From contig JAWMAR010000252.1 of assembly GCA_036785375.1 (NCBI GenBank), positions 2,232,001-2,296,000 on the forward strand: a stretch of 64,000 nt of DNA. Reading direction: 5' to 3'. Origin of the DNA: Leucoraja ocellata (lineage: Eukaryota). This document shows positions 1 through 64,000 of this stretch, piece after piece. The position numbers were made by a program, and so were the translations under genes. The notes under the pieces are model-generated. The model did no database searches. It was not told where the DNA came from and saw only the letters and a program-made list of their open reading frames with translations. The first letter of the stretch is position 1; the number at the start of each line of letters is the position of its first letter.

Positions 1-630
1 AGAGGAGTTGAGTATAGGAGCAAAGAGGTCCTTCTGCAGTTGTATAGGGCTGCAATGAGGCCACACCTGGAGCATTGTGTGCAGTTTTGGTCTCCTACTT
101 TAAGGAAGAACATTCTTGCTATTGAGGGAGTGCAGAGTAGATTTACAAGGTTAATTCCCGTGATGACGGGACTGTCATATGCTGAGAGAATCGAGCAGCT
201 GGGCTTGTATACTCTGGAGTTTAGTAGGATGAGAGGGGATCTTATTAAAACATATAAGATTATTAAGGGTTTGGACATGCTAGAGGCAGAAACATGTTCC
301 CAATGTTGAGGGAGTCCAGAACCCGGGGCCACAGTTCAAGAATAAGGGGTAAGCCATTTACAATGGACACGAGGAAACACTTTTTCTCACAGAGAGTTGT
401 GAGTCTGTGGAATTCTCTGCCTCAGAGGGTGGCGGAGGCCGGTTTTCTGGATACTTTCAAAAGAGAGCTAGATAGAGCTCTTAAAGATAGCGGAGTCAGG
501 GGATATGGGGAGAAGGCAGAAATGGGGTACTGATTGGGGATGATCAGCCATGATCACATTGAAGGGTGGTGCTGGCTCGAAGGGCTGAATGGCCTACTCC
601 TGCACCTACGGTGTATTGTCTATTGTCTAT
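1..630 (+). mobile_element. CR1 LINE 3' end (RT C-terminus + 3' UTR), degenerate
   Basis: Frameshifted ORFs 40-309 and 294-533 read RPHLEHCVQFWSP, RMRGDLIKTYKI, RTRGHS and FFSQRVVSLWNSLP, which are CR1 ORF2 hallmarks. The tail ends in tattgtc repeats. Confidence 0.93.
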
Positions 631-639
631 AGTTTAAGT

Positions 640-850
640 GCTGATGGGGTTGATAGTTGAGAGACTTCATCACAACTCTGCAATTTCTTATGGTCTTGCT
701 CAACCAGACTGTGAGGCAACTAAGTTAGGATGCTTTCTACAGTGCATCTGTAGAAGGTAAGTTGTTGGAGCATGTTAAAATTTCTTAGTCATCTGAGAAA
801 GTGTGGGCATCTGTGTGCTTTTTTGCCTGTAGCTTTAATGTGACTGTTCA
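640..850 (-). mobile_element. Rex/Babar-like LINE fragment
   Basis: Similar to 8840-8960. The reverse strand resembles the KAxQRLxFLRRL region of Rex/Babar ORFs. Confidence 0.6.
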
Positions 851-1149
851 AAGCGGGTGTAGATGCATTGAGTTAGTCGGGAAGCGACCCATTGTTGCCA
901 GCGATACTACCCGCCTTCACTTTGTAGCTTTATACCATACATGTCTTGTCACATTCTATGGGTATCTATGTCACTCAATCTATAAAATGGATAATGGATT
1001 CAATGCTTGTGATGTAACCTGCTCTGTATTGTCGAGAAAAAGTGTAGATTAGGTAACTGTTTTACAGAGCATGTGCACTGTCCTCAACAGTCATCTTGAG
1101 CTTCCAGTTGGATGTCTATTGAACTTTCCTCCCCATCCCAATACTGTCC

Positions 1150-1290
1150 TGCCTGCCTTCAGCCTTCTTCATTGCCATAGTGAGGCCAAGTACAAACTAG
1201 AAGAACAATACCTCAGATTCTGCTTTGTTAGCTTATGCCCAAAAGTGTGAACATTGAATTTTCCATTCTCAGATAACTCTGACACCCTAT
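1150..1290 (+). mobile_element. Penelope-like element fragment (C-terminal GIY-YIG region)
   Basis: Translates to about KYKLEEQYLRF...NIEF, matching the Penelope RKLEEQHLIF...NIDF motif, and is followed by a pyrimidine-rich tract. Confidence 0.6.
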
Positions 1291-1489
1291 ATTATTTTCT
1301 AATCCCCACCAACCCTCTCAAGTTCTCTGTTTACCCTTTTCTTCCATTCCCTATGCTCCCTAATCTGGTTCCATCTGCTTATCATTTCACCCCTCTTGTG
1401 GTTCAACCTTTCACCTACTAGATCCTCAATGTGCACTTCTGGTTCAACCTATCCTTTTCTGGTTAAACCTATCACCTACTAGATTCATC

Positions 1490-1620
1490 AATGTGCTTTT
1501 TTCACCCATAGCTTCAATAGGGCTGATCCAGGCCAAGTTGTTGGTGATATTCATACCTAGGAATTTTAAGCATTCAACCATCTCCACTTCGGGAACATTA
1601 ATGCTGATTTGAGGGTGTAT
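1490..1620 (-). mobile_element. Rex/Babar-like LINE fragment
   Basis: ORF 1444-1707 includes INVPEVEMVECLKFLGMNITNNLAW, the RT VExFKFLG motif. Confidence 0.7.
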
Positions 1621-1818
1621 TCCATAGCTTTTTCTGAAATAGCATAGGTAGTATTTTATCCTTTGCCTTAAGATACCTGTTGCTGGTAGTCCAAGTCTCA
1701 GAAGCATATAGGACTGCAGGGTATATTTTAACTATGTGATGATTACGCATACATGCTGTCCTAGCATAGATCTTAATGCCAATTCTACCAATTTTATAAT
1801 GTTTTCTCCTTTATAAAG

Positions 1819-1967
1819 CCAAACCCATGTATCCCGGGCTGTGTCTGCCCTGACGGTTTGGTGGAAGATTCCAGTGGCGGATGCATTGCACCATCTCAGT
1901 GTCCTTGTGTATTTGGAGGTGAAACCTTTGGGCCTGGAGAAACAATCAAAAGGGACTGCAATAAGTG
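1819..1967 (+). CDS. Mucin exon, TIL/E module
   Basis: aag|CCA...TG|gtgag; [50 protein letters not shown]. Confidence 0.92.
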
Positions 1968-4900
1968 GTGAGCTTAGACAAATGTCAAACAAAATAACAG
2001 CCCTTAACTGTATAGAATTGTAGATATTATTATATCTTCTCTATTGTAGCACATGCAAAATTGGCACATGGGAATGTACCAATGATCCATGTCCAAAGAC
2101 ATGCCATGTTTATGGAGATGGACATTACATCACCTTTGATGGAAAGCGATACACTTTTGATGGTAACTGTGAATATATCTTTGTTGAGGTAAGATTGAGA
2201 ACGTCACATTCAATGTGCATTTTTTGTCTTTTTCCTTTAGTTGTAAACATATATGATAATACTTAAATTCAAAATCTTTACATTCTTTCTAAGTTTAGGC
2301 AGACATGCAAAAGATTATTTTTAATTGATATAATGATTGTAATCAGTATTTAAAATATTTTACTGAAGTATTTATTAAAAATTTCTCTAAAGCATAACTT
2401 GTTCATTTGAAATGGGTCGGTCCTAGCAACTACTTTTGACATTTGGTCGGCCTTTGGTTGTTGTTATTGATGGCTGTTGGAGGAGAGGGAGTAATACATG
2501 TGTGTAACTGGAATTGTTCACACATTTGCTTGTTCAATCTCTCAAAGAATTTCAGACTTCAAAATTATGATAGATGGCATTCTAAACATGAAGCAGCATA
2601 TTAGATTGCATGTTTAAAAGTCAAAATTGTCTCAGACACAATCAGCAAGAATGGTTTTGAGTGTAATCTGAAATCTCTGATATAGCTTCTGAGATATAAA
2701 TGAGAAGGTAACAATGAACAAAATGTATTAATCAGATTAAATGATCTGAGATTCTATAGTATGAATAGTTCTTCAGCAAACCAAAAATGCTTTTGAAAGT
2801 GTCAACTATCACTTGGCGCTAAGGGTTTCAAGAGCTGTTATTATGACCTTGTCTTTTCCCCTTCCTTTGTCCTTATATTTTCTTGAGCTCAGAGGATAAT
2901 GAAAATATATATAAATCTTGATGAACTATAAATTATACTGGAATTATTGAGCTGGCTCTGCCATGTCAGATTATGATAGGTTAAAATTATGCTGCACAAA
3001 ATTATTCAAGTTATCTTAATTTTAGGACGGATGTGTGCGAGAGATTGGCACATTCCAAATACTGACCGAGAGTGTTCCCTGCTGTGAAAATGGAGTGACA
3101 TGTTCAAGAAACATCAGAATCATATTTGAGGTATATGCGCTTTGATTTATTACAATTAGAATGCGTAAGATGGCGTTTTAAAATAAAGCATCCAAATGGA
3201 TCCTTGCAATGATTTAATTTAGTTTATTCAGCATGTTATAAATCAATGTATTTTCAAATATATTCTTATAGGATAAAGAAATAATTCTGTTGAGTGGAAA
3301 TAGAGTGAGTGAAGTATCCCTTGGCAAAAACCAGTGCACGGAAAATTTATATACAATTCACAACGTTGGACTTTACTTAGTCATAACATTTTCCAATGGG
3401 ATAACTGTGATATGGGACAAAAATACAAGATTTTCAATCACATTAGACCCCAGATGGAAGGTATGTATGATTTTAAATTAAAATGTTTCCTTAATTTCTG
3501 TATATTGATAGAGAAAACATAATGAGAAATTGTAAAACAAAACTTGTGTGGCATAATTCATATGAGAAACATGGAAGTGGTGTGAAAAATGTTTAACTAA
3601 ATGTACGTAGACAATTGAGCTGTAGATGGGATGGACAACACAGAATTTGAAAATAAATGATGGACACATTCCCCGAGCAATGCAGCATTGGATTCAAAAT
3701 AAATGAGATGAAACTATGGTTTTTCATTTATTATTGGGCTCATTATCAGCTATTCAACTTTAAGAAACGGCTGAACAATAACCGACAATTCTTTGTATAA
3801 GGACAATATTAAATAGTACTTTGAAGCATTGCCAGCAGTTTAATAAGAATTGTGAAACGGGTAGGGAGCTGCATTAATTAACAATAGAGGAAAACTGGCA
3901 CAAAATAACTATGGAGAACGGAGTTGAGCACAGATGTCCACAAAATTCTTAAAAGGTGCACTAGAATGGAAAAGATGTGAGGGGCAATGGTTATTATGGT
4001 CATTCTTCCATTATGTTAAAATTCAGATGCAGCCCTAGGCCTTGGTTGCACAAAATTAAGTATTGCACATTTTATCTTCACGTCAGCTTGATAGGTCTAT
4101 CACATAATTGAGGGAGGCTCGAATTAGAGATTTATTGACACTGTGGTGACACACTAACACTCTAGCAGATCTCTTACATGTGGTGGTAGGAGGAAATGAG
4201 AAGGAAGAGAAGGGAAGGGATCAGAATGGTGCTATTATGCAAGGGAAGGTTGAGACGAGCAGATGAAGGGTTGACAGAGTCCAGTAAATCAGCTGAGAAG
4301 GGATCATTGTGATGGGGAGAGGAGGGGGGGGGGGGGGTGATAGGGGGTGATAGGTGCAGATTAATGGGTCAGGGTATTAGTGGAGATCGACATTGGGTAG
4401 TACATTAAATTCGACAGGTTTTAAGTCATTATCTGACTTTCATGCAGCTCTCCTGGAATTTCAAAATGGTAAAGAGGGCGTTGCCTTATTGATTAAGGAG
4501 AATGTCACGGCATTAGTCTGAGATGACATTACTGACAGTTCAAAAAACTATATGAAGCTTTATATGAAATGATAAATCACTTAAATGAAAGCAAAAATAT
4601 GAAAGCAAGAGGAATTGTTTTAAAATTACCCTTTTGATGCCATCTATTTTCTAGAGTTTGCAAGTACTGTATATATTTAAAGACAACAGTTCACATACAG
4701 ATTTTGAATTCGAATTTATGAGGTTGACATTTCATTCAAAGGATGGCTTGATGCTTTGAGAAGTTAAACAGTGAAGTAGAAATGTGTACAATGTCTGTAT
4801 ACATGGTAAAGATCACGAGGATTCAAAGCCAAGAGTTTGTTGAAAATAAGGAAGATAAAATATAATTGGATCAGTTAATAGTCTTGAATTATTCTTCATT

Positions 4901-7900
4901 TTAAATTATACATTTAGCAGTTTAATTTTCTTTTATATACTTGTGCCAACTTTTATCATGAAAAGTTGTGACACTGAACTTATGGTGAAGGCCTTCAGCC
5001 AATAGATTAGTTAATCAATCCAGAACTGCCCCAAATCCCCATCTTGTATAATTTAGCAGTTTATTGAAAATAATTTGAATTTTCAACCATACTAATCCAT
5101 AGGTAATGAAGAGTGAAATAACTTGCTTTATATATTGCCATTCACAAACTAAATTATAACCTCTTTATAGCTAATGTCTTTGGTTCTGGTTGTGATGTAA
5201 AACCCTCCTGATGCTTCGCTCTCTCTATGATTGCGTTTATTTTTGGAGTAGACAAAAGCTGTGCTTCTGAAGCGAGGAACACTGAAAATTATGTAAAAGA
5301 TCAACGACTAGGTCAAAAATTAACAAATTAAATAATTGTAATGATTTAATTGATTAATTGTGTTTGTATGGTGCCAAACTGGATCTCAAGAAGAGGCTAG
5401 GTGGTTTATTGCAATGAAAGATTGATAATTCTGACATTTGTATTGGGTTAACTTGGAAAAAGTAGGACATTTGAATTGTGAATTTAGAATAGTAACCATT
5501 ATTTTGCTTTTTTTACACACATAAGAATAAAGTTTGTGGCCTTTGTGGAAATTTCAATGAAAACATTGAAGACGACTTAACGACGAAGGGGAACTCCTTG
5601 GTGACCAGCTTTATGGCCTTTGGGAACAGTTGGAAGTCCATGCAGTCATGCTCTGACACAGTAAACGAAATATACCCATGTGATAACAATCCATATTGTT
5701 TAGCATGGGCTCAGAAGAGGTGCAGCATAATTACTGGCCCAGTCTTTCAAGCTTGTCATAAAATGGTAAGATGCCAGTTAAATTTGAAATTTAAATAGAA
5801 TCCATAATGCAATCATGATTTCTGACATTGTGGCTCTTTATCAGGTTAACCCAATCCCATTTTATGATGCTTGTGTCCAAGAAGCTTGTGTTTGTGATAT
5901 GGAGGGAAAATACCAGGGTTTATGTACTGCTATTGCTGTGTACGCAGAGGCTTGCAACAAAGCTGATGTTTGCATTCGCTGGAGAACCCCTGAATTCTGC
6001 CGTAAGTCTAAACTTCTGTATTCCTTGTAGAGAACAATTAAGGTATAAGAGCTCATCAACATACTTTTATAGATAGCAGAACACATTGATCCGCAGAGTA
6101 CCATAATTATTCAGATTGTTGTTCCAGATTCCCGCATCTGTAGACTCCTGTGTTCTCAAAGTCCAGATTGATGCTTGGTGCTGTTTAAAATCTGTGCCAT
6201 TTTGTAATTGCAATAAAGAAACCATATTTCCTTCTTCAATTCCATGTCTCTTTTGACACAAGATCCTGCATCTTCTACTTGGTTCAGTAAACAGTGCACA
6301 ATTAATTATCCGAAGGTATCCTCCAAACAGAATCAATGTTTCAAGAAGATTGGCCTTTATTGCCTTCCATCACAGTGAAGAATGTGGGGAATTCGCTGTG
6401 ATGGATGTTTATGTTAACTTTTATGTAGTTGTGTGTCTTATTGCTTTTTTAAAAATATGGTTGTATGGTAATTTGAATTTCACTGCACCTCAATTGGTAC
6501 ATGTGACAATAAACTGACCTTGATACCTTGATTCTGTTTGGAGGATACTCTCGGATAATTATTTGTGCACTGTTTACTGAATCACTTTTTGGCTCACGAT
6601 GGATAACATATCAAAACTGATTTTGATCCTTGCAATGAAAGGCAGGTCATTTTGATCCTTTCAATGAAAGGCAGGTTACTATCACTGTACACTTTTAATC
6701 CTTGATTCATCAAGCAAAATACATTCAGAACCTCACGCAGCAGAATATTCCAACACCTGCTAATCTGCAACAAATCCACAATATTTGTTTAATTAAATCT
6801 CGTCTGTTTGCTTATGAAGGAGATTTGTGGCTATTAATTTGAAGATGATGTTCTGCCAACATTCAGTCTCTATCCTCCAAGTTTGGCATATGCTTAAGAA
6901 TAAATGCACATAGCATTCCATCTATCAATGTTACTGTTGGTCCGCTTTATCTAAAAATATATACTTTGCAGGTTGATTGTATTGGTGCTCATGACAATCC
7001 TCCTTTACCTACTACATAAGTCAACTCATTTATCAACATGTATACTCTTTGGAATAGGAGAATAAATTTGTCCGAGTATCTGCCATGGTAAGGACAGATG
7101 TCTGAGAGTCCAACACTCCAGTTCACAGACCAATATCTATAAAATAAATATACAGTGACTGTTTGCTATGCAATATTGTGCTCATTTTGGGCAATGAATA
7201 ACCAAGCCAAAATCACAATTTGATTGTTTCTGTTATTCTCCAGCTGTATTCTGTGACTATTATAACAGTCTTGGTGACTGCAGTTGGCATTATCAGCCGT
7301 GTGGAACAACAACAACAAAAACTTGCACAAGGAAAAAGTACTCTGCAAGTCTAGAAGGTGCTGTTTAGAATTTATTCAAATATGTCACAATCATTTTACA
7401 ATTTTTTAAAACAATACTTTTAGGTTAGACTAAGTTTCAGTTCTTAAAAATAAAAATCATAATAATCAATTCATTATGGAATTCATTACACATTATACTC
7501 AGTTAAAGTATCAATATATTTTGATAAATCTTCATAAAAAAATCATGCTTATACTGTCATTCGTTGGAGATTTGTGCATATTTAGAATGGAGATACATTT
7601 TATTGGTGTCAAGATCTCCTGCATTTACAATATTCCTGTTTATCTTGATGGTAATTTTTACTTCTCACTATTTTAGGTTGCTATGCAAAGTGCCCAAATA
7701 ATGCACCTTACTTGGATGAAAATATTATGAAATGTGTTACACTACCACAGTGCACATGTTATAATGATGGGAGAATATTACAACCTGGTCAAACAACAAT
7801 AAGTGATTGTGAAGAATGGTAAAGTAGCCACATCAGTAAATGTATTGATCACTGTTCTAATATTGAAAGAAAAAACAAATTAAATGCCAAAAAACTGGGT

Positions 7901-10900
7901 TTTACAAATATTTCCTTAAAAATGCCATAAATAATTTTTGAGCTTTAAATAGTGAAATTAGCTATTTTAATAATTGAAATATAAAATGCAGTCTAGGATA
8001 ATTTCACACCTGAACAAAGGCCAAAATAATTGTTTTCAAATTCCTTCCCACCCACCACCCTCCCTCACCTACTTCAGTGACTTTCATCTACAGTTTGCAG
8101 TTATATTCATTTTCTGTTCCTTCAACAAAAAGTTCTTCATTTTCTTTATTCTCTCTGTCCAACAATAATCAGTGACTATTCTATCTGAGAGTCCATCCCT
8201 TAATAATTATTCTTCATTGTTACACTATATTGTAATATTTATTGTGAATTATGAACATTAAGTGAAGGCTATTGCTCCTTTAAAGGTTAACTCCCCCATG
8301 AGTTGCAACAATAAAGTGCAGGTGGTCTGTGATTACCCATGAATAAACCAACACAATTTATTAAAGCTTCTTATGTCTCATTCTGCTATTAGTAAAGAAT
8401 CTATTACCTTGACCATACATTGCCTCCATTACATTTTTAAATCATCCTGTGGACCTTGGTTTTTGGTGGAGATTTCAGAGCTAACAGAGATTTTACCTTT
8501 CCAATTCTTGCTTTGTATCTATTTGTTGTCCATCTTTCCAGAGAGGTTCAACCATTGTAACACAATATGTCTTTAGACTAGTTTGTAGTTCTTTAGTTTG
8601 TTTTATTTGTAACATCTTTCTTTTTGTTGACAGTACATGCCATCATGGAATCACTACTTGCGAAAGTAAGTAATAACTTTCAGCATTCATCTGTTAAAGG
8701 AATGCAGTATTGTTTTGCGATAAAGGAGAATGTTTGCTTATTTGCAGTGCAATATTAAAAGTATCAGCAGTTGTAGTTATATCTTCAGTTTAAATATTTC
8801 CAAAACATTACTTTTCAAATGCCAGATGTGAAAAATTAGCACATCTGTAGATGTTGGTGAGAGTTGTTGAGGACATGCCAAACTTGCTAAGCCTTCTGAG
8901 GAAGAAGAGGCATTGGTGTGCTTTCATGGCCTTTGCTTCGATACGGCTAGTTCAGGACAAGGTTCTGGTGATATTTACTGCTAGGAACTTGAAGCTTTTC
9001 AACCATCTCTATTTTGGCAGTGTCAATGTATGCGTAGCATTTCGGTGCTGTCTCCTCCCATCCCCCCGCCCTCGGGCTCCTCCTCCTCCCCTTTTTCCTT
9101 CCTTCTCCCCTCCCACCCCCCATCAGTCTGAAGAAGGGTTTCGGCCCGAAACGTTGCCTATTTTCTTCGCTCCATAGATGCTGCTGCACCCACTGAGTTT
9201 CTCCAGCAATTTTGTGTACCTTCGATCATCCAGCATCTGCAGTTCCTTCTTGAACACTATGTGTAGCACTTCACCTGAATTCGGAAGTTGATCACTATCT
9301 CCTTTGTCTTGTTGACATTGAGAGAAAGATTATTAACGTGACACCAGGTTACAAGGTTCTCAATGTCCTTCCTGTACTCTGTCTCATCATTATTTGGTAT
9401 CCATGCCACTACGGTGGTGTCACCCATGAATTTGTAAATTGAGTTTGATTTGTACGAGGCTGCACAATCGTGGTGAATAAGCAGTAATGAAGGGGGCTGA
9501 GAACACATTCTTGTGGAGGACCCATATTGGGGATTATTGTAGAGGGTGATTTGTCACCCACAACTTGTACTGAAGTTATAGCAGAGCTAAGAAACACTCA
9601 TGCATGCAGGCAAAATGTACCCAACAAAGATGACCCCTGCATTATAGAGTGATTGCATTTGCTGTAATCGTGATTTTCTGCAATGCAATCTCCTTTTCCT
9701 CTTGAATCCCATGTCATAAGAGAATGTTTTGCTCTCATTTTAAACCAATTTATCAGTGATGACAAGAGAAGCCACCATTCTTATTTAACATTTGAGACCA
9801 ACATTAGACCCAGATGAAACAACAAGTTTCATCAATTTTTAATAACTCAAAATTGTTTGGCAATAAGATTTGAACACTAGTCATTTTGTTGATTGGGTAA
9901 GGAGTCCCAGCTGAGCCACCCACCTTTGAATTGCTCCTTCCAGTCCTATTGTAGCGGCAAATTATCATATATTTCAGGTAATTAGCACGCTAGCCGCTAA
10001 ATGGATGAGAATGGTTGAAGGGGGTGTCTTCGAAACACATGCGAGCTCACTCACAGAGTCCTTCAGAGCATCTTCATAGATATGGATTCAAAACACAGTT
10101 GTTTGATGAGTAAATGCTTTATTGCTGATAGAAAACAGTAAGATACATCCAAATTTCTTACGACTCGTTACTACAATCTTCATTGAACTCCAGCTTATTA
10201 CCTTAAACATTAGAAAACTCCTTGTGTCTCCGTAACACTGGCATGATTTGGCATGTGGCCCGCATGGTAGAAGGGTTAACCTTCCCCATCGTCTCTCCAA
10301 ACTAATCTAAAAACTAAACTTCTGCGCAAGCATCTAAGCTCCAACCACGCCCAAAAACACGTCATAAATCCCACCCACAACATAACGGGCAGTCTAAAAT
10401 TTAAAGGCATATGCCATCATCAATGACCTACAAAACAAGCCAAATGGCCACAACACCGATGATATGTGAACTGATGCCTCAGACCGTAGCACTGCCGGGC
10501 TCTTAATTTGTGAGTCGTACTGTCTGATGCACGGCTCACTGAACGTGAAAGGGGGTTTATTTGTGTTTATTTGGCAAAGGAATGGAGTGGGTTTATTTGG
10601 GAAAGGAATGGAATTCAAGCGTTGGGATTCATGGGAGAAAAGTGACATAGAAGGAATGGTGCTGTCAGTGTGGAGTTTGCTCACCTCCCTGTGACCACGT
10701 GGCTTTCCTCCGTGTCCTCCTACATCTCAAAGATGGTGGGTTAGTTGGTTCATTGGCCTCTGTAAGTTGCTCCTAATGTGTAGGGAACAAATGAAAAAGT
10801 GGGATAACATAGAACTAATGTTAATGGGTAATCGATGGTCAGCATGGACTCGGTGAGCCAAAATGCCTGTTTTCATGCTGTATCTTTAAACTAAACTAAT

Positions 10901-13900
10901 GAGTTAAAGCTCGGTGGCTGGGAGAAGTAGAGTAAACATTGAGGGATTACTTTAAGGAGATGGCCAGGGCTACTGCAACTCCCCTGCACTCAGCGACTGC
11001 ACTCTGAGACATCTGTTTATGTGTTTTTAGTCTGACATGGCTGTGACTGCCAACCCCATTGACACAGTGACAAAACATAAAACTTGGTGTTTTGTTTGCA
11101 TTTATATATATATATTTATTTGTTTATTTTCTATTTTGGTAAGTGCAAATTTTAATCTGCATATCAAATGTTTTGGTAGTTGATTACGAATTTGATAAGG
11201 CATTTTCCGTTAATTAAATGACATGGTTGTTGCCTTGAGGAAATATCAGAAAGAGATAAGGACTGAAATGGTATTGTGTACATGTTCATAACAACAGGAA
11301 TAAAGACCACAACTGTTCCATCTACAACACTGTTGACCACAACTCCACTTACATCAACTTCAACAATGTCTTCACCAACCACTAGCCCAGGTAAGGTGAT
11401 ATTAGTTACAGGTTATGGCATGTAATATTTACAATATGATAAGAACAGATTTCAAATGATCAGAGGTGAAACTGGACATTGGTATGTCTGTACTTTTGCA
11501 CATAATAATTATAAATGGGATTCATAAGCTGGTTATCGCTTCCAACACGTTTCATGATGTTGATGATCAGTAACTTTAATCTGCATACTGCACCTGGGTC
11601 TCAAAGAGATGACAAATATTGTGTAAAAAAGGCAAATGAGAGTCTCTCCTGGCTATATAAGGCAAATGTATGATTCAGTCAAGTAGGTCTCATCTCCATT
11701 CACATTCACAGCTCCTGTCTCATAGGAACAAGCCCAAAAACAACTGTAGGTGTAAGAGGCAATTTGAATCAATAAAGTCTGAGCTTTGGCTCATGTTTTA
11801 AATTCACTTGTGAAAAGCACATAAGATCAGGGTTTCATGTTGCCAGCATGGCTAACTGTTGATAAGAATAATGAATGTATATCAGGAACATCCTCGCATA
11901 GAACAGTACAGCACAATAACAGGCCTTTTGGTTCATATGATGCTAAATTCAACTAATCTCCTCTGCCTGCAACTAATCTCTGCCTGCACAATTGTCCATT
12001 TTGGGGCTGGGCAATGTTTAGAGAGGATTTGTGTGTGGTGGGTGTTGAGTGCCTGGCCCACTGCTGAGGGTGGCGATGGAGGCAGATACATTGTGCTGTT
12101 TAAAAGACGTTTGGATAGGTCACCTGGATATGCAGGAAATGGAAGGTATGTTTTATGTACTGGCAGATAAGGATTGGTCTTGGCATCATGTTTGGCACAG
12201 ACATAGTGGGTTAATGGACCCGTTCCTGTGCTGTATTGTTCTCTGTTCCTTTTGAGTAAAATTTACACTTTTGTTGTTGGATCTCAATGAAAATATGAAG
12301 TAAAACAGATGTGACATCAAACTGGCTTTTTGCAATGTAAAGTTCATGAAATGATTTGTGATGCATGGCTTTTGTATACATTGTGGCCAATGATCTACCA
12401 GATACATACTAAAAAGGGGGTCCCAGGGTAATTGGCAAAAGAACCAAAGGCAAAATTAAAATATAAATGACTTTAACCACAAATTTGCAATAATTTGGAA
12501 TGTGCTGTTGGTAAGAGATATAATTTATGAGCATATTCAAGTTTACCTTTTAAAATGAAATTACAAAGTCAGATAATTACCTAAAACCTGCTGAATTTAA
12601 TGTACTACCCAATGTCCTTGGTCTCCGCTAATACACTGACCCTTTAATCTGCATTAACCGCCCTCCATCCCATCACAATGATGTCTTCTCAGTTGACTTA
12701 CTGGACTGTCAACCCTTCATTTCAAACCTTCCCTTACCCTGCATAATAGCACCATTCTGATCCCTTCCCTTCCCTTCCATCTCATTTCCTCCTACTACCA
12801 CACATACAACATCTGCTCGACAGTTAATATGTAACCACAGTGTCAGTAAATCTCTAATTCGAACCTCCCTCAATATTGTGATAGACCTATCAAGCTGACA
12901 TGAAGGTCAAATCTACAATACCCAATTTCTTGCAGCCAAGGCCTTGGGTTACATCTGAATATTTATATAATGGAAGGATGATCATAATAACCATTACCAC
13001 TCACATATTTTCCATTCTACTGCACCTTTTAATAAAAAATCTTGTTGACACCCTGTTCAACTCTGTTTTCCACAGTTATTTTCTGCCAGTTTCGCTATAT
13101 TGTTAAATAATGTTGATATTGTTAAATTTTGCAGCTCCCTACCCTTTTCACAAATTCCCTTTAAACTGATGGCAGTGCTTCTAAGTACTATTTAATATTG
13201 TCCTTGTACAAAGAAATGTACAATTACATTTACATTAACATAAACAGTTAAATTTACTCTTGGGTCCTAATGCCATATGCGTAATTGAAAGATGAGGCAC
13301 TGTAACTTACACTGAGTACTGAACTTTATTGGAACAGTGTTGGAGATACAGAGTGTAAATGTAGGGAACATTCAAATAACAGACACTTTAATTCTCATCT
13401 TCTATATTACTGAAAACCTGATCTTGACCGCATTTGGCCCACTGTGCTGCGATTTCCGAGAGAACGCCGCCACCTACGGCCGTCATTTTTGGCCACCTCG
13501 CTCAGCGCCCCCCTCCGCCTTCTGGGACCAGAGGATTTTTCCCATCGATGAAAAATCAGAGATATATTAATGTTTTAATAAAATTCCCCATTCTCTCTGC
13601 TGCCCCCGCTGGAGGCAAGGGGGAGGGGAGAGGGACTATAAAACCCGGAAGTGTCGTGCTTCACACATTCTCTGCCAGACCCAGGAAGCGAGTTGAAACC
13701 ATATGGCAATAAATTGTGCCCATCTTCTTCCGATGAAATTACTAATATTGAGTGCCAATTTGCTGACCATCCTAATTGGCCACTAAGTGCATCGCCAGAT
13801 CCTGTGACCTGCATTAAAGACATAGGATTGATCTGCACGTTCTCTGGAAATGCTATTCGCCAATTTTGTAGTGACTACAGAATTAGAGTGTGCTGCGAGC

Positions 13901-14230
13901 CAACTGAGACTACAACTGTCCCCACGACTACAACTGAGTCTACCACCAGTCCCACGACTGGTGAGTGATACCTTCTCCAGTAGTTGTTAACAGTCATTTT
14001 AAAAGAAGGACAATAATGTCCAAAGTATGCCCAGCTTGTGCTGGAATTTAACCAAATACAAATGTTGCTGCTGAATGTTGCGATGATTATAAATTTGCAA
14101 TGACTTTTGTTGAAGTTATTCCACAACATCTTTTAATTTCTGCAATATATGCTGATTTTGTTACTACTCTCTCAAACGTGCCTTACTTCAAGTTGAATAT
14201 AAAGGACATGTATGCATTTGTTTACAGAAG

Positions 14231-14277
<47 letters not shown>

Positions 14278-17200
14278 CCCACGACCACCACAGAATCTAC
14301 CACCAGTCCTACAACTGGTAAGTGACAACTTCTCTCAACGTACCCTCATGGCTTTTTTTTTAATCACAGCTGAGATCATACACTCATGTTCCCATCCTTG
14401 CTTCAAGTTCCGCAATTTCATAATTCCATTTTAGAGTCTGTGGGTTCAGTCTTGATGGTCCTCTGATGCAGGATAGGGATAGAGCAGCACTGACAATACT
14501 GTGCTATTCTGCTTGAGATTTTGAGCTGGGTTTGTGCGGGTGCTGTCGTGAATGAGGTTTATCTTCTGGCCAATAGTAAAGAACAGGAAAATGTATCCAC
14601 TACCATGAATACTAATGATAATTACAACAACATTTGTCAGGAAATATTTTTAAGCTCTATAGTTTATAGGATGAAGGTATGAATAAGTAGTTTATGGTGT
14701 TCCCTACATTTCAGTTGTGACCATATTTTAGTACAATTTCTTGCTAGGTCTTTGCAAGATAGGAAGTAATTAAAGGAGTTTATCTCCACTTTACACAATC
14801 TCTTTTGAAATAGTCAAAATTACCGTCTGCATTTCTTGGTCATTCAAAATCTACGATTCAACATGGATGATTTAATTGTCCATGAATTTGTTTCCCTTTC
14901 GAAGAAACAGCTACAACAACCAGCACAAATGGGTCCACAACCATTTCCACAACTGGTGGGTGGTGATATTTTAATTTGCAATTTTTTTTACACAAGCTTC
15001 CCTATACATATACATATTATTTTAATTCAAAACAAATGACTTGGTAGAAATAAATGCTGAGAAGCTCAGCGGGGGCAACATCATCTATGGAGCGAAGGAA
15101 ATTAGCATTTCGGGCCGAAACCCTTCTTCAGACCCGTTTCAGCCCGAAACGTTGCCTATTTCCTTCGCTCCATAGATGCTGCTGCACCCGCTGAGTTTCT
15201 CCAGCATTTTTGTCTACCTTCGATTTTCCAGCACCTGCAGTTCCTTCTTAAACAAATGTAATGGCTTTATTATTTTCCAGAAGAAACAACTCCCACGGTG
15301 ACACCAAGCACCACCACCACCTACACAACAGGTGAGTGATCACCTCTGTCAGTAGGTTATTACCAGCCGTTACGTTCAGTCATTCAATTTCAACTTCCGC
15401 TTGCCCTCAGTTGAATCATTCTTCAAGTTGCATGTAATGGTTTTATTTGCAGAAAAAACAACAACTACAACAGAGCCAACCACAACCGAGTCTACCACCA
15501 GCCCCACAACTGGTGAGTAATGCCTTTTATCAATCATTTTAACACAAATATGCTCAAATACAGTACCACTCGCAGGTTGTGACAATGTTGATCACTCTTG
15601 CCATGTGCAACACAATTTTACCTCAGCAGCAGCAGGATGTTCTCGAATTTCAAAGTCTTGAGGTACAAACTAGAATGGTGCTATAATACAATGCAAAGGA
15701 ACAACAGTAATGCCCAAAGTATGTGCTGGAGTTGAAACACATACAAATATTATTGCTGAATGTAGTATGGATTGTATATTTGCAGTGATTATGTTGAAAT
15801 ATTATTGCACAACTTCTTTTAATTTGTGCAGTATATGTTCATTTTGTTACTCCTCTCTCAAATGTGTAATTCTTCAAATTGAATGTAAAGGACATGTATG
15901 TATGTGTTTACAGAAAAAACTACAACAACAGCGACAACAACAACAGAATCTACCACCAGTCTCACAACTGGTGAGTGATAACTACTCTCAATGTAAACCC
16001 ATGGGTTTTTATATCACAGCTGAGCTCATAAACATCATTTTCAGTTGCACTCCTTTCCCCTCCTTTCTTCAATGTCACTTCATCCATAACAAGTGAGTGA
16101 TCGCCTCTGTCAGTATGTACTTACTGGCTGTTGGGTTTGGTTGTTCAATTAAAACTTCCACTCGTCTTCAGTAAAAGTCTAATAATTTGACCTATCCACT
16201 ACAATTTCCAATAACAAGCATTGGTCTAAATATTGAATGAAGGGATCATTCTAAATTTTCCAGTACTTGTAAAATATAATCAGTCTCAAATGTTAATTCT
16301 TAATAGATGCTGCTTGACCTACTAAGTACTTCTAGTCATTTCTACATTCATTTGTCTTATATCTGAAATCTGCTTGAGCGGTATGAGAATTGAGTTGACT
16401 GTGATTTGAGTTTGTTTGTTATTTTCCAGAAGAAACATCAACTGTGACATCAACCAGCATTCCTTCCACAACAGGTAAGTTTTGGCTTTTTCAAGATATA
16501 TTTATTTTGCAATCTCAACTTATTACAATGAAAATCCATTTGTTTTCTTCTCTACCATCATCATCATCGTTGAAAACATCAACGTGCACGAGCCTTACAA
16601 TCCTATGTACGACAGTGATCACAACTTCTACTGAAGTGTGGATGGCCGTTGGCCCGCTAGGAGCTCATCTGTCCTTTGACAGGTCTTGTTTTTGGTCCTT
16701 CAGGGGGTTCACAGCCTCCTCCTCATCTGGCAAATCAGGCGGGGGAGACAGTTTAGTCGCCGACTATCCAACCATGGAGCAGGTAGCACCGGATTACACG
16801 GTACCCGTGGCGGGGGGTACTCCCCCTATTTTCTCTAACTTTTCGGTATATTAGACCCTGTTCCCTGTTCCCCATTTTTACTTTCATAAGTAAAATGGTC
16901 AGTCGCTCACAATGGCAGCTACTTTTATCATCATGCGGGAATTTGAACTCACTTCTTTATAATAATGTGCTAGGTAACTTCATTATGAGGGCATGCGAGG
17001 AGGCTGTTTGACCCATTGGGTCCTTTCCAACGGTACAATGTCATGTCCCCTGCTTATTTCCCTGGAACTGTACAACATATTCTCTCTCACATCCACTCTC
17101 CTTTGACTCTTTTGGTATTGGCCTATACAAAGGGATAATTTACAATAGCCAATTAATCTACCAGCATGTCTCTGGGTGACAGGGGGAACCCAAGGAAGTA

Positions 17201-18489
17201 CAGGTAGCCAATATAAGCTCCATACAAACAGCACCTTATATCAGGGTTGAACTTGGATCTCTCAAGCTTTTAGGCAAAGATGAGACATAGCCTTTCACAG
17301 CAGTGGTCTTCCTTTATCTTATTTATCCTGGAGCTGCTACCTTTTTGCCATTTCCCTCTTGTCCACCAATTAATCTCTCCTGCATATATGGTATATCTTT
17401 TCACCATATACAGTACGTAGCATGTTTAAAGGTGATATGGTGAGGCAGCGCAACTACTCCAATAATGTCCTTCAATAACACGCCGAGACCAACCCATCAA
17501 AGTGGAAAGAATATCTGGTTGTTAAAATCATGCAATAGTTAGTGCACAGCTGCAGTCAGCTGCCTGATAAGTGACATCTCACGTTTGTGCTGTATGCTTT
17601 TTCCCCATTGTTCTGTTCTGCACTGGCAATTACTGTTTCCTTATCTGATACTTGAGGTTGTATCTTAGTTTAGATCAATCAACAGTTCCCCAAACATATT
17701 GTTATTATTCCCATTTTACTGGTCCCATTCCCATTTAAACTGTAATTTGGAAGATTAATTTTAATGCACAACCATGTTTCTCAAAGCTTGTTTTTTATAT
17801 TTATGTTTATATTTTCCACTCTGTATTGTTTTATACAAGTTTGCCTTATGTTTTCTTTCTTTACATTACAGTGCCAGTCTGTTTGGGTGTATGGTCTCCT
17901 TGGTCTAATAAGCATACACCATCAGCGTTATCTCCAGATGATTATGAATTGTTGAAACCATATGGCAATAAATTGTGCCCATTTTCTTCCGATGAAATTA
18001 CTAATATTGAGTGCCAATTTGCTGACCATCCTAATTGGCCACTAAGTGCATCGCCAGATCCTGTGACCTGCATTAAAGACATAGGATTGATCTGCACGTT
18101 CTCTGGAAATGCTACTCGCCAATTTTGTAGTGACTACAGAATTAGAGTGTGCTGCGAGCCAACTGAGACTACAACTGTCCCCACGACTACAACTGAGTCT
18201 ACCACCAGTCCCACGACTGGTGAGTGATACCTTCTCCAGTAGTTGTTAACAGTCATTTTAAAAGAAGGACAATAATGTCCAAAGTATGCCCAGCTTGTGC
18301 TGGAATTTAACCAAATACAAATGTTGCTGCTGAATGTTGCGATGATTATAAATTTGCAATGACTTTTGTTGAAGTTATTCCACAACATCTTTTAATTTCT
18401 GCAATATATGCTGATTTTGTTACTACTCTCTCAAACGTGCCTTACTTCAAGTTGAATATAAAGGACATGTATGCATTTGTTTACAGAAG

Positions 18490-18530
<41 letters not shown>

Positions 18531-21500
18531 CCCACGACCACCACAGAATCTACCACCAGTCCTACAACTGGTAAGTGACAACTTCTCTCAACGTACCCTC
18601 ATGGCTTTTTTTTTAATCACAGCTGAGATCATACACTCATGTTCCCATCCTTGCTTCAAGTTCCGCAATTTCATAATTCCATTTTAGAGTCTGTGGGTTC
18701 AGTCTTGATGGTCCTCTGATGCAGGATAGGGATAGAGCAGCACTGACAATACTGTGCTATTCTGCTTGAGATTTTGAGCTGGGTTTGTGCGGGTGCTGTC
18801 GTGAATGAGGTTTATCTTCTGGCCAATAGTAAAGAACAGGAAAATGTATCCACTACCATGAATACTAATGATAATTACAACAACATTTGTCAGGAAATAT
18901 TTTTAAGCTCTATAGTTTATAGGATGAAGGTATGAATAAGTAGTTTATGGTGTTCCCTACATTTCAGTTGTGACCATATTTTAGTACAATTTCTTGCTAG
19001 GTCTTTGCAAGATAGGAAGTAATTAAAGGAGTTTATCTCCACTTTACACAATCTCTTTTGAAATAGTCAAAATTACCGTCTGCATTTCTTGGTCATTCAA
19101 AATCTACGATTCAACATGGATGATTTAATTGTCCATGAATTTGTTTCCCTTTCGAAGAAACAGCTACAACAACCAGCACAAATGGGTCCACAACCATTTC
19201 CACAACTGGTGGGTGGTGATATTTTAATTTGCAATTTTTTTTACACAAGCTTCCCTATACATATACATATTATTTTAATTCAAAACAAATGACTTGGTAG
19301 AAATAAATGCTGAGAAGCTCAGCGGGGGCAACAGCATCTATGTAGCGAAGAAAATTAGCATTTCGGGCCGACACCCTTCTTCAGACCCGTTTCAGCCCGA
19401 AACGATGCCTATTTCCTTCGCTCCATAGATGCTGCTGCACCCGCTGAGTTTCTCCAGCATTTTTGTCTACCTTCGAATTTCCAGCACCTGCAGTTCCTTC
19501 TTAAACAAATGTAATGCCTTTATTATTTTCCAGAAGAAACAACTCCCACGGTGACACCAAGCACCACCACCACCTACACAACAGGTGAGTGATCACCTCT
19601 GTCAGTAGGTTATTACCAGCCGTTACGTTCAGTCATTCAATTTCAACTTCCGCTTGCCCTCAGTTGAATCATTCTTCAAGTTGCATGTAATGGTTTTATT
19701 TGCAGAAAAAACAACAACTACAACAGAGCCAACCACAACCGAGTCTACCACCAGCCCCACAACTGGTGAGTAATGCCTTTTATCAATCATTTTAACACAA
19801 ATATGCTCAAATACAGTACCACTCGCAGGTTGTGACAATGTTGATCACTCTTGCCATGTGCAACACAATTTTACCTCAGCAGCAGCAGGATGTTCTCGAA
19901 TTTCAAAGTCTTGAGGTACAAACTAGAATGGTGCTATAATACAATGCAAAGGAACAACAGTAATGCCCAAAGTATGTGCTGGAGTTGAAACACATACAAA
20001 TATTATTGCTGAATGTAGTATGGATTGTATATTTGCAGTGATTATGTTGAAATATTATTGCACAACTTCTTTTAATTTGTGCAGTATATGTTCATTTTGT
20101 TACTCCTCTCTCAAATGTGTAATTCTTCAAATTGAATGTAAAGGACATGTATGTATGTGTTTACAGAAAAAACTACAACAACAGCGACAACAACAACAGA
20201 ATCTACCACCAGTCTCACAACTGGTGAGTGATAACTACTCTCAATGTAAACCCATGGGTTTTTATATCACAGCTGAGCTCATAAACATCATTTTCAGTTG
20301 CACTCCTTTCCCCTCCTTTCTTCAATGTCACTTCATCCATAACAAGTGAGTGATCGCCTCTGTCAGTATGTACTTACTGGCTGTTGGGTTTGGTTGTTCA
20401 ATTAAAACTTCCACTCGTCTTCAGTAAAAGTCTAATAATTTGACCTATCCACTACAATTTCCAATAACAAGCATTGGTCTAAATATTGAATGAAGGGATC
20501 ATTCTAAATTTTCCAGTACTTGTAAAATATAATCAGTCTCAAATGTTAATTCTTAATAGATGCTGCTTGACCTACTAAGTACTTCTAGTCATTTCTACAT
20601 TCATTTGTCTTATATCTGAAATCTGCTTGAGCGGTATGAGAATTGAGTTGACTGTGATTTGAGTTTGTTTGTTATTTTCCAGAAGAAACATCAACTGTGA
20701 CATCAACCAGCATTCCTTCCACAACAGGTAAGTTTTGGCTTTTTCAAGATATATTTATTTTGCAATCTCAACTTATTACAATGAAAATCCATTTGTTTTC
20801 TTCTCTACCATCATCATCATCGTTGAAAACATCAACGTGCACGAGCCTTACAATCCTATGTACGACAGTGATCACAACTTCTACTGAAGTGTGGATGGCC
20901 GTTGGCCCGCTAGGAGCTCATCTGTCCTTTGACAGGTCTTGTTTTTGGTCCTTCAGGGGGTTCACAGCCTCCTCCTCATCTGGCAAATCAGGCGGGGGAG
21001 ACAGTTTAGTCGCCGACTATCCAACCATGGAGCAGGTAGCACCGGATTACACGGTACCCGTGGCGGGGGGTACTCCCCCTATTTTCTCTAACTTTTCGGT
21101 ATATTAGACCCTGTTCCCTGTTCCCCATTTTTACTTTCATAAGTAAAATGGTCAGTCGCTCACAATGGCAGCTACTTTTATCATCATGCGGGAATTTGAA
21201 CTCACTTCTTTATAATAATGTGCTAGGTAACTTCATTATGAGGGCATGCGAGGAGGCTGTTTGACCCATTGGGTCCTTTCCAACGGTACAATGTCATGTC
21301 CCCTGCTTATTTCCCTGGAACTGTACAACATATTCTCTCTCACATCCACTCTCCTTTGACTCTTTTGGTATTGGCCTATACAAAGGGATAATTTACAATA
21401 GCCAATTAATCTACCAGCATGTCTCTGGGTGACAGGGGGAACCCAAGGAAGTACAGGTAGCCAATATAAGCTCCATACAAACAGCACCTTATATCAGGGT

Positions 21501-22742
21501 TGAACTTGGATCTCTCAAGCTTTTAGGCAAAGATGAGACATAGCCTTTCACAGCAGTGGTCTTCCTTTATCTTATTTATCCTGGAGCTGCTACCTTTTTG
21601 CCATTTCCCTCTTGTCCACCAATTAATCTCTCCTGCATATATGGTATATCTTTTCACCATATACAGTACGTAGCATGTTTAAAGGTGATATGGTGAGGCA
21701 GCGCAACTACTCCAATAATGTCCTTCAATAACACGCCGAGACCAACCCATCAAAGTGGAAAGAATATCTGGTTGTTAAAATCATGCAATAGTTAGTGCAC
21801 AGCTGCAGTCAGCTGCCTGATAAGTGACATCTCACGTTTGTGCTGTATGCTTTTTCCCCATTGTTCTGTTCTGCACTGGCAATTACTGTTTCCTTATCTG
21901 ATACTTGAGGTTGTATCTTAGTTTAGATCAATCAACAGTTCCCCAAACATATTGTTATTATTCCCATTTTACTGGTCCCATTCCCATTTAAACTGTAATT
22001 TGGAAGATTAATTTTAATGCACAACCATGTTTCTCAAAGCTTGTTTTTTATATTTATGTTTATATTTTCCACTCTGTATTGTTTTATACAAGTTTGCCTT
22101 ATGTTTTCTTTCTTTACATTACAGTGCCAGTCTGTTTGGGTGTATGGTCTCCTTGGTCTAATAAGCATACACCATCAGCGTTATCTCCAGATGATTATGA
22201 ATTGTTGAAACCATATGGCAATAAATTGTGCCCATTTTCTTCCGATGAAATTACTAATATTGAGTGCCAATTTGCTGACCATCCTAATTGGCCACTAAGT
22301 GCATCGCCAGATCCTGTGACCTGCATTAAAGACATAGGATTGATCTGCACGTTCTCTGGAAATGCTACTCGCCAATTTTGTAGTGACTACAGAATTAGAG
22401 TGTGCTGCGAGCCAACTGAGACTACAACTGTCCCCACGACTACAACTGAGTCTACCACCAGTCCCACGACTGGTGAGTGATACCTTCTCCAGTAGTTGTT
22501 AACAGTCATTTTAAAAGAAGGACAATAATGTCCAAAGTATGCCCAGCTTGTGCTGGAATTTAACCAAATACAAATGTTGCTGCTGAATGTTGCGATGATT
22601 ATAAATTTGCAATGACTTTTGTTGAAGTTATTCCACAACATCTTTTAATTTCTGCAATATATGCTGATTTTGTTACTACTCTCTCAAACGTGCCTTACTT
22701 CAAGTTGAATATAAAGGACATGTATGCATTTGTTTACAGAAG

Positions 22743-22783
<41 letters not shown>

Positions 22784-25700
22784 CCCACGACCACCACAGA
22801 ATCTACCACCAGTCCTACAACTGGTAAGTGACAACTTCTCTCAACGTACCCTCATGGCTTTTTTTTTAATCACAGCTGAGATCATACACTCATGTTCCCA
22901 TCCTTGCTTCAAGTTCCGCAATTTCATAATTCCATTTTAGAGTCTGTGGGTTCAGTCTTGATGGTCCTCTGATGCAGGATAGGGATAGAGCAGCACTGAC
23001 AATACTGTGCTATTCTGCTTGAGATTTTGAGCTGGGTTTGTGCGGGTGCTGTCGTGAATGAGGTTTATCTTCTGGCCAATAGTAAAGAACAGGAAAATGT
23101 ATCCACTACCATGAATACTAATGATAATTACAACAACATTTGTCAGGAAATATTTTTAAGCTCTATAGTTTATAGGATGAAGGTATGAATAAGTAGTTTA
23201 TGGTGTTCCCTACATTTCAGTTGTGACCATATTTTAGTACAATTTCTTGCTAGGTCTTTGCAAGATAGGAAGTAATTAAAGGAGTTTATCTCCACTTTAC
23301 ACAATCTCTTTTGAAATAGTCAAAATTACCGTCTGCATTTCTTGGTCATTCAAAATCTACGATTCAACATGGATGATTTAATTGTCCATGAATTTGTTTC
23401 CCTTTCGAAGAAACAGCTACAACAACCAGCACAAATGGGTCCACAACCATTTCCACAACTGGTGGGTGGTGATATTTTAATTTGCAATTTTTTTTACACA
23501 AGCTTCCCTATACATATACATATTATTTTAATTCAAAACAAATGACTTGGTAGAAATAAATGCTGAGAAGCTCAGCGGGGGCAACAGCATCTATGTAGCG
23601 AAGAAAATTAGCATTTCGGGCCGACACCCTTCTTCAGACCCGTTTCAGCCCGAAACGATGCCTATTTCCTTCGCTCCATAGATGCTGCTGCACCCGCTGA
23701 GTTTCTCCAGCATTTTTGTCTACCTTCGAATTTCCAGCACCTGCAGTTCCTTCTTAAACAAATGTAATGCCTTTATTATTTTCCAGAAGAAACAACTCCC
23801 ACGGTGACACCAAGCACCACCACCACCTACACAACAGGTGAGTGATCACCTCTGTCAGTAGGTTATTACCAGCCGTTACGTTCAGTCATTCAATTTCAAC
23901 TTCCGCTTGCCCTCAGTTGAATCATTCTTCAAGTTGCATGTAATGGTTTTATTTGCAGAAAAAACAACAACTACAACAGAGCCAACCACAACCGAGTCTA
24001 CCACCAGCCCCACAACTGGTGAGTAATGCCTTTTATCAATCATTTTAACACAAATATGCTCAAATACAGTACCACTCGCAGGTTGTGACAATGTTGATCA
24101 CTCTTGCCATGTGCAACACAATTTTACCTCAGCAGCAGCAGGATGTTCTCGAATTTCAAAGTCTTGAGGTACAAACTAGAATGGTGCTATAATACAATGC
24201 AAAGGAACAACAGTAATGCCCAAAGTATGTGCTGGAGTTGAAACACATACAAATATTATTGCTGAATGTAGTATGGATTGTATATTTGCAGTGATTATGT
24301 TGAAATATTATTGCACAACTTCTTTTAATTTGTGCAGTATATGTTCATTTTGTTACTCCTCTCTCAAATGTGTAATTCTTCAAATTGAATGTAAAGGACA
24401 TGTATGTATGTGTTTACAGAAAAAACTACAACAACAGCGACAACAACAACAGAATCTACCACCAGTCTCACAACTGGTGAGTGATAACTACTCTCAATGT
24501 AAACCCATGGGTTTTTATATCACAGCTGAGCTCATAAACATCATTTTCAGTTGCACTCCTTTCCCCTCCTTTCTTCAATGTCACTTCATCCATAACAAGT
24601 GAGTGATCGCCTCTGTCAGTATGTACTTACTGGCTGTTGGGTTTGGTTGTTCAATTAAAACTTCCACTCGTCTTCAGTAAAAGTCTAATAATTTGACCTA
24701 TCCACTACAATTTCCAATAACAAGCATTGGTCTAAATATTGAATGAAGGGATCATTCTAAATTTTCCAGTACTTGTAAAATATAATCAGTCTCAAATGTT
24801 AATTCTTAATAGATGCTGCTTGACCTACTAAGTACTTCTAGTCATTTCTACATTCATTTGTCTTATATCTGAAATCTGCTTGAGCGGTATGAGAATTGAG
24901 TTGACTGTGATTTGAGTTTGTTTGTTATTTTCCAGAAGAAACATCAACTGTGACATCAACCAGCATTCCTTCCACAACAGGTAAGTTTTGGCTTTTTCAA
25001 GATATATTTATTTTGCAATCTCAACTTATTACAATGAAAATCCATTTGTTTTCTTCTCTACCATCATCATCATCGTTGAAAACATCAACGTGCACGAGCC
25101 TTACAATCCTATGTACGACAGTGATCACAACTTCTACTGAAGTGTGGATGGCCGTTGGCCCGCTAGGAGCTCATCTGTCCTTTGACAGGTCTTGTTTTTG
25201 GTCCTTCAGGGGGTTCACAGCCTCCTCCTCATCTGGCAAATCAGGCGGGGGAGACAGTTTAGTCGCCGACTATCCAACCATGGAGCAGGTAGCACCGGAT
25301 TACACGGTACCCGTGGCGGGGGGTACTCCCCCTATTTTCTCTAACTTTTCGGTATATTAGACCCTGTTCCCTGTTCCCCATTTTTACTTTCATAAGTAAA
25401 ATGGTCAGTCGCTCACAATGGCAGCTACTTTTATCATCATGCGGGAATTTGAACTCACTTCTTTATAATAATGTGCTAGGGCAATAGAATTATGAGGGCA
25501 TGCGAGGAGGCTGTTTGACCCATTGGGTCCTTTCCAACGGTACAATGTCATGTCCCCTGCTTATTTCCCTGGAACTGTACAACATATTCTCTCTCACATC
25601 CACTCTCCTTTGACTCTTTTGGTATTGGCCTATACAAAGGGATAATTTACAATAGCCAATTAATCTACCAGCATGTCTCTGGGTGACAGGGGGAACCCAA

Positions 25701-26996
25701 GGAAGTACAGGTAGCCAATATAAGCTCCATACAAACAGCACCTTATATCAGGGTTGAACTTGGATCTCTCAAGCTTTTAGGCAAAGATGAGACATAGCCT
25801 TTCACAGCAGTGGTCTTCCTTTATCTTATTTATCCTGGAGCTGCTACCTTTTTGCCATTTCCCTCTTGTCCACCAATTAATCTCTCCTGCATATATGGTA
25901 TATCTTTTCACCATATACAGTACGTAGCATGTTTAAAGGTGATATGGTGAGGCAGCGCAACTACTCCAATAATGTCCTTCAATAACACGCCGAGACCAAC
26001 CCATCAAAGTGGAAAGAATATCTGGTTGTTAAAATCATGCAATAGTTAGTGCACAGCTGCAGTCAGCTGCCTGATAAGTGACATCTCACGTTTGTGCTGT
26101 ATGCTTTTTCCCCATTGTTCTGTTCTGCACTGGCAATTACTGTTTCCTTATCTGATACTTGAGGTTGTATCTTAGTTTAGATCAATCAACAGTTCCCCAA
26201 ACATATTGTTATTATTCCCATTTTACTGGTCCCATTCCCATTTAAACTGTAATTTGGAAGATTAATTTTAATGCACAACCATGTTTCTCAAAGCTTGTTT
26301 TTTATATTTATGTTTATATTTTCCACTCTGTATTGTTTTATACAAGTTTGCCTTATGTTTTCTTTCTTTACATTACAGTGCCAGTCTGTTTGGGTGTATG
26401 GTCTCCTTGGTCTAATAAGCATACACCATCAGCGTTATCTCCAGATGATTATGAATTGTTGAAACCATATGGCAATAAATTGTGCCCATCTTCTTCCGAT
26501 GAAATTACTAATATTGAGTGCCAATTTGCTGACCATCCTAATTGGCCACTAAGTGCATCGCCAGATCCTGTGACCTGCATTAAAGACATAGGATTGATCT
26601 GCACGTTCTCTGGAAATGCTACTCGCCAATTTTGTAGTGACTACAGAATTAGAGTGTGCTGCGAGCCAACTGAGACTACAACTGTCCCCACGACTACAAC
26701 TGAGTCTACCACCAGTCCCACGACTGGTGAGTGATACCTTCTCCAGTAGTTGTTAACAGTCATTTTAAAAGAAGGACAATAATGTCCAAAGTATGCCCAG
26801 CTTGTGCTGGAATTTAACCAAATACAAATGTTGCTGCTGAATGTTGCGATGATTATAAATTTGCAATGACTTTTGTTGAAGTTATTCCACAACATCTTTT
26901 AATTTCTGCAATATATGCTGATTTTGTTACTACTCTCTCAAACGTGCCTTACTTCAAGTTGAATATAAAGGACATGTATGCATTTGTTTACAGAAG

Positions 26997-27034
<38 letters not shown>

Positions 27035-30000
27035 CCCACGACCACCACAGAATCTACCACCAGTCCTACAACTGGTAAGTGACAACTTCTCTCAACGTAC
27101 CCTCATGGCTTTTTTTTAAATCACAGCTGAGATCATACACTCATGTTCCCATCCTTGCTTCAAGTTCCGCAATTTCATAATTCCATTTTAGAGTCTGTGG
27201 GTTCAGTCTTGATGGTCCTCTGATGCAGGATAGGGATAGAGCAGCACTGACAATACTGTGCTATTCTGCTTGAGATTTTGAGCTGGGTTTGTGCGGGTGC
27301 TGTCGTGAATGAGGTTTATCTTCTGGCCAATAGTAAAGAACAGGAAAATGTATCCACTACCATGAATACTAATGATAATTACAACAACATTTGTCAGGAA
27401 ATATTTTTAAGCTCTATAGTTTATAGGATGAAGGTATGAATAAGTAGTTTATGGTGTTCCCTACATTTCAGTTGTGACCATATTTTAGTACAATTTCTTG
27501 CTAGGTCTTTGCAAGATAGGAAGTAATTAAAGGAGTTTATCTCCACTTTACACAATCTCTTTTGAAATAGTCAAAATTACCGTCTGCATTTCTTGGTCAT
27601 TCAAAATCTACGATTCAACATGGATGATTTAATTGTCCATGAATTTGTTTCCCTTTCGAAGAAACAGCTACAGCAACCAGCACAAATGGGTCCACAACCA
27701 TTTCCACAACTGGTGGGTGGTGATATTTTAATTTGCAATTTTTTTTACACAAGCTTCCCTATACATATACATATTATTTTAATTCAAAACAAATGACTTG
27801 GTAGAAATAAATGCTGAGAAGCTCAGCGGGGGCAACAGCATCTATGTAGCGAAGAAAATTAGCATTTCGGGCCGACACCCTTCTTCAGACCCGTTTCAGC
27901 CCGAAACGATGCCTATTTCCTTCGCTCCATAGATGCTGCTGCACCCGCTGAGTTTCTCCAGCATTTTTGTCTACCTTCGAATTTCCAGCACCTGCAGTTC
28001 CTTCTTAAACAAATGTAATGCCTTTATTATTTTCCAGAAGAAACAACTCCCACGGTGACACCAAGCACCACCACCACCTACACAACAGGTGAGTGATCAC
28101 CTCTGTCAGTAGGTTATTACCAGCCGTTACGTTCAGTCATTCAATTTCAACTTCCGCTTGCCCTCAGTTGAATCATTCTTCAAGTTGCATGTAATGGTTT
28201 TATTTGCAGAAAAAACAACAACTACAACAGAGCCAACCACAACCGAGTCTACCACCAGCCCCACAACTGGTGAGTAATGCCTTTTATCAATCATTTTAAC
28301 ACAAATATGCTCAAATACAGTACCACTCGCAGGTTGTGACAATATTGATCACTCTTGCCATGTGCAACACAATTTTACCTCAGCAGCAGCAGGATGTTCT
28401 CGAATTTCAAAGTCTTGAGGTACAAACTAGAATGGTGCTATAATACAATGCAAAGGAACAACAGTAATGCCCAAAGTATGTGCTGGAGCTGAAACACATA
28501 CAAATATTATTGCTGAATGTAGTATGGATTGTATATTTGCAGTGATTATGTTGAAATATTATTGCACAACTTCTTTTAATTTGTGCAGTATATGTTCATT
28601 TTGTTACTCCTCTCTCAAATGTGTAATTCTTCAAATTGAATGTAAAGGACATGTATGTATGTGTTTACAGAAAAAACTACAACAACAGCGACAACAACAA
28701 CAGAATCTACCACCAGTCTCACAACTGGTGAGTGATAACTACTCTCAATGTAAACCCATGGGTTTTTATATCACAGCTGAGCTCATAAACATCATTTTCA
28801 GTTGCACTCCTTTCCCCTCCTTTCTTCAATGTCACTTCATCCATAACAAGTGAGTGATCGCCTCTGTCAGTATGTACTTACTGGCTGTTGGGTTTGGTTG
28901 TTCAATTAAAACTTCCACTCGTCTTCAGTAAAAGTCTAATAATTTGACCTATCCACTACAATTTCCAATAACAAGCATTGGTCTAAATATTGAATAAAGG
29001 GATCATTCTAAATTTTCCAGTACTTGTAAAATATAATCAGTCTCAAATGTTAATTCTTAATACATGCTGCTTGACCTACTAAGTAGTTCTAGTCATTTCT
29101 ACATTCATTTGTCTTATATCTGAAATCTGCTTGAGCGGTATGAGAATTGAGTTGACTGTGATTTGAGTTTGTTTGTTATTTTCCAGAAGAAACATCAACT
29201 GTGACATCAACCAGCATTCCTTCCACAACAGGTAAGTTTTGGCTTTTTCAAGATATATTTATTTTGCAATCTCAACTTATTACAATGAAAATCCATTTGT
29301 TTTCTTCTCTACCATCATCATCATCGTTGAAAACATCAACGTGCACGAGCCTTACAATCCTATGTACGACAGTGATCACAACTTCTACTGAAGTGTGGAT
29401 GGCCGTTGGCCCGCTAGGAGCTCATCTGTCCTTTGACAGGTCTTGTTTTTGGTCCTTCAGGGGGTTCACAGCCTCCTCCTCATCTGGCAAATCAGGCGGG
29501 GGAGACAGTTTAGTCGCCGACTATCCAACCATGGAGCAGGTAGCACCGGATTACACGGTACCCGTGGCGGGGGGTACTCCCCCTATTTTCTCTAACTTTT
29601 CGGTATATTAGACCCTGTTCCCTGTTCCCCATTTTTACTTTCATAAGTAAAATGGTCAGTCGCTCACAATGGCAGCTACTTTTATCATCATGCGGGAATT
29701 TGAACTCACTTCTTTGTAATAATGTGCTAGGTAACTTCATTCTGAGGGCATGCGAGGAGGCTGTTTGACCCATTGGGTCCTTTCCAACAGTACAATGTCA
29801 TGTCCCCTGCTTATTTCCCTGGAACTGTACAACATATTCTCTCTCACATCCACTCTCTTTTGACTCTTTTGGTATTGGCCTATACAAAAGGGATAATTTA
29901 CAATAGCCAATTAATCTACCAGCATGTCTCTGGGTGACAGGGGGAACCCAAGGAAGTACAGGTAGCCAATATAAGCTCCATACAAACAGCACCTTATATC

Positions 30001-31247
30001 AGGGTTGAACTTGGATCTCTCATGCTTTTAGGCAAAGGCGAGACACAGCCTTTCACAGCAGTGGTCTTCCTTTATCTTATTTATCCTGGACCTGCTACCT
30101 TTTTGCCATTTCCCTCTTGTCCACCAATTAATCTCTCCTGCATATATGGTATATCTTTTCACCATATACAGTACGTAGCATGTTTAAAGGTGATATGGTG
30201 AGGCAGCGCAACTACTCCAATAATGTCCTTCAATAACACGCCGAGACCAACCCATCAAAGTGGAAAGAATATCTGGCTGTTAAAATCATGCAATAGTTAG
30301 TGCACAGCTGCAGTCAGCTGCCTGATAAGTGACATCTCACGTTTGTGCTGTATGCTTTTTCCACATTGTTCTGTTCTGCACTGACAATTACTGTTTCCTT
30401 ATCTGATACTTGAGGTTGTATCTTAGTTTAGATCAATCAACAGTTCCCCAAACATATTGTTATTATTCCCATTTTACTGGTCCCATTCCCACTTAAACTG
30501 TAATTTGGAAGATTAATTTTAATGCACAACCATGTTTCTCAAAGCTTGTTTTTTATATTTATGTTTATATTTTCCACTCTGTATTGTTTTATACAAGTTT
30601 GCCTTATGTTTTCTTTCTTTACATTACAGTGCCAGTCTGTTTGGGTGTATGGTCTCCTTGGTCTAATAAGCATACACCATCAGCGTTATCTCCAGATGAT
30701 TATGAATTGTTGAAACCATATGGCAATAAATTGTGCCCATCTTCTTCCGATGAAATTACTAATATTGAGTGCCAATTTGCTGACCATCCTGATTGGCTAC
30801 TAAGTGCATCGCCAGATCCTGTGACCTGCATTAAAGACATAGGATTGATCTGCACGTTCTCTGGAAATGCTATTCGCCAATTTTGTAGTGACTACAGAAT
30901 TAGAGTGTGCTGCGAGCCAACTGAGACTACAACTGTCCCCACGACTACAACTGAGTCTACCACCAGTCCCACGACTGGTGAGTGATACCTTCTCCAGTAG
31001 TTGTTAACAGTCATTTTAAAAGAAGGACAATAATGTCCAAAGTATGCCCAGCTTGTGCTGGAATTTAACCAAATACAAATGTTGCTGCTGAATGTTGCGA
31101 TGATTATAAATTTGCAATGACTTTTGTTGAAGTTATTCCACAACATCTTTTAATTTCTGCAATATATGCTGATTTTGTTACTACTCTCTCAAACGTGCCT
31201 TACTTCAAGTTGAATATAAAGGACATGTATGCATTTGTTTACAGAAG

Positions 31248-31291
<44 letters not shown>

Positions 31292-34200
31292 CCCACGACC
31301 ACCACAGAATCTACCACCAGTCCTACAACTGGTAAGTGACAACTTCTCTCAACGTACCCTCATGGCTTTTTTTTTAATCACAGCTGAGATCATACAGTCA
31401 TGTTCCCATCCTTGCTTCAAGTTCCGCAATTTCATAATTCCATTTTAGAGTTTGTGGGTTCAGTCTTGATGGTCCTCTGATGCAGGATAGGGATAGAGCA
31501 GCACTGACAATACTGTGCTATTCTGCTTGAGATTTTGAGCTGGGTTTGTGCGGGTGCTGTCGTGAATGAGGTTTATCTTCTGGCCAATAGTAAAGAACAG
31601 GAAAATGTATCCACTACCATGAATACTAATGATAATTACAACAACATTTGTCAGGAAATATTTTTAAGCTCTATAGTTTATAGGATGAAGGTATGAATAA
31701 GTAGTTTATGGTGTTCCCTACATTTCAGTTGTGACCATATTTTAGTACAATTTCTTGCTAGGTCTTTGCAAGATAGGAAGTAATTAAAGGAGTTTATCTC
31801 CACTTTACACAATCTCTTTTGAAATAGTCAAAATTACCGTCTGCATTTCTTGGTCATTCAAAATCTACGATTCAACATGGATGATTTAATTGTCCATGAA
31901 TTTGTTTCCCTTTCGAAGAAACAGCTACAACAACCAGCACAAATGGGTCCACAACCATTTCCACAACTGGTGGGTGGTGATATTTTAATTTGCAATTTTT
32001 TTTACACAAGCTTCCCTATACATATACATATTATTTTAATTCAAAACAAATGACTTGGTAGAAATAAATGCTGAGAAGCTCAGCGGGGGCAACAGCATCT
32101 ATGTAGCGAAGAAAATTAGCATTTCGGGCCGACACCCTTCTTCAGACCCGTTTCAGCCCGAAACGATGCCTATTTCCTTCGCTCCATAGATGCTGCTGCA
32201 CCCGCTGAGTTTCTCCAGCATTTTTTGTCTACCTTCGAATTTCCAGCACCTGCAGTTCCTTCTTAAACAAATGTAATGCCTTTATTATTTTCCAGAAGAA
32301 ACAACTCCCACGGTGACACCAAGCACCACCACCACCTACACAACAGGTGAGTGATCACCTCTGTCAGTAGGTTATTACCAGCCGTTACGTTCAGTCATTC
32401 AATTTCAACTTCCGCTTGCCCTCAGTTGAATCATTCTTCAAGTTGCATGTAATGGTTTTATTTGCAGAAAAAACAACAACTACAACAGAGCCAACCACAA
32501 CCGAGTCTACCACCAGCCCCACAACTGGTGAGTAATGCCTTTTATCAATCATTTTAACACAAATATGCTCAAATACAGTACCACTCGCAGGTTGTGACAA
32601 TGTTGATCACTCTTGCCATGTGCAACACAATTTTACCTCAGCAGCAGCAGGATGTTCTCGAATTTCAAAGTCTTGAGGTACAAACTAGAATGGTGCTATA
32701 ATACAATGCAAAGGAACAACAGTAATGCCCAAAGTATGTGCTGGAGCTGAAACACATACAAATATTATTGCTGAATGTAGTATGGATTGTATATTTGCAG
32801 TGATTATGTTGAAATATTATTGCACAACTTCTTTTAATTTGTGCAGTATATGTTCATTTTGTTACTCCTCTCTCAAATGTGTAATTCTTCAAATTGAATG
32901 TAAAGGACATGTATGTATGTGTTTACAGAAAAAACTACAACAGCGACAACAACAACAGAATCTACCACCAGTCTCACAACTGGTGAGTGATAACTACTCT
33001 CAATGTAAACCCATGGGTTTTTATATCACAGCTGAGCTCATAAACATCATTTTCAGTTGCACTCCTTTCCCCTCCTTTCTTCAATGTCACTTCATCCATA
33101 ACAAGTGAGTGATCGCCTCTGTCAGTATGTACTTACTGGCTGTTGGGTTTGGTTGTTCAATTAAAACTTCCACTCGTCTTCAGTAAAAGTCTAATAATTT
33201 GACCTATCCACTACAATTTCCAATAACAAGCATTGGTCTAAATATTGAATAAAGGGATCATTCTAAATTTTCCAGTACTTGTAAAATATAATCAGTCTCA
33301 AATGTTAATTCTTAATACATGCTGCTTGACCTACTAAGTAGTTCTAGTCATTTCTACATTCATTTGTCTTATATCTGAAATCTGCTTGAGCGGTATGAGA
33401 ATTGAGTTGACTGTGATTTGAGTTTGTTTGTTATTTTCCAGAAGAAACATCAACTGTGACATCAACCAGCATTCCTTCCACAACAGGTAAGTTTTGGCTT
33501 TTTCAAGATATATTTATTTTGCAATCTCAACTTATTACAATGAAAATCCATTTGTTTTCTTCTCTACCATCATCATCATCGTTGAAAACATCAACGTGCA
33601 CGAGCCTTACAATCCTATGTACGACAGTGATCACAACTTCTACTGAAGTGTGGATGGCCGTTGGCCCGCTAGGAGCTCATCTGTCCTTTGACAGGTCTTG
33701 TTTTTGGTCCTTCAGGGGGTTCACAGCCTCCTCCTCATCTGGCAAATCAGGCGGGGGAGACAGTTTAGTCGCCGACTATCCAACCATGGAGCAGGTAGCA
33801 CCGGATTACACGGTACCCGTGGCGGGGGGTACTCCCCCTATTTTCTCTAACTTTTCGGTATATTAGACCCTGTTCCCTGTTCCCCATTTTTACTTTCATA
33901 AGTAAAATGGTCAGTCGCTCACAATGGCAGCTACTTTTATCATCATGCGGGAATTTGAACTCACTTCTTTATAATAATGTGCTAGGGCAATAGAATTATG
34001 AGGGCATGCGAGGAGGCTGTTTGACCCATTGGGTCCTTTCCAACGGTACAATGTCATGTCCCCTGCTTATTTCCCTGGAACTGTACAACATATTCTCTCT
34101 CACATCCACTCTCCTTTGACTCTTTTGGTATTGGCCTATACAAAGGGATAATTTACAATAGCCAATTAATCTACCAGCATGTCTCTGGGTGACAGGGGGA

Positions 34201-35502
34201 ACCCAAGGAAGTACAGGTAGCCAATATAAGCTCCATACAAACAGCACCTTATATCAGGGTTGAACTTGGATCTCTCAAGCTTTTAGGCAAAGATGAGACA
34301 TAGCCTTTCACAGCAGTGGTCTTCCTTTATCTTATTTATCCTGGAGCTGCTACCTTTTTGCCATTTCCCTCTTGTCCACCAATTAATCTCTCCTGCATAT
34401 ATGGTATATCTTTTCACCATATACAGTACGTAGCATGTTTAAAGGTGATATGGTGAGGCAGCGCAACTACTCCAATAATGTCCTTCAATAACACGCCGAG
34501 ACCAACCCATCAAAGTGGAAAGAATATCTGGTTGTTAAAATCATGCAATAGTTAGTGCACAGCTGCAGTCAGCTGCCTGATAAGTGACATCTCACGTTTG
34601 TGCTGTATGCTTTTTCCCCATTGTTCTGTTCTGCACTGGCAATTACTGTTTCCTTATCTGATACTTGAGGTTGTATCTTAGTTTAGATCAATCAACAGTT
34701 CCCCAAACATATTGTTATTATTCCCATTTTACTGGTCCCATTCCCATTTAAACTGTAATTTGGAAGATTAATTTTAATGCACAACCATGTTTCTCAAAGC
34801 TTGTTTTTTATATTTATGTTTATATTTTCCACTCTGTATTGTTTTATACAAGTTTGCCTTATGTTTTCTTTCTTTACATTACAGTGCCAGTCTGTTTGGG
34901 TGTATGGTCTCCTTGGTCTAATAAGCATACACCATCAGCGTTATCTCCAGATGATTATGAATTGTTGAAACCATATGGCAATAAATTGTGCCCATCTTCT
35001 TCCGATGAAATTACTAATATTGAGTGCCAATTTGCTGACCATCCTAATTGGCCACTAAGTGCATCGCCAGATCCTGTGACCTGCATTAAAGACATAGGAT
35101 TGATCTGCACGTTCTCTGGAAATGCTATTCGCCAATTTTGTAGTGACTACAGAATTAGAGTGTGCTGCGAGCCAACTGAGACTACAACTGTCCCCACGAC
35201 TACAACTGAGTCTACCACCAGTCCCACGACTGGTGAGTGATACCTTCTCCAGTAGTTGTTAACAGTCATTTTAAAAGAAGGACAATAATGTCCAAAGTAT
35301 GCCCAGCTTGTGCTGGAATTTAACCAAATACAAATGTTGCTGCTGAATGTTGCGATGATTATAAATTTGCAATGACTTTTGTTGAAGTTATTCCACAACA
35401 TCTTTTAATTTCTGCAATATATGCTGATTTTGTTACTACTCTCTCAAACGTGCCTTACTTCAAGTTGAATATAAAGGACATGTATGCATTTGTTTACAGA
35501 AG

Positions 35503-35534
<32 letters not shown>

Positions 35535-38500
35535 CCCACGACCACCACAGAATCTACCACCAGTCCTACAACTGGTAAGTGACAACTTCTCTCAACGTAC
35601 CCTCATGGCTTTTTTTTAAATCACAGCTGAGATCATACACTCATGTTCCCATCCTTGCTTCAAGTTCCGCAATTTCATAATTCCATTTTAGAGTCTGTGG
35701 GTTCAGTCTTGATGGTCCTCTGATGCAGGATAGGGATAGAGCAGCACTGACAATACTGTGCTATTCTGCTTGAGATTTTGAGCTGGGTTTGTGCGGGTGC
35801 TGTCGTGAATGAGGTTTATCTTCTGGCCAATAGTAAAGAACAGGAAAATGTATCCACTACCATGAATACTAATGATAATTACAACAACATTTGTCAGGAA
35901 ATATTTTTAAGCTCTATAGTTTATAGGATGAAGGTATGAATAAGTAGTTTATGGTGTTCCCTACATTTCAGTTGTGACCATATTTTAGTACAATTTCTTG
36001 CTAGGTCTTTGCAAGATAGGAAGTAATTAAAGGAGTTTATCTCCACTTTACACAATCTCTTTTGAAATAGTCAAAATTACCGTCTGCATTTCTTGGTCAT
36101 TCAAAATCTACGATTCAACATGGATGATTTAATTGTCCATGAATTTGTTTCCCTTTCGAAGAAACAGCTACAGCAACCAGCACAAATGGGTCCACAACCA
36201 TTTCCACAACTGGTGGGTGGTGATATTTTAATTTGCAATTTTTTTTACACAAGCTTCCCTATACATATACATATTATTTTAATTCAAAACAAATGACTTG
36301 GTAGAAATAAATGCTGAGAAGCTCAGCGGGGGCAACAGCATCTATGTAGCGAAGAAAATTAGCATTTCGGGCCGACACCCTTCTTCAGACCCGTTTCAGC
36401 CCGAAACGATGCCTATTTCCTTCGCTCCATAGATGCTGCTGCACCCGCTGAGTTTCTCCAGCATTTTTGTCTACCTTCGAATTTCCAGCACCTGCAGTTC
36501 CTTCTTAAACAAATGTAATGCCTTTATTATTTTCCAGAAGAAACAACTCCCACGGTGACACCAAGCACCACCACCACCTACACAACAGGTGAGTGATCAC
36601 CTCTGTCAGTAGGTTATTACCAGCCGTTACGTTCAGTCATTCAATTTCAACTTCCGCTTGCCCTCAGTTGAATCATTCTTCAAGTTGCATGTAATGGTTT
36701 TATTTGCAGAAAAAACAACAACTACAACAGAGCCAACCACAACCGAGTCTACCACCAGCCCCACAACTGGTGAGTAATGCCTTTTGTCAATCATTTTAAC
36801 ACAAATATGCTCAAATACAGTACCACTCGCAGGTTGTGACAATGTTGATCACTCTTGCCATGTGCAACACAATTTTACCTCAGCAGCAGCAGGATGTTCT
36901 CGAATTTCAAAGTCTTGAGGTACAAACTAGAATGGTGCTATAATACAATGCAAAGGAACAACAGTAATGCCCAAAGTATGTGCTGGAGTTGAAACACATA
37001 CAAATATTATTGCTGAATGTAGTATGGATTGTATATTTGCAGTGATTATGTTGAAATATTATTGCACAACTTCTTTTAATTTCTGCAGTATATGTTCATT
37101 TTGTTACTCCTCTCTCAAATGTGTAATTCTTCAAATTGAATGTAAAGGACATGTATGTATGTGTTTACAGAAAAAACTACAACAACAGCGACAACAACAA
37201 CAGAATCTACCACCAGTCTCACAACTGGTGAGTGATAACTACTCTCAATGTAAACCCATGGGTTTTTATATCACAGCTGAGCTCATAAACATCATTTTCA
37301 GTTGCACTCCTTTCCCCTCCTTTCTTCAATGTCACTTCATCCATAACAAGTGAGTGATCGCCTCTGTCAGTATGTACTTACTGGCTGTTGGGTTTGGTTG
37401 TTCAATTAAAACTTCCACTCGTCTTCAGTAAAAGTCTAATAATTTGACCTATCCACTACAATTTCCAATAACAAGCATTGGTCTAAATATTGAATAAAGG
37501 GATCATTCTAAATTTTCCAGTACTTGTAAAATATAATCAGTCTCAAATGTTAATTCTTAATACATGCTGCTTGACCTACTAAGTAGTTCTAGTCATTTCT
37601 ACATTCATTTGTCTTATATCTGAAATCTGCTTGAGCGGTATGAGAATTGAGTTGACTGTGATTTGAGTTTGTTTGTTATTTTCCAGAAGAAACATCAACT
37701 GTGACATCAACCAGCATTCCTTCCACAACAGGTAAGTTTTGGCTTTTTCAAGATATATTTATTTTGCAATCTCAACTTATTACAATGAAAATCCATTTGT
37801 TTTCTTCTCTACCATCATCATCATCGTTGAAAACATCAACGTGCACGAGCCTTACAATCCTATGTACGACAGTGATCACAACTTCTACTGAAGTGTGGAT
37901 GGCCGTTGGCCCGCTAGGAGCTCATCTGTCCTTTGACAGGTCTTGTTTTTGGTCCTTCAGGGGGTTCACAGCCTCCTCCTCATCTGGCAAATCAGGCGGG
38001 GGAGACAGTTTAGTCGCCGACTATCCAACCATGGAGCAGGTAGCACCGGATTACACGGTACCCGTGGCGGGGGGTACTCCCCCTATTTTCTCTAACTTTT
38101 CGGTATATTAGACCCTGTTCCCTGTTCCCCATTTTTACTTTCATAAGTAAAATGGTCAGTCGCTCACAATGGCAGCTACTTTTATCATCATGCGGGAATT
38201 TGAACTCACTTCTTTATAATAATGTGCTAGGGCAATAGAATTATGAGGGCATGCGAGGAGGCTGTTTGACCCATTGGGTCCTTTCCAACGGTACAATGTC
38301 ATGTCCCCTGCTTATTTCCCTGGAACTGTACAACATATTCTCTCTCACATCCACTCTCCTTTGACTCTTTTGGTATTGGCCTATACAAAGGGATAATTTA
38401 CAATAGCCAATTAATCTACCAGCATGTCTCTGGGTGACAGGGGGAACCCAAGGAAGTACAGGTAGCCAATATAAGCTCCATACAAACAGCACCTTATATC

Positions 38501-41500
38501 AGGGTTGAACTTGGATCTCTCAAGCTTTTAGGCAAAGATGAGACATAGCCTTTCACAGCAGTGGTCTTCCTTTATCTTATTTATCCTGGAGCTGCTACCT
38601 TTTTGCCATTTCCCTCTTGTCCACCAATTAATCTCTCCTGCATATATGGTATATGTTTTCACCATATACAGTACGTAGCATGTTTAAAGGTGATATGGTG
38701 AGGCAGCGCAACTACTCCAATAATGTCCTTCAATAACACGCCGAGACCAACCCATCAAAGTGGAAAGAATATCTGGTTGTTAAAATCATGCAATAGTTAG
38801 TGCACAGCTGCAGTCAGCTGCCTGATAAGTGACATCTCACGTTTGTGCTGTATGCTTTTTCCCCATTGTTCTGTTCTGCACTGGCAATTACTGTTTCCTT
38901 ATCTGATACTTGAGGTTGTATCTTAGTTTAGATCAATCAACAGTTCCCCAAACATATTGTTATTATTCCCATTTTACTGGTCCCATTCCCATTTAAACTG
39001 TAATTTGGAAGATTAATTTTAATGCACAACCATGTTTCTCAAAGCTTGTTTTTTATATTTATGTTTATATTTTCCACTCTGTATTGTTTTATACAAGTTT
39101 GCCTTATGTTTTCTTTCTTTACATTACAGTGCCAGTCTGTTTGGGTGTATGGTCTCCTTGGTCTAATAAGCATACACCATCAGCGTTATCTCCAGATGAT
39201 TATGAATTGTTGAAACCATATGGCAATAAATTGTGCCCATCTTCTTCCGATGAAATTACTAATATTGAGTGCCAATTTGCTGACCATCCTAATTGGCCAC
39301 TAAGTGCATCGCCAGATCCTGTGACCTGCATTAAAGACATAGGATTGATCTGCACGTTCTCTGGAAATGCTATTCGCCAATTTTGTAGTGACTACAGAAT
39401 TAGAGTGTGCTGCGAGCCAACTGAGACTACAACTGTCCCCACGACTACAACTGAGTCTACCACCAGTCCCACGACTGGTGAGTGATACCTTCTCCAGTAG
39501 TTGTTAAGTCATTTTAAAAGAAGGACAATAATGTCCAAAGTATGCCCAGCTTGTGCTGGAATTTAACCAAATACAAATGTTGCTGCTGAATGTTGCGATG
39601 ATTATAAATTTGCAATGACTTTTGTTGAAGTTAATCCACAACATCTTTTAATTTCTGCAATATATGCTGATTTTGTTACTACTCTCTCAAACGTGCCTTA
39701 CTTCAAGTTGAATATAAAGGACATGTATGCATTTGTTTACAGAAGAAACAACAACAACAACAACAACAACAACACCCACGACCACCACAGAATCTACCAC
39801 CAGTCCTACAACTGGTAAGTGACAACTTCTCTCAACGTACCCTCATGGCTTTTTTTTTAATCACAGCTGAGATCATACACTCATGTTCCCATCCTTGCTT
39901 CAAGTTCCGCAATTTCATAATTCCATTTTAGAGTCTGTGGGTTCAGTCTTGATGGTCCTCTGATGCAGGATAGGGATAGAGCAGCACTGACAATACTGTG
40001 CTATTCTGCTTGAGATTTTGAGCTGGGTTTGTGCGGGTGCTGTCGTGAATGAGGTTTATCTTCTGGCCAATAGTAAAGAACAGGAAAATGTATCCACTAC
40101 CATGAATACTAATGATAATTACAACAACATTTGTCAGGAAATATTTTTAAGCTCTATAGTTTATAGGATGAAGGTATGAATAAGTAGTTTATGGTGTTCC
40201 CTACATTTCAGTTGTGACCATATTTTAGTACAATTTCTTGCTAGGTCTTTGCAAGATAGGAAGTAATTAAAGGAGTTTATCTCCACTTTACACAATCTCT
40301 TTTGAAATAGTCAAAATTACCGTCTGCATTTCTTGGTCATTCAAAATCTACGATTCAACATGGATGATTTAATTGTCCATGAATTTGTTTCCCTTTCGAA
40401 GAAACAGCTACAACAACCAGCACAAATGGGTCCACAACCATTTCCACAACTGGTGGGTGGTGATATTTTAATTTGCAATTTTTTTTACACAAGCTTCCCT
40501 ATACATATACATATTATTTTAATTCAAAACAAATGACTTGGTAGAAATAAATGCTGAGAAGCTCAGCGGGGGCAACAGCATCTATGTAGCGAAGAAAATT
40601 AGCATTTCGGGCCGACACCCTTCTTCAGACCCGTTTCAGCCCGAAACGATGCCTATTTCCTTCGCTCCATAGATGCTGCTGCACCCGCTGAGTTTCTCCA
40701 GCATTTTTGTCTACCTTCGAATTTCCAGCACCTGCAGTTCCTTCTTAAACAAATGTAATGCCTTTATTATTTTCCAGAAGAAACAACTCCCACGGTGACA
40801 CCAAGCACCACCACCACCTACACAACAGGTGAGTGATCACCTCTGTCAGTAGGTTCTTACCAGCCGTTACGTTCAGTCATTCAATTTCAACTTCCGCTTG
40901 CCCTCAGTTGAATCATTCTTCAAGTTGCATGTAATGGTTTTATTTGCAGAAAAAACAACAACTACAACAGAGCCAACCACAACCGAGTCTACCACCAGCC
41001 CCACAACTGGTGAGTAATGCCTTTTATCAATCATTTTAACACAAATATGCTCAAATACAGTACCACTCGCAGGTTGTGACAATGTTGATCACTCTTGCCA
41101 TGTGCAACACAATTTTACCTCAGCAGCAGCAGGATGTTCTCGAATTTCAAAGTCTTGAGGTACAAACTAGAATGGTGCTATAATACAATGCAAAGGAACA
41201 ACAGTAATGCCCAAAGTATGTGCTGGAGTTGAAACACATACAAATATTATTGCTGAATGTAGTATGGATTGTATATTTGCAGTGATTATGTTGAAATATT
41301 ATTGCACAACTTCTTTTAATTTCTGCAGTATATGTTCATTTTGTTACTCCTCTCTCAAATGTGTAATTCTTCAAGTTGAATGTAAAGGACATGTATGTAT
41401 GTGTTTACAGAAATAACTACACCAATAGCGACAACAACAACAGAATCTACCACCAGTCCCACAACTGGTGAGTGATAACTACTCTCAATGTAAACCCATG

Positions 41501-44500
41501 GGTTTTTATATCACAGCTGAGCTCATAAACATCATTTTCAGTTGCACTTCTTTCCCCTCCTTTCTTCAATGTCACTTCATCCATAACAAGTGAGTGATCG
41601 CCTCTGTCAGTATGTACTTACTGGCTGTTGGGTTTGGTTGTTCAATTAAAACTTCCACTCGTCTTCAGTAAAAGTCTAATAATTTGACCTATCCACTACA
41701 ATTTCCAATAACAAGCATTGGTCTAAATATTGAATAAAGGGATCATTCTAAATTTTCCAGTACTTGTAAAATATAATCAGTCTCAAATGTTAATTCTTAA
41801 TAGATGCTGCTTGACCTACTAAGTAGTTCTAGTCATTTCTACATTCATTTGTCTTATATCTGAAATCTGCTTGAGCGGTATGAGAATTGAGTTGACTGTG
41901 ATTTGAGTTTGTTTGTTATTTTCCAGAAGAAACATCAACTGTGACATCAACCAGCATTCCTTCCACAACAGGTAAGTTTTGGCTTTTTCAAGATATATTT
42001 ATTTTGCAATCTCAACTTATTACAATGAAAATCCATTTGTTTTCTTCTCTACCATCATCATCATCGTTGAAAACATCAACGTGCACGAGCCTTACAATCC
42101 TATGTACGACAGTGATCACAACTTCTACTGAAGTGTGGATGGCCGTTGGCCCGCTAGGAGCTCATCTGTCCTTTGACAGGTCTTGTTTTTGGTCCTTCAG
42201 GGGGTTCACAGCCTCCTCCTCATCTGGCAAATCAGGCGGGGGAGACAGTTTAGTCGCCGACTATCCAACCATGGAGCAGGTAGCACCGGATTACACGGTA
42301 CCCGTGGCGGGGGGTACTCCCCCTATTTTCTCTAACTTTTCGGTATATTAGACCCTGTTCCCTGTTCCCCATTTTTACTTTCATAAGTAAAATGGTCAGT
42401 CGCTCACAATGGCAGCTACTTTTATCATCATGCGGGAATTTGAACTCACTTCTTTATAATAATGTGCTAGATAACTTCATTATGAGGGCATGCGAGGAGG
42501 CTGTTTGACCCATTGGGTCCTTTCCAACAGTACAATGTCATGTCCCCTGCTTATTTCCCTGGAACTGTACAACATATTCTCTCTCACATCCACTCTCCTT
42601 TGACTCTTTTGGTATTGGCCTATACAAAGGGATAATTTACAATAGCCAATTAATCTACCAGCATGTCTCTGAGTGACAGGGGGAACCCAAGGAAGTACAG
42701 GTAGCCAATATAAGCTCCATACAAACAGCACCTTATATCAGGGTTGAACTTGGATCTCTCAAGCTTTTAGGCAAAGATGAGACATAGCCTTTCACAGCAG
42801 TGGTCTTCCTTTATCTTATTTATCCTGGAGCTGCTACCTTTTTGCCATTTCCCTCTTGTCCACCAATTAATCTCTCCTGCATATATGGTATATCTTTTCA
42901 CCATATACAGTACGTAGCATGTTTAAAGGTGATATGGTGAGGCAGCGCAACTACTCCAATAATGTCCTTCAATAACACGCCGAGACCAACCCATCAAAGT
43001 GGAAAGAATATCTGGCTGTTAAAATCATGCTATAGTTAGTGCACAGCTGCAGTCAGCTGCCTGATAAGTGACATCTCACGTTTGTGCTGTATGCTTTTTC
43101 CACATTGTTCTGTTCTGCACTGGCAATTACTGTTTCCTTATCTGATACTTGAGGTTGTATCTTAGTTTAGATCAATCAACAGTTCCCCAAACATATTGTT
43201 ATTATTCCCATTTTACTGGTCCCATTCCCACTTAAACTGTAATTTGGAAGATTAATTTTAATGCACAACCATGTTTCTCAAAGCTTGTTTTTTATATTTA
43301 TGTTTATACTTTCCACTCTGTATTGTTTTATACAAGTTTGCCTTATGTTTTCTTTCTTTACATTACAGTGCCAGTCTGTTTGGGTGTATGGTCTCCTTGG
43401 TCTAATAAGCATACACCATCAGCGTTATCTCCAGATGATTATGAATTGTTGAAAACATATGGCCATACATTGTGCCCATCTTCTTCCGATGAAATTACTA
43501 ATATTCAGTGCCAATTTGCCGACCATCCTGCCTGGCCACTAAGTGTATCGTCAGATCTTGTGACCTGCAATAAAGACATAGGTTTGATCTGCACGTTCTC
43601 TGGAAATCCTTTTGGCAACTTTTGTCATGACTACAGAATTAGAGTTTGCTGCGTGCCAACTGAGACTACAACTGTCCCCATGACTACAACTGAGTCTACA
43701 ACCAGTCCCACAACTGGTGAGTACTTGTGAACAGTCATTTTAAAGGAAGGACAACAATGTCCAAAGTATGCCCAACTTGTGCTAGAATTGAACCAAATAC
43801 AAATGTTACTGCTGAATGTCACGATGATTATAAATTTGCAGTGAATTTTGACCATATTTCAGTACAATTTCTGTCAGTATGTCCTTTGCAAGATGGGAAG
43901 TAATTAAGGGTGTTTATTTCCACTTTACACAATCTCTTTTGTAATTGGGAAATATCTGCTGAATTTGCCGGTCATTCATAATCTTGTATTCAAGATGGAT
44001 GAATTAATTGTCCGTGAACTTATTTTTCTTTTGAAGAAACATCTACAACAACCAGCACGACTGAGCCCACAACCACTTCCACAACTGGTGAGTAATGATA
44101 TTATCAAGAATCATTTGCGATTCATTTTAATACAGTACACGCCTCTGCCAGAATACATATGCACATACTGATTATCTATGCATATACAGATCATTTTGAT
44201 TCTAAATAAATGTAATTCATTTATTATTTTCCATTTTTTTTTAAATACCACGGTGACACCAAACACCACCACCTCCACAGCAGGGGAGTGAATGCCTCTG
44301 TCAGTATGTTATTACCGACCATTAGGTTCAGACATTTTTCTTAACCGAATGGATTTAATTGCAGAAGAAACAACAACAACAACAACAACAACAACAGAGG
44401 CAACCACAACTGAGTCTACCACCAGTCCCACAACTGGTGAGTGACACCATCTCCAGTAATTTTTAACAGTCATTTTAAAGGACCGACAACAATGTCCAAA

Positions 44501-47500
44501 GTATGCCCAGCTTGTGCTGGAGTTGCACCACATACAAAAGTTACTACTGAATGCCGTGTTGATTATAAATTTGCAGCGGCTTTTGTTGAAATTATTCCAC
44601 AACTTCTTTTAATTTATGTAATATATGCTGATTTTTTTACTACTTTCTCAAATGTGCCTTTCCTCAAGTTGAATATAAAGGGCATGTATGCATTTGTTTA
44701 CAGAAGAAACAACAACAACAACAGCCACGACCACAACAGAATCTACCACCAGTCCTACAACTGGTAAGTGATAACTTCTTTTGCTCACAATGGCAGCTAC
44801 TTTTATCCTCATGCGGGAATTTGAACTCATTTCTTTATAAGAAAATGATAGGTAACTTCTTTATTTGGGCTTAGGGGAGGTTGTTTGGCACATTGGGTCC
44901 TTTTCAACTTCCAACAGTACAATGTCATGTCCACTGCTTATTTCCCTGTAACTCTACAACATATTCTCTCTCAAATCCACTCTCCTTTGATTCTTTTGGT
45001 ATTGGTCTATACAAAGGGATAATTTACAATAGCCAATTAATCTACCAGTATGTCTCTGGGTGACAGGAGGAACCCAAGGAAGTATAGGTAACCATACAAA
45101 CAGCACCTTATATCAGGATTGAACTTGGATCTCTCAAGCGAACAGGCAAAGGCAAGGCACAGCCTTCCACAGCTTATTGAGAGTGGTCTTCTTTTCGTTA
45201 TAACCTCTTTCCTGCTTTAACTCTTGATTCTGTTTTATGAATTGACAGCCAAAGTGTTCCTTTATCATATATTATCCTGGAGCAGCTACCTTTTTGCCAT
45301 TTCCCTCTTGCCCACCAATTAATTTCTTCTGCATATATGGTGCATATCTTCACCATATACAGTACGTAGCATGTTTAAAGGTGATATGGTGAGGCAGCGC
45401 AACTACTCCAATAATGTTCTTCAATAACACGCTGAGACCAACCCATCAAAGTGGAAAGAATATCTGGCTGTTAAAATCATGCTATAGTTAGTGCACAGCT
45501 GCAGTCAGCTGCCTGATAAGTGACCACACATTTGTGCTTTATGCTTTATCCCCATTGTTCTGTTCTGCTCTGACAATTACTGTTTCCCTATCTAATACTT
45601 GAGGTTGTATCTCAATTCACATCAATCAACAGTTCCCCAAACATAATGTGATTATTCCCGTTTTACTGTTCCCATTTTCTTTTAAACTGTCATTTGGAAG
45701 ATTCATTTTGATGCACAACCATGTTTCTCAAATCTTGTTATTTAATATTTATGTTTATATTTTCCACTTTGTATAGTTTAATAAAAATGTTTTCTTATGT
45801 TTTCTTTCTTTTCCATTACAGTACCAGACTGTTTGGGTGTATGGTCTCATTGGCATAATAAAAATACACCATCAGCGTCATCTCCACATGATTATGAATT
45901 GTTGAAAACATATGGCCATACATTTTGCCCATCTTCTTCCGATGAAATTACTAATATTCAGTGCCAAATTGCCAACCATCCTGCCTGGCCACTAAGTGTA
46001 TCGTCAGATCTTGTGACCTGCAATAAAGACATAGGTTTGATCTGCACGTTCTCTGGAAATCCTTTTGGCAACTTTTGTCATGACTACAGAATTAGAGTTT
46101 GCTGCGTGCCAACTGAGACTACAACTGTCCCCATGACTACAACTGAGTCTACAACCAGTCCCACAACTGGTGAGTACTTGTGAACAGTCATTTTAAAGGA
46201 AGGACAACAATGTCTAAAGTATGCCCAACTTGTGCTAGAATTGAACCAAATACAAATGTTATTGCTGAATGTCACGATGATTATAAATTTACAGTGAATT
46301 TTGACCATATTTCAGTACAATTTCTGTCAGTATGTCCTTTGCAAGATGGGAAGTAATTAAGGGTGTTTATTTCCACTTTACACAATCTCTTTTGTAATTG
46401 GGAAATATCTGCTGAATTTGCCGGTCATTCATAATCTTGTATTCAAGATGGATGAATTAATTGTCCGTGAACTATTTTTTCTTTTGAAGAAACATCTACA
46501 ACAACCAGCACAACTGAGCCCACAACCACTTCCACAACTGGTGAGTAATGATATTATCAAGAATCATTTGCGATTCATTTTAATACAGTACAAGCCTCTG
46601 CCAGAGTACATATGCACCTACCGATTATCTATGCATGTACAGATCATTTTGCTTCCAAATAAATGTAATTCATTTATTATTTTCCATTTTTTTTAAATAC
46701 CACGGTGACACCAAGCACCACCACCTCCACAGCAGGGGAGTGAATGCCTCTGTCAGTATGTTATTACCAACCATTAGGTTCAGACATTTTTCTTAACCGA
46801 ATGGTTTTAATTGCAGAAGAAACAACAACAACAACAACAACAACAACAGAGACAACCACAACTGAGTCTACCACCAGTCCCACAACTGGTGAGTGACACC
46901 ATCTCCAGTAATTTTTAACAGTCATTTTAAAGGACCGACAACAATGTCCAAAGTATGCCCAGCTTGTGCTGGAGTTGCACCACATACAAAAGTTACTACT
47001 GAATGCCGTGTTGATTATAAATTTGCAGCGGCTTTTGTTGAAATTATTCCACAACTTCTTTTAATTTATGTAATATATGCTGATTTTTTTACTACTCTCT
47101 CAAATGTGCCTTTCCTCAAGTTGAATATAAAGGGCATGTATGCATTTGTTTACAGAAGAAACAACAACAACAACAGCCACGACCACAACAGAATCTACCA
47201 CCAGTCCTACAACTGGTAAGTGATAACTTCTTTTGCTCACAATGGCAGCTACTTTTATCCTCATGCGGGAATTTGAACTCATTTCTTTATAAGAAAATGA
47301 TAGGTAACTTCTTTATTTGGGCTTAGGGGAGGTTGTTTGGCACATTGGGTCCTTTTCAACTTCCAACAGTACAATGTCATGTCCACTGCTTATTTCCCTG
47401 TAACTCTACAACATATTCTCTCTCACATCCACTCTCCTTTGATTATTTTGGTATTGGTCTATACAAAGGGATAATTTACAATAGCCAATTAATCTACCAG

Positions 47501-50500
47501 TATGTCTCTGGGTGACAGGAGGAACCCAAGGAAGTATAGGTAACCATACAAACAGCACCTTATATCAGGATTGAACTTGGATCTCTCAAGCGAACAGGCA
47601 AAGGCGAGGCACAGCCTTCCACAGCTTATTGAGAGTGGTCTTCTTTTCGTTATAAACGCTTTCCTGCTTTAACTCTTGATTCTGTTTTATGAATTGACAG
47701 CCAAAGTGTTCCTTTATCATATATTATCCTGGAGCAGCTACCTTTTTGCCATTTCCCTCTTGCCCACCAATTAATTTCTTCTGCATATATGGTGTATATT
47801 TTCACCATATACAGTACGTAGCATGTTTAAAGGTGATATGGTGAGGCAGCGCAACTACTCCAATAATGTTCTTCAATAACACGCTGAGACCAACCCATCA
47901 AAGTGGAAAGAATATCTGGCTGTTAAAATCATGCTATAGTTAGTGCACAGCTGCAGTCAGCTGCCTGATAAGTGACCACACATTTGTGCTTTATGCTTTA
48001 TACCCATTGTTCTGTTCTGCACTGACAATTACTGTTTCCCTATCTAATACTTGAGGTTGTATCTCAATTCAGATCAATCAACAGTTCCCCAAACATAGTG
48101 TAATTATTCCCGTTTTACTGTTCCCATTTTCTTTTAAACTGTCATTTGGAAGATTCATTTTGATGCACAACCATGTTTCTCAAATCTTGTTATTTAATAT
48201 TTATGTTTATATTTTCCACTTTGTATAGTTTAATTAAAAAAAAAATCTTATGTTTTCTTTCTTTTCCATTACAGTGCCAGACTGTTTGGGTGTATGGTCT
48301 CATTGGCATAATAAAAATACACCATCAGCGTCATCTCCACATGATTATGAATTGTTGAAAACATATGGCCATACATTTTGCCCATCTTCTTCCGATGAAA
48401 TTACTAATATTCAGTGCCAAATTGCCAACCATCCTGCCTGGCCACTAAGTGTATCGTCAGATCTTGTGACCTGCAATAAAGACATAGGTTTGATCTGCAC
48501 GTTCTCTGGAAATCCTTTTGGCAACTTTTGTCATGACTACAGAATTAGAGTTTGCTGCGTGCCAACTGAGACTACAACTGTCCCCATGACTACAACTGAG
48601 TCTACAACCAGTCCCACAACTGGTGAGTACTTGTGAACAGTCATTTTAAAGGAAGGACAACAATGTCTAAAGTATGCCCAACTTGTGCTAGAATTGAACC
48701 AAATACAAATGTTATTGCTGAATGTCACGATGATTATAAATTTACAGTGAATTTTGACCATATTTCAGTACAATTTCTGTCAGTATGTCCTTTGCAAGAT
48801 GGGAAGTAATTAAGGGTGTTTATTTCCACTTTACACAATCTCTTTTGTAATTGGGAAATATCTGCTGAATTTGCCGGTCATTCATAATCTTGTATTCAAG
48901 ATGGATGAATTAATTGTCCGTGAACTATTTTTTCTTTTGAAGAAACATCTACAACAACCAGCACAACTGAGCCCACAACCACTTCCACAACTGGTGAGTA
49001 ATGATATTATCAAGAATCATTTGCGATTCATTTTAATACAGTACAAGCCTCTGCCAGAGTACATATGCACCTACCGATTATCTATGCATGTACAGATCAT
49101 TTTGCTTCCAAATAAATGTAATTCATTTATTATTTTCCATTTTTTTTAAATACCACGGTGACACCAAGCACCACCACCTCCACAGCAGGGGAGTGAATGC
49201 CTCTGTCAGTATGTTATTACCAACCATTAGGTTCAGACATTTTTCTTAACCGAATGGTTTTAATTGCAGAAGAAACAACAACAACAACAACAACAACAAC
49301 AGAGACAACCACAACTGAGTCTACCACCAGTCCCACAACTGGTGAGTGACACCATCTCCAGTAATTTTTAACAGTCATTTTAAAGGACCGACAACAATGT
49401 CCAAAGTATGCCCAGCTTGTGCTGGAGTTGCACCACATACAAAAGTTACTACTGAATGCCGTGTTGATTATAAATTTGCAGCGGCTTTTGTTGAAATTAT
49501 TCCACAACTTCTTTTAATTTATGTAATATATGCTGATTTTTTTACTACTCTCTCAAATGTGCCTTTCCTCAAGTTGAATATAAAGGGCATGTATGCATTT
49601 GTTTACAGAAGAAACAACAACAACAACAGCCACGACCACAACAGAATCTACCACCAGTCCTACAACTGGTAAGTGATAACTTCTTTTGCTCACAATGGCA
49701 GCTACTTTTATCCTCATGCGGGAATTTGAACTCATTTCTTTATAAGAAAATGATAGGTAACTTCTTTATTTGGGCTTAGGGGAGGTTGTTTGGCACATTG
49801 GGTCCTTTTCAACTTCCAACAGTACAATGTCATGTCCACTGCTTATTTCCCTGTAACTCTACAACATATTCTCTCTCACATCCACTCTCCTTTGATTATT
49901 TTGGTATTGGTCTATACAAAGGGATAATTCACAATAGCCAATTAATCTACCAGTATGTCTCTGGGTGACAGGAGGAACCCAAGGAAGTATAGGTAACCAT
50001 ACAAACAGCACCTTATATCAGGATTGAACTTGGATCTCTCAAGCGAACAGGCAAAGGCGAGGCACAGCCTTCCACAGCTTATTGAGAGTGGTCTTCTTTT
50101 CGTTATAAACGCTTTCCTGCTTTAACTCTTGATTCTGTTTTATGAATTGACAGCCAAAGTGTTCCTTTATCATATATTATCCTGGAGCAGCTACCTTTTT
50201 GCCATTTCCCTCTTGCCCACCAATTAATTTCTTCTGCATATATGGTGTATATTTTCACCATATACAGTACGTAGCATGTTTAAAGGTGATATGGTGAGGC
50301 AGCGCAACTACTCCAATAATGTTCTTCAATAACACGCTGAGACCAACCCATCAAAGTGGAAAGAATATCTGGCTGTTAAAATCATGCTATAGTTAGTGCA
50401 CAGCTGCAGTCAGCTGCCTGATAAGTGACCACACATTTGTGCTTTATGCTTTATACCCATTGTTCTGTTCTGCACTGACAATTACTGTTTCCCTATCTAA

Positions 50501-53500
50501 TACTTGAGGTTGTATCTCAATTCAGATCAATCAACAGTTCCCCAAACATAATGTAATTATTCCCGTTTTACTGTTCCCATTTTCTTTTAAACTGTCATTT
50601 GGAAGATTCATTTTGATGCATAACCATGTTTCTCAAATCTTGTTTTTTAATATTTATGTTTATATTTTCCACTTTGTATAGTTTAATTAAAAAAAAAATC
50701 TTATGTTTTCTTTCTTTTCCATTACAGTGCCAGACTGTTTGGGTGTATGGTCTCATTGGCATAATAAAAATACACCGTCAGCGTCATCTCCACATGATTA
50801 TGAATTGTTGAAAACATATGGCCATACATTTTGCCCATCTTCTTCCGATGAAATTACTAATATTCAGTGCCAAATTGCCAACCATCCTGCCTGGCCACTA
50901 AGTGTATCGTCAGATCTTGTGACCTGCAATAAAGACATAGGTTTGATCTGCACGTTCTCTGGAAATCCTTTTGGCAACTTTTGTCATGACTACAGAATTA
51001 GAGTTTGCTGCGTGCCAACTGAGACTACAACTGTCCCCATGACTACAACTGAGTCTACAACCAGTCCCACAACTGGTGAGTACTTGTGAACAGTCATTTT
51101 AAAGGAAGGACAACAATGTCTAAAGTATGCCCAACTTGTGCTAGAATTGAACCAAATACAAATGTTATTGCTGAATGTCACGATGATTATAAATTTACAG
51201 TGAATTTTGACCATATTTCAGTACAATTTCTGTCAGTATGTCCTTTGCAAGATGGGAAGTAATTAAGGGTGTTTATTTCCACTTTACACAATCTCTTTTG
51301 TAATTGGGAAATATCTGCTGAATTTGCCGGTCATTCATAATCTTGTATTCAAGATGGATGAATTAATTGTCCGTGAACTATTTTTTCTTTTGAAGAAACA
51401 TCTACAACAACCAGCACAACTGAGCCCACAACCACTTCCACAACTGGTGAGTAATGATATTATCAAGAATCATTTGCGATTCATTTTAATACAGTACAAG
51501 CCTCTGCCAGAGTACATATGCACCTACCGATTATCTATGCATGTACAGATCATTTTGCTTCCAAATAAATGTAATTCATTTATTATTTTCCATTTTTTTT
51601 AAATACCACGGTGACACCAAGCACCACCACCTCCACAGCAGGGGAGTGAATGCCTCTGTCAGTATGTTATTACCAACCATTAGGTTCAGACATTTTTCTT
51701 AACCGAATGGTTTTAATTGCAGAAGAAACAACAACAACAACAACAACAACAACAGAGACAACCACAACTGAGTCTACCACCAGTCCCACAACTGGTGAGT
51801 GACACCATCTCCAGTAATTTTTAACAGTCATTTTAAAGGACCGACAACAATGTCCAAAGTATGCCCAGCTTGTGCTGGAGTTGCACCACATACAAAAGTT
51901 ACTACTGAATGCCGTGTTGATTATAAATTTGCAGCGGCTTTTGTTGAAATTATTCCACAACTTCTTTTAATTTATGTAATATATGCTGATTTTTTTACTA
52001 CTCTCTCAAATGTGCCTTTCTTCAAGTTGAATATAAAGGGCATGTATGCATTTGTTTACAGAAGAAACAACAACAACAACAGCCACGACCACAACAGAAT
52101 CTACCACCAGTCCTACAACTGGTAAGTGATAACTTCTTTTGCTCACAATGGCAGCTACTTTTATCCTCATGCGGGAATTTGAACTCATTTCTTTATAAGA
52201 AAATGATAGGTAACTTCTTTATTTGGGCTTAGGGGAGGTTGTTTGGCCCATTGGGTCCTTTTCAACTTCCAACAGTACAATGTCATGTCCACTGCTTATT
52301 TCCCTGTAACTCTACAACATATTCTCTCTCACATCCACTCTCCTTTGATTCTTTTGGTATTGGTCTATACAAAGGGATAATTTACAATAGCCAATTAATC
52401 TACCAGTATGTCTCTGGGTGACAGGAGGAACCCAAGGAAGTATAGGTAACCATACAAACAGCACCTTATATCAGGATTGAACTTGGATCTCTCAAGCGAA
52501 CAGGCAAAGGCGAGGCACAGCCTTCCACAGCTTATTGAGAGTGGTCTTCTTTTCGTTATAACCTCTTTCCTGCTTTAACTCTTGATTCTGTTTTATGAAT
52601 TGACAGCCAAAGTGTTCCTTTATCATATATTATCCTGGAGCAGCTACCTTTTTGCCATTTCCCTCTTGCCCACCAATTAATTTCTTCTGCATATATGGTG
52701 TATATTTTCACCATATACAGTACGTAGCATGTTTAAAGGTGATATGGTGAGGCAGCGCAACTACTCCAATAATGTTCTTCAATAACACGCTGAGACCAAC
52801 CCATCAAAGTGGAAAGAATATCTGGCTGTTAAAATCATGCTATAGTTAGTGCACAGCTGCAGTCAGCTGCCTGATAAGTGACCACACATTTGTGCTTTAT
52901 GCTTTATCCCCATTGTTCTGTTCTGCACTGACAATTACTGTTTCCCTATCTAATACTTGAGGTTGTATCTCAATTCAGATCAATCAACAGTTCCCCAAAC
53001 ATAATGTAATTATTCCCGTTTTACTGTTCCCATTTTCTTTTAAACTGTCATTTGGAAGATTCATTTTGATGCACAACCATGTTTCTCAAATCTTGTTATT
53101 TAATATTTATGTTTATATTTTCCACTTTGTATAGTTTAATAAAAATGTTTTCTTATGTTTTCTTTCTTTTCCATTACAGTACCAGACTGTTTGGGTGTAT
53201 GGTCTCATTGGCATAATAAAAATACACCATCAGCGTCATCTCCACATGATTATGAATTGTTGAAAACATATGGCCATACATTTTGCCCATCTTCTTCCGA
53301 TGAAATTACTAATATTCAGTGCCAAATTGCCAACCATCCTGACTGGCCACTAAGTGTATCGTCAGATCTTGTGACCTGCAATAAAGACATAGGTTTGATC
53401 TGCACGTTCTCTGGAAATCCTTTTGGCAACTTTTGTCATGACTACAGAATTAGAGTTTGCTGCGTGCCAACTGAGACTACAACTGTCCCCATGACTACAA

Positions 53501-56500
53501 CTGAGTCTACAACCAGTCCCACAACTGGTGAGTACATGTGAACAGTCATTTTAAAGGAAGGACAACAATGTCCGAAGTATGCCCAACTTGTGCTAGAATT
53601 GAACCAAATACAAATGTTACTGCTGAATGTCACGATGATTATAAATTTGCAGTGAATTTTGACCATATTTCAGTACAATTTCTGTCAGTATGTCCTTTGC
53701 AAGATGGGAAGTAATTAAGGGTGTTTATTTCCACTTTACACAATCTCTTTTGTAATTGGGAAATATCTGCTGAATTTGCCGGTCATTCATAATCTTGTAT
53801 TCAAGATGGATGAATTAATTGTCCATGAACTTGTTTTTCTTTTGAAGAAACATCTACAACAACCAGCACAACTGAGCCCACAACCACTTCCACAACTGGT
53901 GAGTAATGATATTATCAAGAATCATTTGCGATTCATTTTAATACAGTACACGCCTCTGCCAGAGTACATATGCACATACTGATTATCTGTGGATATACAG
54001 ATCATTTTGATTCTAAATAAATGTAATTCATTTATTATTTTCCTTTTTTTATTAAATACCATGGTGACACCAAACACCACCACCTCCACCTCCACAGCAG
54101 GGGAGTGAATGCCTCTGTCAGTATGTTATTATCAACCATTAGGTTCAGACATTTTTCTTAACCGAATGGTTTTAATTGCAGAAGAAACAACAACAACAAC
54201 AACAACAACAGAGACAACCACAACTGAGTCTACCACCAGTCCCACAACTGGTGAGTGACACCATCTCCAGTAATTTTTAACAGTCATTTTAAAGGACCGA
54301 CAACAATGTCCAAAGTATGCCCAGCTTGTGCTGGAGTTGCACCACATACAAAAGTTACTACTGAATGCCGTGTTGATTATAAATTTGCAGCGGCTTTTGT
54401 TGAAATTATTCCACAACTTCTTTTAATTTATGTAATATATGCTGATTTTTTTACTACTCTCTCAAATGTGCCTTTCCTCAAGTTGAATATAAAGGGCATG
54501 TATGCATTTGTTTACAGAAGAAACAACAACAACAACAGCCACGACCACAACAGAATCTACCACCAGTCCTACAACTGGTAAGTGATAACTTCTTTTGCTC
54601 ACAATGGCAGCTACTTTTATCCTCATGCGGGAATTTGAACTCATTTCTTTATAAGAAAATGATAGGTAACTTCTTTATTTGGGCTTAGGGGAGTTTGTTT
54701 GGCCCATTGGGTCCTTTTCAACTTCCAACAGTACAATGTCATGTCCACTGCTTATTTCCCTGTAACTCTACAACATATTCTCTCTCACATCCACTCTCCT
54801 TTGATTCTTTTGGTATTGGTCTATACAAAGGGATAATTTACAATAGCCAATTAATCTACCAATATGTCTCTGGGTGACAGGAGGAACCCAAGGAAGTATA
54901 GGTAACCATACAAACAGCACCTTATATCAGGATTGAACTTGGATCTCTCAAGCGAACAGGCAAAGGCGAGGCACAGCCTTCCACAGCTTATTGAGAGTGG
55001 TCTTCTTTTCGTTATAATCTCTTTCCTGCTTTAACTCTTGATTCTGTTTTATGAATTGACAGCCAAAGTGTTCCTTTATCATATATTATCCTGGAGCAGC
55101 TACCTTTTTGCCATTTCCCTCTTGCCCACCAATTAATTTCTTCTGCATATATGGTGTATATTTTCACCATATACAGTACGTAACATGTTTAAAGGTGATA
55201 TGGTGAGGCAGCGCAACTACTCCAATAATGTTCTTCAATAACACGCTGAGACTAACCCATCAAAGTGGAAAGAATATCTGGCTGTTAAAATCATGCTATA
55301 GTTAGTGCACAGCTGCAGTCAGCTGCCTGATAAGTGACCACACATTTGTGCTTTATGCTTTATCCCCATTGTTCTGTTCTGCACTGACAATTACTGTTTC
55401 CCTATCTAATACTTGAGGTTGTATCTCAATTCAGATCAATCAACAGTTCCCCAAACATAATGTAATTATTCCCGTTTTACTGTTCCCATTTTCTTTTAAA
55501 CTGTCATTTGGAAGATTCATTTTGATGCACAACCATGTTTCTCAAATCTTGTTTTTTAATATTTATGTTTATATTTTCCACTTTGTATAGTTCAATACAA
55601 TTTTTTTCTTATGTTTTCTTTCTTTTCCATTACAGTGCCAGACTGTTTGGGTGTATGGTCTCATTGGCATAATAAAAATACACCATCAGCGTCATCTCCA
55701 CATGATTATGAATTGTTGAAAACATATGGCCATACATTTTGCCCATCTTCTTCCGATGAAATTACTAATATTCAGTGCCAAATTGCCAACCATCCAGACT
55801 GGCCACTAAGTGTATCGTCAGATCTTGTGACCTGCAATAAAGACATAGGTTTGATCTGCACGTTCTCTGGAAATCCTTTTGGCAACTTTTGTCATGACTA
55901 CAGAATTAGAGTTTGCTGCGTGCCAACTGAGACTACAACTGTCCCCATGACTACAACTGAGTCTACAACCAGTCCCACAACTGGTGAGTACTTGTGAACA
56001 GTCATTTTAAAGGAAGGACGCCAATGTCCAAAGTATGCCCAACTTGTGCTAGAATTGAACCAAATACAAATGTTACTGCTGAATGTCACGATGATTATAA
56101 ATTTGCAGTGAATTTTGACCATATTTCAGTACAATTTCTGTCAGTATGTCCTTTGCAAGATGGGAAGTAATTAAGGGTGTTTATTTCCACTTTACACAAT
56201 CTCTTTTGTAATTGGGAAATATCTGCTGAATTTGCCGGTCATTCATAATCTTGTATTCAAGATGGATGAATTAATTGTCCATGAACTTGTTTTTCTTTTG
56301 AAGAAACATCTACAACAACCAGCACAACTGAGCCCACAACCACTTCCACAACTGGTGAGTAATGATATTATCAAGAATCATTTGCGATTCATTTTAATAC
56401 AGTACACGCCTCTGCCAAAGTACATATGCACATACTGATTATCTATGCATATACAGATCATTTTGCTTCTAAATAAATGTAATTCATTTATTATTTTCCA

Positions 56501-59087
56501 TTTTTTTTTTAATACCATGGTGACACCAAACACCACCACCTCCACAGCAGGGGAGTGAATGCCTCTGTCAGTATGTTATTACCAACCATTAGGTTCAGAC
56601 ATTTTTCTTAACCGAATGGTTTTAATTGCAGAAGAAACAACAACAACAACAACAACAACAACAGAGACAACCACAACTGAGTCTACCACCAGTCCCACAA
56701 CTGGTGAGTGACACCATCTCCAGTAATTTTTAACAGTCATTTTATAGGACCGACAACAATGTCCAAAGTATGCCCAGCTTGTGCTGGAGTTGCACCACAT
56801 ACAAAAGTTACTACTGAATGCCGTGTTGATTATAAATTTGCAGCGGCTTTTGTTGAAATTATTCCACAACTTCTTTTAATTTATGTAATATATGCTGATT
56901 TTTTTACTACTCTCTCAAATGTGCCTTTCTTCACGTTGAATATAAAGGGCATGTATGCATTTGTTTACAGAAGAAACAACAACAACAACAGCCACGACCA
57001 CAACAGAATCTACCACCAGTCCTACAACTGGTAAGTGATAACTTCTTTTGCTCACAATGGCAGCTACTTTTATCCTCATGCGGGAATTTGAACTCATTTC
57101 TTTATAAGAAAATGATAGGTAACTTCTTTATTTGGGCTTAGGGGAGGTTGTTTGGCCCATTGGGTCCTTTTCAACTTCCAACAGTACAATGTCATGTCCA
57201 CTGCTTATTTCCCTGTAACTCTACAACATATTCTCTCTCACATCCACTCTCCTTTGATTCTTTTGGTATTGGTCTATACAAAGGGATAATTTACAATAGC
57301 CAATTAATCTACCAGTATGTCTCTGGGTGACAGGAGGAACCCAAGGAAGTATAGGTAACCATACAAACAGCACCTTATATCAGGATTGAACTTGGATCTC
57401 TCAAGCGAACAGGCAAAGGCGAGGCACAGCCTTCCACAGCTTATTGAGAGTGGTCTTCTTTTCGTTATAATCTCTTTCCTGCTTTAACTCTTGATTCTGT
57501 TTTATGAATTGACAGCCAAAGTGTTCCTTTATCATATATTATCCTGGAGCAGCTACCTTTTTGCCATTTCCCTCTTGCCCACCAATTAATTTCTTCTGCA
57601 TATATGGTGTATATTTTCACCATATACAGTACGTAGCATGTTTAAAGGTGATATGGTGAGGCAGCGCAACTACTCCAATAATGTTCTTCAATAACACGCT
57701 GAGACCAACCCATCAAAGTGGAAAGAATATCTGGCTGTTAAAATCATGCTATAGTTAGTGCACAGCTGCAGTCAGCTGCCTGATAAGTGACCACACATTT
57801 GTGCTTTATGCTTTATCCCCATTGTTCTGTTCTGCACTGACAATTACTGTTTCCCTATCTAATACTTGAGGTTGTATCTCAATTCAGATCAATCAACAGT
57901 TCCCCAAACATAATGTAATTATTCCCGTTTTATTGTTCCCATTTTCTTTTAAACTGTCATTTGGAAGATTCATTTTGATGCACAACCATGTTTCTCAAAT
58001 CTTGTTTTTTAATATTTATGTTTATATTTTCCACTTTGTATAGTTTAATAAAAATGTTTTCTTATGTTTTCTTTCTTTTCCATTACAGTACCAGACTGTT
58101 TGGGTGTATGGTCTCATTGGCATAATAAAAATACACCATCAGTGTCATCTCCACATGATTATGAATTGTTGAAAACATATGGCCATACATTTTGCCCATC
58201 TTCTTCCGATGAAATTACTAATATTCAGTGCCAATTTGCCGACCATCCTGAATGGCCACTAAGTGTATCGTCAGATCTTGTGACCTGCAATAAAGACATA
58301 GGTTTGATCTGCACGTTCTCTGGAAATCCTTTTGGCAACTTTTGTCATGACTACAGAATTAGAGTTTGCTGCGTGCCAACTGAGACTACAACTGTCCCCA
58401 TGACTACAACTGAGTCTACAACCAGTCCCACAACTGGTGAGTACTTGTGAACAGTCATTTTAAAGGAAGGACACCAATGTCCAAAGTATGCCCAACTTGT
58501 GCTAGAATTGAACCAAATACAAATGTTACTGCTGAATGTCACGATGATTATAAATTTGCAGTGAATTTTGACCATATTTCAGTACAATTTCTGTTAGTAT
58601 GTCCTTTGCAAGATGGGAAGTAATTAAGGGTGTTTATTTCCACTTTACACAATCTCTTTTGTAATTGGGAAATATCTGCTGAATTTGCCGGTCATTCATA
58701 ATCTTGTATTCAAGATGGATGAATTAATTGTCCATGAACTTGTTTTTCTTTTGAAGAAACATCTACAACAACCAGCACAACTGAGCCCACAACCACTTCC
58801 ACAACTGGTGAGTAATGATATTATCAAGAATCATTTGCGATTCATTTTAATACAGTACACGCCTCTGCCAGAGTACATATGCACATGCTGATTATCTATG
58901 CATATACAGATCATTTTGCTTCTAAATAAATGTAATTCATTTATTATTTTCCATTTTTTTTAAAATACCATGGTGACACCAAACACCACCACCTCCACAG
59001 CAGGGGAGTGAATGCCTCTGTCAGTATGTTATTACCAACCATTAGGTTCAGACATTTTTCTTAACCGAATGGTTTTAATTGCAGAAG

Positions 59088-59119
<32 letters not shown>

Positions 59120-61115
59120 GAGACAACCACAACTGAGTCTACCACCAGTCCCACAACTGGTGAGTGACACCATCTCCAGTAATTTTTAACAGTCATTTTA
59201 AAGGACCGACAACAATGTCCAAAGTATGCCCAGCTTGTGCTGGAGTTGCACCACATACAAAAGTTACTACTGAATGCCGTGTTGATTATAAATTTGCAGC
59301 GGCTTTTGTTGAAATTATTCCACAACTTCTTTTAATTTATGTAATATATGCTGATTTTTTTACTACTCTCTCAAATGTGCCTTTCTTCAAGTTGAATATA
59401 AAGGGCATGTATGCATTTGTTTACAGAAGAAACAACAACAACAGCCACGACCACCACAGAATCTACTACCACTCCTACAACTGGTAAGTGATAACTTCTC
59501 TCAATGTACACTCATGTTTTTTTTTAATTACAACAAAAAGTGACAGCAGTATATCTTGTGGCCAATGGCAAAGAACAGAACAATCTCTCCACTGCTCTGA
59601 ATAATAACAATAATTACAATAACATTTCACAGGAAATGTTTTTTAGCTGTATAGTTTATTCACTGAAGATATGAATAAGTATGTCACGGTGTTCCCTACA
59701 TTTCAGTTGAATAAAAAGGACATGTATGCATTTGTTTACAGAAGAAACTACAGTCCCTGAAGAATGCTTCTGTGATTCAGATCCACCAAGAAGGGTAATT
59801 GTTTCACCCAATTGGGCAGATTTGATGTGGTAGTAAATTTACACTGGAAACTTTGCCTTTAAAATGTTGCCTTTAATTTACCTAATATCTTATTGTAGTT
59901 ATCAGAATGAATTGCAATTTGTAATGGCAATGTCTAGGCTTTGCCTAAGGCTTTATGACACACTTTACATCCTCAACATTCTATTGAACTCTGAGCTGAA
60001 TTTCCAACCATATTTCTTCATGTCAATAAAGCACTACCTTCTGAAACTAATATCATTACACATCTCTTCACCTATTTCACTATGTTGCCCCCAAACCTTT
60101 CATATACTCTTCTGCTTCTCCAGAGTTGACTCTTCCATTATTTATCCACTTGGCCTTGTGTTCTTCCATTGAATTTTGCTTCTAGCTTCTGCTTCTAATA
60201 TCCTAGCCTATGCCACTTTGGGTTCATCCAACACCTTTATGTAGTTTTACCCAAATTGTCTACCAATGTCTCAGTCTTAAAATTCTCACCCTCCCTGCCT
60301 CACCCCTCCATAATCTTAACCAGCACCGCAGGTGTTCAAAAACTCTGATCTCTCATTATTGACGGTTGGATTTTCATCCATCAAATAAACACAATTTTGG
60401 TTCTCCATACATTCCATCATAATAAGAGGCGTTTATGGTTCAGAGAAACCAACACGTGATGCCCTTTCATATTCAAATTGTTTAGTTGGAAACTAATGCA
60501 ACCAAACCACCCTAAAATATGCTTTTTCATATGCAGTAACATGCATAATTCAAACAACATGGAAAATGTGTAAGCTTTTGATGTATACATTTTTTGTCAT
60601 CGTTCCCTAGTGCAATGAAACATGGAAAGAGAACTGTGCAACCCTTACTTGTGTTAAAGACGAAATGTTCAAAATTGAACATGTTGCCTGTGCATTACCT
60701 GTGAAACCAAGATGTTACAATGGGTTAAAACCTGTCAGAGTTGAATCTCAAGATGGTTGCTGTTCAAAGTGGGATTGTGAATGTAAGAATTGATTCAGAT
60801 TCATCTTTCTTTTGCCAGTGGAAAAGTAATTTTCTTCATTTTTGTTTTTATTGTACATGACCTAAATGGATTTTTTTTTTAGATGATTGTCAGATATGGG
60901 GAGGACAACATTATCGTACCTTTGATGGGATATTCTATAACTTCTTTGAAAATTGTACACATATTCTCGTGCAAGAAATTATCCCAAAATACAATTTTAC
61001 GGTGATACTCGATAATTATTATTGCACATCATCAGCGGCTAAATCCTGTCAACAAACATTAATTATCCATTACCAAGGAAATGTCATATATTTAACAACC
61101 GGACATCAACCTAGT
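1819..61115 (+). CDS. Gel-forming mucin gene (multi-exon, partial at both ends): MUC19-like D3 assembly, 14 CysD + PTS cassettes, start of VWD4
   Basis: About 90 manually traced AG/GT-bounded exons with matching phases. They translate to TIL, VWD ([11 protein letters not shown]; VCGLCGNFN), C8, TIL, WxxW/CysD domains, Thr-rich PTS and a C-terminal VWD. The span includes introns. Confidence 0.95.
2050..2188 (+). CDS. Mucin exon, start of VWD3
   Basis: tag|C...GAG|gtaag; [46 protein letters not shown]. Confidence 0.95.
3026..3130 (+). CDS. Mucin exon, VWD3
   Basis: tag|GAC...GAG|gtata; [35 protein letters not shown]. Confidence 0.94.
3272..3460 (+). CDS. Mucin exon, VWD3
   Basis: tag|GAT...AAG|gtatg; [12 protein letters not shown]...[34 protein letters not shown]. 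Confidence 0.94.
4470..4545 (+). mobile_element. Short CR1 ORF2 endonuclease remnant
   Basis: Translates to about [14 protein letters not shown], resembling the GGVALxxK APE motif of CR1. Confidence 0.45.
5526..5765 (+). CDS. Mucin exon, VWD3 end / C8
   Basis: aag|AAT...ATG|gtaag; [22 protein letters not shown]...FGNSWK...[29 protein letters not shown]. Confidence 0.95.
5845..6001 (+). CDS. Mucin exon, C8 domain
   Basis: cag|GTT...C|gtaag; [52 protein letters not shown]. Confidence 0.95.
6345..6532 (+). mobile_element. Retroposon 3' tail (LINE/SINE-like)
   Basis: Ends in aatttcactgcacctcaattggtacatgtgacaataaactgaccttgataccttg, i.e. AATAAA followed by a short tandem tail. Confidence 0.45.
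6621..6678. repeat. 29-bp tandem duplication (2 copies)
   Basis: ttttgatccttgcaatgaaaggcaggtca / ttttgatcctttcaatgaaaggcaggtta. Confidence 0.85.
7244..7357 (+). CDS. Mucin exon, TIL3
   Basis: cag|CT...G|gtgct; (P)[37 protein letters not shown](G). Confidence 0.93.
7677..7818 (+). CDS. Mucin exon, TIL3/E3
   Basis: tag|GT...TG|gtaaa; (G)[47 protein letters not shown]. Confidence 0.94.
8634..8665 (+). CDS. Mucin micro-exon, end of E3
   Basis: cag|T...A|gtaag; (C)[10 protein letters not shown]. The phases fit both neighbours. Confidence 0.88.
8840..9570 (-). mobile_element. Rex/Babar-like LINE RT fragment, interrupted by a nested insertion at ~9040-9257
   Basis: Minus-strand ORFs read [43 protein letters not shown] and, past the insertion, IEMVE plus a [12 protein letters not shown]-like segment. 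Confidence 0.85.
9040..9257 (+). mobile_element. Penelope-derived pLTR / short retroposon with hammerhead-like core
   Basis: A pyrimidine tract, then gtctgaagaagggtttcggcccgaaacgttgcc...catagatgctgctgcaccc..tgagtttctccagca...gcatctgcagttcc. It is flanked by the near-direct repeat tatgcgtagca / tatgtgtagca. Confidence 0.75.
9950..10455 (-). mobile_element. Probable solo LTR (~506 bp)
   Basis: TG...CA ends with an imperfect inverted repeat (tgtagcggc...gccacaaca), 5-bp flanks cctat/ccgat, and AATAAA on the minus strand near 10120. Confidence 0.6.
10658..10899 (+). mobile_element. HE1/V-SINE-like element (5' truncated) with CR1-type tail
   Basis: gtgtggagtttg...ccctgtgaccacgtgg..., then ...atggtcagcatggactcggtgagccaaaatgcctgttttcatgctgtatc and a (taaac)n tail. 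Confidence 0.8.
11298..11390 (+). CDS. First PTS (Thr/Ser/Pro-rich) exon
   Basis: cag|GA...G|gtaag, 93 nt, phase 1-1; [30 protein letters not shown]. Confidence 0.9.
12020..12250 (+). mobile_element. Degenerate CR1 3' end
   Basis: Similar to 390-630: ...tttaaaagacgtttggatagg.cacctggat...gg..cctgtgctgtattgttct. Confidence 0.65.
13401..13691 (+). mobile_element. GC-rich TE fragment, Helitron-like 5' end, fused to the first CysD exon
   Basis: Begins TCTATATTACT (a TC start typical of Helitrons). Composition shifts abruptly to GC/CpG-rich, the sequence has no counterpart in the other array units, and it joins CysD sequence at 13692. The family call is tentative. Confidence 0.55.
13679..13960 (+). 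CDS. CysD exon A1, 5'-truncated, using a putative TE-derived acceptor
   Basis: ttcacacattctctgccag|AC...G|gtgagt, 282 nt in frame; (D)[13 protein letters not shown]...[11 protein letters not shown]... It lacks the WxxW segment. Confidence 0.6.
14228..16474 (+). CDS. PTS micro-exons, unit A1 (span includes introns)
   Basis: Exons: 14228-14317, 14905-14955, 15281-15331, 15453-15512, 15914-15970, 16430-16474. All are AG..GT, phase 1-1 and 3n. Examples are ETTT...[29 protein letters not shown] and [14 protein letters not shown]. Confidence 0.85.
15043..15255. mobile_element. Fold-back (inverted) Penelope-pLTR-derived insertion, present in all 7 A units
   Basis: 15043-15131 is approximately the reverse complement of 15134-15218. 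It belongs to the same family as 9125-9257 and is flanked by a duplicated aaacaaatg. Confidence 0.75.
16555..16830 (-). mobile_element. Retroposon fragment with (CAT)n end, possibly RTE-related; present in all A units
   Basis: GC-rich block beginning catcatcatcatcg, which is a (TGA)n tail on the minus strand. It is absent from B units. Confidence 0.45.
17110..17270 (-). mobile_element. HE1/V-SINE remnant (one copy per complete A and B unit)
   Basis: aatttacaatagccaattaatctaccagcatgtct...ctccatacaaacagcacc...gggttgaac is the reverse complement of the V-SINE core. Confidence 0.7.
17872..18219 (+). CDS. CysD (WxxW) exon A2
   Basis: acag|TG...G|gtgagt, 348 nt; [14 protein letters not shown]...[18 protein letters not shown]. 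Confidence 0.93.
18487..20727 (+). CDS. PTS micro-exons, unit A2 (span includes introns)
   Basis: 18487-18570, 19158-19208, 19534-19584, 19706-19765, 20167-20223, 20683-20727. Confidence 0.85.
22125..22472 (+). CDS. CysD exon A3
   Basis: As A2. Confidence 0.93.
22740..24980 (+). CDS. PTS micro-exons, unit A3 (span includes introns)
   Basis: 22740-22823, 23411-23461, 23787-23837, 23959-24018, 24420-24476, 24936-24980. Confidence 0.85.
26379..26726 (+). CDS. CysD exon A4
   Basis: As A2 (CPS, NAT variant). Confidence 0.93.
26994..29231 (+). CDS. PTS micro-exons, unit A4 (span includes introns)
   Basis: 26994-27074, 27662-27712, 28038-28088, 28210-28269, 28671-28727, 29187-29231. Confidence 0.85.
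30630..30977 (+). CDS. CysD exon A5
   Basis: As A2 (HPDWLL variant). Confidence 0.93.
31245..33486 (+). CDS. PTS micro-exons, unit A5 (span includes introns)
   Basis: 31245-31331, 31919-31969, 32296-32346, 32468-32527, 32929-32982, 33442-33486. Confidence 0.85.
34885..35232 (+). CDS. CysD exon A6
   Basis: As A2. Confidence 0.93.
35500..37731 (+). CDS. PTS micro-exons, unit A6 (span includes introns)
   Basis: 35500-35574, 36162-36212, 36538-36588, 36710-36769, 37171-37227, 37687-37731. Confidence 0.85.
39130..39477 (+). CDS. CysD exon A7
   Basis: As A2. Confidence 0.93.
39743..41971 (+). CDS. PTS micro-exons, unit A7 (span includes introns)
   Basis: 39743-39814, 40402-40452, 40778-40828, 40950-41009, 41411-41467, 41927-41971. 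Confidence 0.85.
43369..43716 (+). CDS. Chimeric CysD exon (A-type 5' part, B-type 3' part)
   Basis: [29 protein letters not shown] (A-type), then TYGHTLC...[19 protein letters not shown] (B-type). Confidence 0.93.
44037..44763 (+). CDS. PTS micro-exons, unit B1 (span includes introns)
   Basis: 44037-44087, 44365-44436, 44704-44763; phase 1-1, 3n. Confidence 0.85.
45822..46169 (+). CDS. CysD exon B2
   Basis: acag|TA...G|gtgagt, 348 nt; [14 protein letters not shown]...[13 protein letters not shown]. Confidence 0.93.
46490..47215 (+). CDS. PTS micro-exons, unit B2 (span includes introns)
   Basis: 46490-46540, 46817-46888, 47156-47215. Confidence 0.85.
48275..48622 (+). CDS. CysD exon B3
   Basis: As B2. 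Confidence 0.93.
48943..49668 (+). CDS. PTS micro-exons, unit B3 (span includes introns)
   Basis: 48943-48993, 49270-49341, 49609-49668. Confidence 0.85.
50728..51075 (+). CDS. CysD exon B4
   Basis: As B2. Confidence 0.93.
51396..52121 (+). CDS. PTS micro-exons, unit B4 (span includes introns)
   Basis: 51396-51446, 51723-51794, 52062-52121. Confidence 0.85.
53180..53527 (+). CDS. CysD exon B5
   Basis: As B2 (HPDW variant). Confidence 0.93.
53848..54577 (+). CDS. PTS micro-exons, unit B5 (span includes introns)
   Basis: 53848-53898, 54182-54250, 54518-54577. Confidence 0.85.
55636..55983 (+). CDS. CysD exon B6
   Basis: As B2 (HPDW variant). Confidence 0.93.
56304..57030 (+). CDS. PTS micro-exons, unit B6 (span includes introns)
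   Basis: 56304-56354, 56632-56703, 56971-57030. Confidence 0.85.
58089..58436 (+). CDS. CysD exon B7
   Basis: As B2 (FADHPEW variant). Confidence 0.93.
58757..59483 (+). CDS. PTS micro-exons, unit B7 (span includes introns)
   Basis: 58757-58807, 59085-59159, 59427-59483. Confidence 0.85.
59742..59794 (+). CDS. Linker exon leaving the PTS region
   Basis: acag|AA...AGG|gtaat; (E)[17 protein letters not shown]. Phase 1 to phase 0. Confidence 0.88.
60611..60782 (+). CDS. Cysteine-rich exon preceding VWD4
   Basis: tag|TGC...T|gtaag; [57 protein letters not shown]. Confidence 0.93.
60883..61115 (+). CDS. First exon of the C-terminal VWD4
   Basis: tag|AT...AGT|gtaag; (Y)[47 protein letters not shown]...[12 protein letters not shown]. 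Confidence 0.93.
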
Positions 61116-61599
61116 GTAAGTAATGTCTTCATATATATTTATGCATAGTTATATGTCCATTTCACAAACCCGTTTCCATACTGGCATTCTCACATTTCAA
61201 TGTATATATTTTTTCCTTTGCTATGTGATATTTAATAATATTAGGCTTTAAATGTTTCCTCACATGTTAGATACACGTGAAAAAAAAAACCTTTAGTGTT
61301 GTTTTCATATTTGGTCTTTGCCACACTCCTAGGAGAGCAATAATATTTTACAGTGTCATTGGTAAATATAAATTGAAGCATTATTGAATGGCTCCAGGTA
61401 ATCCTTACATGGGACAGATTTTCTAGAGGTAAATGAAAATCAAGATAAAACTACAGATAGTGTCAATGTAAAACAAAAACAGAAAGTGCTGAGCAGGTTA
61501 GGCTACTTGGCCTCTAAACAAGATGATGAAGAGTTGTCAGGATGACTGGGAGTCAGACAAAGTGTAGTTGAGAAAGGGCACAAGATAGCTCTCTGAACT

Positions 61600-62430
61600 A
61601 CTCTTTGTCTCACCTTCTAAGGTACATTGTAAGGACCTTGTACTGTATTCCATTCTCCTAGTTCTTCCGTCTTCATCATATTTTCACAAATGATGACACA
61701 TTCCATACAGTCACCTCTAATTAGAGGTCAATGTTCGTACCACTGGGGTGCAAAATGCCCAAGTGAAATATGAGATGCTGCTCCTCCAATTTACGGTTTA
61801 GGGTGGTCCTCACTCTGGCCATGTTAGTCTTGTCCTCACCTTCCAGCCCCCCAATCTCCACATTCAACAGAAAATTATCTACAATTAATGTTACCTTGAA
61901 AGAGATTTCACCACCAGCCACATCTTCTCCTTTCCTCCCCTTTCAGCATTTTCAGGAACCATTCCTTTAGTGACTCCATGACCACTATTCTGCTCCCTCC
62001 CAAGCCATCTATTTATTATGGAATTTCCACACTCGACCATAGGTGATCCACCACTCGTCCTGTCACCTATTCCCTGCCTACCACCAATGGACCAAAACAG
62101 TCTTTTCAGATGAAGCAATGATTCACTTAATCGGCTTCCAATCTAGTTTGCCTGCTGTTCATAATATGGTCTCTTTCATATTGGGAAACCAAATGCAGAT
62201 TGGGGATTGTTTTGGAGAACACCTGCACTCAGTCCGCAGGAGTGACTCAGAGCTTTCCGTTGCCTGACATTTAATCCCCATCCAACTCCCACTCTATTCT
62301 ATTGGTCTGTGGCGTCATGAACTGTTGCATTGTGACCGAACACAAGCTTGAGGCACTTTATCTTCTGTCTGGCCATATTGCAGACTTCTGGGTTCAATAT
62401 TGAATTCTACAACTTCAGATAACTTGATTT
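61600..62430 (+). mobile_element. Degenerate Penelope-like element (RT C-terminus/GIY-YIG) with an inverted internal piece at ~61721-61810
   Basis: The plus strand gives IPFSxFFRLHH, GNQMQIGDCFGEHLHSVRR and ...NIEFYNFR. The minus strand ORF 61721-61921 gives RKLEEQHLIFHLGILHPSGTNID. Confidence 0.8.
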
Positions 62431-62666
62431 CTTAGTCTGTACCAATCATCTGTCTGTGATAGTAACTCGGGTAAGTGGAGAACATGCCCAATCTGACAGC
62501 TGGCACGTCCTGCTCTGCAATTCCTTTGACAAAATCCTCATTCTCAAACTGCTCTCATTCATTCATTGACCAGGTAACCTTGTTTACACCTTATCACCAT
62601 GGTCACCCTGTTTCATTCTATCACAGATCATCCTATTGCCACCTTGCAGGTTTACAAATTATTAAT

Positions 62667-62890
62667 GGGCCTGTCCCAATTTCACATGTTTTCCGGCAAC
62701 TGCCGGCATTATATCATTGTCGCCAAAAGATTTTGAATATTTCAAAGTCCAGCGGTGACAAAAAAAATATTGCGACACTTGAAAAAAACCTCACGTCAAT
62801 ATGTCATCACGCCGCAATTTTTTTGGTGACCTGATAAGTCATTCAATGATGCTGGCAGTTACCGAAAAAATCGGCAAGTGGGATAAACCC
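62667..62890. mobile_element. MITE, PIF/Harbinger-like
   Basis: TIRs gggcctgtccca...tgggataaaccc, extended internal inverted match (ttttccggcaactgccggcat / atgctggcagttaccgaaaa), TAA/TTA flanks. Confidence 0.7.
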
Positions 62891-63782
62891 TTAAGTCTGC
62901 ATTTTCAGTTCTGACAGAAAGTTGTCGATCTAAAACATTTCCTGCAGATATAGCCTGACCTGCTAAGCATTGCCAGCATTTTCTAATTGTGTGGCTGATT
63001 TTAAACGCGTACTTTTTGCTGCGAGTGGTGGGTAGGAAGGAGGAATCCATAATTTTGATTTTTATCCTCCTTGTGTTTTATTTTACTAAATTTATAGAGA
63101 AAACTGATAATCTTTAATTTATTAAATTATTACTAAATTATTGTAATTTAGTAACACTGGGAAAATTAAATATCACTTTTCACACCAATTTAGTATACCC
63201 TTGACCCAACATTTTCAAAATAAATCGATTGCAGACTCTTCATTCTGGCAAAGAGCATCCAGTCCACATTTCATGGGCAATTTTGATATTTATTCTGTAT
63301 TTACACGTCCATGAGATTATCCTTCAGCCCATATTCCCACCTTGATTACATTTACACTATACCTATCTTATTGTTCAACCTCTCCTGCCCCCATCCCAGC
63401 ACAAGACATTTCTTTCTGTTCGTATGTGCCCTCGTCCATTTCTTTACATCTTGAGATTTTACCTCTTATCATTCCTGGTTTTAATAAAATGCTGTCAACC
63501 TAAAATGTTATTGCAGCTTTTATGTGTATTGGCACTGTATTTCAGTTATTTTCTTTAACTTAAAATAGAGTGTTTTGACAATCAATGTACAGTGATTTGA
63601 CGTTTCAGGCTCAGAGTATTTGCAGTTTATGCCACGGGGCCTATTTTAAATTATTCCAAGAATATTCATGAGTTGCATTTAATTTGGTTCTCATTGGACT
63701 GAAATATGTTGTATGCAGTTAACGATAAGGTGGCAAGCATTTGAAGTTAAATAAGTCCTGGCTCAATCAAGCTGTGAGTGTT

Positions 63783-63910
63783 TAAGAAAAAACTGTAGAT
63801 GCTGGAAAAATCGAAGGTAGACAAAAATGCTGGAGAAACTCAACGGGTGAGGCAGCTTCTATGGAGAGAAGGAATAGGCGATGTTTCAGGTCAAGACTAT
63901 CTTCAGACTT
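63783..63910 (-). mobile_element. Penelope-derived pLTR / short retroposon copy
   Basis: Reverse complement of the 9125-9257 family: tgtagatgctggaaaaatcgaaggtagacaaaaatgctggagaaactca...ttcagact. Confidence 0.75.
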
Positions 63911-64000
63911 TCTGGGATTCAATATCATTAACCAGTGAATTATATGCTATGTCAGATAAATAATCCCAGGTCCCTATTGATTTTAATGATATTCAGGAGG

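Follow-up and report, generated by a model that had tools for sequence, protein, structure and literature searches.

A gel-forming mucin gene of probable MUC19 type with CysD domains and a fourth VWD domain in Leucoraja ocellata

The mucin gene

The window (the whole stretch of 64,000 nucleotides of Leucoraja ocellata DNA that was analysed) covers the middle of a single plus-strand gel-forming mucin gene, comprising the D'/D3 assembly, an array of CysD and PTS exons, and the start of D4 (Table 1). Eighty-eight GT-AG exons (the first 10, 62 PTS, 13 CysD, and a further 3) join into a product of 3,327 amino acids with zero stops; an additional PTS exon at 41411-41467, read by eye, stands outside this count. 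Between 1819 and 11390, the first ten exons have GT-AG borders and form a single open frame that runs through the end of D', VWD3, C8-3, TIL3, E3, and the first PTS exon; the middle 2,758 residues of the joined product are 36% Thr, 12% Ser, and 8% Pro. The gene extends beyond both ends of the range proposed in an earlier note on this DNA, with a D' exon already at 1819. D1, D2, and the C-terminus lie beyond the window; a relative from Rhinoraja (P0001) has D1-D2. A tblastn search of 61116-64000 returned no more D4 exons, and no neighbouring gene falls within the window.

All four D3 motifs that the earlier note had read as MUC19-type were found in one spliced frame, and ENVPCG and GGDCxCFC, which it had claimed to be absent, are both absent from the joined frame. 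Hyena MUC19 (P0289) has counterparts (ESVPCC, CDSNPYCKTWA, CDMEGKYLGFCTAVA, and LEGCYAKCPDSSPYLDEN), but the PYLDEN portion is not MUC19-specific, since hagfish and lamprey mucins have it too. The TIL3 exon is four residues (the HFIG stretch) shorter than in all close relatives shown and remains in frame. The exon at the 3' end of the gene portion passes the Pfam VWD model, in agreement with the VWD4 that had been proposed. The introns contain decayed, LINE-like frames (1-530, 1447-1810, 9260-9553, and 61724-62264), which presumably resemble LINE reverse-transcriptase fragments, and an old inverted repeat pair (12565-13219 and 3785-4440) retains 78% identity over 683 nt.

Table 1. Features of the mucin gene in the window.
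Feature	Coordinates	Strand	Remarks
Exon, TIL'/E' (end of D')	1819..1967	+	GT-AG, in frame; joined in a contig of run X17 with 0 differences
Exon, end of E' and start of VWD3	2050..2188	+	GT-AG frame; X17 contig
Exon, VWD3 with ESVPCC (3068-3085)	3026..3130	+	Clade-specific extra Cys 3083-3085
Exon, VWD3	3272..3460	+	Clade-specific loop Cys 3335-3337; X17 contig
Exon, end of VWD3 (CGLCG) and start of C8-3	5526..5765	+	Cys 5697-5699 replaces MUC2 R1043; X17 contig
Motif CDNNPYCxAWA	5679-5711		
Exon, C8-3	5845..6001	+	C1082-equivalent kept; C1088 and C1090 equivalents absent; X17 contig
15-residue motif	5893-5937		
Exon, TIL3	7244..7357	+	C1130-equivalent 7279-7281; same short form in X17 contig, no gap
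Motif LEGCYAKCPxxAPYLDEN	across 7357/7677 intron		
Exon, end of TIL3 and E3	7677..7818	+	E3 Cys 7808-7810, no obvious partner within E3; X17 contig
Exon, end of E3	8634..8665	+	GT-AG frame; matches P0001
First PTS exon	11298..11390	+	GT-AG frame; matches P0001
Array A	13693..43368	+	7 units of ~4.25 kb, each a CysD exon and 6 short phase-1 PTS exons
First CysD exon copy	13693..13960	+	Without first 80 nt and acceptor
Array B	43369..59483	+	7 units of ~2.45 kb, each a CysD exon and 3 short PTS exons
Chimeric CysD exon	43369..43716	+	A-type up to nt 66, mostly B-type from nt 87 on
Exon, end of PTS and start of VWC-like module preceding D4	59742..59794	+	Matches P0193
Exon, VWC-like module preceding VWD4	60611..60782	+	Matches relatives; no Pfam hit alone
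First VWD4 exon	60883..61115	+	Pfam VWD 53 bits; WGGQH where GDPH expected

The CysD/PTS array

The "many CysD domains" of the earlier note correspond to 14 CysD exon copies set in tandem multi-exon PTS cassettes, of which 13 are intact (348 nt) and one, at 13693, is truncated at its 5' end. Pfam Mucin2_WxxW matched all three of the copies scanned (50, 56, and 37 bits; cut-off 22.4), and the window CysD also matches the solved CysDs of MUC5B, MUC5AC, and MUC2; a single-sequence fold reached a pLDDT of only 40. Within either array, neighbouring units are 98.1-99.9% identical, introns included (99.4-99.9% for the full units of array A), and the A-type and B-type CysD exons share ~89% identity. 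The chimeric CysD exon at the junction of the two arrays has the pattern that would be expected from unequal crossover. Every array exon is phase 1-1 with a length divisible by three, so the reading frame survives skipping or duplication of these exons. Successive CysDs are spaced 177-232 residues apart, one spacing reading as 209 because the PTS exon at 41411-41467 is uncounted. Chicken MUC2 likewise has a multi-exon PTS/CysD region (PMC3549977).

Interspersed high-copy repeat DNA at 13119-13692 (depth ~34,000 in run X1) abuts the truncated first CysD exon; a small PTS exon, found ahead of CysD in the Rhinoraja ortholog, is missing here as well. A possible in-frame cryptic acceptor lies before the truncated exon at 13678/13679. 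No trace of the missing 5' part was detected in 11391-13690, and clear terminal repeats were not found for the inserted element beside this exon. Decayed PTS exon copies that have lost their splice sites occur within units of both arrays (44246-44290 in array B, 16049-16095 in array A, and equivalents), and AAC triplet runs in PTS exons (14232-14277 and equivalents) range from 8 to 15 copies by unit, altering the length of poly-Thr.

Transcript data

Run X17, assigned to RNA by guess, was taken as cDNA-like because its contigs are spliced. These contigs match the D3 exons marked in Table 1 with 0-3 differences and are joined at the predicted sites, including those of the short TIL3 exon, and they also contain GT-AG joints between CysD and PTS exons in either direction. 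Among the X17 contigs listed, none connects a CysD exon with D3 or with the first PTS exon, and no read or contig among those listed crosses 11390-13693. On 13959-17868, some X17 joints leave out PTS exons or change their order (13959 to 16429; 15969 back to 15280), which suggests either alternative splicing or a different array in that sample. Two RNA runs from 2026 (X22 and X24; other organisms, ~6% and 3% read) gave zero depth on the D3 exons and were counted neither for nor against transcription. A gene labelled muc19, paralog not specified, is a marker of dogfish skin mucosal cells (PMC13558645).

Family placement of the D3 assembly

For the D3 comparison, 289 proteins were gathered, and 130 more were added through a query with a stretch of hyena MUC19 (30 of these named); the resulting trees contain no true MUC6, OTOG, or VWF and are rooted on two coral proteins. 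In the tree of 61 chosen assemblies, the window falls with sharks and rays (100/99), and 34 of the 61 rows form one branch (100/99) that unites the window and other sharks and rays with mammalian, frog, caecilian, lungfish, bichir, paddlefish, and teleost MUC19. FastTree recovered the same MUC19 branch, comprising 114 rows, among 343 distinct near-complete D3s. A D3 grouping inside the MUC2 or MUC5 clades, which the earlier note had named, together with MUC2/5 cluster synteny, as what would count against a MUC19 affinity, was rejected by an AU test on 25 rows in which shark MUC19-type sequences were forced with MUC2/5 (p-AU 9.6e-11). The window D3 is 56-57% identical to three mammalian MUC19 versus 45-48% to MUC2/5; its nearest protein is the Rhinoraja model P0001 (95% over one exon, 91% over D3), and it is 78% identical to P0193 from Hypanus.

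The equivalents of MUC2 C1088 and C1090 are both missing in 114/114 rows of the clade and both kept in 224 of the 229 other rows. The corresponding window residues are Y and G, in a register verified against human MUC2, and PMC6739602 describes MUC19 as lacking both cysteines. Membership in the Muc19/spiggin clade, assessed on D3, is thus indicated by the tree and by the absence of these two residues. At the same time, CysD repeats within PTS and a fourth VWD, the plan of MUC2, MUC5AC, and MUC5B, occur in the same gene, as the earlier note had proposed, even though its D3 lies outside the MUC2/5 clade and does not keep the set of C1088, C1090, G1085-G1086-D1087, and R1043. The gene departs from the mammalian-type MUC19 layout (no CysD, no fourth VWD) on both points. 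An identity as MUC6, which is described with C1088 conserved and without a fourth VWD (PMC6739602, PMC4948705), was rejected, as C1088 is absent and VWD4 present in the window. In the D3 tree, five lamprey and hagfish mucins (P0336, P0356, P0329, P0362, and P0379) branch off as the sister group of the MUC19 clade (99/81, root weak); they mostly keep C1088/C1090 and may show the state that preceded the cysteine swap described below.

Distribution of the layout across vertebrates

The layout was surveyed with our own CysD and VWD profiles on models of the clade, many of the models that lack a domain being short. Both CysD and a VWD after D3 were found in 35 of 68 chondrichthyan MUC19-type models, representing 18 elasmobranch species by source names; the others have CysD only (7), D4 only (1), or neither (25), and the holocephalan models are truncated. 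Pfam confirmed CysD in P0219 and P0085 and missed the diverged CysDs of P0193, P0197, and P0230, which align well by eye. Outside the chondrichthyans, the reedfish mucin-19-like protein P0307 has a Pfam CysD (54 bits) and four VWDs, and CysD is present in bichir P0308. No CysD was found in 25 teleost and 15 sarcopterygian MUC19-type models, the mammalian rows being N-terminal fragments, so that its absence in mammals rests on the literature and on these fragments; D4 was found in 18/25 teleost and 2/15 sarcopterygian models (both lungfish). Uniqueness to the Leucoraja ocellata genome was therefore rejected, and the earlier view of the gene is corrected in that the layout is common to an entire family of paralogs in sharks and rays. 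Of the two origins that the earlier note had left open, an ancestral one is favoured by the reedfish, bichir, lungfish, and teleost members of the clade, and a lineage-specific one is less so.

Several MUC19-type paralogs share one contig in single species (five each in Pristis and Rhincodon; four each in Narcine, Heterodontus, and Chiloscyllium plagiosum), a pattern that suggests a tandem cluster. In lungfish, at least three (P0310, P0315, and P0321) lie on a single chromosome, two of them with D4, and three Muc19 paralogs have been reported for Callorhinchus (PMC4948705).

The closest relatives of the window gene are the Rhinoraja 'mucin-6-like' P0001, the Hypanus 'mucin-2-like' P0193, and the Leucoraja 'mucin-2-like' P0197, which have the same 8-cysteine CysD and fall in the same paralog group in three trees; the window D4 is 79% identical to that of P0193. 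These relatives, known only as database entries named after other families, contain 1-3 CysDs versus 13 intact copies in the window, whose TIL3 exon is also shorter. Chondrichthyan MUC19-type proteins in general appear under the source names mucin-2-like, 5AC-like, 6-like, 19-like, or uncharacterized. The reedfish and bichir mucin-19-like proteins (XP_051776840.1 and XP_039617047.1) combine a MUC19-type D3 with an 8-cysteine CysD, and the reedfish protein also with D4, but carry one CysD only. Mammalian MUC19/submaxillary apomucin belongs to the same D3 clade, lacks C1088/C1090, and has the same three added cysteines, yet unlike the window gene it is described without CysD and D4 (text of PMC4948705; Fig. 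1 legend of PMC11207715). Teleost spiggin/muc19, again in the same D3 clade, has PTS and a fourth VWD (PMC4948705); unlike the window gene, 0/25 carry CysD and most lack the VWD3-loop/E3 cysteine pair. MUC2, MUC5AC, and MUC5B share the D3-PTS/CysD-D4 plan and the TIL3 interface residues, but differ in keeping C1088/C1090 and R1043, in a 10-cysteine CysD, in a D4 mostly with GDPH, and in forming a separate clade.

Spiggin has been tied to Muc19 through synteny (PMC2180178), and a fourth VWD has already been reported in some spiggins, with CysD regarded as characteristic of MUC2/5 (PMC4948705). No description of CysD in a MUC19-clade gene or of the cysteine swap was found in the titles, abstract openings, and passages of the literature searched, which took in PMC4948705 apart from its domain drawings and one supplementary file; the portions of PMC11207715, PMC3549977, PMC9712336, PMC10707392, and PMC6346038 that were covered contain nothing about CysD in MUC19. 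The new part is apparently the presence of CysD in the MUC19 clade, the D4 half of the layout being already known.

Origin of the layout and alternative explanations

It is quite probable that the window holds a gel-forming mucin of the Muc19/spiggin clade with 13 intact CysDs and D4, in a layout that sharks, rays, and reedfish share and that likely represents the ancestral state of jawed-vertebrate MUC19; at a later stage, teleost and lobe-finned MUC19 would then likely have lost CysD, and tetrapod MUC19 D4. In a D4 tree of 37 rows, all 18 proteins with a MUC19-type D3 form one branch (99/97), and the window D4 adjoins the stingray ortholog that also neighbours the window in the D3 tree. Shark and bichir/reedfish MUC19 CysDs likewise form one branch (99/96) in a tree of 62 rows, with support dropping to 86/45 on 51 rows. 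Eight cysteines are present in 74/82 CysDs of the clade versus ten in 603/652 others; the hagfish CysD has eight as well. Given that CysD occurs in MUC2/5, in hagfish and lamprey mucins, and already in early bilaterian proteins (PMC4948705), ancestral presence followed by loss is the simplest reading. An unlikely alternative is that a gene with a MUC19-type D3 acquired CysD, and perhaps D4, later from MUC2/5, in chondrichthyans and in bichirs separately, through recombination or conversion. The AU tests leave room for such borrowing, as shark or bichir CysD (p 0.47 and 0.42) and shark D4 (p 0.066) may side with MUC2/5, and CysD is absent from the teleost and sarcopterygian models mentioned above. 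However, under borrowing the 8-cysteine form would have to have been gained twice, both times at one position before D4, neither the CysD nor the D4 group nests within a MUC2 or MUC5 subclade, and in Chiloscyllium plagiosum, C. punctatum, and Protopterus the contigs with MUC19-type models differ in length from those with MUC2/5-type models, which places the two kinds on separate chromosomes. This is a proxy for the separation of the MUC19 locus, beside SLC2A13/LRRK2, from the MUC6-2-5 cluster.

The truncated first CysD exon, the four-residue TIL3 deletion, and the loss of GDPH in D4 could also be taken as signs of a paralog that is transcribed while its function is being lost. This is very unlikely, considering that 88 exons are free of stops and frameshifts, that D3 remains 91% identical to P0001 on a short terminal branch, that spliced RNA exists (run X17), and that stingray, skate, and shark orthologs are also without GDPH. 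The same broken exon at the start of the array, together with the occurrence of the clade as tandem paralog sets and the lack of any listed read or contig spanning 11390-13693, is compatible with an assembly or annotation artefact in which the D3 of one tandem paralog was fused to the CysD/D4 of its neighbour or the array was mis-expanded. Yet D3, CysD, and D4 each group with the same orthologs (P0193, P0197, and P0001) in three trees, in P0001 itself D3 is followed by these PTS and CysD sequences, the D3 and D4 parts have no D1/D2 or cystine-knot exons between them, and the depth of the array in DNA run X1 is 46-61 versus 4-9 in unique bins (as a rough guide), making an artefact extremely unlikely. 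Next to impossible is a MUC2 or MUC5 gene whose divergent D3 converged on MUC19, for which the CysD and D4 layout and the labelling of many relatives as mucin-2-like or mucin-5AC-like would speak: it is refuted on D3 sequence by the AU test described above, five cysteine positions follow MUC19, and a separate shark MUC2/5-type protein exists (P0377).

The cysteine swap in D3 and a proposed mode of assembly

The D3 interface of the MUC19-clade gene is half conserved with respect to MUC2. The TIL3 half is kept (equivalents of C1130, P1114, F1120, D1122, Y1123, Y1124, N1125, and H1133), while the C8-3 half is changed (G1085 to E, D1087 to K, C1088 to Y, C1090 to G, and R1043 to C). The extra cysteine of PC[C] is present in 112/114 clade rows and 0/229 others, the cysteine at the R1043 position in 114/114 and 0/229, and the VWD3 loop cysteine in 78% of clade rows in one column; these swaps on the clade stem count as one event rather than as independent covariation. 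Of the 84 rows (out of 114) that could be parsed for the VWD3-loop and E3 cysteines, 69 have the two, 11 have neither, and 4 are discordant, which suggests that these cysteines are bonded to each other, although the joint losses are confined to teleosts and one bichir paralog and so amount to one or two events. We take the VWF 910-923 loop to correspond to the PCC loop, which is only roughly consistent with alignment offsets. This VWF loop is located at the D3 interface (PMC9507011), just as R1043 is at the interface of the MUC2 dimer (PMC6739602).

By analogy with MUC2 and VWF, the product would form tail-to-tail dimers through a cystine knot beyond the window (PMC7599080, PMC9507011, PMC3195396), and head-to-head D3-D3 disulfides could form through the retained C1130-equivalent. 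The PTS segments would serve as O-glycosylated spacers, with CysDs every 177-232 residues as putative non-covalent cross-links. As the C1088-equivalent is absent, the MUC2-type C1088 link cannot form. A pair between the VWD3 loop and E3 cysteines is predicted, and the PC[C] cysteine, the cysteine at the R1043 position, and the orphaned C1082-equivalent, being odd in number, would leave one free for an interchain bond: one intrachain bond is predicted among them, and the remaining cysteine is a candidate for a relocated second interchain bond. The MUC2-like analogy is weakened by the position of the first intact CysD, ~154 residues after D3; MUC2 CysD1, which is needed for filament assembly, lies ~40 residues past D3 (PMC7599080). 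The GDPH of D4 is absent in the window and in P0193, P0195, P0197, and P0198, and kept in 50 other MUC19-type models; where it is absent, self-cleavage is predicted not to occur. It is no more than tentatively proposed that MUC19 arose among the earliest jawed vertebrates as a full MUC2/5-style mucin equipped with D4 and an 8-cysteine CysD of its own, diversified into a multi-paralog family in sharks and rays, and relies for its polymerisation on a rewired D3 with a new VWD3-E3 staple and, in place of the C1088-C1088 bond, a new interchain disulfide near the two-fold axis.

Significance

Reviews treat CysD as a mark of MUC2 and MUC5 and describe MUC19 without CysD and D4. With the layout widespread in elasmobranch gene models and the window gene one of many, MUC19 lacking these domains would, if the reading favoured here is true, be a mammal-centred view, and the losses would be secondary. 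Many shark and ray entries named 'mucin-2-like', '5AC-like', or '6-like' would then be MUC19 paralogs, which would bear on the interpretation of elasmobranch mucus proteomes and transcriptomes. A testable model for the absence in MUC19 of one of the two D3 interface cysteines, an issue raised in PMC6739602, is offered by the clade-wide cysteine swap; should the proposed mode of assembly be true, it would explain how human MUC19 polymerises without C1088, and mammalian MUC19 would be a reduced form.

Follow-up and report, generated by a model that had tools for sequence, protein, structure and literature searches.

The 64-kb window, meaning the whole stretch of DNA analysed here, covers the middle of a skate gel-forming mucin gene on the forward strand. 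The VWD3 and C8 exons are located at 1.8–8.7 kb and VWD4 starts from 60.9 kb. Fourteen CysD (PF13330) exons of the gene are found in the window, organized in seven units of ~4.25 kb followed by seven units of ~2.45 kb. The 13 intact copies all open at a cat(t/c)acag acceptor. Exon lengths from 11298 to 18219 are divisible by three in nine of nine cases, so that the phase is kept. The intact skate copies share the fold of MUC2 CysD1 (6TM6), MUC5AC CysD7 (8OV0) and MUC5B (8OER), and the model of the second copy has a pLDDT of 91, with Z scores of 10–12 to the MUC2 and MUC5AC CysD structures. The features that are of importance for the first copy are collected in Table 1.

Table 1. Features around the first CysD exon of the mucin gene (positions in the window).
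Feature	Position	Strand	Characteristics
Unique PTS exon after the E3 exon	11298..11390	+	93 nt; phase 1/1; CAG/GTAAGG boundaries; open frame
Helitron-like interspersed repeat of very high copy number, 5′ fragment	13401..13691	+	recognized by read depth; starts with TC; 3′ terminus absent
Candidate cryptic 3′ splice site in the repeat	13660..13678	+	branch-like TTCAC (A at 13663); 14/18 pyrimidines; CAG
Predicted hybrid exon	13679..13960	+	282 nt; phase 1/1; open; 13 nt of repeat and 269 nt of CysD/PTS remnant
First CysD exon, remnant	13692..13960	+	without acceptor and first 79 nt
Next PTS exon after the remnant	14228..14317	+	phase 1/1; target of an in-frame skip from 11390 to 14228
45-nt PTS exon ahead of intact CysD copy 2	16430..16474	+	counterpart before copy 1 missing
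Second CysD exon, intact	17872..18219	+	348 nt; 8 Cys; WxxW; PF13330 positions 1–88; reference for the lost part

The nearest named proteins are three mucin-6-like models of Rhinoraja longicauda, with 90.5–90.9% identity over nine D3-E3 exons; the other eight batoid proteins compared reach 68–82% over the D3-E3 exons. These ray sequences are automated RefSeq models, some of them partial. The three Rhinoraja models of this mucin (P0160, P0268 and P0269) are near-identical and share a chromosome; each contains three intact CysDs and matches the D4 exons of the window poorly. Neither the predicted junction peptide of the locus nor the CysD motifs of the species were found in any of the compared proteins, and no annotated model of the locus is among them. 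Word-based protein searches with the CysD remnant gave no match, and the listings of our literature search contained no publication on the locus.

In the assembly, the first CysD exon is clipped. Copy 1 matches the 13 other CysD exons only from 13692 on, where the identity sets in abruptly, and intact exons begin 79 nt earlier, in agreement with the sequence-only reading, which had noted the loss of the acceptor and of the first ~80 coding nucleotides. The remaining part shows no difference from copies 6 and 7, one or two from copies 2–5 and 25–28 from copies 8–14. It still matches PF13330 with 36.9 bits (cut-off 22.4), over profile positions 25–88 of 88. The missing 79 nt were sought on both strands of 8667–13691, with best scores of 20 and 19, compared to shuffle maxima of 30 and 26. 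An insertion that split the exon and left its head upstream was rejected, as neither strand of this region contains the lost 79 nt. Also rejected was an inversion with unit sequence left behind upstream of the element (0 of 16 tests above the shuffle maximum).

The clipped exon is located at the CysD1 position, just after E3 and a short PTS segment, as in mucin CysD1. The first CysDs of cartilaginous fish contain eight cysteines in all eight cases counted, compared to ten in MUC2. The remnant can be aligned to MUC2 only from residue 1319, whereas the intact copy aligns from residue 1302. The AG at 13677–13678 opens the predicted hybrid exon, which is indeed in frame, with the phase and length proposed from the sequence, and has an intact GTGAGT donor. 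Its first codon encodes D, followed by PGSELKPYG, and DPGSE stands in place of the first 27 residues. As also claimed in that first reading, it would encode seven cysteines instead of eight and lacks the WxxW motif.

The sequence directly upstream of the remnant was examined by mapping reads of four of 24 listed runs, three of DNA and one of polyA RNA (organism D, ~6% of it read), to positions 11200–14020 at 90% likeness. Summed depth over 13385–13669 amounts to 0.5–1.1 million in all three DNA runs, compared to 27–53 in the covered unique flank. The depth of the repeat thus exceeds that of its flank by about four orders of magnitude, a ratio of summed depths and not a copy number. Because of this depth, 13401–13691 is a high-copy interspersed repeat. 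Its repeat origin is established, and it is derived from a transposable element and not unique sequence, as had been supposed. It is also GC-rich, as described before (0.52, compared to 0.38 for the window), and its observed/expected CpG ratio is 0.77 versus 0.34. No second copy of it is present within the 64-kb window. Two other stretches of the window, 12565–13219 and 3785–4440, are fragments of old repeats that are 78% alike and lie 8 kb apart, inverted relative to each other.

In 30 RNA reads from other loci, the mixed flanks end just before 13401 and the loose ends start at 13401, which therefore places the 5′ end of the repeat at the TC at 13401. The flank consensus of these other copies ends in A with an agreement of 0.46, whereas the copy in the window follows a T. 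No CTRR motif was found in 13640–13700, and the copy is cut at 13691. Family contigs carrying the 13660 variant reach ~13690, an end that we infer; since the family sequence extends this far, the repeat would be the source of the acceptor and of at least most of the 13 added nucleotides.

Based on the 5′ TC and the tendency towards a preceding A, the element can be described as Helitron-like, but is not assigned to the Helitrons. HLE1 Helitrons, as presented in parts of two reports, start with a 5′ TC, insert between A and T, and end with a 3′ hairpin followed by CTRR (PMC11417382; PMC4224331). The skate repeat resembles 5′ fragments of non-autonomous HLE1 elements in its TC start at a sharp 5′ boundary, its very high copy number and, less clearly, the preceding-A tendency. 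The window copy differs in that it follows a T and, cut at 13691, lacks the 3′ hairpin and CTRR. Pattern scans for copies of the element gave none in viral contigs and, in a contig of bacterial appearance (L001), a single 20-nt match attributable to chance. Terminal inverted repeats or a target-site duplication at the element were discarded, as only short chance repeats were found, and so was identity with an RNA family. A rolling-circle origin of the CysD array was likewise rejected, since its units hold no copy of the element.

The Rhinoraja orthologue provides an order of exons for comparison. The sequence-only reading had suggested the orthologous locus as a check, and Rhinoraja keeps, in this order, E3, an orthologue of the unique PTS exon (25 of 30 amino acids match), a match to the 45-nt exon and a CysD that is intact and has 8 Cys; the linker measures 50 amino acids. 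The 45-nt exon ahead of copy 2 matches Rhinoraja from residue 1219 (13 of 14 amino acids), between the match of the unique PTS exon and the first CysD. No counterpart of it was found ahead of copy 1 in 8667–13691, and its intron is also gone. As this upstream exon and intron are lost too, insertion alone cannot explain the lesion, which carries the signature of a deletion. The original idea that the transposable element simply replaced the head of the exon is therefore not retained. The span matching the lost part, measured on unit 1, is 1521 nt, and the deletion likely removed ~1.5 kb, plus the 3′ part of the element itself.

An assembly misjoin at the edge of the tandem array would give the same picture, and we consider it very improbable. 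The 13691/13692 junction is bridged by none among the contigs listed, and two different kinds of repeat meet at the join. As a rule, however, a misjoin requires long repeats in common. The two sides of this join share no long homology with an intact copy upstream of 13692, and a break in short contigs is to be expected where a very high-copy repeat meets an exon present in 14 copies. Moreover, the flank and the 5′ edge of the element are reproduced in other runs.

The order of the two events can be approached through the other organisms. A contig of the sister organism B, covering 12743–13442 with a flank divergence of 0.57%, crosses the 5′ edge of the element at the same site. The contig from another sample of organism A stops at 13415, 15 nt into the element, too little to count as bridging, and the sampled A individual shows 6 differences from the window in ~2280 flank positions. 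Organism D, with a flank divergence of 3.3%, has no depth over 12910–13384, a hole that itself proves nothing; its one collapsed CysD contig, with 136 unaligned letters before 13692, fits intact copies. As the 5′ edge is common to organism B, the element likely predates the deletion. The simplest reading would be an insertion before the A-B split and a deletion after it.

The deletion itself appears to be recent. The remnant carries A at 13774, as in six of seven long units, and G at 13890, as in all seven, where the collapsed contigs of B and D have G and T, and the first private substitution of unit 1 is at 15081. The dating of insertion first and deletion later rests on collapsed contigs, and the same pattern could result from gene conversion reaching up to the junction.

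The candidate acceptor was scored with a crude matrix trained on the 19 acceptors of the window. The site at 13679 scores 1.1, whereas the native CysD acceptor reaches 6.6 and the median is 3.4. Among 118 AGs the site takes 8th place, and three of the 19 real acceptors score lower. No other AG from 13136 up to the remnant scores as high, and the site has a branch-like motif at −16 and an AG-free zone of 25 nt, and a second in-frame AG follows at 13685. By these values the acceptor is weak to moderate. Among breakpoints simulated in the retained fragment, 5 of 232 leave an equally good in-frame AG, a post hoc count confined to that fragment of the element. Weak acceptors occur naturally in this gene, at 5526, 1819, 14905 and 11298 (three of them AAG sites, and 11298 pyrimidine-poor), which means that such sites can function in it. 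Among the runs listed for 1800–11400 there was none of RNA, although the length of that query may have concealed some. The polyA RNA run of organism D, which is another species, gave zero reads on 11298–11390 or 13765–14020. It contains no spliced read joining to 13679, but as it shows no expression of the gene, this counts neither for nor against use of the site.

The transposon-derived site at 13679 is a candidate acceptor whose use is probably minor, given that the frame would survive skipping of the exon as well. According to the part of a study dealing with acceptor loss, the two usual outcomes are skipping of the exon or activation of a cryptic 3′ splice site (PMC2095810). The same two outcomes are expected at the skate locus, which differs from these systems, as far as presented there, in that the lesion is a kilobase deletion within a phase-symmetric array of 14 exon copies, where both outcomes would keep the frame.

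Insertion of transposable elements is a known source of splice sites, and Alu exonisation is a case of donated cryptic sites. In bats, as described in an excerpt on such fusions, Helitrons were fused to ZMYM4 and SGSM3 transcripts via donated splice sites (PMC4224331). The skate element is comparable to the bat Helitron and Alu cases in being a sense-oriented intronic element that offers a candidate 3′ splice site. It differs in that it would add only 13 nt and would rescue an exon with a deleted acceptor, splicing being predicted here. Splice sites supplied by transposable elements are already well known, and the locus is another instance.

True exonisation, with the AG of the repeat as main acceptor and most transcripts carrying a tolerated first CysD with seven cysteines and no WxxW, is possible but must be regarded as doubtful. 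The exon is open and in frame with an intact donor, the site is the best local AG and has its branch-like motif, the remnant shows no decay, and only the few simulated cuts mentioned above leave a site this good. On the other hand, the score is far below that of the native acceptor, and homogenisation of the array would by itself keep the remnant identical. Furthermore, according to part of a review citing other work, Trp substitution disturbs the secretion of MUC5AC and MUC5B (PMC8433626), which argues against a tolerated WxxW-less domain. Skipping, which the sequence-only reading had offered as a harmless alternative, is considered more likely than exonisation. Majority inclusion would still be plausible from the best local AG, the branch-like motif, the native donor and the three weaker real acceptors.

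If the exon is included, the protein would likely be affected in its fold. In the truncated model, the WxxW strand and the strand at 23–26 are lost. From the intact to the truncated model, the mean pLDDT falls from 91 to 79 and the pTM from 0.81 to 0.61, and the best Z to solved CysDs drops from 11.9 (rmsd 2.3, 93 aligned) to 6.0 (rmsd 2.5, 70 aligned), a fall in scores that follows partly from the shorter chain. The AlphaFold models were obtained here without disulfide pairs. From these models, an included domain likely folds poorly, and its odd number of seven cysteines implies one unpaired cysteine. The label of “C-mannosylation motif” given earlier to the lost WxxW was overstated: the motif is lost, but in the parts of two studies that concern them, the tryptophans of recombinant MUC2 CysD1 and CysD2 are reported as unmodified, with no mannosylation (PMC7599080; PMC3195396). 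An included exon would be a natural WxxW-less CysD and would bear on the need of the motif in folding and secretion.

If the exon is skipped, the splice from 11390 to 14228 would be in frame, with 149 PTS codons ahead of the first intact CysD. The linker between E3 and the first CysD would be extended from 50 to ~150 amino acids, and 13 intact CysDs would be left. Linkers of 488 and 857 amino acids are found in the Hypanus and Hemitrygon models, and no CysD was detected in the Pristis X11, Narcine and Mobula models. In human MUC2, CysD1 on a linker of ~43 ± 10 amino acids is required for filaments in vitro, according to the section of the study describing them (PMC7599080), and MUC5AC filaments are reported, in part of another, to form without a tethered CysD1 (PMC11912381). 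The Rhinoraja linker is within the MUC2 range, and the loss of CysD1 may therefore not be harmless. Skipping would amount to a naturally lost CysD1, with the position and linker length on which MUC2 filaments depend in vitro, and a comparison with the CysD1-keeping Rhinoraja would test the need for CysD1 in cartilaginous-fish mucins.

The lesion might also be a recent, mildly harmful or private allele, in which inclusion gives a misfolded domain, skipping drops the filament-docking CysD1, and others keep the intact exon. We regard this as unlikely. It would be in line with the young appearance of the remnant, with the flank differences of the sampled A individual and the end points of the A and B contigs at 13415 and 13442, and with the MUC2 requirement for CysD1 as reported in the excerpt cited (PMC7599080). 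However, an alternative allele was not seen among the contigs listed, and related ray mucins do without a proximal CysD.

In the reading that we prefer, with somewhat better than even confidence, a young deletion cut through an older intronic element and left an in-frame cassette that is mostly skipped and frame-safe in its array of 14 copies. A Helitron-like element would first have been inserted in the intron. A later deletion of ~1.5 kb would have extended from inside this element into the first CysD exon, removing the acceptor and 79 nt. The leftover in-frame AG would make the remnant an optional cassette, mostly skipped, and either splice outcome would stay in frame. A leaky acceptor out of frame would likely have been purged, which could explain the preserved frame without a new function. 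Since 13 intact CysDs are left, the skip is in frame, and related ray mucins lack a nearby CysD, skipping is most likely tolerated.

A bolder version of inclusion can also be imagined, in which the Helitron acceptor rescues the exon in most transcripts and the secreted CysD1, now a module with seven cysteines, a free thiol and no WxxW, adds a new covalent cross-link to the mucus gel and has become fixed in the lineage. This appears quite improbable. If true, it would be a natural experiment on CysD1 in a living lineage.

Several other characteristics of the array were observed. Between 13692 and 59500, the CysD exons of the seven 4.25-kb units and those of the seven 2.45-kb units differ by ~10%, and the collapsed CysD contig of organism D is nearer to the short-unit type. 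The long units differ pairwise by 5–28 substitutions, similar to or under the A-B divergence, which is consistent with fast concerted evolution. An exonic (AAC)n tract encoding poly-Thr, at 14232–14277 and in its equivalents, differs in length between the long repeat units, from ~9 to 15 triplets, with the frame kept. The mucin-2-like model of Leucoraja erinacea (P0072) starts inside a CysD, just past the WxxW region. Being a 46%-identical paralogue, it was left out of the comparison, and its start probably reflects the annotation and not a parallel lesion. In unit 1, all seven private substitutions are located inside a 184-nt stretch, 15081–15264, within or at the edge of one repeat, presumably SINE-like, and the other six long units agree at these seven sites. 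The pattern points to ectopic gene conversion, with a different copy of the repeat as the donor.
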